Below, piece after piece: positions 1 through 64,000 of a stretch of DNA of 64,000 nucleotides. This stretch comes from a bacterium (GTDB lineage Bacteria > UBA10199 > 2-02-FULL-44-16 > JAAZCA01). Location of the stretch: contig CAXXGI010000003.1 of the NCBI GenBank assembly GCA_963674695.2, positions 32,001 through 96,000 on the forward strand. The letters run 5' to 3'. A model generated the notes under the pieces. The model worked only from the letters and a program-made list of their open reading frames with translations. It had not been told where the DNA came from and searched no databases. The first letter of the stretch is position 1. Every line of letters starts with the position of its first letter. The translations under genes were made by a program, and so were the position numbers.

Positions 1-158
1 ACGCCGTAGGTCTTCTCCAGAAACCGCACGCGCTTGGCCGTGCGCGCCGAGGCGATGATCTCGTAGGAGCGCACGAGGTTCGAGCGCAAGAGCCCCTTGA
101 TGAGGGCCTCGCCCATGTTGCCCGCCCCGATCACGCCGATGATATAGTTGTCGCGCAT
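1..158 (-). CDS. proC: Pyrroline-5-carboxylate reductase, 5' part (runs off the window)
   Basis: Manual translation MRDNYIIGVIGAGNMGEALIKGLL, with the GxGNMG Rossmann motif typical of ProC; AGGAG RBS upstream. Confidence 0.85.
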   Translation of the reverse strand, partial: MRDNYIIGVIGAGNMGEALIKGLLRSNLVRSYEIIASARTAKRVRFLEKTYG

Positions 159-319
159 ATGGTCTCCTCTGATCCCTTGTGGTGGATGCCCAACCCTATT
201 CATTCGCGCCGAATTATCAACCCCTAATGATTTCAGCTTGTTTGCTCACATTTCTTTTCAAATGGGATCGATGTCGTTATAATGCTCTCGGTTTGGAAAA
301 GGGCACCTCGGGGGTGCTC

Positions 320-595
320 ATGCGACGTCTGGTCCTCATCATTCTCCTGCTCGCTCTGCTGCCGGCCACCGCGCTGGCGCAATCATCCTTTCATCCCCGT
401 TCATCCGAACGCATCCAGGTTCCGTATCAGCCCGCCGGATCCCTGCGCGCTCGCCCCATGAATACGCGCCTGCCCGATGGCGGCGCACGCTCGGCGGCGA
501 ACTCCGGCGTCGATCAAAACGTGCGCACCGTGCAGCAGGGCCGGATGTCGAACTGCTATCCCGCCGCGATCGGCTGCGTCGACCTGCAGCGTTGA
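320..595 (+). CDS. Small secreted hypothetical protein
   Basis: Signal peptide MRRLVLIILLLALLPATALA; C-terminal Cys pair; start moved to ATG 320. Confidence 0.6.
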   Translation: MRRLVLIILLLALLPATALAQSSFHPRSSERIQVPYQPAGSLRARPMNTRLPDGGARSAANSGVDQNVRTVQQGRMSNCYPAAIGCVDLQR

Positions 596-613
596 AGTCG
601 ATCAGTGAAACAA

Positions 614-743
614 GGGCACCTCTAAAAACTGAGATATTGATGTCACCTCCCGGGGAAAATGGAGACCTTTTTTCCGATAACCCTGTAAAAAAGGCCTCCA
701 TTTTCCTCTCGCGGTGACTCATGAGAGGTTTTTAGAGATGCCC
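614..743. mobile_element. MITE-like element (130 bp) enclosing a structured hairpin repeat
   Basis: Terminal inverted repeats GGGCACCTCTAAAAACT (614-630) and GGTTTTTAGAGATGCCC (727-743), 15/17 match; no clear target duplication. Confidence 0.6.
642..718 (+). repeat. ~75-bp covarying hairpin family, copy 1
   Basis: GTCACC-TCC-CGGGGAAAA...TTTTT-CCGATAACCCTGT-AAAAA...TTTTCCTC-TCG-CGGTGAC. Confidence 0.85.
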
Positions 744-772
744 ACAGCAGAAATCGGGGTATCGGAGCCGTT

Positions 773-847
773 GCGCCGCGAGGGGAAAAACGAATCCCTT
801 TTTATAGTTTCATCGGAAAAAGGGGTTCGCTTTTCCCCGGGAGGCGC
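773..847 (-). repeat. ~75-bp covarying hairpin family, copy 2
   Basis: Reverse complement GCGCC-TCC-CGGGGAAAAGCGAACCCCTTTTT-CCGATGAAACTAT-AAAAAGGGATTCGTTTTTCCCC-TCG-CGGCGC. Confidence 0.85.
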
Positions 848-861
848 TCAACGAATGGGTG

Positions 862-1827
862 TCATTTCGATGTCTCGGCAATAGGTTCGTTTGCCGAGAG
901 GGAGCGTTGCGTCGAGGAGAGGTAGAAGAGGAGTCCGATGAGCGTGACCGGGATGATCTGGACGGCGTGATAGATGAGCGCGATGCTGAAGGCCATATCC
1001 TTTCCCACCCCCAGCCAGGTATAGGCCAACACGGCGGCCACTTCGAACGGCCCGATGTTGCTGGGCGCGGAAGGAACCATGATGGCCAGGTTGATCGCGA
1101 CGAAGACGAGGATCGGCACCCAGATGGCGACGTGAACGCCGAGGGCGAGCTGGCAGCAGAGGATCGTTCCCACCTGAAGCAGACAGTTGGCAATCGAGAG
1201 GGCGAGCGTGCCCAGGACGAGCCGCTTGCTCGTGAGCATACCCATGCCGGAGCCGAGCCTGTGGGCCAGGTGGCTCAAACGCCCGAGCGATGCGGCCGGG
1301 TCGGCGGTCGTGCGACGATGGTGCAGCAGGAGTCCCACGGCCAGGATCAGGATGATGACCATGACGATGGCGAAGATCGTCGTGCCGCGTTGGACCCAGA
1401 CCGGAAAGGTCGAATGCATGGAGAGCAGACCGAAGAGGATGAGGATGGCCAGCCCGTCGAAGAACTTGTCGAGCGCGGTGATCGAGGTGAGCATGGCGCG
1501 ACAGACGCCCTCCCACTTGCCGAGCAGATAGATCTTGAGGACGTCGCCGCCGCGCGCGGGCATGACGTTGTTCGCGGCCAGGCCGATCATCGTGGCCCGG
1601 AAGATGGAGCCGAAACGGGTGCGCTTCTGCGGCCACATCAACCACTGCCAGCGCACGGCCTTGAGCGCGATGACGGCGATGTTGAGCAGGCCGGCCAGAG
1701 CCAGATAGTGCCACTTGGCATCGGCAAGCTTCTCCCCGATCGAATGGAAGTCGAGCTTCATCGCCAGCGAGGTGAGCAGGGCGATGGAGATGAGCCATCC
1801 GAGGATGGTGAGGGCCTTTCGTTTCAT
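862..1827 (-). CDS. Lysylphosphatidylglycerol synthase TM / flippase-like (UPF0104) membrane protein
   Basis: Multiple TM segments; RWQWL, NNVMPARGGDVLK and PSAPSNIGPFE family motifs. Confidence 0.85.
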   Translation of the reverse strand: MKRKALTILGWLISIALLTSLAMKLDFHSIGEKLADAKWHYLALAGLLNIAVIALKAVRWQWLMWPQKRTRFGSIFRATMIGLAANNVMPARGGDVLKIYLLGKWEGVCRAMLTSITALDKFFDGLAILILFGLLSMHSTFPVWVQRGTTIFAIVMVIILILAVGLLLHHRRTTADPAASLGRLSHLAHRLGSGMGMLTSKRLVLGTLALSIANCLLQVGTILCCQLALGVHVAIWVPILVFVAINLAIMVPSAPSNIGPFEVAAVLAYTWLGVGKDMAFSIALIYHAVQIIPVTLIGLLFYLSSTQRSLSANEPIAETSK

Positions 1828-2645
1828 AGCGTCTTTCCATCGAGCAGCGTGCTGATGCGGACAAAGCGATAGCCGCGATCGCGATAACGCCGGATAATGT
1901 TCGACAGCGCTGCGACCGTAGCCTCACGGCTCTGGCAGGTCAAGCCTTCGTCGAGGCCATCGTGGAGCAGGAGGATCTCCGGATCGCCGAGGTTTTCCCC
2001 CAGCCGGGCGATGATCATCGAAGCATCGGCGCCATCGGTATCCCAGAGCCCACGGGTCCAGGGGATCGGCGTCAGCCCCAGCTCCTGACAGATGTGTCGC
2101 ACGCGCGCGGTCATGAAGCCATGCGGTGCGCGAAAGAGGTGCGGACGCGCTCCCGTGATGGATGCCAGGGCTTTCTGCGCCGAGGTGAGTTCCCCCTCGA
2201 TCGCCGCGCGGGAGCGATGCGCGAGGATGCGGTGCGAGACCGTGTGGTTGCCGACTTCGTGTCCGTCATCGATCATGCGTCGAACCAGTTCCGGATGGGC
2301 GCGCGCTTTATTCGCGAGGACGAAGAAGGTTGCCGCGACGCTTTCGGCCTTCAGGATATCGAGGATGCGTTCGGTCCAGGGTTCATCCGGCCCGTCGTCG
2401 AAGGTGAGCGCGACGAGCTGTTCGCCGCGATGGCGTCGTTGCATACGCTGCAACACCGGATCCCACTGGGGAATCAGGACGCGCGCGACGATGACCCCCG
2501 CGACGATCCAGGAGAGGGCGGCGATCCCGGCGAGCGCACGACAGGGGAGACAACTGCCGAAGATCGCCATCGCGATCAACAGCACCGCAACGCCGACGGC
2601 CGCAGCGACGGCGAGCACAACGCGCATTTTTATCCGCAGTGGCAT
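1824..2645 (-). CDS. Membrane-anchored NodB-type polysaccharide deacetylase
   Basis: ALTFDDGP, GNHTVSH, FRAPHG, LLLHDG motifs; two N-terminal TM helices. Confidence 0.9.
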   Translation of the reverse strand: MPLRIKMRVVLAVAAAVGVAVLLIAMAIFGSCLPCRALAGIAALSWIVAGVIVARVLIPQWDPVLQRMQRRHRGEQLVALTFDDGPDEPWTERILDILKAESVAATFFVLANKARAHPELVRRMIDDGHEVGNHTVSHRILAHRSRAAIEGELTSAQKALASITGARPHLFRAPHGFMTARVRHICQELGLTPIPWTRGLWDTDGADASMIIARLGENLGDPEILLLHDGLDEGLTCQSREATVAALSNIIRRYRDRGYRFVRISTLLDGKTL

Positions 2646-2662
2646 GAACTCCTTCTTTCGAT

Positions 2663-2885
2663 TGTCATTCCCGCGGGTCCAAATCTGTCATTCCCGCGGG
2701 TCCAAATCTGTCATTCCCGCGAAGGCGGGAATCTCGATTGTCACGAAACATCGAGATCCCCGCCTTCGCGGGGATGACAAAGCCAAATCCATCCACATCC
2801 CCGCCTTCGCGGGGATGACAAAGCCAAGTTCATCGAGATCCCCGCTGGAGCCTGTCCTGAGCGTAGCCGAAGGGCGGGGATGACA
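2663..2885. repeat. Cluster of dRS3/REP-like palindromes (GTCATTCCCGC...GCGGGAATC / GATCCCCGC...GCGGGGATGAC)
   Basis: Several head-to-tail and inverted copies, including a 23-bp tandem duplication TGTCATTCCCGCGGGTCCAAATC. Confidence 0.85.
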
Positions 2886-2894
2886 ACGCTCTGT

Positions 2895-4007
2895 TCATTC
2901 CCCCAAAATCTGCTCGTAATACTCCAGGTGCAGTTTCGTCACGCGTTTCCAGTCGTAGCGCTCCACGCGCAGGGCGGCGGTGGAGCCGAGTTTTGCGCGT
3001 AGTTCCTCGTCGTCGATCAGCCGCACGATGGCGGCTTCGAGCGCGGCCTCGTCCTGCGGCGGGACGTGCAGCGCGCTCTCCTCGTGCGTGGTCAGCTCGC
3101 GAAAGGCCTCGATGTCGGAGGCGATGATGGCGCGACCCGCGCTCATCCCCTCGATGATGGTGATGCCGAACGAGGCGATCGTGGGCGTGAAGACGAAGAC
3201 GTCGGCCGTGGCGAGATAGTCGGCGCGCTCATCCGTGGCGGTTCCGACGAAGACGATGTGTTCGCGAAGTGCGGCGGGGACGAGGTTTTCGAAATAGAAA
3301 CGCAGCGGCCCATCGCCCACGATGATGAGGCGCGCGTTCGGTCGTTTCGGATGCACGTGCGAAAAGGCGCGGATGAGCGTGTCCAGACCGTTGCGCGTGT
3401 CCGGCCGGCCCAGGAAGAGGACGTTCACGCGTCCGTCGTCGAAGCGAGGGATGCGCTTGCCCCTCGCCCACCAGCCCACGTCGACGCCGTTGGGGATGAC
3501 GTCGAAGTCGAGCCCCATATAATGGTGATTTTCTTCGGCACAGCAGCGCGAGACGGCGATGCGGCCGCTCAGCCGTTCGAGCATCGGTTTCACCGTTCCT
3601 CTGAAGAGACGGTAGTAGATGTCGTTGCCCATGCAGGTGTGGAAGGTGCCCACCATCGGCGCATTGGCTTGCATGATGGCGATATGCGGCAGGGCCGGGA
3701 AGGTCGGCGAGTGCAGATGCAACAGATCAAACTGTTCTTCGGCCAGGAGCCGTTTCATTTTTCGCGTGAGCCCGAAGCCATAGGTCGCCCGTCCACAGGA
3801 GCCGTTGGAGAAGACCGGAATGCTTCGGCCGATGGTGCGGATGCGGTCGGAGATGCTCGGTTCAATTCCCTTCGGAGCGAGTCCTCCACCGGTGATGATG
3901 CGAAAATCGTGTCCAAGATGCAGGAGCTCGCGCGCAAAGTGGTGGATATTCTCGGTGATGCCACCGATCGTGGGGGAGAAATATTCTGAGACGATGCCGA
4001 TTTTCAC
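2895..4007 (-). CDS. GT4 glycosyltransferase, PimA (phosphatidylinositol mannosyltransferase)-like
   Basis: IGIVSEYFSPTIGGI, IPVFSNGS, VGTFHT, GRIAVS, IPNGVD, FLGR, SFGITIIEGMSAG, ASDIEAFRE; GTG start chosen at 4007. Confidence 0.85.
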   Translation of the reverse strand: MKIGIVSEYFSPTIGGITENIHHFARELLHLGHDFRIITGGGLAPKGIEPSISDRIRTIGRSIPVFSNGSCGRATYGFGLTRKMKRLLAEEQFDLLHLHSPTFPALPHIAIMQANAPMVGTFHTCMGNDIYYRLFRGTVKPMLERLSGRIAVSRCCAEENHHYMGLDFDVIPNGVDVGWWARGKRIPRFDDGRVNVLFLGRPDTRNGLDTLIRAFSHVHPKRPNARLIIVGDGPLRFYFENLVPAALREHIVFVGTATDERADYLATADVFVFTPTIASFGITIIEGMSAGRAIIASDIEAFRELTTHEESALHVPPQDEAALEAAIVRLIDDEELRAKLGSTAALRVERYDWKRVTKLHLEYYEQILGE

Positions 4008-4177
4008 GCGAAAAGGGGGCTCCCGGTTGTGAAGCGCTGTATAAGCGAAAAACCAAAACGATTTTGGGCGTTTATACATCGTAGGGGGGTTTGTCAATCG
4101 AGCTGTCTCCGGGCCTGTTTTTCGAAGGGGGAAGAGGGGAAAAGGTGACTGAATTTCGAATGTTACCTATTTTTTCA

Positions 4178-4206
4178 TTGTCAATACAGACCGGCGCGTA
4201 TAGCAT
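4178..4206 (+). promoter_or_regulatory. Putative sigma70 promoter of the PAP2-MMPL-wzi operon
   Basis: TTGTCA-N17-TAGCAT; a minus-strand TTGACA at 4092-4097 may serve the divergent GT4 operon. Confidence 0.5.
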
Positions 4207-4218
4207 CCCGAAACTTTT

Positions 4219-5235
4219 ATGGCGACCCAAGAGACAACCACCTCCAACGCACTCGAGCGCAACGGCAAGCGGCTGACCGTGCCGGTCATCGTCGCGGGCA
4301 TCTGGGAGCGCATCCTCTATCGCATCGCAACGATGGGGTTCGACCTCATCATTATGATCGGCATGGCGTTGCTGCTCTCCGCATCGGTGCTGGCCATGGG
4401 GGGGCATGTGCGCCTCTTCCAGGCGACGGTGCTCATGCCTATCGGAATCATGGCCACCGCCATCGTCGTGACCATCGTGCGACACCGCGCCGATTGGCTC
4501 CTTCGCACGACTCGCCTCTTGCGCGATTGGGTCCCCTTTCTCTTCATCGTCTTCATCTATGAAAACCTGCGCGACGTGGCGGGCCAGGCCATGAGCTTCG
4601 ACATCGCCGGGGTGATGCAGGCCTGGGACGCCGCGATCTTTGGTATGCAGCCCACGATCTGGGCGCAGCGCATCCATATGCCCTGGCTCACCGACCTGAT
4701 GTCGGCATCCTATGCGTTGTGGTTCTTCCAGCCGCTCTTCATCATGTTTCTGCTCTCGCTGTGGGGAAAACGGGACGAGTTTCGGCACATGTCGCTCTGT
4801 CTGTCGCTCGTCTTTCTGATGGGGTTTCTGGGATATGTGCTTCTGCCCTGTTCGCCCCCGCGCTATTTCATCGAACACCTCTATACCGATCCGGTTCGGC
4901 TGCATGGGTTCTTCCTCTTCGAGCGCCTGCAGGGCACGTGGGATAATCTCTCCGCCATCAGCGGCGGGGCCTTTCCCAGTCTGCATGTCGGAAGCTCTGC
5001 CGTCGCGCTCATCTATGCCTGGCGCTATCGCCGTATGAACGGCACGATGCGCATCGTCTGGTACGCCTTCATTCCGCTCGTGACGAGCATCTGGTTTTCC
5101 ACCGTCTACCTTCGGCATCACTGGGTGATCGACATCATCGCGGGACTTTGCGTGGCGCTCGCAGGCTACTGGGGGGCGGGGGTGCTCGTGCGGGTGTGGG
5201 GACGCCTGCGCGATCGTTTCGGCCTCTCCTCGTAA
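4219..5235 (+). CDS. Aur1/inositol-phosphorylceramide-synthase-like PAP2 membrane protein
   Basis: PCSPPRY, AFPSLHVG and STVYLRHHWVIDII motifs; polytopic. Confidence 0.85.
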   Translation: MATQETTTSNALERNGKRLTVPVIVAGIWERILYRIATMGFDLIIMIGMALLLSASVLAMGGHVRLFQATVLMPIGIMATAIVVTIVRHRADWLLRTTRLLRDWVPFLFIVFIYENLRDVAGQAMSFDIAGVMQAWDAAIFGMQPTIWAQRIHMPWLTDLMSASYALWFFQPLFIMFLLSLWGKRDEFRHMSLCLSLVFLMGFLGYVLLPCSPPRYFIEHLYTDPVRLHGFFLFERLQGTWDNLSAISGGAFPSLHVGSSAVALIYAWRYRRMNGTMRIVWYAFIPLVTSIWFSTVYLRHHWVIDIIAGLCVALAGYWGAGVLVRVWGRLRDRFGLSS

Positions 5236-5244
5236 GCGAGCGAT

Positions 5245-7728
5245 ATGGGCACACGGATTCATCGATATATCTCCGGTTACCTCCGCTTCATCGGGCGCCA
5301 TCAGCTGGCGACGCTGCTCTTCTATCTGCTGAGTTTTTTCGCCTGTGCCGTTCTGGCCTCCACCCTCGCGCTCAAGAGCAATCTCAAAGAACTGCTTCCT
5401 CCCAACTATCAGAGCGTGCGCGAACTCAACCGCGTGCTCGAGCGCGTCGGGGGTGTGGGGTCGCTCATCGTTGCCGTCGAAGGCCCCGACGAGGAATCGA
5501 ACAAACGCTTTCTCGACGACCTGGCCGTGCGCCTGCAGGAGTTGCCGCAGGGACAGATTCGATATCTCAGTTACAAGGCCGACGACGTCCGACGCTTCTA
5601 CGAGGATCGCTTTCTCTATTATCTCGATATCGGTGATCTCCAGCGCTTTCATCGGCGTCTCAAGCAGCGCGTCGATTTTGAAAAGTACAAGCGCACGCCC
5701 TTCTATCTGGAGCTCGGCGACGAGGGGGATGAACCGGCACCGCTGCAGATCGCCGATATTCGCGAGAAGGTGGAACGCAAATACACGGCGCCCATCTCGA
5801 CGTACGAAGACTATTTCGGCGGCGAGTGGGGGCGATTGCTCATCATGATGATCCGTCCGTACGGGGCGACGATCACGCTCGACGGCTCGCGCAAGCTTGT
5901 CTCGACCGTCGAAGCGATAGTGGATGATCTCAAGCCCGCCTCGTATAACCCGCAGATGCGCGTGGGGCTGTGCGGGAACGTCAAGAGCACGATCGAGGAG
6001 TATGAGACGCTCAAACACGATATTCTCTCGACCGCGCTCATGTGTCTCGGGCTCGTGGCTGCGGTGATAGCGCTCTTTTTTCTCCGATTGCGCATCGTCT
6101 TTCTGCTCGGCGCAACGCTGCTCATCGCTGTAGCCTGGACCTTTGCGCTCACGCGAGGGGTGATCGGTTATCTCAATGCGCAGACCGCGTTTTTGGGGTC
6201 GATCATCGTCGGCACGGGGATCAACTACGGCATCATCCTGATGGCGCGCTATCTGGAGGAACGCAAGAAGGAGCGTTCGCCGCTCGAGTCGATGCAGCAT
6301 GCGCTCGAGATGACCGTCCGTCCGACATTCCTGGCGGCGGCGACCACCGCGGTCTCCTTCGGCGTGCTGCTCATCGCGCGCATTCGGGGGCTGTCGCAGT
6401 TTGGGTTCATCGGCGCCAGCGGTGTGATCTTCTGCTGGATTTCGACGATGCTCGTGCTCCCCGTGATGACGCTCGTCTCGGAGCGCATCCTGCGTTTCGT
6501 GCGTCCGCGCCAGACGCCAAAGCGCGAGAGCGCGCTCTTCGAGTTGGCCACGAAAATTGGGTCGCGATCTCCGGCCGTCATTCTGGTGTTGGCCTCCGTG
6601 GCGGCCATCGTTGCAACGGTGGTCGTCTGGCGATTCATACCAAATGCCATCGAATATGATTTTACGAAGATGCGCAATCAGGTCTCGGTGGCCAGTGGAA
6701 CCGAGGCGCTGGAGAAGCGCGTCTCCAAACTCTTTCGCAGTTCCATGACGCCGTCGGTCGTGCTGGTCGATTCCGCCGATGAGGGCCCCCAGGTCTGCCA
6801 GGCGGTGGAGCGGCAGAACCTCGATCTGCATCCGCAGGAGCGACGCGTTGGCAATTGCAGCTCCATCTTCGATTTGCTGCCGCCCGATCAGGAGGGCAAA
6901 CTTCCGATCATCGCTCGCATCGGGAGGCTCCTGAATCAGGATTGGGTGAACGATGTCTCCGGAGAGCTGCGCCGACAGATCGAGCGGATTCGCACCTCGA
7001 TCATTGGACGGGCGCTGACCATCGAGGACCTGCCCGATACGCTGGCGCGTCACTTCGAAGATCTGGACGGCAATCGCGGTGCGGTCGTCTTCATCAATCC
7101 GCGGCCGGGGATGCCCCTCTCCGACGGGCGCAACCTGATGCGCTATGCCGACACGATTCGCAATATCCAGCTGGAGGACGGGCGTATCCTGCATGCTGCC
7201 AGCGCCTCCATCATCTTCGCGGATCTCATCGAGATCATCAAGGTGGAGGCGCCCTACCTGACGATCGCCTCCTTTCTCGGCGTGTTGCTCTTCGTCCTCA
7301 TCATCCTGCGGCGTATGCGTCTGTCGCTCGAGCTGATCACAGCGCTGATCTGGGCCGTGCTCATGATGGTGGGGGTGGCTGCCTTCATGGACATCAAGAT
7401 CAACTTCTTCAACTTTATCGTCCTGCCACTGACCTTCGGTGTCGGCGTGGACTATGCCCTCAACATGGCCATGCGCATTCGGCAGGAGGGGCCGCAAGGC
7501 GTCTCGTCCGCTCTGAAGCGCACGGGGGGCGCGGTCGTGCTCTGTTCGATGACGACGATCATCGGTTACTTCGTGCTGACCACGGCCAACAATCAGGCGT
7601 TGGCGACCTTCGGCGTTGCGGCGGTGATCGGTGAGATCGCCTGCATCACCGCGGCGGTGTTGCTCTTGCCCGCACTCATCGTGATCGTGGATCGGGTCAG
7701 ACAGTTGAAAGTGAAACGTGAACGGTGA
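5245..7728 (+). CDS. MMPL/RND family lipid transporter
   Basis: Two TM bundles with GTGINYGI and GVGVDYAL motifs and two periplasmic loops. Confidence 0.9.
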   Translation: MGTRIHRYISGYLRFIGRHQLATLLFYLLSFFACAVLASTLALKSNLKELLPPNYQSVRELNRVLERVGGVGSLIVAVEGPDEESNKRFLDDLAVRLQELPQGQIRYLSYKADDVRRFYEDRFLYYLDIGDLQRFHRRLKQRVDFEKYKRTPFYLELGDEGDEPAPLQIADIREKVERKYTAPISTYEDYFGGEWGRLLIMMIRPYGATITLDGSRKLVSTVEAIVDDLKPASYNPQMRVGLCGNVKSTIEEYETLKHDILSTALMCLGLVAAVIALFFLRLRIVFLLGATLLIAVAWTFALTRGVIGYLNAQTAFLGSIIVGTGINYGIILMARYLEERKKERSPLESMQHALEMTVRPTFLAAATTAVSFGVLLIARIRGLSQFGFIGASGVIFCWISTMLVLPVMTLVSERILRFVRPRQTPKRESALFELATKIGSRSPAVILVLASVAAIVATVVVWRFIPNAIEYDFTKMRNQVSVASGTEALEKRVSKLFRSSMTPSVVLVDSADEGPQVCQAVERQNLDLHPQERRVGNCSSIFDLLPPDQEGKLPIIARIGRLLNQDWVNDVSGELRRQIERIRTSIIGRALTIEDLPDTLARHFEDLDGNRGAVVFINPRPGMPLSDGRNLMRYADTIRNIQLEDGRILHAASASIIFADLIEIIKVEAPYLTIASFLGVLLFVLIILRRMRLSLELITALIWAVLMMVGVAAFMDIKINFFNFIVLPLTFGVGVDYALNMAMRIRQEGPQGVSSALKRTGGAVVLCSMTTIIGYFVLTTANNQALATFGVAAVIGEIACITAAVLLLPALIVIVDRVRQLKVKRER

Positions 7729-7773
7729 ACGGTGAACGGTGAACGGTTCACCGTTCACGGTTCACGAGTCACG
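7718..7773. repeat. Inverted heptamer array (GTGAACG)x4 followed by GTTCACG-like x4
   Basis: Read directly; overlaps the MMPL stop codon. Confidence 0.9.
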
Positions 7774-7780
7774 GATCTTT

Positions 7781-9442
7781 ATGCGTTTTCGTTTTTACAT
7801 ATTGCTCCTCCTGATCGTGGTTGCTCCGCTGTCGGTGCGGGCGCAGACGGCGCTCAATGCGCCGCCGGACGATCCGGTCTATCACGCCGTCGATGTCTTC
7901 ATCGCCAACGACTTGGTGCGGGATGTCATCATCGGGCAGCGTCCGTATTCGCGCCTGGAGATCGCGCGTATCCTGCGAAGCGCACGCGAGACGCTGGACG
8001 AGCGGGAGGGGATCGTCGCGGGGCGTCTCTATCTGGAGCGGCTGCTGGCGTTTTATGAAAAACGCTACGCGCGCGAGTTGGGCGGAATGCCCAAGGGCGT
8101 CGTCTTCGAGGCGCTCGATCAGCTCGACCTCTTCGCCGCGTACAACAGCAGCGAGCCGCGTCAGATTCCCGTCAACAATGGGGCGGGCATGATCGACGGC
8201 ATCATCACCTCGTTCGATCGCTATACGACCGGGGGGCTGACCTATGTCGACGGCGCCAACGCGACGCTCACCACGCAGCACGATCTCTATGCGACGCCGT
8301 ATCTCGCGATGCGGGCCAAGCCGCGTTTCGAATTCCTGACGCCGCAACGCAGTGAAGCGCAGGTCTTTGCGCACATCGAGCGACTCTATCTGACGACCGG
8401 CTGGCGCAACATCCAGCTCGAGGTCGGGCGCGATAACCTCATGTGGGGGCAGGGAGAGTATGGCGGCTTGATGCTCAGCTCGAACGCCCGGCCGCTGGAC
8501 ATGATCAAACTCACCAATCCCTATCCCTGGCGCGCGCCCTGGGTCTTCAAATATCTCGGGCATATGAAGTTCACCTTCTTCGTCTCGAACCTCGGCCCGG
8601 AGCGGACCGCCTTTCCCTATGCGTATTTGTATGGGCTGAAGTTTTCGCTGCGGCCGTCGCGCTGGTTTGAGTTCGGTCTGTCGCACACGATCACCATGGG
8701 CGGGCGCGGCGCGCCGGGCGTGAAGTGGTGGGAGCCGATCGCGGAGATGCTTCCCTTTCACAAGTGGGGCGGATCCAACATCGGTGCGACCGATGTGGCC
8801 AACAACTCCTGGGGCTTTCTCGATTTTCGCCTGACCATTCCGCCGCTGCGCGGGAGCCAACTCTACTACGACGCCTACATCGAGGACTCGATCGTCCGTG
8901 CTTTTCGCCTCCCCGATAACATTCTCAACCAGATGTCCTTCATCGTCGGGTGCTATGTGCCGCGCCTGACCTCTTCGGGGGAGGTGGGTCTGCGCCTCGA
9001 GGGGCATCACGTCGCCCCGCTGACCTATCGGCACGGCACCTGGACCGACGGCTACACGCTCAACCGCAGGCTCCTGGGCGATCCGCTCGGGCCGACCGCC
9101 GATGGCGTCTATGCCACGCTCTATTGGTGGCCGAGCCCGCGCCATCGCGTGCGCTTCGATGCGGCCTTGGAGGACTATGATTCCTCCACCTATTACACGC
9201 AGCCAAATGCGTCGGGGGGCGGCGACAAGATCCTGGTGCTCACCCCCGGGCCGCACGAGCGCCGCTTTCGCCTGATGGGGGAGATGAGCTGGCAGACGCA
9301 GGGTCGTATCGAGTGGACGGTGCTCGGCGGTTATGAACGCATCGAAAACTGGAATTTCATCGTTGGGCGCGGCGTCAACAATATGATGGTTGGAGCACGC
9401 TTGCGTCTTCACTTCGATGAGTTTACGATTGGTGAACGGTGA
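7781..9442 (+). CDS. Capsule assembly Wzi family outer-membrane protein
   Basis: Signal peptide; QRPYSR, GRDNLMWGQG, LMLSSNARPLDMI, GYT..RRLLGDPLG motifs; beta-strand-like C-terminus. Confidence 0.8.
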   Translation: MRFRFYILLLLIVVAPLSVRAQTALNAPPDDPVYHAVDVFIANDLVRDVIIGQRPYSRLEIARILRSARETLDEREGIVAGRLYLERLLAFYEKRYARELGGMPKGVVFEALDQLDLFAAYNSSEPRQIPVNNGAGMIDGIITSFDRYTTGGLTYVDGANATLTTQHDLYATPYLAMRAKPRFEFLTPQRSEAQVFAHIERLYLTTGWRNIQLEVGRDNLMWGQGEYGGLMLSSNARPLDMIKLTNPYPWRAPWVFKYLGHMKFTFFVSNLGPERTAFPYAYLYGLKFSLRPSRWFEFGLSHTITMGGRGAPGVKWWEPIAEMLPFHKWGGSNIGATDVANNSWGFLDFRLTIPPLRGSQLYYDAYIEDSIVRAFRLPDNILNQMSFIVGCYVPRLTSSGEVGLRLEGHHVAPLTYRHGTWTDGYTLNRRLLGDPLGPTADGVYATLYWWPSPRHRVRFDAALEDYDSSTYYTQPNASGGGDKILVLTPGPHERRFRLMGEMSWQTQGRIEWTVLGGYERIENWNFIVGRGVNNMMVGARLRLHFDEFTIGER

Positions 9443-9454
9443 ACGGGTTACAAG

Positions 9455-9531
9455 GTCGCCTCCCGGGGAAAAACGAAACCATTTTTCCGATGAAGCTGTA
9501 AAAATGGCTTCATTTTTTCCCTCGCGGCGAC
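9455..9531 (+). repeat. ~75-bp covarying hairpin family, copy 3
   Basis: GTCGCC-TCC-CGGGGAAAAACGAAACCATTTTT-CCGATGAAGCTGT-AAAAATGGCTTCATTTTTTCCC-TCG-CGGCGAC. Confidence 0.85.
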
Positions 9532-9542
9532 ACGATCTTCGG

Positions 9543-9647
9543 TTTCACGGTTCACGGTTCACGGATTACGAGTTACGAGTTACGAGTTACGAGTCACGAG
9601 TTACGAGTCACGAGTTACGAGTCACGAGTCACGAGTCACGAGTCACG
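9543..9647. repeat. Tandem heptamer array (GTTCACG/AGTTACG/AGTCACG), 15 units
   Basis: Read directly; complementary to (GTGAACG)x2 at 9432-9445. Confidence 0.9.
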
Positions 9648-9658
9648 GAGGTTGTTCC

Positions 9659-11272
9659 ATGCCGCGATCGCTGCGCGATGAACTCATCGCGATCCAAAAA
9701 AAACTCTGGCGGTGGAATAAAGACCTGATCGATCATTCCGTCCTCGTCAAAGAGCCTGGTTTCGATGCGTATGAGCAGAACTACAAGCGCGCCGTGCACG
9801 ACTATGCGCGCGCTTCCAATCAGGATGAGATGATCGAGGCGGTGCTCCAGTCGAACGTCATCTTCGTCGGCGATTATCACACCTGCAATCAGTCGCAACG
9901 CTCGTTCCTGCGCATCCTCAAAGAGGTGGTGCGCCATGACCCGAGTGTGATGGTGGGGTTGGAGCTGTTGCACAAGAAGAGCCAGTCCTCCCTCGACGAG
10001 TATATGGACGGTGCCATCAGCGAGAAGACCTTCCTGCGTCGCATCAAGTTGGAGGAGCACTGGGTCTTCGATCTCTGGGAGAACTTCAAACCGATCTTCG
10101 ATTTTTGCCGCTACCACGGCACGGAGCTCTTCGCCATCGATGCGGCGCGGGTTGGTTCCAACGTGCGCACGCGCGATCGGAAGAGCGCGCATCTCATCGC
10201 TGATATCCTCGAGGAACACCCGGGGCGGCGTCTCTTCGTCTTCATCGGCGATCTGCACCTGGCTCCGAAGCATCTGCCCCGCGATGTCGCGATGGAACTC
10301 AAACGTCGCAATTTGCCCTTTCATCCGCTCATCCTTTTTCAGAACAGTGAAAACATCTACTGGAAGCTGGCCGAGGCCGGCGTCGAGGACTGGATCGAGG
10401 TGGTCAAGCTTCGCGATGGCAATTTTTGTCGGATGCATACGCCGCCGGTGGTGGAACAGCGCTCCTACCTCAATTGGCTGGAGCACGAGGAGGGGGAGAT
10501 CGACTATGCCGATGCCAAGTCGAGCTTCTTGGAGATTGTGGAGCGGCTCTGTGAATTTTTGGGGATTCGCCTCGGACGCGAGCGTGATGACGTGGAGATC
10601 TTCACCTGCGGCGATCTGAGTTTTCTGCGACAGCTGCGCGATCGGGGCGATTTTTCGAAGGATGAGATCGACATCATCAAACGTCAGATCCTGGCCAGCG
10701 AGAGCTACTACATAGCCCAGACCAAATTCGTCTATCTGGCGAACCTCTCCATCAATCACGCCGCTGAGGAGGCTTCGCATTTTATCAAGAGCGTCTGTTC
10801 GGGACCGGAAGAGCCGCGCTTCGTCGTCGATGCGTTCTATGCCAACTGCTTGCATGAGGCGTTGGGATTCTTCGGCTCGAAGGTCATCAATCATAAACGA
10901 AAGTGTTTTCACGAGCGCGATTTCAAGAGTCTGTTGTCCTATTTTCAGACGGTGCGCATCCCGGAGGAGCGTCGCCTCGAATACGAGACCGCGCACCTGG
11001 TCATGGAATACAAAAAACTCGAACGGAGCGGCAAGGCGCTTTCGCGCACGGAGATCTTTCGCAGCCGCATGGACCTGTTTCTCTCGGTGACGCATGCCAT
11101 CGGGTATATGCTCGGCGATCGCCTCTACTACGGCCTCATGTCCGGCGTGATCAAAAAACCACTTTTAAAGCAGCTCTTCTGCGACCCCTGGGCGGAGGAG
11201 GGCGATCCCGTCGAAGTCTACATGAACCTCTGGCAGAAGCTGCGCAAAGTGAAACTGCCGAGGCGAATGTAA
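9659..11272 (+). CDS. ChaN/Tiki-superfamily domain protein with a C-terminal extension
   Basis: VIFVGDYHT, VGLELL, FKPIFDF and FIGDLHL motifs of the ChaN-like fold; no signal peptide. Confidence 0.65.
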   Translation: MPRSLRDELIAIQKKLWRWNKDLIDHSVLVKEPGFDAYEQNYKRAVHDYARASNQDEMIEAVLQSNVIFVGDYHTCNQSQRSFLRILKEVVRHDPSVMVGLELLHKKSQSSLDEYMDGAISEKTFLRRIKLEEHWVFDLWENFKPIFDFCRYHGTELFAIDAARVGSNVRTRDRKSAHLIADILEEHPGRRLFVFIGDLHLAPKHLPRDVAMELKRRNLPFHPLILFQNSENIYWKLAEAGVEDWIEVVKLRDGNFCRMHTPPVVEQRSYLNWLEHEEGEIDYADAKSSFLEIVERLCEFLGIRLGRERDDVEIFTCGDLSFLRQLRDRGDFSKDEIDIIKRQILASESYYIAQTKFVYLANLSINHAAEEASHFIKSVCSGPEEPRFVVDAFYANCLHEALGFFGSKVINHKRKCFHERDFKSLLSYFQTVRIPEERRLEYETAHLVMEYKKLERSGKALSRTEIFRSRMDLFLSVTHAIGYMLGDRLYYGLMSGVIKKPLLKQLFCDPWAEEGDPVEVYMNLWQKLRKVKLPRRM

Positions 11273-11340
11273 AAAAAACAACACCTCGAAGGGCGAAGAG
11301 GCCGAGGGGCGAGGGACGAAAAGGACGAAGAACGCCGAAC

Positions 11341-11373
11341 AAAAAACCCCCGAGTTTTCACTCGGGGGTTTTT
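11341..11373. terminator. Bidirectional intrinsic terminator
   Basis: AAAAAACCCCCGAG-tttca-CTCGGGGGTTTTT between convergent genes; a similar hairpin at 11541-11568. Confidence 0.8.
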
Positions 11374-11418
11374 GCATGCGGCTGATAACCAAACGATTAT
11401 CCCAGCAAAACCAAAGAC

Positions 11419-11516
11419 TGTCATTCCCGCCCCCGATTCAATCATTCGAGGGCAGGCTCCGGCGGGAATCTCGATTGTGACGGCACGTCGAGATCCCCGC
11501 TTTCGCGGGGATGACA
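11419..11516. repeat. dRS3/REP-like inverted palindrome pair
   Basis: TGTCATTCCCGC...GCGGGAATCTCGA...TCGAGATCCCCGCTTTCGCGGGGATGACA. Confidence 0.8.
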
Positions 11517-11581
11517 ACAGCCGGGTTTGTCATCACTCTCAACCCCCGAGCTTTCGCCCGGGGGTTTTCTCAGGTTCATCC

Positions 11582-12904
11582 TTACATATCGTAGTACTCA
11601 TTTCCCAAGTGCGTGATCTGTTCTTCGCCCATGAGATAGCGCAGCGTGTTCTTGAGTTTCATCTCCTGGATGAAGAGGTTGTGCTCGGCGTAGAGGCCGG
11701 GCGCGGTCATCGGCGACTTGAAGTAGAAGGAGAGCCACTCCTGCGTGCCGCGCAGACCCGCGCGCTTGGCCAGATCGCAGAAAAGGGCGAGGTCGAGGAC
11801 CAATGGCGCGGCTAAAATCGAGTCGCGGCAGAGGAAGTCGATCTTGATCTGCATCGGGTAGTTCATCCACCCGAAGATATCGATGTTGTCCCAACCCTCT
11901 TTCTCATCACCGCGCGGCGGATAGTAGTTGATGCGCACCTTGTGGTAGATGTCGCCGTAGAGGTCGGGATTGACCTCCGGCTGGAGGATCGTGTCGAGCA
12001 CGGAGAGCTTGCTCTCCTCTTTCGTCTTGAACGAACCCGGATCGTCGAGGACCTCGCCGTCGCGGTTGCCCAGGATGTTCGTCGAGAACCATCCCTTGAG
12101 CCCCAGATAGCGGGCCTTGAGTCCCGGTGCCAGGATCGTCTTCATCAGCGTCTGACCCGTCTTGAAATCCTTGCCACAGATCGGCGTGCGCGTCTCTTTG
12201 GCCAACTCCTGCAGCGCCGGGGTGTCGACGGTGAGGTTGGGGGCGCCGTTGGCAAACGGGACGCCGAGCTTGAGGGCGGCATAGGCGTAGAGCATCGAGG
12301 GGGCGATGGTTGCATCGTCCGCATCGAGTGCCTTTTCAAACGCCTTGAGCGTTTGATGGGCGTCGCCGAGTTCGGCGAAGGTCTCGGTCGAGGCACACCA
12401 GACCATGACCACGCGACTGACGCCGCGTTCCTTCTTGAACTGCTCGATGTCGCGGATGATGCCGTCGGCCAGCGCGCGCCGCGTGCCCTGCTTCACATAG
12501 GTGCCGTCGAGTTTTTTGACCCAGTTGCGGTCGAACGCGCCCTTCCAGGGCTTGATCGCGGCCAGCGCTTCGCGGTTGGCTTCGAGGTCGGTCGGGGAGA
12601 GCACGCCCGCCTTCTTCGCGGCGAGATAGGCGTCGTCTTCGAAGATGTCCCAGGCGCCGATCTCGATGTCGGTCAGATTCGCCAGCGGAGCGAAGTCACG
12701 GATGAGTGGATGACGGTCGTCGGTGCGCTTGCCCAGGCGGATGGTCCCCATCTGGGTGAGCGAGCCGATCGGCTTTGCCTTTCCCTTCCGGATGGCATCG
12801 AGGCCCGCGATGAAGGTCGTGCTGATGGCCCCGAGGCCGACGAGCACGATGCCGAGTTTGCCCTCGGCGGGGGCGATCGTGTGGGGTTTCGAGGTAGTCG
12901 TCAT
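11582..12904 (-). CDS. ino1: myo-inositol-1(3)-phosphate synthase
   Basis: GLGAISTT, WCASTE, FANGAPN, GKDFKTGQT, STNILGNRDG, KEGWDNID, CRDSILAAP motifs; AAGGAG RBS. Confidence 0.95.
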   Translation of the reverse strand: MTTTSKPHTIAPAEGKLGIVLVGLGAISTTFIAGLDAIRKGKAKPIGSLTQMGTIRLGKRTDDRHPLIRDFAPLANLTDIEIGAWDIFEDDAYLAAKKAGVLSPTDLEANREALAAIKPWKGAFDRNWVKKLDGTYVKQGTRRALADGIIRDIEQFKKERGVSRVVMVWCASTETFAELGDAHQTLKAFEKALDADDATIAPSMLYAYAALKLGVPFANGAPNLTVDTPALQELAKETRTPICGKDFKTGQTLMKTILAPGLKARYLGLKGWFSTNILGNRDGEVLDDPGSFKTKEESKLSVLDTILQPEVNPDLYGDIYHKVRINYYPPRGDEKEGWDNIDIFGWMNYPMQIKIDFLCRDSILAAPLVLDLALFCDLAKRAGLRGTQEWLSFYFKSPMTAPGLYAEHNLFIQEMKLKNTLRYLMGEEQITHLGNEYYDM

Positions 12905-12973
12905 GTGTATTCTCCTTGAGTTGAGGATCGTTCGATTTTGAGCTTGATACCTTGGGGGGATTGTATTAGTCAA

Positions 12974-13001
12974 ATTAATAATATTACTCACATCTATTAA
13001 T
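12974..13001. promoter_or_regulatory. Candidate LysR operator in the AT-rich ino1/lysR intergenic region
   Basis: Inverted repeat ATTAATA-N14-TATTAAT between divergent genes. Confidence 0.4.
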
Positions 13002-13021
13002 AAGACTTATCGGTGGTGCCT

Positions 13022-13939
13022 ATGGAACTGCGACAACTCCATCTCTTTTGCGAGGTCTATCGCCAGCGGGGGTTTTCCGCGGCGGCCCGGCATCTGGGGC
13101 TGACCCAGTCGGCGGTCAGTCAGGCGGTGCGTGCACTCGAAACGGAATTGGGCGTATCGCTCTTCGACGCGAGCGACCGTTCGCGGCCGACGGCATCGGG
13201 CGATTATCTCTTTCGTGAGGGGGGGCTCATCCGCTCTCAGGTGGATGACCTCTGCAACGGTATTCGCACGGTCGGCGGCGTTGGCGGAGGCACGGTCAAG
13301 TTCGGCATGATCGATGTTGCCGCGACCCATCTCCTGCCGGGCGTTTTGCACGAGTTCAAGAAGGTCTCTCCCGACATCAAGATCGAGGCGGTGGTCAAGG
13401 CCAGCGGCGAACTGATGCTCATGGTCGAGCGCAACGAACTCGATTTTGCCATCGTCGTCACCAATGACATTCCCGATTCCCTGAAGCGATCCGAGATCTA
13501 TCATGACTCGATCGTGGCGATCGTGCCGGAGGGGAGTCCGCTTTCGCGATCGAAGATCGCCGTGACCGATCTTCGCGGCGAGCCGCTCATCCTCTATCCG
13601 CAGTCCTCCCATTCGCGGCAATTGATCGAAGCCGTCTTTCGCGAAGCCGGCATTACCCCCGCCGTCAGTATGGAGTTGCACTATCCGGCGGCGATCCTGG
13701 CGCTGGTGCAGGAGGGGATGGGTGTGGGCCTCATCTCGGAGCTCTCCGCTCGCGAACACGCCCTGGAGGGGCTCGTCATCGTTCCCGTTGCGGAGCTCGT
13801 TCAGGCGCGCCAAATCGGTATCGTCGCGCGCCGCAAGCGACGTTCCTCGCCTCAGGCGCAGGCGCTCATGGAGCGGGTCGGGCGTCTTTCGGGGTTGACC
13901 GGTCCCATCGGCAAGAAGGGGCGCTCCTCACGGAAATGA
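13022..13939 (+). CDS. LysR family transcriptional regulator
   Basis: MELRQL..F...GFSAAARHLGLTQSAVSQAVRALETELGVSLF HTH followed by a substrate-binding domain. Confidence 0.95.
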   Translation: MELRQLHLFCEVYRQRGFSAAARHLGLTQSAVSQAVRALETELGVSLFDASDRSRPTASGDYLFREGGLIRSQVDDLCNGIRTVGGVGGGTVKFGMIDVAATHLLPGVLHEFKKVSPDIKIEAVVKASGELMLMVERNELDFAIVVTNDIPDSLKRSEIYHDSIVAIVPEGSPLSRSKIAVTDLRGEPLILYPQSSHSRQLIEAVFREAGITPAVSMELHYPAAILALVQEGMGVGLISELSAREHALEGLVIVPVAELVQARQIGIVARRKRRSSPQAQALMERVGRLSGLTGPIGKKGRSSRK

Positions 13940-14047
13940 ACGGAGCATGAAAAAAGTGCGCAACTTTTTCCGCTGAGTTGCGATAAGGAGGGTGAAAGGA
14001 GCGGGCGACCGTTCGAACGTGCAATACAAAAAGGGAGCGAATACAAT

Positions 14048-14386
14048 ATGATACGCAAGATCCTCCAGGTTCTCTCCGGCGCCGATGCGGCAACCCCTGT
14101 TCCGATCGAAGAGGAACGCCGAACGGACAAGTCAAAAAAGCTCCTGGATGTGGCGCACGAGGCGATCATCGAGGAGGATGGCGAGGGGCTCAAGGGGCTC
14201 ATCCGTCTTGGCGGGCCAAATGCCGAACGGCAGCGTTTCAAGGGGAAGGTGCGCAAGAAGGTCTGGGACACGGTGAAGGATGAGTTTGGGTTTGCCGATG
14301 AGGCGATGGTGGATGAGATCACCGACCGCATCGACGATGTCGCCACAGCCGATCCGCGCTATGAAAAGCTCTTCGATTCAGAGTGA
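14048..14386 (+). CDS. Hypothetical protein
   Basis: GGGAG RBS, host-like codon usage, acidic helical sequence. Confidence 0.65.
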   Translation: MIRKILQVLSGADAATPVPIEEERRTDKSKKLLDVAHEAIIEEDGEGLKGLIRLGGPNAERQRFKGKVRKKVWDTVKDEFGFADEAMVDEITDRIDDVATADPRYEKLFDSE

Positions 14387-14397
14387 GTACAGCATGG

Positions 14398-14471
14398 TGT
14401 CATTCTGAGGGAGGAACGACCGAAGAATCTCATGTGTTTGCAGGGGATCCTTCATTGCACTCAGGATGACA
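14398..14471. repeat. REP-like palindrome (GTCATTCTGAG...CTCAGGATGAC)
   Basis: Inverted ends TGTCATTCTGAG / CTCAGGATGACA. Confidence 0.7.
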
Positions 14472-14663
14472 ACAACAGGAATGATCACTTTTTCTCGGGT
14501 CCGCTTGACGGGCCCGATTTTTTTTGTGCGCGGGCATCGACGTCCATCGCCGAGGATTGTTGGCGTGGTTGAGCTGCATCATGATGTAGAGGACGAGGTA
14601 GGCCGCGGTGTTGTAGACCACGAGGATGGAGCGCAGCAGAAATGATTTAAGTCGTTCGCCCAT
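14430..14663 (-). CDS. Possible small membrane protein
   Basis: GAGG RBS and one hydrophobic segment; follows the aldolase gene; C-terminus runs into a REP element. Confidence 0.4.
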   Translation of the reverse strand: MGERLKSFLLRSILVVYNTAAYLVLYIMMQLNHANNPRRWTSMPAHKKNRARQADPRKSDHSCCCHPECNEGSPANT

Positions 14664-14691
14664 GGGTGACGTCTAACCTCGCTTGAGGGAA

Positions 14692-15375
14692 TCAGTCCAG
14701 CAGATCGATCAGCGTCTGCGAGATCTGTTGGCCGAGTTTGCGTGCCTGCTTGGTCAGTTTTCTCAGCTCGGTCGTCGTCATCGGTTCGATCGAGCCCATG
14801 GAGCTGACCAGATAGGCCACGCGCGCGATGTGTTCCAAGTGTTCCAGACGGTTGAAGGCGTCCTGCAGGTCGTCGCCCAACACGAGTACGCCGTGGCGCT
14901 CGAGCAGGAAGGCGCTGTGCTTTTCCAGAACGGGGCGCAGAACATCAGCCATCTCGTCCGTTCCCGGCGTGGCATACGGCACCGATGGAACCGAGCCGAT
15001 ATAGATGGCCAGCTCCGGCAGCAGCATCTCCGTGAGCGAGATGCCCGCGAGCGAGCAGGCCAGACAGTAGTGCGGATGGGCGTGTACGGCCGCCGTGATG
15101 TCTTGGCGCCGACGATAGACGGCGCGATGCATGGCGATCTCGGACGAGGGGGTCTGCGCGGAATCGCGCGGATTGCCGTCGGCATCGCAGGCGACGATCA
15201 TGTCGGCGGTGACGGCATCCTTGCGCGTCGCTCTCGGCGTGATGAGAAAACCGTCCCCGTCGCGCACCGAGACGTTTCCGGAGGTGGCCACGAGGTAGTT
15301 CTTCTCACAGAGCCGATGGCAGACATCGGCCATCGACTCACGCGTATCCGTTTTCCATGTGCGTACATTCATCAT
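14692..15375 (-). CDS. Class II aldolase/adducin family protein
   Basis: SGNVSVR, LITP, PSSEIAMH, VHAHP, LLERHG metal-binding motifs. Confidence 0.9.
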   Translation of the reverse strand: MMNVRTWKTDTRESMADVCHRLCEKNYLVATSGNVSVRDGDGFLITPRATRKDAVTADMIVACDADGNPRDSAQTPSSEIAMHRAVYRRRQDITAAVHAHPHYCLACSLAGISLTEMLLPELAIYIGSVPSVPYATPGTDEMADVLRPVLEKHSAFLLERHGVLVLGDDLQDAFNRLEHLEHIARVAYLVSSMGSIEPMTTTELRKLTKQARKLGQQISQTLIDLLD

Positions 15376-15403
15376 ACGAGTCACGAGTTACGAGTCAGGG
15401 CAA

Positions 15404-16420
15404 TCACACTTGTTCGATGAGCTCCTCTTCCTCCCAGACGCGTTTGCGATCGTGCGCTCCCAAAAAGAGCAGCCCCAGCATAATCCAGAAGGCCGCGCGC
15501 ATGCGCTTGGCGATCTGAATCGTGATGCCGATCGAGGGATCCAGGTGCAGCAGGTAGAGCGTGCCGCTGTAGGCGCCTTCCATGACGCCAATCGCGCCCG
15601 GCACGAAGGTGAAGACCGCATTGATCACGGGGGCGAGTGCGGTCAGCATCAGGGCGGCGAAGAGCGTGAAATCATCCGAGCAGATGCGGCCGACCGCATA
15701 GATCTCGATGACGCCCAGCAGACGCCCCACGATATGACAGGCCAGGGCGATGAGAAAGCCGCGGTGGCTCTCGTTGTAGAAATCGACGATATGCGTGTCC
15801 AGTTCCGTGAAGCGCTTCACCGTCTTTTCTGAGAACTCGCGTTTGATGCCGATGCGACGACAGGCGTTGAGCAACAGGCCGAACAGCCCGCGCCGTTGGT
15901 GGATGAGGATGAACGTCAGAAACGCGGCCGAGACGACGAGCGCGATCGGAACGCCGTAGGTGATATTGGCCGAGAGTTCGTCGAAGGTGAGGAAGGCGAC
16001 GCTGATGCCGAGGATCACGACGATGAGGATCGCCGCGCTGTGCAGCGTGCGGTCGACGACCACGGAGGCCGCGCCCTCGGAGACGGGAAAGTTTTTGCGC
16101 AACAGATAGATGCGCATCGGATCGCCGCCGATGAAGTTGGCGGGGGTGAGCGTGTTGACCGCTTCGCCCGCGATCTTGATGCGGAAGAGCTCCCAGAATC
16201 GGATGCCGTCTCTCAACCGATGGAGGAACTGCATCCAGGCCTCGGTGTAGAGCATGTACCAGCACAATCCGATGGTGAGGATGGGGATAAAGCGCCACCC
16301 GATCGTCCGAATGTTGGCGACGATCGTGTCGACGCCGATCTTGCGGACGATGAACACCAACAGGATGGCGCCGATGACCAGGGATACGCCCCGAAGCATG
16401 AAACTGAGTTTTTTCTTCAT
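15404..16420 (-). CDS. Lysylphosphatidylglycerol synthase TM / flippase-like protein
   Basis: GEAVNTLTPANFIGGDPMR, VVDR and FVPGAIGVMEG motifs; polytopic. Confidence 0.85.
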   Translation of the reverse strand: MKKKLSFMLRGVSLVIGAILLVFIVRKIGVDTIVANIRTIGWRFIPILTIGLCWYMLYTEAWMQFLHRLRDGIRFWELFRIKIAGEAVNTLTPANFIGGDPMRIYLLRKNFPVSEGAASVVVDRTLHSAAILIVVILGISVAFLTFDELSANITYGVPIALVVSAAFLTFILIHQRRGLFGLLLNACRRIGIKREFSEKTVKRFTELDTHIVDFYNESHRGFLIALACHIVGRLLGVIEIYAVGRICSDDFTLFAALMLTALAPVINAVFTFVPGAIGVMEGAYSGTLYLLHLDPSIGITIQIAKRMRAAFWIMLGLLFLGAHDRKRVWEEEELIEQV

Positions 16421-17151
16421 ACGCAAAAATCCTGTTCACGGTGAAGGGTTGTTTCCGCCAGGGCGCGATCTTCTGGCGTATCCACCTCGAGCCACCGTAG
16501 CCCAGAGACGTTACAGATGGTGATCGGTCGGCCTTGGCGCGCCAGCCAGCCCAGGACCCATTCCACGGAGGCCGCATCGCCTTCTTCGCGTCGGGTCGCC
16601 GCAACCGCTTCGCGATATTCCGCGAGACGATCTGCGGTGCAGGCGGTCATGCCGATGTAGCCGCCGTCGAAATCGGTCAGCGTCTTGCGAATGCGCGCAA
16701 GCGTCCCGTCGGGATGACGCTTGATCTTCATGTCATCCGCTCCGAGCTCGCGGTCGAAATCGCAGATCGCGGTGAGGCCTTTGCGTTCGTCTAGCACCCG
16801 CGCGATCATGCGGCGCGGATAGATGTGGTCGACGTTCATGAGCAGAAAGTCGCCCTGAATGTGGGGCAGCGCGGCTTCGATGGAACGGATGCTGCCGTCC
16901 CGAAAGTGCGGGTTCTGCACGATGGTTGCCTTCGGATAGTGTTCCTTCAGGAAGGCCGCGAAGACCTCGTGCTGATAACCGGTGACGACCACGTGTTCGC
17001 TCACGTCGGGGTGTTCGGTGGCGTCAAAGACGCGCCGGATCAGCTCCCGATCCGCCACGGGGACCATCGCCTTAGGGTGGTTTTGCGTCAGTTCGCCCAG
17101 GCGGCTGCCGAGCCCTGCGGCCAAGATGACGATCTGTACGGGTTCTGTCAC
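16417..17151 (-). CDS. NTP transferase (inositol-1-phosphate/phosphocholine cytidylyltransferase-like)
   Basis: ILAAGLGSRL..PK, GGYIG and WLEVDTPED motifs; GTG start after AGGAGG. Confidence 0.85.
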   Translation of the reverse strand: MTEPVQIVILAAGLGSRLGELTQNHPKAMVPVADRELIRRVFDATEHPDVSEHVVVTGYQHEVFAAFLKEHYPKATIVQNPHFRDGSIRSIEAALPHIQGDFLLMNVDHIYPRRMIARVLDERKGLTAICDFDRELGADDMKIKRHPDGTLARIRKTLTDFDGGYIGMTACTADRLAEYREAVAATRREEGDAASVEWVLGWLARQGRPITICNVSGLRWLEVDTPEDRALAETTLHREQDFCV

Positions 17152-17167
17152 GACGGGTTCTCCTCCT

Positions 17168-17812
17168 CTACACATGGGCCTTGAGCTCCGCCAGGTGCGT
17201 GATGATCAGCGCCTGCGGGAATGCGGCATGGAAGTCTGTGCGGCTGAAGGTGCCTTCCTTGCCGATGAAGTCGATGCCGAAATCGGAGGCGCGTTCGCCG
17301 TCCTTGAGCGAGTCGCCGACAAAGGTGATGGCCGCGCGGTCGACGCCGAGCGCTTCCTGAATGTGGTAAAAGTGATCCGCCCCTTTGGCGAAGTTCGGCT
17401 TGAATCCGAGGGTCAGGTCGAAGGGGATGCCCGCCTGCGCGACGAATTGATCGACCAGGTGCTGAAAGTTGTTCGAGGAGACGGCGGTCTTGATGCCGTG
17501 TTCGCGCAAAAAGACGATCGTTTCGATGACATCATCGAAGAGTGGTTCGTCGAAGTAGCCGTCGAGTTTCTCCGCTTCGAATTCCTCGGCGGCGCGATCG
17601 TTGAGCGCGTGCCCGGGGAAGATGACTTCGAGCTGCTGAAAGAAGGGGATGCCCGATGTCTCGAGGTAGCGTCGGCGCGCCGTCTCCGCGTCGATGTCGA
17701 AGTGGCGCGGCATCACCTTCGCGGCGACGTCGGCGAATGCGCTCATCGAATCGACGATCGTTCCGTCAAAGTCGAAGGCGACCACAGATTTTCCTTTCAA
17801 TCGTTTCGTCAT
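17168..17812 (-). CDS. HAD family phosphatase
   Basis: FDFDGTIVDS motif I, VSSN, FVGDSLKD motif IV. Confidence 0.9.
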   Translation of the reverse strand: MTKRLKGKSVVAFDFDGTIVDSMSAFADVAAKVMPRHFDIDAETARRRYLETSGIPFFQQLEVIFPGHALNDRAAEEFEAEKLDGYFDEPLFDDVIETIVFLREHGIKTAVSSNNFQHLVDQFVAQAGIPFDLTLGFKPNFAKGADHFYHIQEALGVDRAAITFVGDSLKDGERASDFGIDFIGKEGTFSRTDFHAAFPQALIITHLAELKAHV

Positions 17813-17813
17813 G

Positions 17814-19163
17814 TCAGGCTGATTCTCCCATCTTGGCCCCTGCCGAAGCCGGTGCTGTTGCATCCGCCTTCTTTCGCATCGTCTGCGCGTTCAGATAGGT
17901 GAGTATGATCGCCCCGAAGGTGGTTCCGATTGCGGAGATGAAGAGCCATGAATACAGGACGCCGAAGATCGCGAAACAGAGAAACATAAACGAGAAGACG
18001 TCTTTCTTCAGCGTGTATTTTCCGTATTTGATGAAGAGGATGAGCCAGCGCGGCTGACCCGTCAGGTGCTGCAAAAATTCTTTGTCGTAGGTGACCAGGC
18101 TCGCCGACTGCGTGTGCTGTTTGAGATAGCGAACCATCCAGAAGAGCGTGATGCCTGCCGTGACGATGAGCCACCCACCCACGAGGAAGGCGATGGGCGA
18201 GTGCGTGTGGCGCCAGTAGCCGGCGATCATGCCGATGATGAAACTGGCCAGCGAGAGGTTGTCGCAGAGCGTGTCGGCGTACTGGCCGAACTTACTCTCG
18301 CGGAAGGTCAGTTTGGCCACCTCGCCGTCGCAGCCGTCCACGATGGAGGCGATCTGAAAGAGGATCGCGCCGAGCAGGATCATGTCGTAGCTGTGGCCGT
18401 CGGCGACGAAGACGCCGGAGAAGATGCCGATGATGATGTTCACACCGGTGATGACGTTCGGGCTGATCCAGAGCTTGGCGAGGATGAGGCTGGCTGGCAG
18501 CGAGATGCGCTTGTTGATGTAGCGAGCGACGGGGCCCGACGTGCTGTGGCGGATCGCCTCGGAGAGGTGTTTTTCCGCCACCATGCGATCCTGTGGCTTC
18601 GCGAGGAGAAAGGTGTTCATCTCCGCCGGTTTCTGAACGACGCGCGTCGTCGTGATGTCGAGGAGGTGATTCAGGCAGCTCTCGATCGAGCGCGGGCGTG
18701 CCTCGGCGAATGCCTCCAGCGCCATCCAGGCCGGGCGCGTGACCGCATAGATTGGGAGCGGATGCACGCCTTCGCGGCAGAGCAGCATGCCCTTTCCGGC
18801 GAGCGCCTCTTTTCGGAGCAGGCGCGCCAGCTCCTTTTCGAACAGGAGGTTGGCGTTGATCAGCAGCGTCTTCTCCCCCAGGGTTTCGCCGATGGTGCGG
18901 ACGATCTCGGGGCTGACGCGATAGGGTTCGTCGTAGGTGATGATGTCGATCGTCGGCAGGCGGCTCGGTCGATAGCGCAGCAGAAACCGCGCGATCTGCT
19001 CGCGTTGGGTCTGCGCGATGAGCAGCGTGCAGCGTTCAACGCCCGCCCGGGCCAGCGTCATGATGCCGCGGACGATGAGCGGCACGCCCGCCACCTTGCG
19101 GGTTGCCATCACCATGGCCTCGGGGGTGTCCGAGGGGACGTAGAGAACCGCTTCGGTCTTCAT
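17814..19163 (-). CDS. CDP-alcohol phosphatidyltransferase with an N-terminal degenerate NTP-transferase-like domain
   Basis: SPNVIT and DGCDGEVAK...SKFGQYADTLCD signature; N-terminal KVAGVPLI segment. Confidence 0.9.
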   Translation of the reverse strand: MKTEAVLYVPSDTPEAMVMATRKVAGVPLIVRGIMTLARAGVERCTLLIAQTQREQIARFLLRYRPSRLPTIDIITYDEPYRVSPEIVRTIGETLGEKTLLINANLLFEKELARLLRKEALAGKGMLLCREGVHPLPIYAVTRPAWMALEAFAEARPRSIESCLNHLLDITTTRVVQKPAEMNTFLLAKPQDRMVAEKHLSEAIRHSTSGPVARYINKRISLPASLILAKLWISPNVITGVNIIIGIFSGVFVADGHSYDMILLGAILFQIASIVDGCDGEVAKLTFRESKFGQYADTLCDNLSLASFIIGMIAGYWRHTHSPIAFLVGGWLIVTAGITLFWMVRYLKQHTQSASLVTYDKEFLQHLTGQPRWLILFIKYGKYTLKKDVFSFMFLCFAIFGVLYSWLFISAIGTTFGAIILTYLNAQTMRKKADATAPASAGAKMGESA

Positions 19164-19445
19164 GCGAAAAACCTACCGTGGATGAAAAAAAACCGCCGGA
19201 TGACGCGCATCGGTCGGCCCGATAGACAGCAAAGTTGCTAGTGACTATCAAGATTTGCCGATGGCTGTAAAGGAAATTCCAGGGCGGATTTGTGAGTGAA
19301 AACGAGGGGATAGCAATCTGTCCGGTTTCTGCGGGGGCTTGACGCCACTCCCCATCCGTGGTAGCGGAGTCCACCTTTTTTTCACGATATCAAGCACTTG
19401 GAATGTTTTCCCTTCGATGCCCTCGCGTGTCGAGACTGAGGATTC

Positions 19446-20399
19446 ATGAAACAGACATCGCCCCCACCCGTTCGCGGCATCTGGTATCTCACCCGCTGCA
19501 TCCTGCGAGGCCAGCCCAGACTCGTCAACCTCGAGATCACCAAGCGGTGCAATGCGCGCTGCACCTTCTGCAGTTGTTGGCAGGTGGGTAAGGGTGAGGA
19601 GCTGGCCGACTATAGCGACGTCATCAAGAAGTTCCGCCCGGTCGTCGTCTCGGTCTCCGGGGGGGAGCCGCTGTTGCGCAAGGACTACGCCGAGGTCCTG
19701 ACGAGCCTGCGACCCTATTGCCACTATCTGGGGATCATCACCAATGGCGTGCTTCTCAATGAGGAATCTGCGAAAAAGCTCGCGAGAGCGGGGGTCAACC
19801 ATACCAGCGTTTCGCTCGACTATCTCGGCACGCAGCACGATGAGGCGCGCAAGGTGTCCGGGCTCTACGATCACCTCGCCACGACCATTCCGCATCTGTC
19901 GAAGCTCGGGCATCGCATCGTTCTGAATACGATCATCATGGACTCGAACCTGGATGAGATCCTGCCGATCGCCTATCGCGCCAAGGAGTGGGGGGCCATG
20001 GTCTCCTTTTCGGCCTATTGCTCGCTCAAAAAGGATCAGGATGGCGAGATGGTGCGCAGTCGCCGCCATGCCCAGCTCGTGGGCATCTGCAGCGAACTCA
20101 AGGCGCTCAAACGCACCCTCGGCCACATTCGCAACTCCGATTACTATCTCGACCGCGTCCCGGGCTATTTTCGCGATGGCCGCATGGCCAACTGTCAGGC
20201 CGGGTACCGCTGGGTGCAGGTCACGCCCGACGGGTATGTCCAGCAGTGCTCGGAGCTGCCGCGCGTCTGTCACTACAGCGAATACGATCGCTCGAAGATC
20301 AAACCGTCCACCTGCGAGAAGTGCTGGTACACCTGTCGCGGCGAGGCGGAGGCGCCCTGGTACGAACCGCGCCGGATGCTCGAATTTATCAAGGCCTGA
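19446..20399 (+). CDS. Radical SAM protein with a SPASM/twitch domain
   Basis: CNARCTFC, SGGEPL, ITNG; C-terminal CQAG...PDGYVQQC...CEKCWYTC. Confidence 0.9.
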   Translation: MKQTSPPPVRGIWYLTRCILRGQPRLVNLEITKRCNARCTFCSCWQVGKGEELADYSDVIKKFRPVVVSVSGGEPLLRKDYAEVLTSLRPYCHYLGIITNGVLLNEESAKKLARAGVNHTSVSLDYLGTQHDEARKVSGLYDHLATTIPHLSKLGHRIVLNTIIMDSNLDEILPIAYRAKEWGAMVSFSAYCSLKKDQDGEMVRSRRHAQLVGICSELKALKRTLGHIRNSDYYLDRVPGYFRDGRMANCQAGYRWVQVTPDGYVQQCSELPRVCHYSEYDRSKIKPSTCEKCWYTCRGEAEAPWYEPRRMLEFIKA

Positions 20400-20499
20400 T
20401 GCGCCGGTCGGGGCCTTTTCCCTTGCACGTGCTGGGAGGGGTCGATAGAATGGGACAACGTCAACAACACATCATCGAAAGATAAAGGGAGGTATGCAT

Positions 20500-20709
20500 A
20501 TGAAGAGAGTACTCGCAATGTTGGTCGCCATGGGTGTGGTCGGGCTCTACTGGCTCGGCTGCGAAAAGAAGGCCGATGATATGGGCGCCGTGGAAGAGGA
20601 AGAGGTGGTCATAGAGAAAGTAACACCGCCGCCGCCTCCGCCGCCCCCACCGCCGCCGCCTGCTGCGGAAGAAGCGCCCGCTGAGGATGATGCACCCGCG
20701 GGCGAATAA
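20500..20709 (+). CDS. Small proline-rich lipoprotein
   Basis: GGAGG RBS, lipobox-like WLGC, polyproline run, terminator downstream. Confidence 0.75.
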   Translation: MKRVLAMLVAMGVVGLYWLGCEKKADDMGAVEEEEVVIEKVTPPPPPPPPPPPPAAEEAPAEDDAPAGE

Positions 20710-20726
20710 GGATTCAAACGATGGCG

Positions 20727-20765
20727 AAACGGCCGGAACCCTTCGGGGTTCCGGCCGTTTTTTTT
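20727..20765 (+). terminator. Intrinsic terminator
   Basis: AAACGGCCGGAACCC-ttc-GGGGTTCCGGCCGTTTTTTTT. Confidence 0.9.
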
Positions 20766-20772
20766 GTTCGGG

Positions 20773-20796
20773 GTGTTCAGCAAATCGTCGGTTCAA
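20773..20796 (+). repeat. att-like direct repeat, left copy (tRNA T-arm-like)
   Basis: GTGTTCAGCaaaTCGTCGGTTCAA versus GTGTTCAGCgtgTCGTCGGTTCAA at 24243-24266 (21/24). Confidence 0.6.
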
Positions 20797-20976
20797 ATCC
20801 GAGGCTTGATGCAAAAGAGAATCGGCCCATAAGTTGGGAAGATCAGGTTTATGTTTGATTTTATCCCCTGGAGACGCAACGAGAGATATTGTACTGTAAT
20901 ATCAGTAGGATATGGAGACTTGAAATTACATTCCATTTCTTGTAAATTGCCTTAGAAGCAATTATTGGGAAATCGA

Positions 20977-21792
20977 ATGAAACAACATCGGACAAAACTT
21001 GGTCCCCTTGAAATCCAGGTGCTCGCCTATGCTCAGATGAAGAAAAAAGAGGTCATGAGGATAGGCGATATCGCCGCTGCCCTTGACCTCAGCACAAAGC
21101 AGGAACGCGAGCTCTTGAGCAGGATGATGAGGGTCGGACTGATTATTCGACTGACATCAGGGGTCTATCTTGTCCCCCAGAGCGTGCCTCCCGGCGGCAA
21201 ATTCGCCGTGAGCGAGTACTATATCCTCTCCAGACTCATGAACGTGCTGAAAGGGCGCTATCAGATCAGCGGACCGAACGCGTTTCGGTTCTACGGTTTT
21301 GATGATCAGATCCCCAACAAGGTCTATGTGTATAACAACCGAATCTGCGGCGAACGCAATATCGGGAACATCGAGTTCATCTTCATCAAGACGTCCGACA
21401 AGCGCCTTGGAGGCGTGAATAAATTCAAGACAACCGATGGGAGTATGGCGATATTCGCATCCCGGAGTCGAGCGCTCATGGATGCGGTCTATGACTGGAG
21501 TCGCTACAATACGCTCCCGCGCGCGTACACATGGATAGAGAGTGATGTGAGGAAAGATCCCAAGATGGCGAGCGATCTCATATCGATGACGATCGCATTC
21601 GGAAACAAGGGGACGGTACGACGCATTGGCTTCCTGCTGGAGACATTGGGCGTGAAGGGCTCGGCACTGGAGAAGATGAAGGGAAAAAGGGGTTCAACGC
21701 GGTCGCTTATCGCGTGGATACCGGATAGGCCGTCAAAGGGTTCGGTCAATAAGGATTGGGGTCTCATCATCAATGGGGAAATCGGACACTGA
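20977..21792 (+). CDS. Type IV toxin-antitoxin antitoxin, AbiEi family
   Basis: N-terminal wHTH (LIIRLTSGVY), YQISGPNAFRFYGFDDQIP, RALMD, VRRIGFLLE; directly upstream of an AbiEii gene. Confidence 0.85.
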   Translation: MKQHRTKLGPLEIQVLAYAQMKKKEVMRIGDIAAALDLSTKQERELLSRMMRVGLIIRLTSGVYLVPQSVPPGGKFAVSEYYILSRLMNVLKGRYQISGPNAFRFYGFDDQIPNKVYVYNNRICGERNIGNIEFIFIKTSDKRLGGVNKFKTTDGSMAIFASRSRALMDAVYDWSRYNTLPRAYTWIESDVRKDPKMASDLISMTIAFGNKGTVRRIGFLLETLGVKGSALEKMKGKRGSTRSLIAWIPDRPSKGSVNKDWGLIINGEIGH

Positions 21793-22663
21793 CATGATAG
21801 GCGTTCACGAAGATATCGATCTCTTCAGGGCCGCTGTCCTTCATACCGCGAGGGAGACGGGCTTTCTCGCTGAGTTGGTTGAAAAGGATTATTTCTGTTC
21901 GCTCCTCCTCGACTACCTCTATGCGGATGACAACCTCGGGCTTGTCTTCAAGGGCGGGACCTGTCTGAGCAAGATCCACTCCGATTTTTATCGCCTGAGC
22001 GAAGACCTCGACTTCATCATTCCGATATCACCGGACGCTTCTCGGAGCGAAGGGAGCGGGGCGGCGAAGCCGTTGAAGGCCAAACTGGACGCCGTGCACA
22101 AGAGCCTCCCCGTTTTTGAGCTGTTGGATGGCTGCCGGGGACATAACAATTCCAAACAGTACATCGCCAATGCACAATATGTATCCTCAATCACTTCCAA
22201 GACCGGAACGATCAAAATCGAGATAGGGCTTCGCGAGAGGATGTTGCAGGAAGCGCTCCGCGGAGAGGCAAAAACGCTTTTGGCGGATCCGTTTAAAGGG
22301 AGGCCGGCCGTCGCCCCATTTCTTGTCGTGAGCATGTCGCTCCAGGAGGCCTATGCGGAGAAGGTGAGAGCTGCGCTTACGAGAGAGAAGCCGGCCATTC
22401 GCGACTTCTTCGACATCGATTTTGCCGTGCGAGAGATCGATTTCGATCTGTACGAAGATAGTTTTCTTGAGCTCGTCAGGGCAAAGCTTGCCGTCCCGGA
22501 TAACGGTCCTGTTGATATTAGCGATGCACGGAAGGAAGCGCTTCAGAAACAACTGGAAGCTCAGCTCAAGCCGGTGCTCCGTTCTAAGGATTTCGAAACG
22601 TTCGAACTCGATCGGACGTTCGACATGGTCGTCGAACTGAGGCAATTGGTTGAAGGTCGTTGA
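21773..22663 (+). CDS. AbiEii/AbiGii nucleotidyltransferase toxin
   Basis: LVEKDY, FKGGTCLSK..YRLSEDLDF, AEKVRA, IRDFFD motifs (alternative start at 21794). Confidence 0.92.
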   Translation: MGKSDTDMIGVHEDIDLFRAAVLHTARETGFLAELVEKDYFCSLLLDYLYADDNLGLVFKGGTCLSKIHSDFYRLSEDLDFIIPISPDASRSEGSGAAKPLKAKLDAVHKSLPVFELLDGCRGHNNSKQYIANAQYVSSITSKTGTIKIEIGLRERMLQEALRGEAKTLLADPFKGRPAVAPFLVVSMSLQEAYAEKVRAALTREKPAIRDFFDIDFAVREIDFDLYEDSFLELVRAKLAVPDNGPVDISDARKEALQKQLEAQLKPVLRSKDFETFELDRTFDMVVELRQLVEGR

Positions 22664-22821
22664 GGTCAGCATGCCGTTAGCAGCGCGTTATGAATCGCTC
22701 TCCGACGACTATGAAGTCCTCCATCTCGTGCCCCAGCGACAGGCGTTCGAAGAGGGGGGGTGTTGAAAGACATTCGCTCCGGCTGACGGTTTTTGCTCGA
22801 GATATTGCTTGAGCATTTGGT

Positions 22822-23170
22822 TTGCTCCGTCATATGGTTTTGATGTCCAATGTGAGGAGGTGGTTCTTAACGAAACCGGATATTAAAGGAAGGTGCAAAT
22901 GGTGCGGCCGTTATACCGAATTCATCCCCCCAGATGTCCCAACCTATGGCACTTCACTTTCAACTTTTGGTCCAAACAACTGTAGAGTATGTGGAAGGCA
23001 TGTATCCCATGCCTTCATGGCAGTGGGATAGTCCCGACGGCAGGGCATACAGCTATTATCGTATGTCATTTGGTAACAGTAAAGACGAAGTCAGGTTTTA
23101 CGAGGAATTTGAAAACGACTACGAACCAGCTCCACGAAATGCAATATCTACTCAGGCGAACACACGGTAA
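22822..23170 (+). pseudogene. Frameshifted Zn-finger-like hypothetical gene
   Basis: CKWC...CRVCGR in one frame continues as MYPMPSWQWDSPDG... in another if one base near 22999 is removed. Confidence 0.5.
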
Positions 23171-23184
23171 TCTTAAGATAATTC

Positions 23185-24126
23185 ATGTCCAAATATCAAA
23201 CCCACCGAGATCACATAGACAATCCACTTGGCCACTGGGGAGGACGTAACAGGGGAACTCAGCTCATACTTCTTCTGGATGACTCCGATGACAGGCCTTC
23301 AGAGACGCAGAGTTCTGAGAATCTTAAAGATTATGTCAACTGGCATGCTGTAGCTATTCCTCGTTTTGGTATCAAATCTGCTGAGAGAGATTGGATGGAA
23401 ATAAAGCGAGCTCATGACGTTCCAGAGTGCTATCTGCATTGTAATGAGCATTCACCCATACTGCTAAATCCAAAATCTGAGATTCGGCTCAGAATCAAAA
23501 ACCTATTTTCTCAATATGGCATTATCCAATTCTTCGTTTCCAGATCTAAAGAGCACTGTGCTGAGTTTATCAGGCAAAACAGGGATGCGGAGCTGTACAG
23601 ACAGATATCCTCTAGTTGGTCACTGAGTGAATATAAAGAGCAGGCGCTGTTTTGGTTTATACACATGATGGATCGCATCCTACCGCAACACTACTTTTGG
23701 CCAGATGCTGTTGTCTTCTGCGACAAGACCGAACGCAGTGCATCAACGTTTAGGTTGCTTGCTACAGGAGTACCCGAGGCGGCTTGGGGCTGGAGAGAAT
23801 ATCATGAGCTCTCATGCATTCACCACCGCATATTATCGCGACTTCATGCTGCCCCGAGAGACATTATTGGTCGTTGTCTGGACTTGGCTGACTACAGCGC
23901 ATGGATGTGTCAACGTGTGTTCCGTTGTATTGGTGCAAGGGATTTTACCGACATTCCCCTGACTGAGGATGAATGGAAAACCAGAACAGCACATCTTTCA
24001 GCTGCCGATAACGATTTATGCTGGCATTTTCTTGAACTGATAGAGGCAAAAGTGATTCGTCATGTATGGCCTCAAAGAGTATATGGTGGCGAAAAACAGC
24101 AAGTTCCACAAGAGGGGAGTCCGTAA
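23185..24126 (+). CDS. Hypothetical protein, weakly DUF3800-like (RNase H-like fold)
   Basis: AT-richer 313-aa ORF; LLLDDS near the N-terminus, VVFCD, and CLDLADYSAW resembling the QLAD motif. Confidence 0.5.
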   Translation: MSKYQTHRDHIDNPLGHWGGRNRGTQLILLLDDSDDRPSETQSSENLKDYVNWHAVAIPRFGIKSAERDWMEIKRAHDVPECYLHCNEHSPILLNPKSEIRLRIKNLFSQYGIIQFFVSRSKEHCAEFIRQNRDAELYRQISSSWSLSEYKEQALFWFIHMMDRILPQHYFWPDAVVFCDKTERSASTFRLLATGVPEAAWGWREYHELSCIHHRILSRLHAAPRDIIGRCLDLADYSAWMCQRVFRCIGARDFTDIPLTEDEWKTRTAHLSAADNDLCWHFLELIEAKVIRHVWPQRVYGGEKQQVPQEGSP

Positions 24127-24242
24127 CCTTTGCCGCCTGCGGCGGCTCATCCCCTGCCGCGGCAGTTTGCCTTGGGTATACTGGACCAAGTTTGCCCGCC
24201 TTGCCTACGAATCAGCTGACACGTGAGAGCAGTTGATCTGCA

Positions 24243-24266
24243 GTGTTCAGCGTGTCGTCGGTTCAA
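24243..24266 (+). repeat. att-like direct repeat, right copy
   Basis: Matches 20773-20796. Confidence 0.6.
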
Positions 24267-24428
24267 TATAATCATCACATGCAGTAGTCACGATATGATC
24301 GCACAAGAGAAATAAGGGATTACGATATCATCGCACAACTGTTAGGTGATTGACTTGATAGTACAAGTACACTGATCGTGATGATGATATTGATCCTGAT
24401 GTTGATTTTTTGATTCCTGATTGCTGGC

Positions 24429-24674
24429 TCACCTGAGCCGGTAGAGCATTCTGCTGATTCGATCTGCTCTTTCCTTGTTCTCCATTTCACAACGTGCCGG
24501 AATCAAGGAGAATGCGGCGGCCAGATCGATACAGGCCGACACCTCCGCGAGCGAAGCCCTGGATATCTGAAAGAAGCGCTTTCTCTCTCCCTTGCCCGAC
24601 CGAGCATTGCCCTCCGCCAAGTTGAGCACGACGGAAGCCATGGCCCTTCTGAGCTGATCGACCAGATAGCCATC
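24429..24674 (-). pseudogene. Four helix bundle protein (23S rRNA-IVP/Avd-like), 5'-degraded
   Basis: YLVDQLRRAMASVVLNLAEGN...ERKRFFQISRASLAEV; upstream in-frame stop and no helix 1. Confidence 0.8.
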
Positions 24675-24937
24675 GACTGAAGTGGTGCGCCAAAGTGGTA
24701 AAATCTGACCACCACGAACGGCCTTTGTGACGGTCGCCTATGACCACTTTTCGACATCATCACTCATAGATCATCGAGATTTACCGATTTGGAGAACCGA
24801 TTGGGATAACAGAGACACCGAAACGGAAAAACGGACGATCGAATCCAATTAGCATCAACATCATCATCAGGTGGGCCCTGTCCGATAGATCGGCGTGGGA
24901 GATGTTTTGGATTGGCTATGGGTAAAAACACCGTCGT

Positions 24938-25165
24938 CTCAGAAGGACCATATCGTCTGCTGTGCTCAACTTGGCGGAGGGCAACGGCAAGCGGGGGCAA
25001 CCACGTGAACGAAAGCGCTTCTTTCAGATCTCGATGGGATCCATCGCGGAGGTGGCAGCGGGCCTGAATCTGGCCGCCGCATTCTCCTTGATTCCGGCCA
25101 AGGTACAGGAGGAGAACAAAGCGATTCTGCGGGCAGCATACAACCGGATCAGGAGACTCTCCTGA
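24938..25165 (+). pseudogene. Four helix bundle protein, 5'-degraded, second copy
   Basis: LRRTISSAVLNLAEGNGK...ERKRFFQISMGSIAEV; in-frame TAA a few codons upstream. Confidence 0.8.
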
Positions 25166-25304
25166 TCCGGTTCCGTTCTCGGTATATCGGCAATCGGATT
25201 CGGTTTCTCCCAATCGGTTTGCGGTTCTCCGTTTCGGTTCTAGATGTCAGGTAGGATGATAACGCTATATCGTTGTTGTCAGATCAAATAGTGATACACA
25301 TCAC

Positions 25305-25340
25305 AAAAAGAAAACGCCCCTCTGATCGAGGAGCGTTTTC
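25305..25340 (-). terminator. Terminator of the rpoZ-tRNA transcript
   Basis: GAAAACGCTCCTC/GAGGGGCGTTTTC hairpin followed by a T-run on the minus strand. Confidence 0.7.
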
Positions 25341-25346
25341 ATCTTG

Positions 25347-25419
25347 AGCCGAGAAGCGGATTTGAACCGCTGACCTGTCGATTACGAATCGACTGCTCTA
25401 CCAACTGAGCTACCTCGGC
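25347..25419 (-). tRNA. tRNA-Thr(CGT)
   Basis: GCCGAGGTAGCTCAGTTGGTAGAGCAGTCGATT-CGT-AATCGACAGGTCAGCGGTTCAAATCCGCTTCTCGGCT cloverleaf; CCA not encoded. Confidence 0.95.
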
Positions 25420-25526
25420 GTGAAAAGAAGTGAGAAGTGGAAAGTGAAAAGGGGGAAGAAGAACAGTCTTTGCGCTTCCCACTTTTCACCGCTGTCAACT
25501 TCCCACTGCCGTCAACTGTCGTCCTG

Positions 25527-25609
25527 TGCCGCCCCCCGGACTCGAACCGGGACGGGATTGCTCCCAGAGGATTTTGAATCCTCCTCGTCTGCCATTCCGA
25601 CAGGGCGGC
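25527..25609 (-). tRNA. tRNA-Leu(CAA)
   Basis: GCCGCCCTGTCGGAATGGCAGACGAGGAGGATT-CAA-AATCCTC, long variable arm, GGTTCGAGTCC. Confidence 0.95.
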
Positions 25610-25627
25610 CTCGATCGGGTGGCGCTG

Positions 25628-25855
25628 TTATTCCGTGGTCGTATCGTCGACGACAACATCCTCGACGATGACGATGTCCGGCTGGACCTTGCCGAGGGCG
25701 ATTTCCCGCAGGGCGATGACCGCTTCACGATTCTTGCACTTCACCAGCGGGCGCGATCCTTTGTAGAGCTGCTTGGTCCGCTGGGCGGCCAGGTGAACGA
25801 GCGCGAAGCGGTTTTCAACGTTATCAAGGCAATCCTCAACGGTGACGCGAGCCAT
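25628..25855 (-). CDS. rpoZ: RNA polymerase omega subunit
   Basis: [30 protein letters not shown]...ALREIA; GGAGG RBS. Confidence 0.97.
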
Positions 25856-26037
25856 GCAACCCTCCAATAAATGACGGAAAAGAGCCAGAAACGAGCAGCG
25901 TCATTTAGTGCCGGCACGGGGAGAAGTCAAGTCATTCTGGGGCGGTTGCTCGCTTTCGCCTGTGTGATCGATTTGACGGCTTTGCTGTGGACGTGGTAGC
26001 AGTTCCAACTGCTTGATTCTACAGAAGAACCGAACCT

Positions 26038-27987
26038 ATGGCCCGAATACACCCGCTGATCGACCGCCTGCTCCCCGATTATCGGCGGCGGCACCTGTTC
26101 ACCACAAAGCTACGCCTGGTGGCCTTTGTCGGTTTTTGGGCGATCTATCTCTATTTCTACCATGGCGTCATCGATCAAACCCTGGGGGTGGCGGCGATCG
26201 TCCTGGGCAGTTTCCTCCTGACCGGGTTTGCCTATTCCAACGTCATGCGCGGGCGGTGGCTCGTGCCCTCGTTCTTCATGGAGCTGGTCGGCGACATGGT
26301 CGCCATCGCGGTGGTGCTCTATCTGACCGGTGGCCCTCATAGTCCGTATTATCTCATCTATATTTTCTACATCGCCATCGCGGGGATGCTCTACAATCAT
26401 CGGCTGGCGGTGATGTTGGCGCTGCTGAGCGCCATCTCCTATGGGGCTTTTTTGCTGCTCTGTCATGCGGGGATCATTCCGCCGCTGATCCTCGAATACG
26501 GCGATCGCCTGCCGATCGTGGCCTACACGCCGGTGGCGCATTTTTTCTTCGCCCTCCTGTTTTTGACGGGCGCGGTCTACACGGTCCGGGTGGCCAGCCA
26601 CTTCTCGCAGCAGCGCGAGCGCACGCTGGAAAAGCGCAATCGTGAGCTGACCGCGCTGAATCGAATGAGCGCAACGATTCGCAGTGCCGCGGTCTTGGGC
26701 GATGTGATCGAACAGCTGCTCGGCGCGGTCATCGAGGGCCTGGGGTTCGAGGCGGCAGCGCTCATCCAGTTGGATGCGGAGCGCGGCGTGGCCCGCCTGT
26801 TCGTGTCGCAGGAACATCCCCGACGCGCGGCGGTCGAGGAGATCATCGGACGAAGCGTTGATGGGATCGAGGTGCCGATCGCGATGCTGGCCGAACCGCT
26901 GCGCATGGAGATCGATCGGCATCGCATCATCTTTCGCCGGGAGCTCGCAGAGCTGATGCGCGGCGGCGATGGGGAGGGCGTTGCACAGATGTGTCGGCGC
27001 ATTCAAGAGGTGGTTGGATTCAGGCGCATCGTGGTGATGCCGGTCGTAGCGGGCGAGACGGCGTTGGGCGCCATCATCGGTTTTTCGCGCGAGCCGTTCG
27101 TGGAGGAGGAGCAGATCCGGACCATGGAGGCGTTTGCCAACCAGTCGGCGGTCTCGCTCGAAGCGGCCACGCTCATCGAACGGTTGCGGCAACTCAACGA
27201 GGCCCTGGCCCAGGCCAATCGCGTGAAGTCGGAGTTCCTGGCGACGATGAGCCACGAGCTGCGCACGCCGCTGACGGCTATCATCGGGTTCACCGAACTC
27301 ATCATCGAGGGGGTGATGGGGGAGGCGACCGAGGAACAGCGCGAGGCCCTGCAAGAGGTGCTGCACAACGCGGCCGATCTGCTCGACCTGATCAACAGCC
27401 TCCTGGATCTGACCAAGATCGAGTCGGGCACGATGGGCGTTTCCTTCGAATGGTTCGACCTGCGCGGGCTCACCCAGCGCATCGTCAGCACGGTGGCGTC
27501 GCTGCTCCACAAGAAGCGCCAGCAAATCACGGTGTCGATCCCGGATGAGCTTCCGCCGATCCAGGGGGACGAGCGCAAGGTGCAGCAGGTGCTGCTCAAT
27601 CTCGTGGCCAACGCCAACAAGTTCACGCCCGAAGAGGGGCATATCGATATTCGCGTCGAGGTGATGCCCACCCGTGCGGCGATCGAGGCGCGCGAGGGGG
27701 TGTTTATGCGCCTGGCCCATCGCATCGATCGCTTTTCGAAGGGGGGCGTGCTCATCTCGATCGCCGACGATGGCATCGGCATCCCTGCCGACCATCACGA
27801 GCGGATCTTCGAGATGTTTCATCAGGCCGACAGCTCGACGACGCGCGACTTCGGCGGCACGGGCCTGGGGCTCGCGCTCGCACGCCAATTCGTCGAGATG
27901 CATGGCGGCGCCATCTGGGTGGAAAGCGACACCGGTGCCGGCGCGCAGTTCACCTTCGCCATCCCGCTTGAGGCGACCCCGGATTGA
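26038..27987 (+). CDS. Membrane sensor histidine kinase (TM-GAF-HisKA-HATPase)
   Basis: FLATMSHELRTPL H-box, NLVANANKFT N-box, DDGIGI, GGTGLGL. Confidence 0.95.
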   Translation: MARIHPLIDRLLPDYRRRHLFTTKLRLVAFVGFWAIYLYFYHGVIDQTLGVAAIVLGSFLLTGFAYSNVMRGRWLVPSFFMELVGDMVAIAVVLYLTGGPHSPYYLIYIFYIAIAGMLYNHRLAVMLALLSAISYGAFLLLCHAGIIPPLILEYGDRLPIVAYTPVAHFFFALLFLTGAVYTVRVASHFSQQRERTLEKRNRELTALNRMSATIRSAAVLGDVIEQLLGAVIEGLGFEAAALIQLDAERGVARLFVSQEHPRRAAVEEIIGRSVDGIEVPIAMLAEPLRMEIDRHRIIFRRELAELMRGGDGEGVAQMCRRIQEVVGFRRIVVMPVVAGETALGAIIGFSREPFVEEEQIRTMEAFANQSAVSLEAATLIERLRQLNEALAQANRVKSEFLATMSHELRTPLTAIIGFTELIIEGVMGEATEEQREALQEVLHNAADLLDLINSLLDLTKIESGTMGVSFEWFDLRGLTQRIVSTVASLLHKKRQQITVSIPDELPPIQGDERKVQQVLLNLVANANKFTPEEGHIDIRVEVMPTRAAIEAREGVFMRLAHRIDRFSKGGVLISIADDGIGIPADHHERIFEMFHQADSSTTRDFGGTGLGLALARQFVEMHGGAIWVESDTGAGAQFTFAIPLEATPD

Positions 27988-28155
27988 CCCCGCTGTGAGC
28001 AATTTTCCCCTAAAATGGCGACCGAAGGATGTCATTCTGGGATGACAAAGGCACCGGCTTGTCATCAAACTGAGGTGCCCGAGAAACCACCTTTTCTGTT
28101 TTATTTTAAAGGGTTAACATGTATACTCGAGACTCCACAAGAGGGGGTAAGGTGC

Positions 28156-29148
28156 ATGGGGGGGTTCTTACGGCAGTATGCGTGGGTGATCGACCTGGTC
28201 GGCATACTCCTCTGTTCGTTCTTTTTAGCCAGAATTACAGGCGTTTATCTCGGTGAGTCGATGCAGGTGAAGCGCTCGATCGGAGTGCTTTCCTCGCCCA
28301 CGGTCGAGACGGTCGCACGCACGCGATCCGATCTGGCCAGCTACCGCATCATCGAAGAGCGGAACATCTTCGATTCCACCGATCGGACGCCGGACGTGGC
28401 CGAGGGCGAAGAGGGGGAGACGGTCGTCGAGGAGGATAAGACGGCTACCGGCGAGGCGGTTCCCACCAGCCTGGACATTTCGGTGATGGGCGTTCTCGTC
28501 GTCGGGAATGGTCGGGATAAACGTTCCACGGCGACGATCGCTTCCAAGGCCAAAGCAGCGCCAAAGGCCAAGGGCCGTCGCAGGAAAAAGTCGAGCGCGA
28601 GCGCCGCCAAGGTCTATGCGGTCGGCGACGAAGAGAGTTTTGCTCCCAATACGAAGATGACGCTCGTGCAACCGGATCGCATCGAGTTTTTGCACAACGG
28701 ACGGTTGGAGTTTGCCGAGGTTGGACTCGATGAGGGGAAGAATATCTTCGGTCCCCCGACGCGCGCGGCGGCGGTGGCTTCGAGTGAGGCGGCACCGAAG
28801 GAGGAAGAGACGCTCATTCGCAAAGAGGCGGCGGGGAAATTCACCGTCGATCAGCGCGAGATCAACAGCGCCCTGGAAAACCTCGACAAGCTCTATACGG
28901 AGATTCGCGCGGTGCCCAATTTTGCGAATGGCAAAGTGTCGGGTATGAAGATCCTCTCGGTCAAGCGCGGTTCGATCTTTGCAAAATTGGGGATGCGCCG
29001 CGGCGATGTGCTCAAGCGGATCAACGGCATGGAGCTGGACGTGAAGCGCGGGTTTGAGATCTTTAACACGCTCAAGGATGAGAAGAGCATCACGCTCGAC
29101 CTCATTCGACAGGGCCAACCGACGACGGTCGAATATGAGATACGCTAA
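28156..29148 (+). CDS. gspC: Type II secretion protein C (with PDZ)
   Basis: N-terminal TM, RNIFDS, C-terminal PDZ (GMRRGDVLKRING); first gene of the gsp operon. Confidence 0.9.
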   Translation: MGGFLRQYAWVIDLVGILLCSFFLARITGVYLGESMQVKRSIGVLSSPTVETVARTRSDLASYRIIEERNIFDSTDRTPDVAEGEEGETVVEEDKTATGEAVPTSLDISVMGVLVVGNGRDKRSTATIASKAKAAPKAKGRRRKKSSASAAKVYAVGDEESFAPNTKMTLVQPDRIEFLHNGRLEFAEVGLDEGKNIFGPPTRAAAVASSEAAPKEEETLIRKEAAGKFTVDQREINSALENLDKLYTEIRAVPNFANGKVSGMKILSVKRGSIFAKLGMRRGDVLKRINGMELDVKRGFEIFNTLKDEKSITLDLIRQGQPTTVEYEIR

Positions 29149-31495
29149 TCGATGGGTCGCACTGCTGGGTCTGCTGCTCGTGCTCGGGCAGGCCGCAGAT
29201 CTCTCTGCCCAGGCAGGTCGCACACGCGGGAGCGTGCGCCTGCCGGAGGCGGCTGATGCTCCGGAAAAGGTCCCCGAGGAGGAGGGGGCGACCGCGAAGC
29301 AGGTGGATACGGAATTCAAAGAGGAGACCACCCCGCCCGGCGCAGAGATGGTCTATCTCAACGTCGAGGATCAGGACATCGTCGATGTCATCCGTCAGAT
29401 CAGTAAGGCCACCGGAAAGAACTTCATCATCGATGACAAGATCAAGGGTCGCGTCACGATCATGTCGGAGAAGATGATGACGAAGGAGGAGGCCTATCAG
29501 GCTTTTCTCTCCGCGCTGGAGGTTGCTGGCTACACGACCGTGACCGGGCCGGGTGGCATCATCAAGGTCGTCTCCACGAAGGAAGCGGTGAGTTCTCCTA
29601 TTCCGATTCACGTCGATTCCACGCCCTATACCGACAGCTTCGTGACACGGCTCATCTCACTCGAGAACATCAGCGCGCTCGATATGTCCAATGCCATCAA
29701 GGGGCTCATCTCCAAAGAGGGGAACATGTTCGCGTATCCCGCGACCAACACCCTCATCATCACCGACTCCGGAACGAACATCGACCGCCTCATGAAGATC
29801 ATCAAGGAACTCGATCAGGAGGGGCCACAGCAGGTGCTCGAGATCATCCCGATCAATTACGCCAGCGCCAAGGAGGTGGCCAGCACGGTGCTCAATATCT
29901 TCGAGATCGAAAAGCAGAAGACCACCAGCCGGACGAGTCGACGCAGTAAGACGGCGCAGCCGCTCGAGGAGCTCCAGGATGTCTCCAAAATCATTGCGGA
30001 TGAGCGGACGAACTCGCTCATCGTCCTGGCGAGCAAGCGTGCGATCGCCAAGGTGCGCGACGTGATCAAGAAGCTCGACGTGCCGCTCACGGCCGGCGAG
30101 ACCGGCACGATCCATGTGCACTATTTGAAATATGCTAACGCGATGGAGCTGGCCCAGACGCTGCAGGCGGTGACCTCCAAGAGCGGTTCCTCCGCGGCGA
30201 CCGCCAAGAAGACCAAGGGGGCGACAACGACCGCGGTGGCGCAACTGGAGGGCGGCATCACCATCGGTGCGGATGAGACGACCAACGCGCTCATCATCAC
30301 CGCATCGGCCAAGGACTATAAGACCGTCGTCGACGACCTGATCTCCAAGCTCGACATCCCGCGCCGTCAGGTCTTCCTCGAATCGATCGTCATGGAGCTG
30401 GATGTCCAGAAAGGGAGCAGCATCGGTTTCTCCGGCTTCGGCGGTGGGGGACCGAGTTCCTTCCTGGGTCTGGGCAGTGTCGGTTCCACGCCGACGAGTC
30501 TCTTCGATCCCACGAGCTTTTTTGCTGCGCCGGGACTCCTCGGTGGAATCCTGTCGCGCAAGACGGTGACGATCGATGTGCCGCAGTCCGGCGGCGGGAC
30601 CACGCAGGTGAGCATCCCCGCCTTCGGCGCGTTTCTCTCGCTCCTGCAGGATTATCGCAATGCGAACATCGTCTCGACGCCGAACATCCTGACGTTGGAT
30701 AACCAGAAGGCCTCCATCGAGGTGACGCGCACGATCTATGCGCGCAAGGAGACGACGATCGCCAACGCCGGTTCCACTTCGTTTACGCCGGAGCCGTTGG
30801 AGGCGGGCCTCACCCTCGAGATCACGCCGCAGATCAGCGAGGGAGATGCGGTGCGCCTCGAGATCAATCAGAAACTCTCCAACTTCACCGGCGATCCCGA
30901 TACGCTCACCGGTGCGGCGCCATCGACGAAGCGCCAGATTCAGACGACGGTCATGGCGATGGACGGTCAGACCGTGGTGCTCGGCGGACTCATGCAGGAC
31001 GCCGACATCAAGCAACAGCAGAAGACGCCGCTTCTGGGTGATATCCCGCTGCTCGGGTTTCTCTTCCGGCAGACCAAGACGAGTAAACAGAAGACCAACC
31101 TCGTCATCTTCATCACGCCGCACGTCATTCGCGATCCGTCCGACTTTGCCGCGGTGACCAAGGACAAGATCGAACAGCGCAACCGGTTCATCGAAAACAA
31201 CTTCGGCAAGCGGCAGCAGCGGCAGATTCGCGAGACGATCGCGATGCACCGCGCGGATCTGTTGGAGTATAGCCCGCAGCTGACCCGGGGGGCGTCGGAG
31301 TCGACGCTCAGCGCGCCGTTGATGCAGGCGCCGGTGCCTGCTGGTCCCGTGATCACCGTTCCGCCGGGAGGCGGCGGGGTGAAGGCGACAACGGCAACTC
31401 AGCCGGTGATCACCGCACAACCTCCCGCGCGTGGGGGGCCGACCCCGGCGAGTCCCAACCTGAAAGGGACGGGCGAGTTGGATCTGTCGTACTAG
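29135..31495 (+). CDS. gspD: Type II secretion secretin D
   Basis: Signal peptide, TGKNFIID, DERTNSLIV, RRQVFLE, KTPLLGDIPLLGFLF, FITPHVI. Confidence 0.95.
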   Translation: MRYANRWVALLGLLLVLGQAADLSAQAGRTRGSVRLPEAADAPEKVPEEEGATAKQVDTEFKEETTPPGAEMVYLNVEDQDIVDVIRQISKATGKNFIIDDKIKGRVTIMSEKMMTKEEAYQAFLSALEVAGYTTVTGPGGIIKVVSTKEAVSSPIPIHVDSTPYTDSFVTRLISLENISALDMSNAIKGLISKEGNMFAYPATNTLIITDSGTNIDRLMKIIKELDQEGPQQVLEIIPINYASAKEVASTVLNIFEIEKQKTTSRTSRRSKTAQPLEELQDVSKIIADERTNSLIVLASKRAIAKVRDVIKKLDVPLTAGETGTIHVHYLKYANAMELAQTLQAVTSKSGSSAATAKKTKGATTTAVAQLEGGITIGADETTNALIITASAKDYKTVVDDLISKLDIPRRQVFLESIVMELDVQKGSSIGFSGFGGGGPSSFLGLGSVGSTPTSLFDPTSFFAAPGLLGGILSRKTVTIDVPQSGGGTTQVSIPAFGAFLSLLQDYRNANIVSTPNILTLDNQKASIEVTRTIYARKETTIANAGSTSFTPEPLEAGLTLEITPQISEGDAVRLEINQKLSNFTGDPDTLTGAAPSTKRQIQTTVMAMDGQTVVLGGLMQDADIKQQQKTPLLGDIPLLGFLFRQTKTSKQKTNLVIFITPHVIRDPSDFAAVTKDKIEQRNRFIENNFGKRQQRQIRETIAMHRADLLEYSPQLTRGASESTLSAPLMQAPVPAGPVITVPPGGGGVKATTATQPVITAQPPARGGPTPASPNLKGTGELDLSY

Positions 31496-31517
31496 GACGT
31501 GTGGGTGATTGAGGGGG

Positions 31518-31590
31518 GTCATTCCCGCGAAGGCGGGAATGACAGACGAAACGTTCCACGAATCACGAGTTACGAGTTACGAGTCACGAG
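31518..31590. repeat. REP-like palindrome plus heptamer array between gspD and gspE
   Basis: GTCATTCCCGCGAAGGCGGGAATGAC (31518-31543) and T(C/T)ACGAG x4 (31563-31590). Confidence 0.8.
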
Positions 31591-31595
31591 GTGTT

Positions 31596-33293
<1,698 letters not shown>

Positions 33294-33294
33294 C

Positions 33295-33404
33295 TGGTGA
33301 GATGGTGAGATAGTTCAATGGCTTGATGGCTTAAACAAAATCGTGGAACGACTTTTGTTTGTACGATTGAGCCATCTCACTATTCAGCCATCTAACGATC
33401 TCAC
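33295..33404. repeat. Inverted degenerate octamer array (TGAGATGG / CCATCTCA) with a central hairpin
   Basis: Read directly between gspE and gspF. Confidence 0.65.
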
Positions 33405-33413
33405 AAAGAATTT

Positions 33414-34640
33414 ATGCCCATATTTGAATACATCGGGATTGATTCGAAGGGGAAGCGCTCGTCTGGGCAGGTCGATGCCGAGAACGAACGCTCCGCGCGG
33501 GGAAAACTGCGTCGCATGGGGGTCTTTCCGACCACGCTCGGGATTGAGGGCCAGAGCAAGCAGAAGGTCGGCCTCTCGATGAACGTCGATTTCTCCAAGT
33601 ATTTGCAGCGTGTGAAGATGCAGGACATCGCGATGATGACGCGCCAGTTGGCCACGCTCCTGGGTGCCAACATTCCGCTGGTCGATGCCCTGGCCGCGCT
33701 CTGCGATCAGGTGGAAAACCCGAAGTTGCGCACCATCCTCTCGCGCGTGCGCGAGAAGGTCATGGAGGGCGGCAAGCTCTCCGACGGGTTGCGCGCCTAT
33801 CCGCGCCAGTTCAGCGATGTCTACATCAACATGATCAACGCGGGTGAGAACAGCGGCGCGCTCGACGTCGTGCTGGAACGCCTGGCGGATTTTACCGAGG
33901 GGCAGGCAAGGCTCCGCAACAAGGTGCTCAGCGCCATGATCTATCCGGCCATCATGACGGTGGTGGGAATCTCGCTCGTCATCTTTTTGCTCGTGCTGGT
34001 GGTGCCGAAGGTGACGGCCATCTTCGAGGACGTCGATGCGACGCTGCCGATGCCCACGAGGATTCTTATCGCTGTCAGCGACATCCTCTCGAACTACTGG
34101 TATCTTCTGGTCCTCGGCGTGCCGCTGGCGATTTACGGCATCAAGCGCTATCTGGCCACACCGGCCGGTCGGGCGTGGTGGGATCGGAAGTCGCTCACGC
34201 TCCCGATCTTTGGGAAGCTGTCCCGGCTGGTCATCATCGCGCGTTTTTCGCGAACGCTGGCGACGCTCCTGTCCAGTGGCGTTCCGCTGCTGCCGGCGCT
34301 CGAAATCGTGCGCACCATCGTGACCAATACGCACCTGCGCCGCGTTATCGAGCAGACCCGCGACAACGTTCGCGAGGGGCAGAGTATCGCCGATCCGCTC
34401 AAACGCAGCGGCGAGTTTCCGCCGTTGGTGACGCACATGATCGCCATCGGAGAAAAGACGGGCGATTTGGAACGGATGCTTGAACGCATCGCTGACGCCT
34501 ACGACACACAGGTCGACAACGCGGTCTCCGCGCTCACCTCCCTGCTCGAGCCGATCATGATCCTGGTGATGGCGGGCGTGGTCTCCTTTATCGTCATGTC
34601 GATTCTGTTGCCGATCATGCAGCTCAACAAGCTGGGATGA
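33414..34640 (+). CDS. gspF: Type II secretion inner-membrane platform F
   Basis: TRQLATLLGANIPL, AGENSGAL, MIYPAI, GEKTGDL, LLEPIMI. Confidence 0.95.
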   Translation: MPIFEYIGIDSKGKRSSGQVDAENERSARGKLRRMGVFPTTLGIEGQSKQKVGLSMNVDFSKYLQRVKMQDIAMMTRQLATLLGANIPLVDALAALCDQVENPKLRTILSRVREKVMEGGKLSDGLRAYPRQFSDVYINMINAGENSGALDVVLERLADFTEGQARLRNKVLSAMIYPAIMTVVGISLVIFLLVLVVPKVTAIFEDVDATLPMPTRILIAVSDILSNYWYLLVLGVPLAIYGIKRYLATPAGRAWWDRKSLTLPIFGKLSRLVIIARFSRTLATLLSSGVPLLPALEIVRTIVTNTHLRRVIEQTRDNVREGQSIADPLKRSGEFPPLVTHMIAIGEKTGDLERMLERIADAYDTQVDNAVSALTSLLEPIMILVMAGVVSFIVMSILLPIMQLNKLG

Positions 34641-34743
34641 TTGAACAGAGGGGCATTTGCGCAGGGCGTCAAAGAGAGCGCTTGATTTTTGCGTCTATTA
34701 TCAGATGATGGACGAACAAACGTAGACAAAAGGAGGTAGGGAA

Positions 34744-35193
34744 ATGAAACGGATTCTCGCGAACGCACGAGGTATGACACTCATCGAAATCATGGTCGTG
34801 ATCACGATCCTCGGACTGATCGCCACCGTCGTGACGGTCAACGTGATGGACCGCCTGGATGAGGCGCGGCAGGAGACGGCCAAGACGCAGATGAAGGTGC
34901 TCGAGGAGGCACTCGATCAATTCCGCCGCGACAACGGCTTCTATCCCTCCACCGAACAGGGGCTGCAAGCGCTCGTCGAAAAGCCCTCCACCGGTCGCAT
35001 CCCGAAGCGGTATCCGTCCAAGGGCTACCTCAAGGGGGGAAGGGTCCCGCAGGATCCCTTCGATTGCGACTATCAGTATTACAACCCGGGTCTGCAGGGG
35101 CATGAGTATGAGATCTATTCCCTCGGGGCGGATTGCCAAGAGGGGGGCGACGAGACCGACGCCGATATCAGTTCGTTCGAGACGAACGAATAA
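34744..35193 (+). CDS. gspG: Major pseudopilin G
   Basis: G|MTLIEIMVV, YPSTEQGLQALV, PQDPF, SLGAD. Confidence 0.95.
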   Translation: MKRILANARGMTLIEIMVVITILGLIATVVTVNVMDRLDEARQETAKTQMKVLEEALDQFRRDNGFYPSTEQGLQALVEKPSTGRIPKRYPSKGYLKGGRVPQDPFDCDYQYYNPGLQGHEYEIYSLGADCQEGGDETDADISSFETNE

Positions 35194-35225
35194 AGTTGTT
35201 TCACCAGGAACAGTGGGTGCGTGGC

Positions 35226-35268
35226 CGCCCGCGGCGTGCTCAATGGGCAACGGCCGCGGGCGTTTTTT
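35226..35268 (+). terminator. Intra-operon terminator/attenuator after gspG
   Basis: CGCCCGCGGC...GCCGCGGGCG followed by TTTTTT. Confidence 0.6.
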
Positions 35269-35273
35269 CCATT

Positions 35274-35981
35274 ATGATGAAGCGTATTCGTCACAGATCC
35301 CGCAGGGATCGATCGTCCTTCATCTCAGCGAACAGCGTTCGCGGTCGTCCCTCGTCTTGCAGAGGTGGTTTCACGCTCTTCGAAATTCTGATTTCGATCG
35401 CCGTGGTGGGGCTCATCATGGGGCTGGTGGTCGGTGGAATGAACCAGTTTCTCGAGCTGGACATGAAGAAGGCGTCGAACAAGATGGCGGCGACTATGCG
35501 CTATCTCACCAACAAGGCGGCGCTCGAAGGGCTCTATATCAGGCTCGTCATCGATATGGAGGAGCAGACCTACCACGTGGAGGCGACCACCGATCCGGTG
35601 CTCATCACGCGAGGGGAGGAGGGGCCGCTCTCGGCAGTTACCCCCTCCGATGAGGATGAGCCGACCGGCGAGGCCGAGGAGGATGCCGGTCCACCGAAGC
35701 TCAAACCCCGTGAGGTCACCTTTAGTCCGATGGACTCCTATCTGCTCAAACCGACCAAACTCCCATCGGGGATCTTCTTTAAGGATGTCTCCGTCGAACA
35801 CCGACGGGTGCCGGTGGAGGGGGGCAAGGCCTCCATCTTCTTCTTTCCGAACGGATATATGGAGCATGCCGTCATCAATCTGCGCGACGAGGATGATGAA
35901 CTCAACTATTCGCTCGAGACCAATCCCATCGGCGGTCGGGTGAATATCGACAACACCTATCGAACCCTGGAAGAACGATGA
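35274..35981 (+). CDS. gspH: Minor pseudopilin H (leader extended by a repeat)
   Basis: G|FTLFEILI motif; FFFPNG; operon position. Confidence 0.85.
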   Translation: MMKRIRHRSRRDRSSFISANSVRGRPSSCRGGFTLFEILISIAVVGLIMGLVVGGMNQFLELDMKKASNKMAATMRYLTNKAALEGLYIRLVIDMEEQTYHVEATTDPVLITRGEEGPLSAVTPSDEDEPTGEAEEDAGPPKLKPREVTFSPMDSYLLKPTKLPSGIFFKDVSVEHRRVPVEGGKASIFFFPNGYMEHAVINLRDEDDELNYSLETNPIGGRVNIDNTYRTLEER

Positions 35982-36589
35982 AGACACGAAATGCACGGCA
36001 TCCCGAAGGACGTCCGCGAACGCTGTTCGCTGGGACGAAGGACGATCGATCTCTTCGAGATCTCGGACGAAAAAGTCGTTTCGTCCATCGTCCGAGCGAG
36101 CAGCGCTCGCGAACGTCCTTCGTCCTTCGGGATAATGGGGGGTTCACCCTTTTAGAGGTGATGATCGCCGTGGCGATCCTGGCGGTTTCGCTAACCGTTC
36201 TCATGACCTTTTCCGGGCGTACGCTCATCGTCAGTGGGCGAGCCGAGCAGATGACCATCTCGACGATGCTGGCGCGACAGAAGATGGCCGAGGTCGAGCT
36301 GGAGTTCCAGAAGGGATTGAAGAAGAACGAGTTTCCGGAGGAGCGCGACGACGAGGGGACCTTCGACGAACCCTATGAGGAATATCGCTGGAAGATGGAG
36401 CTGCGCAAGGTGGAACTGCCCGCGCCGGTCACCGGCGAGAAGGGGAGCCTCGAGGGGATGGTGGGTCGGCAGCTGACCAAGGAGATCGCCAAGGCGGTGC
36501 GCGAACTCAAGGTGACGATCTTCTGGGATGAGCTGGGCGAGGAGCAGACGATGGAAGTGGTGACGCATATCATTAACCTGAAGGCCTGA
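35978..36589 (+). CDS. gspI: Minor pseudopilin I (55-aa leader containing a 132-bp palindromic element)
   Basis: G|FTLLEVMIAVAIL; ATGA overlap with the gspH stop. Confidence 0.85.
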   Translation: MKTRNARHPEGRPRTLFAGTKDDRSLRDLGRKSRFVHRPSEQRSRTSFVLRDNGGFTLLEVMIAVAILAVSLTVLMTFSGRTLIVSGRAEQMTISTMLARQKMAEVELEFQKGLKKNEFPEERDDEGTFDEPYEEYRWKMELRKVELPAPVTGEKGSLEGMVGRQLTKEIAKAVRELKVTIFWDELGEEQTMEVVTHIINLKA

Positions 36590-36608
36590 TGTCTGGGAGC
36601 TCGATTGT

Positions 36609-37376
36609 ATGGTGCTGCGACGAATGTCATTGCTCAAGGTGTTGTCTGTTTCGGGTCACGGGTCACGAGTCACGGGTCACGAGCGCGAAGCGCAGGATGG
36701 TTTCACCCTGCTCGAGGTCCTCGTCGCGGTGGGCGTGCTCTCGGTCATCATGGTGTTGCTCTGGTCGAGCACCGGTCAGACGCTCAAGGCCAAGGATCGA
36801 TTCGAAGCGCGCGATCTGGTCTACCATCAGGGTCGCGTGGCGTTGCGCAAGATCACCGACGATCTGATGATGGCCTTTTTGACCAAGGTGCCGACGCAAC
36901 GCGAGGCGACCTCAACGGCCAAACCCTATGCGACCTTCTTCATCGGTGAGGATCGCAGCGATCAGGACAGCCTGCGTCTCACCTCTTTTTCGCACCTGCG
37001 GTTCTTCGCCGATGCGAAGGAGTCGGACATGTGCAAGGTCTCCTACGAGATCGCGCCCTCCCCGGAGGACGCCGGCGTGATGAACCTGATTCGCCGCCAG
37101 CAGTCATGGCTCGACGATACGACGGAGATGGGGGATGTGCGCGCATTTGTCCTGGCCGAAAACATCAAGGCGTTCGATATCGAATACTTCGATGAGCGCA
37201 AGGATGACTGGGGCAAGGAATGGGATACGCAGAAGATCGACTGGCGGGACAAGTTGCCTCAGGGCGTGCGCGTCTCGATCCAGTTTGCCAACCCGGATCC
37301 GGATTTTGAGGACGAACCGATCAACATGTCGACGGCGGTGGTCATCCCCATGTCGGCGGGAGCGATCGATCTATGA
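36609..37376 (+). CDS. gspJ: Minor pseudopilin J (heptamer repeat in leader)
   Basis: G|FTLLEVLVAV; DLMMAF; LPQGVRV. Confidence 0.85.
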   Translation: MVLRRMSLLKVLSVSGHGSRVTGHEREAQDGFTLLEVLVAVGVLSVIMVLLWSSTGQTLKAKDRFEARDLVYHQGRVALRKITDDLMMAFLTKVPTQREATSTAKPYATFFIGEDRSDQDSLRLTSFSHLRFFADAKESDMCKVSYEIAPSPEDAGVMNLIRRQQSWLDDTTEMGDVRAFVLAENIKAFDIEYFDERKDDWGKEWDTQKIDWRDKLPQGVRVSIQFANPDPDFEDEPINMSTAVVIPMSAGAIDL

Positions 37377-38701
37377 AGCGGCCTGGGTTCAATCGGCGGG
37401 GCGTGGCCCTGATCCTCGTGTTGTCGGCGCTGATGGTGCTGACCGCCATGGGGGTGGAGTTTGCCTACAATACGAACGTGAACTATCACCTCGCCTCGGG
37501 CGAGCGCGATCGGCTTCAGGCCTATTACCTGGCCAAGTCGGCCTTCAACTTCATGCTCCTGGAGCTCAAGTTCGATCGCGTCTTTCGGCAGGTGGTGCAG
37601 CAGCAGAACCTTGGACAGTATCTCGGCGAGAACGCGAATCTCCCGCTGTGCCAGCAGTTTCCCCTCTCCACGGGGCTCATCCGCGCGGTCTTCACCGGCG
37701 GCGGGGCGGCCGCACTCATGGGCGGCGAGGAGGGGGCCGAAGGGGGGGGCGAAGAGGGTGCTGGAGAGACGGAGGATGAAGCGCTCGAGGATATGCGGCG
37801 CGATGCGAGTCTGGCGCAGGAGTCGAGCGCCGAGGAGTTCTTGCAGTTCGAAGGAGATTTCGACGGCGAGTGCATCGACGAATCGACGAAGATCGACCTC
37901 AATGGATTTTCGGGGCTGAGCACGACGCCCACGACCGAGGGCGCGCGAAGCCCCTTCGATCAGTATAAGGATTTTCTCTTCGCCTTCCTGTCGCGACCGC
38001 AGTTCGACCTCCTCTTCGAAAAGGCGGATGTGACGGTGACCGACGTCATCAACAACATCGGCGACTGGGTCGATCCGAACACGGATGTCAACGAACTGGA
38101 CGGTCGGACCGGCGGCGCTGAACAGTCGATCTATGAACGCCTGGAGGTGCCCTATCCGGTTCGCAATGGGAAGCTCGTCACACTCCTGGAGACCTATCTG
38201 ATCGCCGATGTCGTCGACACCTGGTTTGAGCCGATGATGGAGTACTTCACCGTCTACGGCGATGGGAAGGTGAACGTCTGTACGGCCAGCACCGATGTGG
38301 TGGAGGGGCTGATCCGTCGTTATCAGCTGGCCACGCCGGGCCTGCCGCCGCTGCGTCTGGAGGATCCGGAGGAGATGACGCGCCTGACCGACGCCATCGC
38401 CGAGGCCTGTGCCTCGGGCGCCTTCGGCGATCAGCTCAAGAGCCAGATCGTTACGGCCCTCAACACGGCCATCGGGGCCGCCGGTGCGGAGACCGGAGGG
38501 ACGGAGCAGACCCAGCAGACGGGGCAGACCCAGCAGGGGGGGGAGACCGGTTTCGGTTCCTACATCACGACCGAGAGTCGTTTCTTTTCGCTCAAGCTCG
38601 CCGGGCAGGTGATGGACACGACCGTGCGGGTCAAGGCGGTGATCGATGTGAAGGAGCAGGACCCGACCAAATGGAAGCTCCTCTACTGGCGCGTCCAATG
38701 A
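37373..38701 (+). CDS. gspK: Minor pseudopilin K
   Basis: RG|VALILVL (no Glu5), QAYYLAKS, DESTKIDLN, DWVDP, GKVNVCTA. Confidence 0.9.
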   Translation: MKRPGFNRRGVALILVLSALMVLTAMGVEFAYNTNVNYHLASGERDRLQAYYLAKSAFNFMLLELKFDRVFRQVVQQQNLGQYLGENANLPLCQQFPLSTGLIRAVFTGGGAAALMGGEEGAEGGGEEGAGETEDEALEDMRRDASLAQESSAEEFLQFEGDFDGECIDESTKIDLNGFSGLSTTPTTEGARSPFDQYKDFLFAFLSRPQFDLLFEKADVTVTDVINNIGDWVDPNTDVNELDGRTGGAEQSIYERLEVPYPVRNGKLVTLLETYLIADVVDTWFEPMMEYFTVYGDGKVNVCTASTDVVEGLIRRYQLATPGLPPLRLEDPEEMTRLTDAIAEACASGAFGDQLKSQIVTALNTAIGAAGAETGGTEQTQQTGQTQQGGETGFGSYITTESRFFSLKLAGQVMDTTVRVKAVIDVKEQDPTKWKLLYWRVQ

Positions 38702-38754
38702 CGTTGCGGAAGGATGCTTTGAAAAGCGCTATGATTGTGGTACGTTAAGGAAGT

Positions 38755-38839
38755 TTTCCTTCGCGGTGACACGATCTTCGGTTTTACGGGTCACGAGTCA
38801 CGAGTCACGAGTCACGAGTCACGAGTCACGAGTCACGAG
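38755..38839. repeat. 3' remnant of the hairpin family plus (TCACGAG)x7
   Basis: TTTTCCTTCGCGGTGACACGATCTTCGGTTT matches the 3' end and flank of copy 3; array at 38791-38839. Confidence 0.8.
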
Positions 38840-38845
38840 TCTTTT

Positions 38846-40462
38846 ATGCCCCATCGTATCATCGGCATCGATATCGGAAGTTATTCGGTCAAGGTGGCCG
38901 TGATCGAGCGCAGCTTCAAGTCGTTCGCCTTCACCGAGTTTTTCGAGCGCCGCATCCAATATAATGATCTGCTCAGCCCCGAGGAGTCGACCTCGATCGC
39001 CATCCAGGGGCTGATCGACGACTTTAATCTCTCGTGGGATGTCGTCTGCTGCGGTTTTCCGGCCGAGCGCGTGACCTCGCGACTGATTACTTTTCCCTTT
39101 GGCAGCCTCAAGAAGATCGATCAGACCATCGAGTTCGAGATCGAGTCCTATATCCCCTTCGACGTCGAAAATGTGCTCATCGACTATGCGGTGGTCTGGC
39201 AGACCAAAGAGGCGTCCCGGGTGATGGTCGTCTATGTGCAGAAGGGCGATCTCGTTCGCGAACTGACCATGCTCGGTTCGGTCGGTCTGGATCCACGGTT
39301 TGTCTGTGTCGAAGGGGTGGACCTGGTCAACCTCATCAACCTCGGCATGGTTCCGCCCGAAGGGGCGTTCGCCGTGATCGACATCGGTCATGAGAAGACC
39401 ACGCTGACCATCTGTCGGGGAAAACGCCTGGGCTATGTGCGCGCCATCTCAATCGCGGGAAAGTCGATCACGGCGGCAATTGCCAAGCGCCTGGGGGTGC
39501 CCCTCGATGAAGCCGAGCGCATGAAGATCGAGATGGGGCACATCCCGCACGTGGCCGAAGAGGTGGTCGATGACATCTCGCGGGACGTGATCGCCGCTAT
39601 TCGCGAGGTGCTCGACGAGCTGCTCCTGCACCTGCGGCAGACACTCTTTACCTACCGGGAAACGGAAGACACGCCCGTGGAGGGGATCTATCTCTGTGGC
39701 GGTTCATCAAGGCTTCCCGGGATGGATCGATTTTTTTCCGATGCGCTCAAACTCAACGTCAGCTATCTCAACTGCAGCGATTTTCACTTCACGCGCCTGG
39801 ATCGCGCCGATGCCCATCGGCATGTCATCCCGCAGGCGTTGGCACTTGCGCTCAAGGGCGTGGCGGGCGGTGGCCCTGACATCAATCTGCGTCGCAACGA
39901 ATTCGCCTTCAAGGGGGATGTCGAGAAGTTCGGCGGAAGCGTTCGCCGCGCCGGCATCATCCTGGGGCTGCTCATCGTGTTGGCGCTCGTGAACTTTACG
40001 GCGAAGTACTATTCGGTCAAGGGGCGCATCGACAAGATGCGAGAGGATATCGTCACCCTCGTCAGCCAGACGCTGCCGAATACGCCGAAACGTGCCCTGC
40101 AGACGCCGAAGGCGGCGATCGGTCTGCTCAAGTCGAAGGAGCAGGATGTCACCGACCGCATCGATCAGATGGGCAACATCATGGGGGCCTCCCCCCTGGA
40201 CATCTTTAAGGAGGTTTCCGCGGTGCTCCCGCCGCGCGATCAGCTCAAGATCGAGGTGGGCGATCTGAGTATCGCCGGGGGGAAGGTTTCGCTCTCCGGC
40301 GTCGTGGATGATTTTAAGACGGTCGATACCGTCAAGCAGGTCTTCGAGAAGTCGGCCCTGTTCGATAACGTGACGACGGGGAACGTGAGCAAAGGGGTGA
40401 AGGGCGAGGTGAAATTTAAGCTCTCGATGGATGTCGTCTCCGGAGAGAAGCAGGAGGAGTGA
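38846..40462 (+). CDS. gspL: Type II secretion protein L (PilM-like actin domain + TM + PilN-like domain)
   Basis: IIGIDIGSYSVKV, IDIGHEKT, LCGGSSRL, TM near the C-terminus; between gspK and gspM. Confidence 0.85.
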   Translation: MPHRIIGIDIGSYSVKVAVIERSFKSFAFTEFFERRIQYNDLLSPEESTSIAIQGLIDDFNLSWDVVCCGFPAERVTSRLITFPFGSLKKIDQTIEFEIESYIPFDVENVLIDYAVVWQTKEASRVMVVYVQKGDLVRELTMLGSVGLDPRFVCVEGVDLVNLINLGMVPPEGAFAVIDIGHEKTTLTICRGKRLGYVRAISIAGKSITAAIAKRLGVPLDEAERMKIEMGHIPHVAEEVVDDISRDVIAAIREVLDELLLHLRQTLFTYRETEDTPVEGIYLCGGSSRLPGMDRFFSDALKLNVSYLNCSDFHFTRLDRADAHRHVIPQALALALKGVAGGGPDINLRRNEFAFKGDVEKFGGSVRRAGIILGLLIVLALVNFTAKYYSVKGRIDKMREDIVTLVSQTLPNTPKRALQTPKAAIGLLKSKEQDVTDRIDQMGNIMGASPLDIFKEVSAVLPPRDQLKIEVGDLSIAGGKVSLSGVVDDFKTVDTVKQVFEKSALFDNVTTGNVSKGVKGEVKFKLSMDVVSGEKQEE

Positions 40463-40466
40463 TACG

Positions 40467-41072
40467 GTGGCACTGAAGGTCGGCCGGTTCAGCCTTGAGA
40501 GCCTCAAGGTCGAGAACCTCTACAATACGTACCTGGGGATGAATTCGCGCGAGCAGACCATGGCGCTCGTGGGGGCGATCGTTGTGCTCGTGCTCATCAT
40601 CATCCTTCCCGTGACGATCGCCTCCAGTCGCATCAGCCGGCTCGATCGCGATGTCGTGCAAGGGCATCGACAGCTCAAGGATATCATGCGGGCCATCGAA
40701 TCCTACGAGCAGCGCCGCGCCGAACTTGCCCAGACGCAGCAGTTGCTGTCCGGCGGATTCGATTCCTCCATCTCCAGTACGCTCGAGTCGCTCGCAGAAC
40801 GCAATGATATCAAGGATCGCATCGATTCGCTCAAGGAGAAGGCCTCCGCTCCCTCCGAGATCTACGATGAGTCCTCCGTCGATGTTCGCCTCAAGCGGGT
40901 GAGCTTGCCGAAACTCATCGATTATCTCTATGCGATCGAGAACGATCCGGACAAGCTCCTTCGGTTGAAGAAGCTCACCATCAAATCTCGCTTCGACAAG
41001 AAACAGGAACTCGATGTCTCCTTCACGGTTTCCAGCTATCGTCTGCTCGAAGGCGCCGAGGAGGGGATCTAG
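40467..41072 (+). CDS. gspM: Type II secretion protein M
   Basis: NSREQ + TM + coiled coil + ferredoxin-like domain; operon position. Confidence 0.8.
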   Translation: MALKVGRFSLESLKVENLYNTYLGMNSREQTMALVGAIVVLVLIIILPVTIASSRISRLDRDVVQGHRQLKDIMRAIESYEQRRAELAQTQQLLSGGFDSSISSTLESLAERNDIKDRIDSLKEKASAPSEIYDESSVDVRLKRVSLPKLIDYLYAIENDPDKLLRLKKLTIKSRFDKKQELDVSFTVSSYRLLEGAEEGI

Positions 41073-41984
41073 ATGTCACGATTGGTCAAATTCATCGCCT
41101 ATCTCGCGCTCTTCGTCGTGAGTTTCCTCCTGTTCCTCTATTGGATGTTTCCCTATAGCGCTTTGCGCGATCGCGTCTTGGGGGCGATCGAACAGCAGCT
41201 CGGCAGTGGTGTTTCGGTCACCGCGGAAACGCTCGAGCCCTATTGGTTCAGCGGTGTCGAGGTGAGTGGCCTCGAGGTGGAGGGGATGAATGAGGGTCGG
41301 GCGGTGACGCTCCTCAAGTGCCGACGGCTGCGTGCGCGTGCAGGGCTCGTCTCGCTCCTCGTGGGGAGCCCGCGTATTTCCTTCTTGGTCGAGATCGGCA
41401 AGGGGGAGATTTCGGGAACCGCGCGTCGAACCGAAGAGGAGCTTGATCTGGATCTCGAACTCGACAACGTCGATCTTGGCACGATTCAGTTGATTCAGGA
41501 ACGGACAGGACTCAAGCTTTCCTCGAGGATCGGCGGCGTCGTTCGTCTGATGATCGATCGGCAGCGGCCGTTGCGGTCGACCGGAAAGATCGATCTGGAC
41601 CTGCGCGACATCGTCTTGAAGCCATCGATGGTCAAGCTCGGCGAGATGGAGATGGAGATGCCGGAGCTTGCGCTCAGCAAGGGGCGGGAATCGAGGATCA
41701 GGCTCGAGGTCGACCGGGGCGCGATTGCCGTCGAATCGATTGTGCTCAAGGGCGGCGATCTCGGAATCGATCTCAAGGGAAAGGTGTTTCTCTCGACCCG
41801 GGTGGACAACTATCGATTCAACGTGAGCGGTTCCTTTTCGGCATCGGAAAAACTGGGCCAGGCGCTTCCCTTCCTCTTCATCATCGAAAAACAAAAGCGC
41901 GAAGACGGCAGCTATCCCATCTCCATCACCGGGCGCCTGGCCCGGCCCTCCATCAAAATCGGAACCTTCACCGTCCCGCTGTAA
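41073..41984 (+). CDS. gspN: Type II secretion protein N
   Basis: FLYWMFPY N-terminal motif, C-terminal ITGRLARP; last gene of the operon. Confidence 0.8.
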   Translation: MSRLVKFIAYLALFVVSFLLFLYWMFPYSALRDRVLGAIEQQLGSGVSVTAETLEPYWFSGVEVSGLEVEGMNEGRAVTLLKCRRLRARAGLVSLLVGSPRISFLVEIGKGEISGTARRTEEELDLDLELDNVDLGTIQLIQERTGLKLSSRIGGVVRLMIDRQRPLRSTGKIDLDLRDIVLKPSMVKLGEMEMEMPELALSKGRESRIRLEVDRGAIAVESIVLKGGDLGIDLKGKVFLSTRVDNYRFNVSGSFSASEKLGQALPFLFIIEKQKREDGSYPISITGRLARPSIKIGTFTVPL

Positions 41985-42019
41985 TCATCTCATATTTGGA
42001 CGCTCTTCCTGTAACGGTG

Positions 42020-42095
42020 CCGCCTTCCGGGGAAATCATTCGCATCTTCACAGATGAAGCTTGTTCCAGACGCAAATGATTTCCCCTCACGGCGG
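42020..42095 (+). repeat. ~75-bp covarying hairpin family, divergent copy
   Basis: CCGCC-TTC-CGGGGAAATCATT...CAGATGAAGCTTGT...AATGATTTCCCC-TCA-CGGCGG. Confidence 0.7.
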
Positions 42096-42127
42096 TCTGT
42101 ATCAATTGGTGCGAGTCTGGAGGATGT

Positions 42128-42466
42128 TTACTCCCGTGCGGATTGCGGCTGGTCGGCGGGTTTTTCCTCGAACATAATCTCGCCCGGCTTGATGTAGCCG
42201 AGTTCCTTCCGGATGACCATTTCGAGATTGTCCGCTGTGGAGAGCATCTCCTGTTCGCGACTGAGCCGGTCGATGTCGTCGTTGACCGCATCGCGTTCTT
42301 GGCTGAGCTGCTGTTGCATCTTCAGGAGTTGGCGCAAGGAGTAGAGCCCCTGATCGCCCAGCGCCAGGAATCCGAAGAAGGCGACGGCGACGGCGATCAC
42401 GAGGAGGCGAATCGGCGTCAAAAAGCCGAGCACCTTATGGATGGCGTGAAGGATGAGCGTTTTCAT
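42128..42466 (-). CDS. Septum formation initiator (FtsB/DivIC family)
   Basis: TM + GDQGL + coiled coil + [15 protein letters not shown]. Confidence 0.85.
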
Positions 42467-43503
42467 TTGGAGAAGAGGGCGGCCTGTCCCAGCTCCGCCG
42501 GTGGCGTGAGCCCAAAATGGGCCCAGGCGTGTGCCGTCGCGATACGGCCGCGCGGCGTGCGCTGGATATAGCCGCATTGAATGAGATACGGTTCATAGAC
42601 GTCTTCGATCGTGTCGGCCTCTTCGTGCACGGCCGAGGCGATGGTGTCCACTCCCACGGGGCCGCCGCCAAATTTTTCGATGATCGCCTTCAGAATCGTA
42701 CGGTCCATATGATCGAATCCGCGCTCGTCGATATCCAGGAGTTCGAGTGCCTCATTGGCGACGGTTCCATCGATATGTCCGGCCGCGCGCACCTGGGCAA
42801 AGTCGCGCACGCGGCGCAGCAGTCGGTTGGCAATGCGGGGCGTGCCGCGGGAACGGCGGGCGATCTCATGGGCTCCGCTCTCGTCGATGCTCACCGAAAG
42901 CTTTGCCGCCGAATGCGTAACGATAATACTCAGGTCGGCGGGCGGATAGTGTTCCAGGCGCGCGGTGACGCCGAAGCGATCGCGCAGCGGCGAGGTCAAT
43001 AGCCCCGCGCGCGTGGTTGCCCCGACCAGGGTAAAATGCGGGAGGTCGAGTTTCACCGTCTTGGCAGCAGGCCCTTGTCCGACGAGGATGTCGAGCGTGA
43101 AGTCCTCCATGGCGGGATAGAGGATCTCTTCGACGACGTGACTGAGCCGGTGAATTTCGTCGATGAAGAGGACGTCATGATCCTTGAGGTTGGTGAGGAT
43201 GGCGGCCAGATCGCCGGCGCGCTCGATGACCGGTCCAGACGTGGAGGTGATGCCCACGCGCATCTCCGTGGCGATGATGCCCGCGAGTGTGGTTTTGCCC
43301 AGCCCTGGTGGTCCGGAGAAGAGGACGTGATCGAGGTGTTCCTTGCGCTGCTGTGCGGCGTCGATGAAGAGTTTGAGCCGTTCCTTGACGGCGTGCTGGC
43401 CGATGTACTCTGCGAATGAACGGGGACGCAGACTCGCCTCGAGTCGGCGTTCCTCCTCCGGCAGGTCGCTTGAGCGCAGGATTTGGTTTTCTTGATCAGT
43501 CAT
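42463..43503 (-). CDS. ruvB: Holliday junction helicase RuvB
   Basis: [40 protein letters not shown]. Confidence 0.98.
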
Positions 43504-43513
43504 TATAAGATCC

Positions 43514-43576
43514 GTGATTAGTGATTAGTGATGAGCAAGATCAAAACCAATCACCAATTACGAATCACCAATCACC
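43514..43576. repeat. Inverted heptamer array (GTGATTA / AATCACC)
   Basis: Read directly between ruvA and ruvB. Confidence 0.8.
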
Positions 43577-43579
43577 GTT

Positions 43580-44176
43580 TTAAACCCGGCAGAGCTCCCG
43601 TAGGGCCCCGCGGATGGTGTCTTCGAGCGTCATCTTCTTCGAGGGATCGAGTTTATTCAAGGCCTTTTCGGCAACGGCACGCGGATAGCCGAGGTTGGTG
43701 AGCGCCGAAAGCGTGTCCTCGTCCTGCGCGCGGCAGGGCGATTTCGACGTTGGGTGAATCTGGTCGGACATCTCACGGGCGAGTCGATCCTTCAGTTCCA
43801 TGACGATGCGTTCAGCGGTCTTCTTGCCGACGCCCGGAATGGTGGCCAGGCGTGCCCGATCCTGCCCGGCGATGGCGGTGATGAGTTCCTGCGCGGGCAG
43901 TCCCGAGAGGATGGCCAGCGCCATCTTCGGGCCGACGCCGGAGACGCCGATGAGACGCCCGAAGAGATATTTCTCCTCGGGCGCGACAAATCCATAGAGG
44001 GCGATCTGATCTTCCCGGACATGCGTGTAGATGGTCAGACGCACCGGTTGGTCGACCTCCGGGATCGACTCGAAGCTCGTCAGCGAAATCTGAACATCAT
44101 AGCCGACACCATTCACGTCGATGGCGACGCGATGGGGGGCCTTTTCGATGACGATGCCGGACAGATGCGCAATCAT
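43580..44176 (-). CDS. ruvA: Holliday junction protein RuvA
   Basis: MIAHLSG, DVNGVGY, HVRED, VSGVGPK, IPGVGKKTAERI. Confidence 0.97.
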   Translation of the reverse strand: MIAHLSGIVIEKAPHRVAIDVNGVGYDVQISLTSFESIPEVDQPVRLTIYTHVREDQIALYGFVAPEEKYLFGRLIGVSGVGPKMALAILSGLPAQELITAIAGQDRARLATIPGVGKKTAERIVMELKDRLAREMSDQIHPTSKSPCRAQDEDTLSALTNLGYPRAVAEKALNKLDPSKKMTLEDTIRGALRELCRV

Positions 44177-44186
44177 AATGTCCTCG

Positions 44187-44261
44187 AGCGTAGAGTGTTT
44201 AGCGTATAGCGTTTATAACATCATGGTTTTCTACCCGCTAAACGCTCGACGCTATCCGCTA
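44187..44261. repeat. Inverted degenerate heptamer array (TAGCGT(A/T) / ACGCTA) overlapping the ruvC 3' end
   Basis: Read directly. Confidence 0.6.
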
Positions 44262-44739
44262 TTCTTTTCTGCAATGGGGCGCATTGTCCGTGGCACATGG
44301 CCACGGCCAAGGCGTCGGAGGCATCTTCGAAGGCCTCCTCGGGCAGTCGCAGCATTGCCCGCACCATGTGTTGGATCTGGGCCTTCGACGCGCGTCCCGT
44401 GCCGGTGACCGCCTGTTTGACCTCGGTGGGCGAGTATTCCGCCACCGGGAGACCGGCGTTTGCTGCGGCCAGAAGGGCTACGCCGCGAGCATGACCTAAC
44501 AGCAGCGAGCTGCGCACATTGCGCGCGACAAACAGGCTCTCCACGGCGACGGCCTCGGGCTGGAAGCGTTCGATGATGCGCGCGAGCTCCGTCGCGATGG
44601 TCTGAAGCCGTTGCGGCAAGGGCAGCTTCTTCCGTGGCTGGATGCCGCCGTTGTCGACATGGTGTACCTGTCCATTCCGCTCTTCGATGATTCCGTAGCC
44701 GGTGATGATGGTGCCGGGATCGATTCCGAGAATGCGCAT
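44221..44739 (-). CDS. ruvC: Holliday junction resolvase RuvC
   Basis: MRILGIDPG, AVESLF, LGHARG, DASDALAVA. Confidence 0.97.
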   Translation of the reverse strand: MRILGIDPGTIITGYGIIEERNGQVHHVDNGGIQPRKKLPLPQRLQTIATELARIIERFQPEAVAVESLFVARNVRSSLLLGHARGVALLAAANAGLPVAEYSPTEVKQAVTGTGRASKAQIQHMVRAMLRLPEEAFEDASDALAVAMCHGQCAPLQKRIADSVERLAGRKP

Positions 44740-44764
44740 AGTTGCTTGGTACGTTGGTACGTTG

Positions 44765-45511
44765 TCAGAGCAGTTTTTCCATCGTCTGTGTGTCGATGTC
44801 GAAGTTGGCGTAGACGTTTTGGACGTCGTCGTGATCTTCGAGGGTATCCATGAGCCTGAGCATCTTTCCGGCTTGATCGCCCTCGAGACGAACCGTGTTC
44901 TGTGGGATCATCGAAATTTCAGCTTCGAGATAGGAGATGTTGTTGTCATCGCAGGCCTTCTTGACCGCTTCGAACGAGGAGGGCTCGGTCTTGACCGTGA
45001 AGGTGTCTTCCTCATTGATGATGTCCTCGGCCCCCGCTTCGAGGGCGACTTCCATCAGGGTTTCTTCGCTGACGGTTTTTTTGTCGAAGGTGAGGATGCC
45101 GTGTTTGGAGAAGATCCAGGAGACGCAGCCGGTTTCGCCGAGGTTTCCGCCCATCTTTGAAAAGATGTGACGGATGTCGGCGACGGTGCGGTTGCGGTTG
45201 TCCGTGACGGTTTCCACCATGACAGCGACACCGCCCGTGCCATATCCCTCGAAGTTCACCTCTTCAAAGGAGACGCCTTCCAGTTCACCGGTGCCACGCT
45301 TGATGGCCCGGGTGACATTATCATTGGGCATATTGGCTGACCGCGCCTTGTCGAGAACGGTGCGAAGTCGGGGGTTGCAATCCGGATCACCACCCCCGTC
45401 GCGTGCGGCAATGGTGATTTCCTTGATGAGTTTGGAGAAGATTTTCCCTCTTTTGGCATCTGCTGCCCCCTTCTTGTGTTTGATCGATGACCATTTATTG
45501 TGACCCGACAT
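44765..45511 (-). CDS. yebC: YebC/PmpR family protein
   Basis: [35 protein letters not shown]. Confidence 0.97.
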
Positions 45512-45629
45512 AGAATGTGTTCCTCCCGAAAAAAGGGTAGTGGGGGCCACGTCCGCAGGGGGAGCAGCCCCGAATAGGGAGTGATGAACCTAGCAGATAT
45601 GAATGCTGGATGTAAAGGGGGAGAAACGC

Positions 45630-46736
45630 CTACCCGGCGGCATTTGAGGGCGCTGTTGTCCGATTTGAGGGGGCCTTGAGGTACATCTCGAAGTCGGCCG
45701 GGTTGATGCATTGCCGAAGGGCATCCTCCTCCAGGATGAGGTTGTTCCGGACGAGATCGGCCAGGGCTTGGTCCATCATGATCATACCTGTCTGTTGTTG
45801 CCCCATCTGCATCTGAGCCCCGATCTGATGGGTTTTTCCCTCGCGGATCAGGTTGCGCAGTCCGGAATCGGGAAGCATGATCTCCATGGCGAGGACGCGG
45901 CCGCCCCCCCTTTTTGGCAGGAGCTGTTGGCAGAAGATCCCTTCCAAGACGAACGCCAGCTGTGTGCGTATCTGCGGCTGTTGGTGGGGGGGGAAGACGT
46001 CGATGATGCGGTCGATGGTCTGTGCCGCCGAGTTCGTGTGCAGGGTGGCAAAGACCAGATGGCCCGTCTCCGCGACGGTGATCGCGTTCTGGATCGTCTC
46101 CAGGTCGCGCATCTCGCCGATGAGGACGACGTCGGGATCCTGGCGCAGGATGTATTTGAGGGCGCGCTGGAAACTCAGCGTGTCGCGTCCGACCTCGCGC
46201 TGGTGGATCAGGGACTTTTCCTGATCATAGATATATTCGATTGGATCTTCGACGGTGATGATGTGTTCGCTGCGCAATTTGTTGATATGGTTGAGCAAGG
46301 AAGCCAGCGTGGTCGATTTTCCGGTTCCGGTCTGACCGGTCACCAATACCAGCCCGCGCGGTTTTTCCGTGATGGGGATGATGAGCGGGGGCAGTCCCAG
46401 CTCGGTGGGTGTAGGAATCTTATAGGGGATCATGCGGAAGGCGCCAGCGACACAGTCCATGGCCCAGAAAATATTTCCGCGAAATCGGGCGAGGTTGTTC
46501 GTTCCAAAGGAGAAGGAGAGGTCGATGGATCGCTCCGCCTCGAGCTTCATGATCTGTTCCTGGTTGAGACATTCGTAGCAGAGCGTCTGGGTCTCCTCGG
46601 CGGTGAGTTTGCTGTCTCCGATGGGGACGAGTTTGCCGTCGATGCGTGCCTGGGGAGGGAGTCCCGCGTTCATGTGGAGATCGCTCGCGTTGTGTTCGAC
46701 GATGAATCCGAGCAGTTCCTTCAGAGTGATCGGCAT
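45630..46736 (-). CDS. pilT: Type IV pilus retraction ATPase, PilT family
   Basis: ASDLH, GQTGTGKSTT, HQREVG, LRQDPDVVLIGEMRD, LRNLIRE. Confidence 0.9.
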   Translation of the reverse strand: MPITLKELLGFIVEHNASDLHMNAGLPPQARIDGKLVPIGDSKLTAEETQTLCYECLNQEQIMKLEAERSIDLSFSFGTNNLARFRGNIFWAMDCVAGAFRMIPYKIPTPTELGLPPLIIPITEKPRGLVLVTGQTGTGKSTTLASLLNHINKLRSEHIITVEDPIEYIYDQEKSLIHQREVGRDTLSFQRALKYILRQDPDVVLIGEMRDLETIQNAITVAETGHLVFATLHTNSAAQTIDRIIDVFPPHQQPQIRTQLAFVLEGIFCQQLLPKRGGGRVLAMEIMLPDSGLRNLIREGKTHQIGAQMQMGQQQTGMIMMDQALADLVRNNLILEEDALRQCINPADFEMYLKAPSNRTTAPSNAAG

Positions 46737-46821
46737 ATTCGGCTCCTCTCGATTGATCGACCACATCTGTATCAGATTCCCCGTTCGAATTCAGTCAAAT
46801 TCGGCAAGCACAAGAGGCATG

Positions 46822-46957
46822 GTGCCTCCCGGGGAATATCGAAACCATTTTTCCGATGACCCTGTAAAAATGGCTTCGCTCTTCCCCTCGCGGCACGACG
46901 GCCATGGTGCCTCCCGGGGGGGAAGGCCGTGATCCGTGACTCGTGATCCGTGATCCG
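46822..46957 (+). repeat. Hairpin family copy (46822-46896), truncated restart and CCGTGAT heptamers
   Basis: GTGCC-TCC-CGGGGAATATCGAAACCATTTTT-CCGATGACCCTGT-AAAAATGGCTTCGCTCTTCCCC-TCG-CGGCAC. Confidence 0.85.
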
Positions 46958-46997
46958 AAGATCATGATCGAAAATTGAAATTCCGATGGGGCAGGTG

Positions 46998-48644
46998 TTA
47001 CAGGCCGTCGCTGATCGAGTCGTGCTGTTTGTCGGGGGCGGGTTCCTTTTTCCCGAAGGTGCGATTCATCATCTCGATGAGGGGGTTTTGCTTGAGTTCG
47101 AACCGGTCGATGATGGTGCGGAAGCGGGGGGTGTTGCGGACATAGACGATGCCGTCATCCTGCATGTAGACGAGTCGCCATTTCGGATCGCGCCAGAGGT
47201 GTTCGTGAACATAGCGGAGGTCCCAAGAGGGGATGGTCTTGAAGACGAGATAGTCGAAATGGTAGCGATCGTCCAGTTGCTGAAAGTTTCGGGAGCTTCG
47301 AACGAAGTCGGTGTAGCGATCATAGAACCGATCGCCGTAGACCGGGGTGCGCCCGTCGATGAAAACGCGTTCTTGCGGCCATCGACGGAAGATCAGGTAT
47401 CCCCCCAGCCCCATCTCATTGAAGACGTTTCCGGTGATCTGATTCTCCTCCAGAAAATCGACCATGCGCGTCGGGGCGCTGTAGATCGAGGTGCCGAATC
47501 CGATCGGTTCATGCATGCGCCCGCCCAACGATGCCGGAACGCCATAGAGGATCGTGAGCAGCGAGAGCTCCATCACGACTGCCAGCGCCAGCCACGTGGG
47601 CCGGTTGCCCCAACGGCGCAGTCGACTCAGGTGCGGGCCCAGGGCCTCATGCAGGTTGAGCCACATGAGCGGCAGATTGATGATGAGAAATTGAGGGGTG
47701 AAGCGCTTGGCCTTGGCGATGAGCATGCAGGTCAGCAGCGTGAGCAGCAGGTGGCTGAGCGGCACGCGACGCGCGTTGATCAGATAGGAGATGAGCGTTC
47801 CCACCAGCATCGCCCGGAAGAGGATGTGGGAGATGACATCATCGACGCGGGCATCGAGCGTGGGAAACCACTCATGCGTAAAGGTGAGGATGGCCTGCAT
47901 GTGCAGGTGTTCGAGCGGGAAGGTGAAGATATTCACCCCCCAGGGGTTGATCAAACAGGCGATGATACACAGGAGCGTGATCACCCAGAGGTGCACGCGC
48001 TGCGATCGATCCAGCCGTGGGGCGGGGGCCCATCCGCGTGCGGCCAGGCGTGATTGGATGGCCTCCCCCAGGGCATAGACGAAGAGGAGTTGGGGGCCGA
48101 TGATGCCGCCGCCATGGAGGTTGATCCAGATGATCGTGAGGGGAGGGAGGAACCAGAGTCGGCGCAGGCGGCCGGCGGCGAACGCATGCAGGCAGAGGGC
48201 GAAGAGGGCGAAGAAGAACAGGGTGAAGAGAAAGGGTCGGCACATGATGCGGTCCATGATGCCGATGAGGAGCACAAAGGTTCCCAGGAGCGCGGACCCC
48301 AGCGGGATGTTGAGGATGCGAAAGGTGCGAAAGGCGACCCAGGCGATGCCCGCGGTGAGCGTCCCCTTCAGGAGCGTAAGGGTCGCGATGCCTCCGGCGG
48401 AAAAGAGGGCCCAGGCGATGACTTCGAAGAGCCATTCGTGGTTGGTCCAGGGGGCGCCGGGGGCGGTATAGGAGAAGAGGTCGACCTGGGGGATCTGCCC
48501 CCCCCTCCAGATCACCTCGCCGGTCTTGAGGTGCCACCAGATATCGAGGTTGATGACCTGGGTGAACCCCAGGGCGATGATGATGCCGGCCAGCGCCAGC
48601 ACGCAGAGCAAGGGGGAGGGACGTTGATCAAAGAATGAGGGCAC
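46998..48644 (-). CDS. Polytopic membrane protein, GT-C glycosyltransferase-like
   Basis: DIWWHLKTG after TM1, WTNHEWL, WINLHGG, INPWG, FIDGRT; C-terminal periplasmic domain. Confidence 0.6.
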   Translation of the reverse strand: MPSFFDQRPSPLLCVLALAGIIIALGFTQVINLDIWWHLKTGEVIWRGGQIPQVDLFSYTAPGAPWTNHEWLFEVIAWALFSAGGIATLTLLKGTLTAGIAWVAFRTFRILNIPLGSALLGTFVLLIGIMDRIMCRPFLFTLFFFALFALCLHAFAAGRLRRLWFLPPLTIIWINLHGGGIIGPQLLFVYALGEAIQSRLAARGWAPAPRLDRSQRVHLWVITLLCIIACLINPWGVNIFTFPLEHLHMQAILTFTHEWFPTLDARVDDVISHILFRAMLVGTLISYLINARRVPLSHLLLTLLTCMLIAKAKRFTPQFLIINLPLMWLNLHEALGPHLSRLRRWGNRPTWLALAVVMELSLLTILYGVPASLGGRMHEPIGFGTSIYSAPTRMVDFLEENQITGNVFNEMGLGGYLIFRRWPQERVFIDGRTPVYGDRFYDRYTDFVRSSRNFQQLDDRYHFDYLVFKTIPSWDLRYVHEHLWRDPKWRLVYMQDDGIVYVRNTPRFRTIIDRFELKQNPLIEMMNRTFGKKEPAPDKQHDSISDGL

Positions 48645-48703
48645 GGATAGCCTTGTAGCACACCGATTTCGGAAACGCTACCATGCGCAACGCAGCAGTC
48701 GCA

Positions 48704-48732
48704 TTGACCTGGCGCAAATCCCTTGATACATT
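48704..48732 (+). promoter_or_regulatory. Putative sigma70 promoter of the pilus locus
   Basis: TTGACC-N17-TACATT, 28 bp before the ATG at 48761. Confidence 0.5.
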
Positions 48733-48760
48733 AGATGCCTATCCGTATGGGGGGAAGTTC

Positions 48761-50455
48761 ATGGCGCAGGTCAGTTTTCAGGTTTTGGACAACATCGGGC
48801 AGGAGCTTGTCGAAGCGGAGCTCATCAGCGCTGATCAACTCGCGGTGGCCCAGGAGACCCAGAAGAATCTGGGCGGAGATCTCGGGCACATTCTTATCAA
48901 GAAGGGGTTTATCACCGAGGAGCAGGTGCTCGAATTCCTGAGCCAGCGCCTCAATATCCCCTTCGTCTCCCTCAAAGACTACACGATCGATCCGGATGTC
49001 ACCAAGCATGTGCCGGTGAGCCTGGCCAAGAAATATCACTTCATGCCGCTCTTCCGAATCGAAGATACGCTCACGGTCGCCATGGCCGATCCGCTCGATG
49101 TCTTTGCCATCGATGAGCTGCGCGTCGCGCTCAAGTGTCAGATTCAGCCGGTGTTGGCCTCCGCTACCGAGATCGAGCGCTTGGTCGGCGAAAACTACCG
49201 CATTATCGATCCCGCTGAGCCCTCCACCGAAGAGGTTGAGATCATTTCCTTCGGGCCGGAGTCTGCGGAGGACGTGGCCGATCGCCTGCGGGAGATGGCC
49301 TCCGGAGCGAAGGTCGTCTCGGAGGTGAATCGCATCCTGCGCAGTGCGGTCAACGAGGGGGCCAGCGATATTCACATCGAGCCGATGGAGCGTTCGGTCA
49401 AGGTGCGCAATCGTATCGACGGCGTGCTCGAGGAGCGCATCATTCTTTCGAAGCAGATGCATCTGCCGATCGTCACCCGCATCAAGATCATCGCCGATAT
49501 GGATATCGCCGAACGGCGCGTTCCCCAGGACGGGCGTGTGCGCATCAAGATGCAGGGCACGGCCCTCGATCTTCGCTTGTCCACCTATCCCACGATGCAC
49601 GGGGAGAAGGTCGTGATTCGTATCCTCAACCGGGAGAAGAATATCGGCCTGGAACAGCTGGGCTTAAAAGAGGACGAACGCGCCACCTTTGAGCGGATCA
49701 TCTCACGGCCACACGGTATCTTTCTCGTGAGCGGCCCCACCGGTTCCGGTAAGACGACCACGCTCTATGCGGCGTTGCAGCGGATCAATTCGCAGGATCG
49801 CAATATCGTCTCCATCGAGGACCCGATCGAAAACGAGATCGTCGGCGTCAACCAGGCGCAGGTCAATACCAAGGCCGGCATGACGTTTGCTTCCGCACTG
49901 CGTTCCATCCTGCGCCAGGATCCGGACGTGATCATGGTCGGTGAAATTCGTGACAGCGAGACGGCTGAGATCGCCGTGCGCGCGGCGATCACTGGCCATT
50001 TGGTCTTTTCCACCATTCACACCAATACGGCCATGGGCGCGGTCTCCCGCCTGGAGAACCTCGGGGTCGAATCGTTTATGGTGGCGTCCGGCATCATCGG
50101 CGTCATGTCACAGCGTCTCGTACGGCGCATCTGTAGTCACTGTAGTCGGCGTGTCGAGCCGGACGAGGTGAAGCTGGCGTCGCTCGATCTGCCGCTGGAT
50201 ACCGTCGTCTACCGAGGGCGTGGGTGCAAACACTGTCGCATGACCGGTTATTCGGGGCGCATCGGCTTGTTCGAAATCGTGCCGATGACGGCGGATCTTC
50301 GCAAATTGATCGTCAAAGGGGTGAACGAGGATGCGCTGGCAGGAGAAGAACGCAAGATGGGCATTCTCGATATGCGCGAGCAGGGGCGTCAGCGTTTGCG
50401 CGAAGGGGTGACGACGGTGGATGAGGTGTTGCGCGCGACGGAAGAACGCGACTGA
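48761..50455 (+). CDS. Pilus assembly ATPase (PilB/MshE/GspE family)
   Basis: MshEN-like N-terminus, ASDIHIEP, GPTGSGKTTT, LRQDPD, tetra-Cys. Confidence 0.92.
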   Translation: MAQVSFQVLDNIGQELVEAELISADQLAVAQETQKNLGGDLGHILIKKGFITEEQVLEFLSQRLNIPFVSLKDYTIDPDVTKHVPVSLAKKYHFMPLFRIEDTLTVAMADPLDVFAIDELRVALKCQIQPVLASATEIERLVGENYRIIDPAEPSTEEVEIISFGPESAEDVADRLREMASGAKVVSEVNRILRSAVNEGASDIHIEPMERSVKVRNRIDGVLEERIILSKQMHLPIVTRIKIIADMDIAERRVPQDGRVRIKMQGTALDLRLSTYPTMHGEKVVIRILNREKNIGLEQLGLKEDERATFERIISRPHGIFLVSGPTGSGKTTTLYAALQRINSQDRNIVSIEDPIENEIVGVNQAQVNTKAGMTFASALRSILRQDPDVIMVGEIRDSETAEIAVRAAITGHLVFSTIHTNTAMGAVSRLENLGVESFMVASGIIGVMSQRLVRRICSHCSRRVEPDEVKLASLDLPLDTVVYRGRGCKHCRMTGYSGRIGLFEIVPMTADLRKLIVKGVNEDALAGEERKMGILDMREQGRQRLREGVTTVDEVLRATEERD

Positions 50456-50469
50456 GGGGAGAGCTGAAC

Positions 50470-51690
50470 ATGGCAACTTTTTATTATCGGGCTCGGGATA
50501 AGGATGGAACCCTTGTCAGTGGAGAGATCGAAGCTGTCTCCGCCGATGAGCTCAAGGACGGTCTGTTCGGCGAAGGCATGGTGCCGCTTGAAGTGCGGGA
50601 GGTGCATGCCGGATCGATTTCACTCAAGTCGATCGGCGATTTCTTCAAGCGCGTGAGGCGCGAGGATCTCATGATCTTCACGCGGCAGTTCTACACGCTT
50701 TTCAAAGCCGGCGTCAGCATGGACACGATCCTGGGGACCATGGTCAAGCAGGTCAAAGCCGGGTCGCTCAAGAATGCGCTGGTGCGGATACGGGCCGACA
50801 TCGCCAGCGGGGCAACGCTGGCTCAGGCATTTGGGCGTCATCCGCGCATCTTCGACGAACTCTATGTCTCTTTGCTCAGTGCGGGCGAGGAGGCTGGTGT
50901 TCTGGAAGAGGTGTTGGCGCACCTCTCGGATTTGCTGCAAAAGGATTATGAAATTCAGAAGAGTGTGAAAGGGGCGACCCTCTATCCCAAGATTGTCATC
51001 GTGGTGCTCATCTTTGCCATCGCCTTCCTCATGACGTTTGTGATCCCGAGATTTGTCGAATTCTATGCGCGTTTCGGAGCGGATCTCCCGTTGCCGACGC
51101 GCATTCTGATCGGTGTGAGCAGTTTCTTTCGCAACTATTGGTACGTCGTGCTCGGTTCGGTCATCGTCCTGTTCTATGCCTTTCACAGTTTTTATCGAAC
51201 CAAGGTTGGACGCCTCAAAATCGACCGGATGCGCTTTCGCATGCCGATCTTCGGCCCGCTCAATCAGAAGGTGGCCTGTGCCCGGTTCGGTCATATCCTT
51301 TCATCCCTCTATCGCAGCGGTTTGGCCATGCCGCGAAGCCTCGAGGTGGTGGCGAACGTGATCGGAAATCTCGCCTTCGCGCTCGAGGTCGAGAAGGTGC
51401 GTGATGAAATTCAGAAGGGCTCGACGCTCTCCGAGGCATTGGGTCGACAGACGTATTTCCCCCCCGTTATCGTCGAAACGACGGCGGTGGGGGAGCGCGC
51501 CGGTGCGCTGGGGGATATGTTGTCGACGGTTTCGGATCACTATGATATGGAAGTGCAGCATACGATTAAGAATCTGACGACGCTTTTAGAGCCGATCATG
51601 TTGATCTTTATTTTCTCCGTTGTGGCGCTCCTGGCGTTGGCTATTTTTCTCCCGATCTGGAATATGTCGACGGTGGTCAGCGGTGGATAA
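50470..51690 (+). CDS. Pilus platform protein (PilC/MshG/GspF family)
   Basis: FTRQFYTLFKAGV, AGEEAGVL, LYPKIV, LLEPIM, IFLPIWNM (MshG-like ending). Confidence 0.92.
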   Translation: MATFYYRARDKDGTLVSGEIEAVSADELKDGLFGEGMVPLEVREVHAGSISLKSIGDFFKRVRREDLMIFTRQFYTLFKAGVSMDTILGTMVKQVKAGSLKNALVRIRADIASGATLAQAFGRHPRIFDELYVSLLSAGEEAGVLEEVLAHLSDLLQKDYEIQKSVKGATLYPKIVIVVLIFAIAFLMTFVIPRFVEFYARFGADLPLPTRILIGVSSFFRNYWYVVLGSVIVLFYAFHSFYRTKVGRLKIDRMRFRMPIFGPLNQKVACARFGHILSSLYRSGLAMPRSLEVVANVIGNLAFALEVEKVRDEIQKGSTLSEALGRQTYFPPVIVETTAVGERAGALGDMLSTVSDHYDMEVQHTIKNLTTLLEPIMLIFIFSVVALLALAIFLPIWNMSTVVSGG

Positions 51691-51715
51691 TCGATGATAA
51701 GGATTGGTGTTCAGC

Positions 51716-52081
51716 ATGCAGCATAAGCGTTCGACCTATGAAATCGTTTTGGTCTCCCTCGTCGTCCTGCTCTCAGTGGCCTTGGCCATGGGGCTCTATG
51801 CCCAGCGAGCGAAGATGCGCAAAAATGCGGTTCTCCTGGAGGAGCTGGCGCTGTTGCGCAACGGGGTCATGCTGCATCGGTTGGTGAACAAGGCGCTTCC
51901 GCCATCGCTTTCGGAATTGGCCGGGGGGACCTACGATGTAGAGGGGACCCCGCACTCCTATCTCCAACGCGTTCCCCCGCGTCGTGACGGGGCGTTCATC
52001 GATCCATTCGGGAACTTCTATCGATATGATGTGCGGTCCGGCTGGATCCATTCGACGACGCCGGGGTGCGAGCGCTGGTAG
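51716..52081 (+). CDS. Small pseudopilin-like membrane protein lacking a canonical leader
   Basis: N-terminal TM helix, PPSLSEL, DPFGNFYRY. Confidence 0.6.
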   Translation: MQHKRSTYEIVLVSLVVLLSVALAMGLYAQRAKMRKNAVLLEELALLRNGVMLHRLVNKALPPSLSELAGGTYDVEGTPHSYLQRVPPRRDGAFIDPFGNFYRYDVRSGWIHSTTPGCERW

Positions 52082-52123
52082 GGTTCGGACAGCTCAATAC
52101 GAAACCGTTTGAAGGAGGCTTTC

Positions 52124-52486
52124 ATGAATCGCAATGCGGAACGGATCATCCTGGTCGCAGTCGCGGTCGTCACCTTTCTGGCGATGGCGGCGTCGATCAC
52201 CTTTGAACGGCGTATTTCGAACCAGAGGGTGATGCAGTATCAATTGCAGGCGCTGCGTGGGTCGGTGGCGCTCTTCAAGGCGATCAATGGTCGAAATCCG
52301 AAGAGCTTGAATGAACTGGTGCTGACTCAATTTCAGTTTCCCGGCGAGGAGACGAAGCATCGCTATCTCGACGATCCCCCGCTCGATCGGGAGGGGCGCG
52401 TAGTCGATCCCTTTGGCATGCCGTATGCCTATGAGGTGAATAAGGGATGGGTGCACAGTGATACCAAGGGGTATGGGTATTGGTAG
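52124..52486 (+). CDS. Small pseudopilin-like membrane protein, paralog of the previous gene
   Basis: TM, PKSLNELV, DPFGMPYAY, GWVHS. Confidence 0.6.
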   Translation: MNRNAERIILVAVAVVTFLAMAASITFERRISNQRVMQYQLQALRGSVALFKAINGRNPKSLNELVLTQFQFPGEETKHRYLDDPPLDREGRVVDPFGMPYAYEVNKGWVHSDTKGYGYW

Positions 52487-52643
52487 TATTGGTGGTATGC
52501 GGTCTCAGCAAGGGTGAGAGGAAAATGATGATACTTCATGAGCGGTTAGATTGTTGTTGGGATCGCGCTTTATTTTTTGTTGTCTCACGAGAGCGATAAT
52601 TGTATAAACCCCTGTCCTATTTCATCATTTTTGTATCTCGTGC

Positions 52644-52673
52644 TGGACAATGAGGGGGAAGAGGATATATAAT
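52644..52673 (+). promoter_or_regulatory. Putative promoter of the major pilin
   Basis: TGGACA-N18-TATAAT in an AT-rich intergenic region. Confidence 0.4.
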
Positions 52674-52749
52674 TACGAGAGAAAGAGGGAAAATCGTAGT
52701 GATTCTCAGTATTTATAAATAATAGCAACACTAACCACAAGGAGGGGGT

Positions 52750-53139
52750 ATGAATAGAAAGGGTTTTACATTAATCGAATTGATCCTCGTGATCGCAATC
52801 CTCGGTATTTTGGCCGTTTCAGCACTGCCGAAGTTCCTGGATCTGTCAACGAAGGCCGAGCAGGCCTCCCGTGATGGTGTCGTCGGTGCCGTGCGCTCCG
52901 GTATCGCCCTCTATCGTGCCAACGAGATGGTGACGGTTGGCGGCGGTGGCAGCTATCCTTCACAGCTCGATGATAGCGCCGATGCGAATGCCTGTTCTGG
53001 AAACTGCTTCAACACGATCCTCGCTAACGGTATCAATGATAGTAGCTGGACGCGCACCTCCTCGTCGGCCTATACGTTCAACGATGGGGCGAACGTGACG
53101 AGTTATACGTATGATTCAGCTACGGGTACTTTTGAATAA
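52750..53139 (+). CDS. Major type IV pilin, MshA-like
   Basis: KG|FTLIELILVIAILGILAVSALPKFLDL...GVVGAVRSG; strong RBS, own promoter and terminator. Confidence 0.9.
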   Translation: MNRKGFTLIELILVIAILGILAVSALPKFLDLSTKAEQASRDGVVGAVRSGIALYRANEMVTVGGGGSYPSQLDDSADANACSGNCFNTILANGINDSSWTRTSSSAYTFNDGANVTSYTYDSATGTFE

Positions 53140-53188
53140 GGGATCTATTTTTTCGCTTCGGCGGAGATTGAACTGAGATGAAAGAGTA

Positions 53189-53230
53189 GGGGAATGGGAA
53201 GCGTAGATGCCTCCCGTTCCCCTCTTTTTT
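53189..53230 (+). terminator. Terminator after the major pilin
   Basis: GGGGAATGGGA...TCCCGTTCCCC followed by TCTTTTTT. Confidence 0.65.
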
Positions 53231-53270
53231 GATGTATGATAGAGGGGGATGCTGGAACCGGGGAGGGGCG

Positions 53271-53774
53271 ATGCGAAAGGGATTTACCCTGATGGAGTTC
53301 TTGCTCACGATGTGCATGCTCACGATTATCGCGTTGCTCTTCATCACCTTCACGGGGGATGTCGGCAACGTGGCCGTGGATGCCGCTTCATGGAAGATTC
53401 AATCGGACCTGCGGTATGCCCAACAGTTAGCGATGAGCATGGGGACGACGCACGGGATCGCATTTGTAAACGGTGGGGACTATACGGTCTATGAGGGGAC
53501 GGTCGCAACGCCGGTGATCGATCCGCTCAAGCGGACGGCGATGGTCGTGACCCTGAATGATTTTGGCGACGTAGCGGTGAACACCGACCTGGTGGTCGAA
53601 TTCGACGCGGTGGGTCGGCCGATGCAAGGGGGCGGCGACTTTGTCGAGGTGATCTCCAGTGGTGGGGCAGCTCGTCGCGTGTATATCACCGCCAATACCG
53701 GGGCGGTGATCGTCGATGTGCTCGATTACGGTTCGGGATGCAACTGTCAGCTTTGCATCGAGGAGGAACGATGA
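53271..53774 (+). CDS. Minor pilin, MshC/FimU-like (cassette 1)
   Basis: G|FTLMEF, IQSDLRYAQQLAM, FDAVGRP, ITANTG. Confidence 0.85.
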   Translation: MRKGFTLMEFLLTMCMLTIIALLFITFTGDVGNVAVDAASWKIQSDLRYAQQLAMSMGTTHGIAFVNGGDYTVYEGTVATPVIDPLKRTAMVVTLNDFGDVAVNTDLVVEFDAVGRPMQGGGDFVEVISSGGAARRVYITANTGAVIVDVLDYGSGCNCQLCIEEER

Positions 53775-54190
53775 GGAGGCGCCGCAGGAGGCGAACAGGG
53801 TTTACGCTCATCGAGCTGGTGCTGACCATCGTCGTAATTTCGGTGGGCCTCTTGGGTGTGCTTGCCCTCTTTGAAAATGCGGTGCGTGGGGCAGCGCTTG
53901 CCGACATCAATGTCATCGCGGCACATCTGGCGCGAGAAAAACTCGAACAGATCGTGCACGACAAGGTGCGCTTTGGATATGCGGCGCTCGATGAGACGCT
54001 CTATCCGGCGGAGAGCTTCAGCGGTGATTTCAGTTCTTATGCGCGCTCGACGACGATCGATGAGGTTTCGAACGCCGATTTTTTGACGCCGGAGGTCGCC
54101 TCCGGATACAAGCGCGTCGAAGTGACGGTGAGTTGGGGCGCTGCAGCCAACATGCATATCACCATTCCGACGGTGTTGGCGGACTACTAG
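53771..54190 (+). CDS. Minor pilin, MshD/PilV-like (cassette 1)
   Basis: G|FTLIEL, LAREKLEQI, YKRVEVTVSW. Confidence 0.85.
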   Translation: MRRRRRRRTGFTLIELVLTIVVISVGLLGVLALFENAVRGAALADINVIAAHLAREKLEQIVHDKVRFGYAALDETLYPAESFSGDFSSYARSTTIDEVSNADFLTPEVASGYKRVEVTVSWGAAANMHITIPTVLADY

Positions 54191-54340
54191 GGCGTGTCCT
54201 CATTTGGTAAGGTGTCATTCCCGCGAAAGCGGGAATCTCGCTTATGAGGGGTCAATCGAGATCCCCGCTTTCGCGGGGATGACAAAAACAAAGACCCCTT
54301 TTGTTTTAAGGGGTTATGGTCAAATGATGACACGCCCTAG
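54187..54340. mobile_element. IS5-family-like MITE with CTAG ends, carrying an internal REP pair
   Basis: CTAGGGCGTGTCCTCATTTG ... CAAATGATGACACGCCCTAG (19/20 inverted match); REP pair at 54213-54284. Confidence 0.75.
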
Positions 54341-54375
54341 TGTGGGTGAAGCGTATGCGGGGGAGGGACGGCGGT

Positions 54376-54897
54376 ATGAAACGTAGGCGCGCAATGGGAT
54401 TTACCTTTGTCGAGACGCTCCTCGTGATCATTATGATTGGCATCTTGGGGGGCATCGCGGCGAGGGTCTTGTTGTCAGGCTTGGATATCTACGCCTTTAT
54501 CGTCAATCGAAACAACGCCTTTCACAATGCCCGCGTGGCGATGGAGCGTATGGTCGACGAGACGCTGCTCATCGATTCGGGGGATATCACCTATCTCGGC
54601 AGTACGCGGTTCGGGTTTCGCGATGTCGATGGGATCTCGACCGACTTTCGGAGTCGCACGATGAGTCGGGATGGCGTGAGCGTTCCCTGTATTTATCGGG
54701 GAGATGATTTTCTCGCGGGCAACGTCGTCAGCCTCGACTTCGACTATCTGAAGGACGATGGGTCGACGACTATTTTTTCGCCATGGGTTCGACGCATCAA
54801 TATCGATTTTACCGTCACCGCGCTCGCCGGTGCGGGCGATGTTCATCTGCGCACCGATGTCTATCCCCGGAATTTTATGTATAGTGGTTTTCAGTAG
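54376..54897 (+). CDS. Minor pilin, MshO/PilW-like (cassette 1)
   Basis: G|FTFVET, ARVAMERM, VYPRN. Confidence 0.85.
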   Translation: MKRRRAMGFTFVETLLVIIMIGILGGIAARVLLSGLDIYAFIVNRNNAFHNARVAMERMVDETLLIDSGDITYLGSTRFGFRDVDGISTDFRSRTMSRDGVSVPCIYRGDDFLAGNVVSLDFDYLKDDGSTTIFSPWVRRINIDFTVTALAGAGDVHLRTDVYPRNFMYSGFQ

Positions 54898-54907
54898 GGG
54901 GCTTTCC

Positions 54908-55639
54908 ATGGGTCGGTGGTGTGTAAGGATCGTTTCGAGCTTGAGGTCGAATCGTCGCGGTGTTTCCATCATCGGGACGGTGTTCACGCTCATCATCCTC
55001 GGCGTTATGGGGGCGGCGCTCGTGGCGATCGTCGCGATGGATCAGGAATCGCGCATGGTGAGTATTCGCCGTGAGCGGGCGTTCTATGCCGTTCAGGCGG
55101 GGTTGGAGTATGCCCTGCGGGAGATCAAGGAGGGGGGGTATCCGATCGTGGCGAACACGGCCATCGGTGAGGCGAGCTTTACGACGACCATCGATGCGGG
55201 GGCGCATCGGATCACCGTGGTCGGCGCGGAGGGCACCAACCGTCGCACGCATTCGATTACCACGAGTCTCCTGGCAGGAGATTGTGCTGCCATCGATGTT
55301 TCGGGGGCGTCGGTAGGGGGGATTGGGAACGACGAGGTGCAGAACATTCTCATCACCCAGAGCTGTCTGAATGCGGTTCGCCTTGAATCGATGACGCTCT
55401 CCTGGGTCTCGGATGTGGGCGAGCGGCTTCGTCGGGTGCAGATCGATGGGATCAATGTCTATGACGATCCGTTCGGCATCGCTTCCGGCGAGACGGTCGA
55501 CGTGGAGGATGTTCGCATCGTCGGCGCAGCGACGATCAATGCGATCGAATTCTCTTCCTCCGTTACGGGAAAGACGGTGAGCATAACGCTGACGTTCACC
55601 GATGCGAGCGAAGTTATTCAGGCGGGGGTATCAATCTAA
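54908..55639 (+). CDS. Minor pilin, MshP/PilX-like, with one C-terminal beta domain (cassette 1)
   Basis: RG|VSIIG (no Glu5), RAFYAVQAGLEYAL. Confidence 0.85.
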   Translation: MGRWCVRIVSSLRSNRRGVSIIGTVFTLIILGVMGAALVAIVAMDQESRMVSIRRERAFYAVQAGLEYALREIKEGGYPIVANTAIGEASFTTTIDAGAHRITVVGAEGTNRRTHSITTSLLAGDCAAIDVSGASVGGIGNDEVQNILITQSCLNAVRLESMTLSWVSDVGERLRRVQIDGINVYDDPFGIASGETVDVEDVRIVGAATINAIEFSSSVTGKTVSITLTFTDASEVIQAGVSI

Positions 55640-55705
55640 AGTATTGTTTTTATAGGTAGTATTTGCTATGACGGTGTGGAGGAAAGATGGTATCATGAAG
55701 GGGCC

Positions 55706-56170
55706 ATGGTGCAGAAACGTAGGGACAGTCGGTTGGGGAAGGCCGGATTTACGCTGGTCGAGTTGATCGCCGTCATGGTGATCATCGCGGCGCTGATGAC
55801 GGCGGCGATGGCGCGAATAGATAATTCAGCCGGATCGCTCGATGCGGTTGCCAACGTGATTCGTTCAAATATTCAGCTTGCCCAGGATCTCTCCATGACC
55901 CAGGACGCCGTCTTTGGTTTCGAGTCGATCTCGGCGTCCGATTATCGCATCTTCGATGGCGCGCCGGGGACGCCGGCCCGTGATCCGCTCACCGGCGGTG
56001 ATTTCGAGGTGACGATTTCACCGGTCGCCTTCGTGGGCGTCGTACCGACGATCACCTTCACGAACGGCATTCCGAGCAATGGGGCGTTGGCGACGATCAC
56101 CGTGCAGGAGGCTTCTATTCAGCGGCAGATTACAGTGACGCCCAACACGGGTTTTGTGCAGATCCCATAG
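55706..56170 (+). CDS. Minor pilin, MshC/FimU-like (cassette 2)
   Basis: G|FTLVEL, IRSNIQLAQDLSM, DPLTG, VTPNTG. Confidence 0.85.
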   Translation: MVQKRRDSRLGKAGFTLVELIAVMVIIAALMTAAMARIDNSAGSLDAVANVIRSNIQLAQDLSMTQDAVFGFESISASDYRIFDGAPGTPARDPLTGGDFEVTISPVAFVGVVPTITFTNGIPSNGALATITVQEASIQRQITVTPNTGFVQIP

Positions 56171-56194
56171 TCGGTGGGATGAAGGGGTGTATCC

Positions 56195-56650
56195 ATGCGA
56201 CTTCGACGGAGACAGGGTTTTTCGCTGATCGAGGCGTTGCTCATCCTCATCGTCATGTCGATCGCCTTCTTGGGTTTTGGCTATCTCTATGGCAATGTTA
56301 CGCAGGAGGCGCTCAAGGCGGATCTCACCGTTTTGGCGACGAAGCTCGGTCGTGAGAAGATGGAGGGGATCATTCAGACCAAGGCCGACTCCGGATATGG
56401 GGCGGTCTCCTCCGAGTCCTCTACGTCGGTGAGCAGCGGGACTTGGTCGTTCGATCGCGAGGTGGTCGTGACCTATGTCAATCCCGCCGATTTTTCCACG
56501 GCGGGAAGCGATACGGGATATAAGAAGGTGGAGGTGACGGTTTCTTGGGGGGCGGGCGTGGGGGATACCGTGACGATCACCTCGCTGGTAACCGACATGG
56601 TGCCGAGCGCGGTGACCGGCGGCGGCGGGGGGTTCCCCCCCTGTCCGTGA
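56195..56650 (+). CDS. Minor pilin, MshD/PilV-like (cassette 2)
   Basis: G|FSLIEA, LGREKMEGI, YKKVEVTVSW. Confidence 0.85.
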   Translation: MRLRRRQGFSLIEALLILIVMSIAFLGFGYLYGNVTQEALKADLTVLATKLGREKMEGIIQTKADSGYGAVSSESSTSVSSGTWSFDREVVVTYVNPADFSTAGSDTGYKKVEVTVSWGAGVGDTVTITSLVTDMVPSAVTGGGGGFPPCP

Positions 56651-56675
56651 TATCGTCGAAGGAGGATGGGCGCGG

Positions 56676-57209
56676 ATGAAAGGCAGCGGATACAGCGCGA
56701 TCGGACGGCGAGCCTTTACGCTCGTCGAGTCGATCCTCGCGATCATCATCATCAGTGCCATGGCACTGGTGACGGGCGATATCCTCATGAGTGGCATGGA
56801 TACCTATGCGCTCGTCGTCGAGCGCCGAGAGGCGTTGCAACAGGCACGGCTTGCCACCAACTTTATGACGAACGAGTTGCAGACGATCGCCGATCCGGCC
56901 ACCGATATCAGCAGCATCGGTGCAACTTCGATCACCTTCACGCCCGCAGGGGGTGGGGGGCCGGTGACCTATTCGGTGAGCGGTTCAAATCTGATGCGCG
57001 GGGCCGATATCCTGGCGACGAACATTGGGGGGGCGACCCAGTTTCTGTATTTTACCACCGGTGGGGCGGCGACGAGTAACCCGACGCAGGTCTATCGGAT
57101 CGATCTCACCGTGCAGATCGATGCCAACGATCCCAAATTTGATTCGGTGACGATCAAGAACGGCATCTATCTCCGGAACCGATACTATGATCAGTTTACG
57201 CAGACATAG
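56676..57209 (+). CDS. Minor pilin, MshO/PilW-like (cassette 2)
   Basis: A|FTLVES, SGMDTY, ARLATNFM, IYLRN. Confidence 0.85.
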   Translation: MKGSGYSAIGRRAFTLVESILAIIIISAMALVTGDILMSGMDTYALVVERREALQQARLATNFMTNELQTIADPATDISSIGATSITFTPAGGGGPVTYSVSGSNLMRGADILATNIGGATQFLYFTTGGAATSNPTQVYRIDLTVQIDANDPKFDSVTIKNGIYLRNRYYDQFTQT

Positions 57210-58710
57210 ACAGTCTCTTTCGGCGGGGCGGACGGCACGCGAGCGCGGCGTGGGCATCGTGGCCGTGCTGCTCGTCATCGCCGTCCTGGGAATCCTGGGA
57301 GGCGTCATCACCACACTCGTCGCTGCGGGCGCGGTGAGCAAGACCAACGACATGGTCCGCGAGCAGTCCTGGGAGCTGGGTACGGCCGGGTTGGAGTATG
57401 CCCTCAAGCGCATCGACGACGGCTTCGACCCGGACGGCGACATGCGTGATCTGGGCGCGGGGCAATTTACCGTGGGGTATGCGCCCACCGGTGTGATCAC
57501 CATCGCCACGGACGTGAGTGCCATGGAGGGGAGTTCGAGTCCAAGCTTCACCATCCAGGGGCCAACCCCGGGCGGCACGATGGCCGACTGCCTCACCGTC
57601 GATGTCTCCGGAACGTATCAGCACGACCAGTGGTGGCCCGACGAGATCCGCGGCACGGTATTGCAGAATACCTGCAATGCCCAGATCACGATTTCGGAGA
57701 TGACCGTGAGCTGGACGCCGACGAGTACGGATCACGTGACACGCATTCGCATCGCCAACAGCAACGTCTATAACAACTGGCCGGGGACGCTCCCGGGCGT
57801 GCCGATCGACATCACCGATCGCACCATCAACGCCTGTAGCTCGCAGAATCTCACCTACATCCGTTTCGATACGGAACTGCCGGACAAGAACTTCACCATC
57901 ACCTTCACGATGAGTGATGGTTCGGTCAAGACCAGATTCCTCCAGTTTATCGTCGGAAACGAATCCGCTTGCCTCACGGTCGACCTCTCTCCTTCTTATA
58001 TCGGCGGCAGCGGATATGTCGATATGCGCGAGGGGGAGCTGACCAATTCCTGTGCCGCGCCCACGGTGATCGGGGTGGAGGGGATGATCGTCGAGTGGAC
58101 GCCCACCTCTCCCTCGCGGCATCTTACCGGAATCCGTATGGACGATTGGATGTGGTCGGGGTGGGCATCCAGCGGCACTTCGGTCAGTTTCTGGGGGCCG
58201 GTCCTGATCGATGCAGGTGCGAGCCAGCGCCAGCGTTTCCTCGAGTTCGATACCGATATGCGCGGGTATAATTATCCGGCCATTACCTACATCATGCGCG
58301 ACAGCACGCAGCATACGGTCTCCAAGAATTTCTATGCCGCCAACATGGCCTCCTGCCTCGTGGTGGGAACCGGCTCCACCTACTGGAGTAACGGCAATCG
58401 GCGGCTTCGAGCGGAGACGTTCCAGAACACCTGTGCGCTGGGGATCGTGATCGAACGGATTCAGAGCACCTGGAGCGGAGCCCCGGGGACTCGTTATCTG
58501 CAGCAGATTCGCATCGGGGGAAGCAACGTCTATAGCGGGTGGGCGGGTTCCGGCACGAACGTCGACATCGACAATGTTGAGGTTCCTGGCGGGAGCACGA
58601 TCACCGTCGATCGCTATGTGTTCAGCGGGAGTATGTCGGGGGCGACGGTCAGCCATGTCATGACGATGCTGGATGGCACGACCGTTTCCGTTCCTTCATT
58701 CACCCCCTGA
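57187..58710 (+). CDS. Minor pilin, MshP/PilX-like, with three tandem ~125-aa beta domains (cassette 2)
   Basis: RG|VGIVA, AGLEYAL; repeats begin MADCLTVD, ESACLTVD and MASCLVVG. Confidence 0.85.
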   Translation: MISLRRHRQSLSAGRTARERGVGIVAVLLVIAVLGILGGVITTLVAAGAVSKTNDMVREQSWELGTAGLEYALKRIDDGFDPDGDMRDLGAGQFTVGYAPTGVITIATDVSAMEGSSSPSFTIQGPTPGGTMADCLTVDVSGTYQHDQWWPDEIRGTVLQNTCNAQITISEMTVSWTPTSTDHVTRIRIANSNVYNNWPGTLPGVPIDITDRTINACSSQNLTYIRFDTELPDKNFTITFTMSDGSVKTRFLQFIVGNESACLTVDLSPSYIGGSGYVDMREGELTNSCAAPTVIGVEGMIVEWTPTSPSRHLTGIRMDDWMWSGWASSGTSVSFWGPVLIDAGASQRQRFLEFDTDMRGYNYPAITYIMRDSTQHTVSKNFYAANMASCLVVGTGSTYWSNGNRRLRAETFQNTCALGIVIERIQSTWSGAPGTRYLQQIRIGGSNVYSGWAGSGTNVDIDNVEVPGGSTITVDRYVFSGSMSGATVSHVMTMLDGTTVSVPSFTP

Positions 58711-58839
58711 TTCAGGGGGATAGTCTTGGATGCCCTCGGTCTTTCTTCAGGGGCATCAATCTAATCGCTTGAATTCGCTCAACATTTCTTTTGCCATCCG
58801 AAGAGGGACGCGGTATACTTCTCCAAACGCGGGGGAGCT

Positions 58840-59697
58840 ATGTATCTGGAATTCTTCGGGCTTTCTGAAAGGCCCTTCTCCATCACGCCGGATATCGCCT
58901 ACCTCTATCTGGGCAAGCAGCATGAGGAGGCGCTGGCGACGATCACCTATGGCATCACCGAGCGCTTAGGGATCAGCTTGCTCACGGGTGAGGTCGGCTC
59001 GGGCAAGACGACGCTCTCGCGGGCGTTGCTCGCACGCTTGGACGACTCCGTCGTCACGGCGATGCTCGTCAATCCGCTCCTGTCCGTTCCGGAACTCCTC
59101 AAGATGATCACGAAGGATTTCGGCATCGCCTGTCGCTTTACGTCGCCGCAGAAACAACTCGATGCCCTCAATCGCTTTCTGTTGCATCAGGCCAAGACCG
59201 GGGGAAACGCGCTCCTCGTGATCGATGAGGCGCAGAACCTCTCCATCGAGGCGCTCGAAGCGTTGCGCATGCTCACCAATCTTGAAACGGACAAGCAGAA
59301 GTTGCTGCAGATCTTGCTCGTCGGCCAGCCCGAACTGCTCAAAAAAATCGGCACGAATGAATTGCGGCAGCTCGAGCAGCGCATCACGACGCGCTACCAT
59401 CTGCGTCCGCTCTCCCAGGTGGAGATGATGCGTTATATCAACCACCGTATCTGCATCGCCGGCGGCGGGGGAAAGGTCTTCTTCGATCCGAAGGCATACC
59501 GAACGCTCTTCAAACAGACGAAGGGATATCCTCGGCTTATCAACCTGCTCTGCGATCGAGCCCTGATGGCGGCATACTTGCGCGAACAGTATGTGATCGA
59601 CCATGATGCCGTTCGCGCAGCGATTGCCGATTGGAAAGGGCAGTCGGCGCCGACGTCTCGATGGGGGGTTCTCAAGCGGTTGGTCTTTTCATCCTGA
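58840..59697 (+). CDS. ExeA/MshM-like AAA ATPase
   Basis: MYLEFFGLSERPFSITPD, GEVGSGKTT, IDEAQNL, VGQPEL, GYPRLINLLCD. Confidence 0.92.
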   Translation: MYLEFFGLSERPFSITPDIAYLYLGKQHEEALATITYGITERLGISLLTGEVGSGKTTLSRALLARLDDSVVTAMLVNPLLSVPELLKMITKDFGIACRFTSPQKQLDALNRFLLHQAKTGGNALLVIDEAQNLSIEALEALRMLTNLETDKQKLLQILLVGQPELLKKIGTNELRQLEQRITTRYHLRPLSQVEMMRYINHRICIAGGGGKVFFDPKAYRTLFKQTKGYPRLINLLCDRALMAAYLREQYVIDHDAVRAAIADWKGQSAPTSRWGVLKRLVFSS

Positions 59698-59768
59698 ACT
59701 GGTTCTTGGTTCGATAGTTCTCGGTTTTAGGGTTTTGAACTTCGGATTTGGTCTTATAGGGGGGATTT

Positions 59769-60509
59769 GTGTCGCTCATTCATGATGCCTTGAAGAAGGT
59801 GGAGGAGAAAAAGGAGAGCGCGCCTCCGGCGTCGAAGGCGCCGCTTGGCCCCGGGCTCACGTCGTTCAAAGAGCCGGTCATCAAGCCCTCACGAAAGATG
59901 CCGACGCGTACCGTGTTGTTGGGAACGGGCGTTGCGGTTGCGATCGGTATTTTTGTCTACATCACATTCTTTTCGAAAGGAACGGCAACAGCGCCGGTGC
60001 CACAACTCCCCGTTGCGCAAGCGCCTCAGTATACGAAGGCTGATGTGGGCCAACTCAAAAAGCGCGCGCTCGATGCGGCACGGACCGGTGATATGGCGGT
60101 GGCCTGGACGCAGATTTCGGCGGCCAGCGGAGTGGCTCCGGATGATCCGGAGGTTTGGAACAACCTGGGCTATGTCGCCGCCAAACGGGGCGATAATGTC
60201 AAGGCGAGACAAGCCTATCAAAAGGCGCTCGAACTCAAACCCGACTATCCCGAGGCGCTCAACAATCTCGGCGTTCTGGAAATGGATTCTGGGGATATGG
60301 TCAAGGCCAAGGAGTTGTTCGAGAAGGCGGTGGGTATTACACCGGCATATCCAGAGGCGAACTTTCATCTGGGTTTGCTCTACGAGCGATCGGGGAATAA
60401 GCAAAAGGCGGCTGAGTATTATCGTCGCTTCCTTGAAGTGGGCGGTGATTTTCAAAGCAGCGTCATCGATCAGGTGCGCAATCACATCATGGAGTTGGAG
60501 CGTCAATGA
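59769..60509 (+). CDS. MshN/ExeB-like TPR membrane protein
   Basis: MSLIHDALKK N-terminal motif, TM, TPR repeats (NNLG). Confidence 0.85.
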   Translation: MSLIHDALKKVEEKKESAPPASKAPLGPGLTSFKEPVIKPSRKMPTRTVLLGTGVAVAIGIFVYITFFSKGTATAPVPQLPVAQAPQYTKADVGQLKKRALDAARTGDMAVAWTQISAASGVAPDDPEVWNNLGYVAAKRGDNVKARQAYQKALELKPDYPEALNNLGVLEMDSGDMVKAKELFEKAVGITPAYPEANFHLGLLYERSGNKQKAAEYYRRFLEVGGDFQSSVIDQVRNHIMELERQ

Positions 60510-61609
60510 AGGTGAAGGATTTTGATCCGAGAGCGATTTGGGGTCGCTTGGTGCAACACCGTGAGCGCCTTGGGGTAGAGTTGTGCGGTTCGTCCGTTCG
60601 CATTGTTCGCATACAGCGGTCGGGGGAGCTGGGCTGGAGCCTACAAACATATGGAGAGTTGGACATCGATCTGCGCAAGGCGGGCGGGATGGATCGTCAA
60701 CGGTTCAAGGCAGCGGTTCGGCAGCTCGGCTCTGGGCTCACGCGCGTTGCGGTCAACCTCGACGCGCCGACGCTGCGGGTACGGCGCATGGCATTCGCGA
60801 AAATGCCGGAGCGAGATCTGTTGCAAGCCATCCGCTGGAACTTTCGGGAACATGTCGAGGTTCCCATCGAGCAGTATACCGTCTGCTATACACCGCTCGA
60901 TGAGGATTTAGAGGAGAATAAGATTTCGGTGATGGCCTACGGTGTGGCCAGCGAGACCATCGGCGAGTATGCTGAATTGACACGGGCTTTAGGGCTCAAA
61001 CTCGTTTCGCTTGAACCGGTGGCGACAGCACTTTTGGCGGCGATGCACGCCAATGGCATTTTGGAAGATGGGCGGGTGCATGTTTGTATCGCGTTTGGAA
61101 ACGATGTGACGCATTTTCTCGTCATGCGAAATGATGTCGTGCTCTTTTCCCGCCCGCTCGGCGGCTTTTCGCACGAGGCGCTCATTAAACTCATTCAGCG
61201 CAATCTCAACCTCACCGAGCCCGAGGTGCTCGCTGCACTTTCTGATTGGATGAGCGCTGTTCCCGGAGAGACTTCGATTGAGGCGGAGGATCGAGACCAG
61301 GGCGGGGAGCAGCTCTCCCATCGCATCGATATGACCATCGGACATTTTTTCAGCCATCTGGTTATCGAGGTGCAGCGTTCGATCGATGCATTTTGCATCA
61401 TGTACAACGTGGATCGAGTGGATGCGATTCATACCTGCGGGATTGGTGTCTATTATCCGGGCCTCGTGGCCCATGTGCACAAATCATTAGGGGTTGAGAC
61501 CTCGGTTTTCAACCCATTCGATCGGCTGGTGGAGACGGAGCGGATGACAGAAGAAGCTCGCCATCAAGCTCCATTGTACGCGGTCTCGGTGGGATTGGCC
61601 CTACCATGA
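60506..61609 (+). CDS. PilM-like alignment protein
   Basis: LGVEL, EVQRSIDAF, VFNPF, AVSVGLAL; upstream of PilN/O-like genes. Confidence 0.85.
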   Translation: MKVKDFDPRAIWGRLVQHRERLGVELCGSSVRIVRIQRSGELGWSLQTYGELDIDLRKAGGMDRQRFKAAVRQLGSGLTRVAVNLDAPTLRVRRMAFAKMPERDLLQAIRWNFREHVEVPIEQYTVCYTPLDEDLEENKISVMAYGVASETIGEYAELTRALGLKLVSLEPVATALLAAMHANGILEDGRVHVCIAFGNDVTHFLVMRNDVVLFSRPLGGFSHEALIKLIQRNLNLTEPEVLAALSDWMSAVPGETSIEAEDRDQGGEQLSHRIDMTIGHFFSHLVIEVQRSIDAFCIMYNVDRVDAIHTCGIGVYYPGLVAHVHKSLGVETSVFNPFDRLVETERMTEEARHQAPLYAVSVGLALP

Positions 61610-61619
61610 GGAGCAGAAT

Positions 61620-62216
61620 GTGAAGGGGACGACGACGACAGTCAGACGGGTCAATTTTCTCCAGCAGGAGCGGCATGGCCTGAACTATAAGAATATGGTC
61701 TTTCTCCTGATCGGTTGGTGTTTGTTGCTGGCGCTGGCCTACGGGGCGCAATTAGGGCGACAGCATCTCGTCGTTCGTGAGATACGCGCCGAGCGTGAGG
61801 TTATTGCAAAGCTGGACGAAGAGAAGGATCAGCACCTGGAAAAAGCAGCGCAGTACTATCGAAGGCGGTTGGGGGGAACGAGCCACTCGGATCTGCAGGC
61901 CATTTTGGAGAATCGTCCGAGCTGGTCGCATGTCTTGCGGGAATTGACGCAACAGCTTCCCGGGCAGGTGTGGTTGGATTCCGTGAAAATTATGCTGCAT
62001 GCGAGTGAGGGGTTTCTCATCGAGATTACAGGGAAAGCCAAGTCGCAGCGGCGTATTACCAATTTTCTTATGCAGCTAGAATCCAGCGGCATGTTTGTCG
62101 ACACGGAGCTGGATAATACCGTTCGCGGAAAGGGTGGGACCGACGATATCTGGGTTTTTCGTTTGACGACGCATCCGGTGATGACCGATTTTGTTGTGCG
62201 GAGTGAAAAAAAATGA
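61620..62216 (+). CDS. PilN-like protein
   Basis: RVNFL, TM, LPGQVWLDSV, ITGKA. Confidence 0.85.
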   Translation: MKGTTTTVRRVNFLQQERHGLNYKNMVFLLIGWCLLLALAYGAQLGRQHLVVREIRAEREVIAKLDEEKDQHLEKAAQYYRRRLGGTSHSDLQAILENRPSWSHVLRELTQQLPGQVWLDSVKIMLHASEGFLIEITGKAKSQRRITNFLMQLESSGMFVDTELDNTVRGKGGTDDIWVFRLTTHPVMTDFVVRSEKK

Positions 62217-62809
62217 AGCTGCAGGTGCCGAAAGGAATGTGGAAACAGCAGCCTTCGCTACGGGAGAAAATTTTCTTCGTGGCGGCGCTTCTCGGTATCC
62301 TGATTCTCTTTTCGAACTATTTTTGGTCGGCACAGGGGGGGAAGCTTCGGGCGCTCCAGGCCGATCTCAAGGGCGTCGAGATGCAGACGAAGGCCATTCG
62401 AGAGCTCATCAAGGCTGCAGGAGTGCAACTCAAGGCGCGGCAACAGGAGCAGCAGAAGCCACCGGCCGAGATGGATCCATTGATCAAACAGATTCTCGGG
62501 CGCGATGTATTGGATGCGACCGATGAGATTCATTCTACCGTCGCGCTTCTTGGCGGTCGAAAGGTAGCTCAGCGGGTGAACATTGGGGCGATCGATGTTG
62601 AGGACGCGTCGAAGAAGAAGAATTATACGGTCGTTCCGATGCGCATTCAACTCTCGGGACGATTTACCGGTGTGCAATCCTATCTGGATGAGATCGAACG
62701 GTTACCTCGCGCGCTGGTCGTTCGCAGTGTCGATCTCAAGACGGCAGGAGCGGGTGAGCGCATGATCGAAGCGACGGTCGATGTGGATCTGTACATCGCC
62801 AGGCGCTAG
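62213..62809 (+). CDS. PilO/MshJ-like protein
   Basis: SLREK + TM, coiled coil, LSGRFTGVQSYLDEIERLP. Confidence 0.8.
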   Translation: MKLQVPKGMWKQQPSLREKIFFVAALLGILILFSNYFWSAQGGKLRALQADLKGVEMQTKAIRELIKAAGVQLKARQQEQQKPPAEMDPLIKQILGRDVLDATDEIHSTVALLGGRKVAQRVNIGAIDVEDASKKKNYTVVPMRIQLSGRFTGVQSYLDEIERLPRALVVRSVDLKTAGAGERMIEATVDVDLYIARR

Positions 62810-62850
62810 GCACTGATGTTGCTCTGATGAGCGTCACGGGAGGAGGGGGC

Positions 62851-63234
62851 ATGTCAAGTCGATGGTGTTCGATGACGGTGTTTTTTCTGTGTTTTCTTCT
62901 CACGATGTTTTTGAGCGGAGTGGCGGGTGCGCAGTCGCTCTCCGATCTTTCGATGAAGCAGTTTGAGTCGGAGACGTCGAAATATCAGGTGCAATCACAC
63001 GTCGATCCGTTTTCCAGCGGCGTTTCAGCTGCGGAAGACCTTTCGATCGAAGATCTTCAGCTGTCGGGGATCGTCTTTCGCGATACAAAGGACGCCTATG
63101 CCCTGATCAGTGGGTATCTCGTGCGGCCGGGCGATATGATCGCGGGGTACCGCGTGGAGAAAGTCGAGAAGGATCGTGTGCGGTTGAGGCGTATCGACGA
63201 TGTTTTCGTGCTGGCCCTCGGGGGAGGAATTTGA
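62851..63234 (+). CDS. MshK/PilP-like protein
   Basis: Signal peptide, DPF, LQLSGIV, ALISG..VRPGDMIAGYRV. Confidence 0.75.
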   Translation: MSSRWCSMTVFFLCFLLTMFLSGVAGAQSLSDLSMKQFESETSKYQVQSHVDPFSSGVSAAEDLSIEDLQLSGIVFRDTKDAYALISGYLVRPGDMIAGYRVEKVEKDRVRLRRIDDVFVLALGGGI

Positions 63235-63235
63235 C

Positions 63236-64000
63236 GTGAGAATCCATCACTCCGTATTCGTGATCATAGCCGCAGGGGTGTTGTTTTTCATCGCGACAGC
63301 GATGATAACACCGCTGGCGCGCGCACAGGGCATTCCGCAATCGGTCTTGGGACTGGAGGCACAGGAGTCTCAGGAAAAACCGGTCGATACCGGCAGCGCC
63401 AGCCAGTTTGAGACCACCAACTATCTTGGTATTACAAAGGGGACGCATTACGACGTCAGCTTTCGGAATGGATCGCTGCGTGAGGTGCTCCAATTTCTCT
63501 CCTGGATTGCCGAAATCAATATCATGATCCCAGAGGGTGTTGAAGGGGTCGTCAACGTTCACTTTCGCGATATCACTATCGGCGATTCCCTCAATTCCAT
63601 CATCAAGGCGAATCAGCTGGAGTATACGCTCGAGGGGAGCGTCATTCGGATCGGCAAGGAAGAACAGTTTAAGGACACGGGTGAAGATTTGAAGGCGGAG
63701 ACGATCCGCTTGCGCTTCGCGACCGCCAGCGACATGGCGGGCAAGGTCAAGACCATGCTCACTTCCCGCGGATCGGTTATTTCCGATCAACGCACCAACT
63801 CGATCGTCGTGCGGGAATATCCGGGTAATATCGACAACGTCAGGCGCTTTATCAAGGACATCGACATCAAGGATGCGCAGGTTCTCATCGAGGCAAAGCT
63901 TCTGGAGGCGACGCGTAGCTTTTCGCGGGATCTGGGTTTGCAGTGGGGGGTCAACAGCGGCAGTGCGACATCGAAGTTTCGCGTTGGCGGTGTCAATGCG
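63236..64000 (+). CDS. Secretin (PilQ/MshL-like), 5' part, truncated by the window end
   Basis: Manual translation: signal peptide, STN-like domain, RGSVISDQRTNSIVV, AQVLIEAKLLE..RDLGLQWG. Confidence 0.9.
   Translation, partial: MRIHHSVFVIIAAGVLFFIATAMITPLARAQGIPQSVLGLEAQESQEKPVDTGSASQFETTNYLGITKGTHYDVSFRNGSLREVLQFLSWIAEINIMIPEGVEGVVNVHFRDITIGDSLNSIIKANQLEYTLEGSVIRIGKEEQFKDTGEDLKAETIRLRFATASDMAGKVKTMLTSRGSVISDQRTNSIVVREYPGNIDNVRRFIKDIDIKDAQVLIEAKLLEATRSFSRDLGLQWGVNSGSATSKFRVGGVNA

Follow-up and report, generated by a model that had tools for sequence, protein, structure and literature searches.

A 20-kb gene block preserved throughout an uncultured bacterial phylum may encode the synthesis and export of an inositol-containing phospholipid

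Introduction

Myo-inositol-1-phosphate synthase (MIPS), IPCT, a DIPPS-type transferase and a phosphatase form the enzyme set for di-myo-inositol phosphate (DIP). For inositol lipids, Heaver et al. proposed five genes, namely MIPS, an NTP transferase, a CDP-alcohol transferase, a HAD protein and an LPG-synthase-like protein, with a transferase-HAD fusion among them (PMC9246714). The set was offered there to account for the inositol lipids that HPLC-MS had revealed in Bacteroides vulgatus and Prevotella veroralis (PMC9246714). In a further study, the gene sets gpgSDF and hexSDF are reported to make glucosaminyl lipids (PMC12713373). Here, we describe a related locus in a 64,000-nucleotide stretch of bacterial DNA (the window). 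Genes were called as open reading frames and annotated with Pfam and NCBIfam profiles; the host genome comprises 3 contigs, with a completeness of 100%.

Results

The 20-kb gene block is preserved throughout an uncultured phylum and consists of a phylum-wide core and an accessory module present in about a quarter of relatives. The core comprises MIPS, an IPCT-like nucleotidyltransferase (NTP), a CDP-alcohol phosphotransferase (CDPOH), a HAD hydrolase, a flippase-like protein (flip2) and a tightly linked radical SAM gene. The accessory module comprises a GT4 glycosyltransferase divergent from a PAP2 gene, together with an RND/MMPL pump, a Wzi protein, a CE4 deacetylase and another flippase-like protein (flip1). 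Of 61 relatives, 59 carry CDPOH and 53 carry MIPS (E<=1e-40). The order CDPOH-HAD-NTP-flip2 is repeated in 7/7 related MAG loci and the divergent GT4/PAP2-MMPL arrangement in 4/4 further loci, and other families of the phylum carry rearranged yet linked versions. The gene grouping exceeds chance, and the co-occurrence in relatives against which the original prediction was to be checked is evident. PAP2 and GT4 are found together in 16 of 61 genomes (PAP2 only in 5, GT4 only in 2, neither in 38). They lie within 6 kb on one contig in 15 of these 16 (families f1, f2, f10, f18 and f22), and on separate contigs in G019, an f3 genome. MMPL, Wzi, CE4 and flip1 keep their linkage despite rearrangements. 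Among the 52 genomes carrying both MIPS and CDPOH, 16 have the two genes at most 11 kb apart.

All genes named in the original prediction were recovered at their coordinates, including both predicted operons. On the minus strand, CDPOH (17814-19163), HAD (17168-17863), NTP (16417-17175), flip2 (15404-16426) and a class II aldolase (14692-15384) overlap or lie at most 19 nt apart. The NTP (PF12804, NTP_transf_3) best matches the N-terminal half of the NCBIfam IPCT/DIPPS model NF041135 (85.8 bits, cut-off 580) and, in the PDB, the IPCT structures 2xme (58.9 bits, full length) and 4mnd. It carries the GxGxR motif as AAGLGSRLG and is predicted to be a CTP:inositol-phosphate cytidylyltransferase. 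The DIPPS/AF2299-like CDPOH (PF01066) matches the C-terminal half of NF041135 (95 bits, cut-off 580) and, in the PDB, AF2299 (67.8 bits) and IPCT/DIPPS (52.3 bits). Its motif D276-x2-D279-G280-x2-A283-K284-x8-G293-x3-D297-x3-D301 is unchanged in 29/29 cases, and its N-terminal nucleotidyltransferase-like domain is devoid of GxGxR. For the AF2 model (pLDDT 88.5), the top Foldseek match was 4mnd over 460 columns; the N-terminal domain also matched RmlA and MurU. Other families encode NTP and CDPOH fused as one protein of 471-488 aa, matching the IPCT/DIPPS model at 242-264 bits, nearly full length in one, with roughly 350 of 419 positions covered in each of three others. A LicC-type identity was rejected for both enzymes, which group by sequence, and CDPOH also by fold, with the inositol enzymes IPCT and DIPPS/AF2299.

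The phosphatase-type HAD-IA hydrolase (PF13419, PF00702), with a likely start at the ATG at 17812, carries an intact DxDGT motif, and a PDB search returned generic HAD matches only. It is fused to CDPOH in three among 120 proteins listed (P0154, P0216 and P0221). The HpnL/BT_1521-like flip2 (PF03706, 111 bits) is the genome's best match to TIGR03476 HpnL (128.8 bits, cut-off 196). The aldolase/epimerase-family enzyme (PF00596, 164 bits) best matches the NCBIfam 3-oxo-tetronate 4-phosphate decarboxylase (124 bits, cut-off 250). As predicted, it is part of the operon here, being its last gene, but this holds only within the window's own family: it is present in 6/7 close loci and missing from L012 and from the operons of other families, where MIPS is found instead. 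MIPS directly follows flip2 inside the operon in L012, L036, L037 and L038. In the window, MIPS (11582-12991, minus strand; PF07994, 313.9 bits; PF01658, 108.5 bits) likely starts at the ATG at 12904. The divergent LysR-type regulator (13013-13939, plus strand; PF00126, PF03466) sits at the same position beside MIPS in L011 and L022 and is also present in L010.

The radical SAM enzyme (19446-20399, plus strand; PF04055) is encoded divergently from CDPOH and belongs to an uncharacterised family, matching SkfB, MoaA, BlsE and HpnH weakly. Its CX3CX2C motif is located at CNARCTFC. The gene occurs in 42 of 61 relatives, at most 3 kb from CDPOH in 36 of these 42, and adjoins the fused NTP-CDPOH genes on the same strand in L040 and L041; the match in L042 is weaker (22% identity). 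The radical SAM gene is no bystander but the most constant neighbour of CDPOH.

The second operon, on the minus strand, runs from GT4 (2895-4097) through CE4 (1824-2645) to its last gene flip1 (862-1827), with CE4 and flip1 overlapping by 4 nt. The GT4 (Pfam GT4/GT1 domains; the collection form begins 6 codons in, 394 aa) has PimA as by far its nearest solved relative (2gej, 200 bits, E 4.9e-58, full length; best non-PimA match 67 bits). PimA is a glycosyltransferase acting on phosphatidylinositol (PI). H147, R225 and E310 are retained in 118/118 aligned homologues, and PimA Lys202 and Glu274 are replaced by Asn230 and Ala302, respectively, in 118/118. Residues of the Lys202 and Glu274 type have roles in canonical donor binding (PMC9883506, PMC4506291), and mutating their equivalents crippled another GT4 (PMC9883506). 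The donor, and even the chemistry, may differ from that of PimA. The NodB-type CE4 de-N-acetylase (PF01522, 131 bits) best matches NodB, PdaB and PgdA in NCBIfam, with the TFDD/HxxxH motifs of NodB intact (TFDD81, HTVSH134, LLH226) and an N-terminal membrane anchor (1-2 hydrophobic segments). It adjoins GT4 in L022, L031 and L034, with a weak match in L032. CE4 is not always kept: none was found in L020, and an IS transposase takes its place in L021. Flip1, of the LPG_synthase_TM/UPF0104 type (PF03706, 161.6 bits; TIGR00374 flippase-like domain, 95.7 bits), has about 7 hydrophobic segments, and its orthologue adjoins GT4 in L021, L022, L032, L033 and L035.

Across a 121-nt spacer from GT4, the plus strand carries PAP2 (4219-5235), MMPL (5245-7728) and Wzi (7739-9442), separated by 9-10 nt. 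The Aur1-like PAP2_3 phosphotransferase (PF14378, 86 bits) matched only Aur1 chains in the PDB (9ivc and 9vj3). Its H256/H301/D305 align to the Aur1 catalytic triad H255/H294/D298 (PMC13133130), and His-His-Asp is unchanged in 9/9 orthologues. The PI-dihydroceramide synthase model NF052609 gave 58.5 bits (cut-off 480). The MMPL protein (PF03176), an HpnN-like paralogue of the inner-membrane lipid exporter type, matches TIGR03480 HpnN (212 bits, cut-off 752) as well as BstA and HAE3; the genome carries a better HpnN-like gene at another site (C2:67089-69434). MMPL follows PAP2 in L020-L023, L032 and L033. The Wzi-family outer-membrane beta-barrel (PF14052, 198.6 bits) has a signal peptide (N-terminal hydrophobic segment 13-31) and follows MMPL in L012, L021, L022, L023, L032 and L033.

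A ChaN/Tiki-superfamily gene (9659-11272, plus strand; PF04187, 76.8 bits), missing from the original gene list, adjoins MIPS or Wzi in L012, L021, L022, L031, L035, L036 and L037. The protein is cytoplasmic by sequence and has no signal peptide. Its AF2 model (pLDDT 81.5) best matched ChaN 2g5g (E 4e-4), HopBA1 and RRSP in Foldseek, over the N-terminal half only.

Discussion

The evidence supports a coherent inositol locus that is conserved and also carries genes for tailoring and export. We lean slightly towards the view that the block serves to synthesise an inositol-containing phospholipid, decorate it with a sugar, flip it and export it. As a whole, it most likely makes inositol, places it in a membrane lipid, adds a sugar, flips the product and exports it to the outer membrane. 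Gene content, intact catalytic motifs, nearest characterised relatives and conserved linkage are observed; the substrates, the core product being a lipid, the identity of the sugar, the PAP2 acceptor and the export destination are predictions from sequence. The IPCT-like NTP would activate inositol phosphate to CDP-inositol, and CDPOH would pass the phospho-inositol on to an alcohol acceptor, for which a membrane lipid such as diacylglycerol is the most likely candidate. HAD might take a residual phosphate off the product, or it might convert phosphatidic acid to diacylglycerol. Flip2 could then move the lipid to the outer leaflet, and the radical SAM enzyme might alter the head group or the CDP-activated precursor. 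GT4 would put a sugar on PI at the cytoplasmic face, CE4 would de-N-acetylate this sugar should it be an N-acetyl-hexosamine, and flip1 would turn the glycolipid over. This PI could be made by the core, or by a PIPS-like synthase that carries a fused phosphodiesterase domain and is encoded outside the locus (contig C1, 908-911 kb). At the periplasmic face, PAP2 may transfer the phospho-inositol of PI to a second acceptor, releasing diacylglycerol. This acceptor is probably not ceramide and may be glycosyl-PI itself, an activity resembling that of yeast Ipt1, which transfers phospho-inositol to MIPC. The MMPL pump and Wzi barrel would deliver the product to the outer membrane.

The core operon may alternatively make only soluble di-myo-inositol phosphate, since NTP and CDPOH are closest, among characterised enzymes, to those that make this solute and, together with the phosphatase and MIPS, match the DIP enzyme set exactly. 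However, flip2 lies inside the operon in 7/7 close loci and in L036-L039, and in G034 it is co-directional with and overlaps a gene for a PlsB-like glycerol-3-phosphate acyltransferase. Heaver et al. also tie the same five genes to inositol lipids (PMC9246714). The PIPS-like half is matched in 59 of 61 relatives, as is CDPOH; given this coexistence of PIPS-like and IPCT/DIPPS-like enzymes, the core operon is probably more than redundant PI synthesis.

The original prediction envisaged a glycosylated, exported inositol phospholipid or sphingolipid, of which the phospholipid is the best reading, consistent with the PimA-like GT4. A sphingolipid is unlikely because no serine palmitoyltransferase was found in the complete genome. 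Among six PF00155 aminotransferase matches, one alone is an alpha-oxoamine synthase. A serine palmitoyltransferase identity was rejected for it: it is Kbl (642 bits, cut-off 460), scores 243-324 bits against serine palmitoyltransferase models (cut-offs 500-670) and lies beside a Tdh-like Zn-ADH gene. Ceramide synthesis was likewise not found in the genome. The suggestion that two bacterial routes are combined needs correction. The NTP/CDP-alcohol/HAD module is whole, but the Bacteroides thetaiotaomicron route is represented only by its Aur1-like piece, and an Aur1-like gene alone is no second route.

Compared with described systems, all NCBIfam equivalog cut-offs were missed (IPCT/DIPPS, PI-dihydroceramide synthase and GlcN-PG synthase, the last at 53 bits with a cut-off of 480). 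The core holds the same five genes as the set of Heaver et al., and CDPOH-HAD fusions occur in relatives too; in Bacteroidetes, a route of this type is only proposed, from gut-bacterial genomes. The accessory combination of a GT4, a deacetylase and a UPF0104 flippase has the architecture of gpgSDF and hexSDF (PMC12713373).

Organization of the predicted inositol-lipid locus

The original prediction described a large inositol-lipid locus at positions 862-20399 that seemed to combine two routes, and Pfam and NCBIfam scans of both strands bear out its gene set as written. At the left end, the minus strand encodes a flippase-like protein (flip1, 862-1827), a CE4 deacetylase (1824-2645) and a GT4 glycosyltransferase (2895-4097). 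Divergent from this group, the plus strand encodes a PAP2_3 protein (PAP2, 4219-5235), an MMPL protein (5245-7728), a Wzi protein (7739-9442) and a ChaN/Tiki-like protein (9659-11272), the last of which was absent from the predicted list. The MIPS gene (11582-12991, minus strand) is divergent from a LysR gene (13013-13939). The tightly spaced core operon follows on the minus strand with a class II aldolase (14692-15384), a second flippase-like protein (flip2, 15404-16426), an NTP transferase (16417-17175), a HAD protein (17168-17863) and a CDP-alcohol transferase (CDPOH, 17814-19163). A radical SAM gene (19446-20399) is divergent from this operon. The G+C content of the window is ~60%, and many spurious long ORFs overlap real genes. 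The candidate orf164 (13852-14346) was rejected as a gene, being of low complexity, without a family match and overlapping the end of LysR. At 7715-7768, a palindromic hairpin covers the stop of MMPL and the start of Wzi, with symmetric weak Rfam matches on both strands. The Rfam search returned no credible RNA element within the locus. A search of sequencing runs listed three with DNA, all of one study, and none with RNA.

Past 20.4 kb, a stretch of lower G+C that holds an AbiEi/AbiEii pair together with two tRNA genes is followed by type II secretion and Ruv genes. The locus thus has a genuine border on its right-hand side. The stretch at 20400-25700 has a G+C content of 0.49-0.54, carries the AbiEi/AbiEii toxin-antitoxin pair at 20965-22663 along with ORFs without family matches, and terminates at tRNA-Thr (25346-25419) and tRNA-Leu (25526-25609). 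This stretch probably represents an integrated island. Two sets of secretion or pilus genes lie further along the window. The first (29054-41984) encodes a secretin, GspE, GspF, pseudopilins and PilM/L/M-like proteins, and the second (48683-62809) a GspE/GspF pair, pseudopilins and PilM/N/O. RuvC, RuvA, RuvB and YebC are encoded between them (42463-45550).

Core enzymes and their radical SAM partner

Both core transferases group with inositol enzymes, and not with the LicC phosphocholine pathway that the original prediction had named as one contrary outcome. Among solved structures, the best relative of the NTP transferase is the Archaeoglobus CTP:inositol-1-phosphate cytidylyltransferase (2xme, 4mnd), with LicC and phosphonate cytidylyltransferase scoring lower. 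CDPOH is closest by sequence to AF2299 and IPCT/DIPPS. The AlphaFold (AF2) model of CDPOH, with a pLDDT of 88.5, comprises a nucleotidyltransferase domain and a CDP-alcohol transferase transmembrane domain as in IPCT/DIPPS, and its best Foldseek match is 4mnd (460 columns, TM 0.65/0.71). The first 190 residues also resemble RmlA- and MurU-type nucleotidyltransferases by Foldseek, yet they lack the GxGxR motif, which is present in the separate NTP transferase. The CDP-alcohol transferase motif (D276, D279, G280, A283, K284, G293, D297, D301) is invariant in 29/29 aligned homologues, all of which carry Lys at the basic position where most family members have Arg. Both proteins miss the cut-off of the IPCT/DIPPS equivalog model NF041135 (580 bits), at 85.8 bits for the NTP transferase and 95 bits for CDPOH. 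The HAD protein has the DxDGT motif, and its PDB search returned generic HAD matches plus spurious matches to ubiquitin. Natural fusions of CDPOH occur in the metagenomic relatives P0154, P0216, P0221 and P0172, with HAD (651-678 aa) and NTP_transf_3 (479 aa) as partners.

The radical SAM enzyme carries the CX3CX2C motif. Its PDB matches are weak (SkfB, MoaA, BlsE), and the ESM Atlas yields only unnamed radical SAM clusters together with HpnH and PTO1314 neighbours. That weak relatives such as MoaA, BlsE and viperin-like models act on nucleotides suggests CDP-inositol as a possible substrate. We know of no described inositol pathway that includes a radical SAM partner, and a literature search found no such pairing, judged by titles and the opening lines of abstracts. 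A fold search places the ChaN/Tiki-like protein in the ChaN/Tiki superfamily, with no function assignable. By sequence it is cytoplasmic, has invariant His, Asp and Glu positions, and is conserved beside MIPS. The class II aldolase is found solely in operons of the window genome's own family.

Glycosyltransferase, Aur1-like enzyme and putative export genes

The best solved relative of GT4 is PimA (200 bits, residues 30-399 against 20-385 of 2gej), while the best match in the PDB other than PimA reaches 67 bits. Equivalents of the PimA Gly-rich loop (Gly16), His118, Arg196 and Glu282 are kept. Two further positions are replaced, Lys202 by Asn230 and Glu274 by Ala302, in 118/118 aligned homologues including those of Anaeromyxobacter. 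The alignment comprises 118 sequences (P0005-P0123 range), two fragments among the 120 listed proteins having been omitted. In PimA, Lys202 contacts the pyrophosphate and Glu274 the sugar, according to two studies (PMC9883506, PMC4506291). The replacement of both residues throughout the GT4 subfamily points to an unusual donor, which may be other than GDP-mannose. From its similarity to PimA and its linkage to inositol genes, we infer that GT4 uses phosphatidylinositol (PI) as acceptor. Many GT4 homologues are named "phosphatidylinositol alpha-mannosyltransferase" by public pipelines. The homologues of cultured Anaeromyxobacter share 43-44% identity with GT4, and a literature search found nothing on Anaeromyxobacter PI glycosyltransferases. 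The CE4 deacetylase has the TFDD, HxxxH and LxH motifs. GT4, CE4 and flip1 lie on one strand in the order of a synthase-deacetylase-UPF0104 flippase operon.

The Aur1 chains are the sole solved structures that can be aligned with PAP2, at ~27-28 bits. PAP2 residues H256, H301 and D305 correspond to Aur1 H255, H294 and D298 and are invariant in 9/9 orthologues. A 2026 cryo-EM and mutagenesis study found these three Aur1 residues to be essential (PMC13133130). NCBIfam returns a single model for PAP2, that of phosphoinositol dihydroceramide synthase (NF052609; 58.5 bits, cut-off of 480 missed). Homology places the predicted active site of PAP2 on the exoplasmic side. MMPL and Wzi may form an inner-/outer-membrane export pair, judged solely by family and linkage.

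Conservation across relatives

Genes of the locus were compared closely in seven related metagenome-assembled genomes (MAGs), obtained by scanning species genomes with CDPOH and titled Deltaproteobacteria, Bdellovibrio, Myxococcales, Pseudomonadota or just "bacterium". The order CDPOH-HAD-NTP-flip2 is kept in 7/7 of these loci, the aldolase in 6/7, and the divergent radical SAM gene in all five that extend that far. The GT4 gene divergent from PAP2-MMPL(-Wzi-ChaN-MIPS-LysR) is kept in four of these genomes. One of the four has CE4 and flip1 after GT4, another has flip1 and an IS transposase at the place of CE4, and in a third neither CE4 nor flip1 was seen after GT4. The IS element (L021:6416-7636, genomes G001/G006) encodes a DDE transposase with DUF4372 and lies between flip1 and GT4.

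A wider survey covered the window's genome and 60 relatives, 61 genomes from 22 families of one class. The phylum as sampled holds 93 species genomes, all of that class. The genomes surveyed are kin, so that counts describe the pattern and are not a test of it. The CDP-alcohol transferase is present in 59/61 genomes, MIPS in 53/61 and the radical SAM enzyme in 42/61, with the latter gene no more than 3 kb from CDPOH in 36 of the 42. PAP2 is found in 21/61 genomes and the PimA-like GT4 in 18/61 (29/93 across the species genomes of the phylum). The two co-occur in 16 genomes, PAP2 stands alone in five (one at a contig end) and GT4 alone in two. In 15 of the 16 co-occurrences both genes are on the same contig and within 6 kb. 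In other families, the core takes the form of a radical SAM gene divergent from CDPOH-HAD-NTP-flip2-MIPS(-ChaN). The accessory genes (PAP2, MMPL, Wzi, GT4, flip1, CE4) are shuffled in order there and are still neighbours, a pattern expected of functional coupling. Across all loci compared, MIPS comes directly after flip2 in L012, L036, L037 and L038. In locus L040 of genome G034 (2275-6023), flip2 overlaps the gene of a 913-residue PlsB-like glycerol-3-phosphate acyltransferase by 4 nt, and the two genes point away from a fused NTP-CDPOH gene and a radical SAM gene.

Related functions elsewhere in the genome

The genome containing the window (three contigs, 100% complete) encodes further enzymes with a bearing on the product. 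The original prediction had entertained an inositol sphingolipid and proposed a genome search for serine palmitoyltransferase (SPT). No SPT was found, and the sole alpha-oxoamine synthase is Kbl, which passes the Kbl cut-off, falls well short of each of the three SPT cut-offs and adjoins a Tdh-like gene. The other CDP-alcohol transferases of the genome are PgsA, a PgsA/ClsA-like protein and PssA. No PIPS of the BT_1523 or actinobacterial type occurs within the window. Outside it, at C1:908479-910905 (locus L027), an 809-codon ORF encodes a CDP-OH domain and a type I phosphodiesterase/nucleotide pyrophosphatase domain. The three best NCBIfam matches of the CDP-OH domain are all inositol-lipid synthases, full length and below cut-off: BT_1523-type PIPS (150 bits, cut-off 350), AIPS (142, 180) and PIPS (130, 170). 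The protein is a candidate for combining PIP synthase and phosphatase in one chain, whereby the phosphodiesterase domain could act as the PIP phosphatase. It has matches in 61/61 relatives, with the PIPS-like half matched in 59/61 on manual reading, and some families have the fusion while others have a free-standing enzyme. The presence of a PIPS-like enzyme means that the PimA-like and Aur1-like enzymes need not get PI from the core operon. The phylum-wide coexistence of PIPS-like and IPCT/DIPPS-like transferases speaks against a role of the IPCT/DIPPS-like operon as a mere second source of PI.

Hopanoid functions are encoded as well. A true squalene-hopene cyclase (shc, C3:517146-519227, 663 bits), a true HpnH (C2:249947-250888, 412 bits) and a second, better HpnN-like RND pump (C2:67089-69434) lie apart from one another and from the inositol locus.

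Possible products of the locus

An exported, glycosylated inositol phospholipid is the explanation that we consider on balance probable, if only modestly so. It is unlikely, though well worth keeping in mind, that the core operon (MIPS, IPCT-like, DIPPS-like and HAD enzymes) instead makes a soluble inositol phosphodiester, for example di-myo-inositol phosphate (DIP) or glycero-phospho-inositol, which the radical SAM enzyme might modify. Lipid would then be handled by the accessory module alone, with PI from the PIPS-like fusion, whose wide occurrence would supply PI without the core operon. Such a product would agree with IPCT and IPCT/DIPPS being the closest characterised relatives, and the HAD protein would suit as the DIPP phosphatase that is otherwise missing. 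In other families of the phylum, NTP and CDPOH are fused into one protein of 471-488 residues that matches the IPCT/DIPPS model at 242-264 bits (cut-off 580), over nearly the whole model in one case and ~350/419 positions in the other three. The fused genes of two genomes (G027, G053) have no flippase-like neighbour within the 13-14 kb examined. DIP is, however, a solute of hyperthermophiles, whereas the MAG titles point to groundwater-type bacteria. We read the core product as a lipid because a flippase-like gene is constant within the operon (7/7 close loci and four other families), because flip2 overlaps the PlsB-like acyltransferase gene in one family, because CDPOH-HAD fusions exist, and because the gene set equals the one that Heaver et al. 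2022 linked to inositol lipids in Bacteroidetes without the PIPS route (PMC9246714).

The remaining alternatives concern the lipid itself. Because GT4, CE4 and flip1 share their three-gene architecture with gpgSDF and hexSDF, they might form a system for a glucosaminyl lipid without inositol (phosphatidylglycerol or glycosyl-diacylglycerol) that is a mere neighbour of the inositol genes. GT4 matches the GlcN-PG synthase model NF053787 at 53.3 bits and the MGlcDAG synthase model at 71.5 bits. The former score stands against a cut-off of 480, whereas PimA is matched at 200 bits over the full length. In 15/16 genomes, moreover, GT4 is inherited together with the Aur1-like gene and lies divergent from it, and it is linked to MIPS and ChaN in two genomes (G032, G051) although the core operon lies elsewhere. 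We consider a glucosaminyl lipid of this kind improbable. Hopanoids are a still poorer fit. CDPOH or the Aur1-like enzyme could place phospho-inositol on a hopanoid polyol, with flip2, MMPL and the radical SAM enzyme handling an inositol-phosphate hopanoid, given that no other gene of the genome resembles HpnL as well as flip2 does, MMPL is HpnN-like, the radical SAM enzyme is weakly HpnH-like, and true shc and HpnH genes exist. But shc and hpnH are hundreds of kb away or on other contigs without adjoining inositol genes, the better HpnN-like pump is elsewhere, and shc is phylum-wide (58/61 relatives) and hence does not track PAP2 or GT4. The HpnL model also matches in the control Bacteroides thetaiotaomicron, so that the HpnL resemblance of flip2 is a family trait. 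We give least credence to an inositol sphingolipid, made by the Aur1-like enzyme acting on ceramide as in B. thetaiotaomicron, and regard it as very improbable. The Aur1 triad is conserved and the sole NCBIfam match of PAP2 is a sphingolipid enzyme, but that match falls far below its cut-off and the genome search turned up Kbl rather than SPT.

Proposed pathway

For the exported, glycosylated inositol phospholipid, the following steps can be proposed. HAD would act as phosphatase for a phosphorylated product (DIPP- or PIP-like), or as a lipin-like phosphatidate phosphatase yielding diacylglycerol. The sugar transferred by GT4 would be an N-acetyl-hexosamine later de-acetylated by CE4, an assignment favoured by the way in which GT4-CE4-flip1 copies the logic of gpgSDF. 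This synthase-deacetylase-flippase logic was shown experimentally for gpgSDF (PMC12713373). The Aur1-like PAP2 would act at the periplasmic side of the membrane, with diacylglycerol as the released product. As ceramide is unavailable, glycosyl-PI itself would be an attractive PAP2 acceptor by analogy with yeast Ipt1, the comparison for phospho-inositol transfer onto a glycosylated inositol lipid.

A bolder version is, we think, distinctly unlikely. The phylum would make a bacterial counterpart of the GPI-anchor/M(IP)2C lipids, in which GT4 with its remodelled donor site, CE4 and an MprF-like flippase yield and flip hexosaminyl-PI, convergent with the PIG-A, PIG-L and flipping steps of eukaryotes. 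An Aur1/Ipt1-like enzyme would add a second phospho-inositol in the periplasm, and the RND pump and Wzi would insert the finished lipid into the outer membrane. Alongside this, the phylum-wide IPCT/DIPPS-like enzyme and its radical SAM partner would make a chemically altered CDP-cyclitol head group, of a kind not described for any lipid.

Significance and comparison with known systems

Few bacteria are considered to make inositol lipids, and most of the known glycosylated forms come from actinobacteria. In the present case, an entire uncultured phylum appears to carry inositol synthesis and two different inositol-phosphate transferases, to which part of the phylum adds a PI-glycosyltransferase-like enzyme, an Aur1-like enzyme and a putative export pair. 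If the prediction is true, glyco-inositol-phospholipids reach the outer membrane of Gram-negative bacteria. With its compact gene set, the locus would also allow a test of the CDP-inositol ("Kennedy-like") route that has been proposed for gut Bacteroidetes. Puzzles for enzymology include the radical SAM partner, the invariant loss of two donor residues in GT4 and an Aur1-like enzyme without a ceramide pathway. The cultured Anaeromyxobacter homologues of GT4 are a possible entry point for genetics. The parts are all of known kinds, namely a Heaver-type cluster, IPCT/DIPPS, PimA, Aur1, a synthase-deacetylase-flippase operon and an HpnN-like RND pump. Our literature search found no description of their combination, of a phylum-wide core with a radical SAM partner, of coexistence with a PIPS-like enzyme or of an altered PimA-like donor site.

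Heaver et al. 2022 describe a putative "alternative" inositol-lipid cluster of Bacteroides vulgatus and Prevotella (PMC9246714), for which the production of PI-DAG or PI-dihydroceramide is putative and a literature search found no follow-up. Matched by component family, MIPS, an NTP-transferase protein, a CDP-alcohol phosphatidyltransferase, HAD and an LPG-synthase-like (BT_1521-like) protein are clustered in both systems, and both have transferase-HAD fusions. CDPOH matches the motif DX2DGX2AR...GX3DX3D of that cluster with Lys for Arg. The present system differs in that it belongs to another phylum, stands beside a PIPS-like enzyme rather than replacing one, has a radical SAM enzyme as constant partner and carries a nucleotidyltransferase-like domain on the transferase that is dead. 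It is also joined to PimA-like, Aur1-like, CE4, MMPL and Wzi genes, and no sphingolipid starter enzyme was found in the genome. The Archaeoglobus fulgidus IPCT/DIPPS (4mnd, 2xme) and its paralogue AF2299 (4o6m) are the best sequence and fold matches for NTP and CDPOH, sharing the cytosolic nucleotidyltransferase-like domain, the six-helix transferase domain and DxxDGxxA(R/K)...G...D...D. Unlike the archaeal enzyme, CDPOH in the window's order has an N-terminal domain without GxGxR, the nucleotidyltransferase with the active motif is a separate gene, the basic residue is Lys throughout, and the operon adds HAD, a flippase-like protein and the radical SAM enzyme.

The similarity of GT4 to mycobacterial PimA (GDP-mannose:phosphatidylinositol alpha-mannosyltransferase; 2gej, 4n9w) extends over the full length, but GT4 differs at the two donor-site residues and has a Gram-negative host. 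The partners of GT4 are a CE4 deacetylase and a flippase-like gene, and not pgsA1 or patA, which form the context of the mycobacterial pimA operon. PAP2 shares the PAP2_3 fold family with Aur1/IPC synthase and Bacteroides BT_1522, with the His-His-Asp triad, Ser253 and His293 conserved. It scores low against Aur1 and reaches only 58 bits with the BT_1522-type model, no ceramide pathway was found in its genome, and its operon also encodes an RND pump and a Wzi barrel. The gpgSDF genes of Pseudomonas aeruginosa and the hexSDF genes of Clostridioides difficile (PMC12713373) are likewise operons of GT4, deacetylase and UPF0104/LPG_synthase_TM genes, with GpgD described as COG3233, whereas the deacetylase here is of the membrane-anchored CE4/NodB type. 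GT4 is PimA-like and not GpgS-like, and the acceptor here is likely PI rather than the phosphatidylglycerol or glycolipid of those systems.
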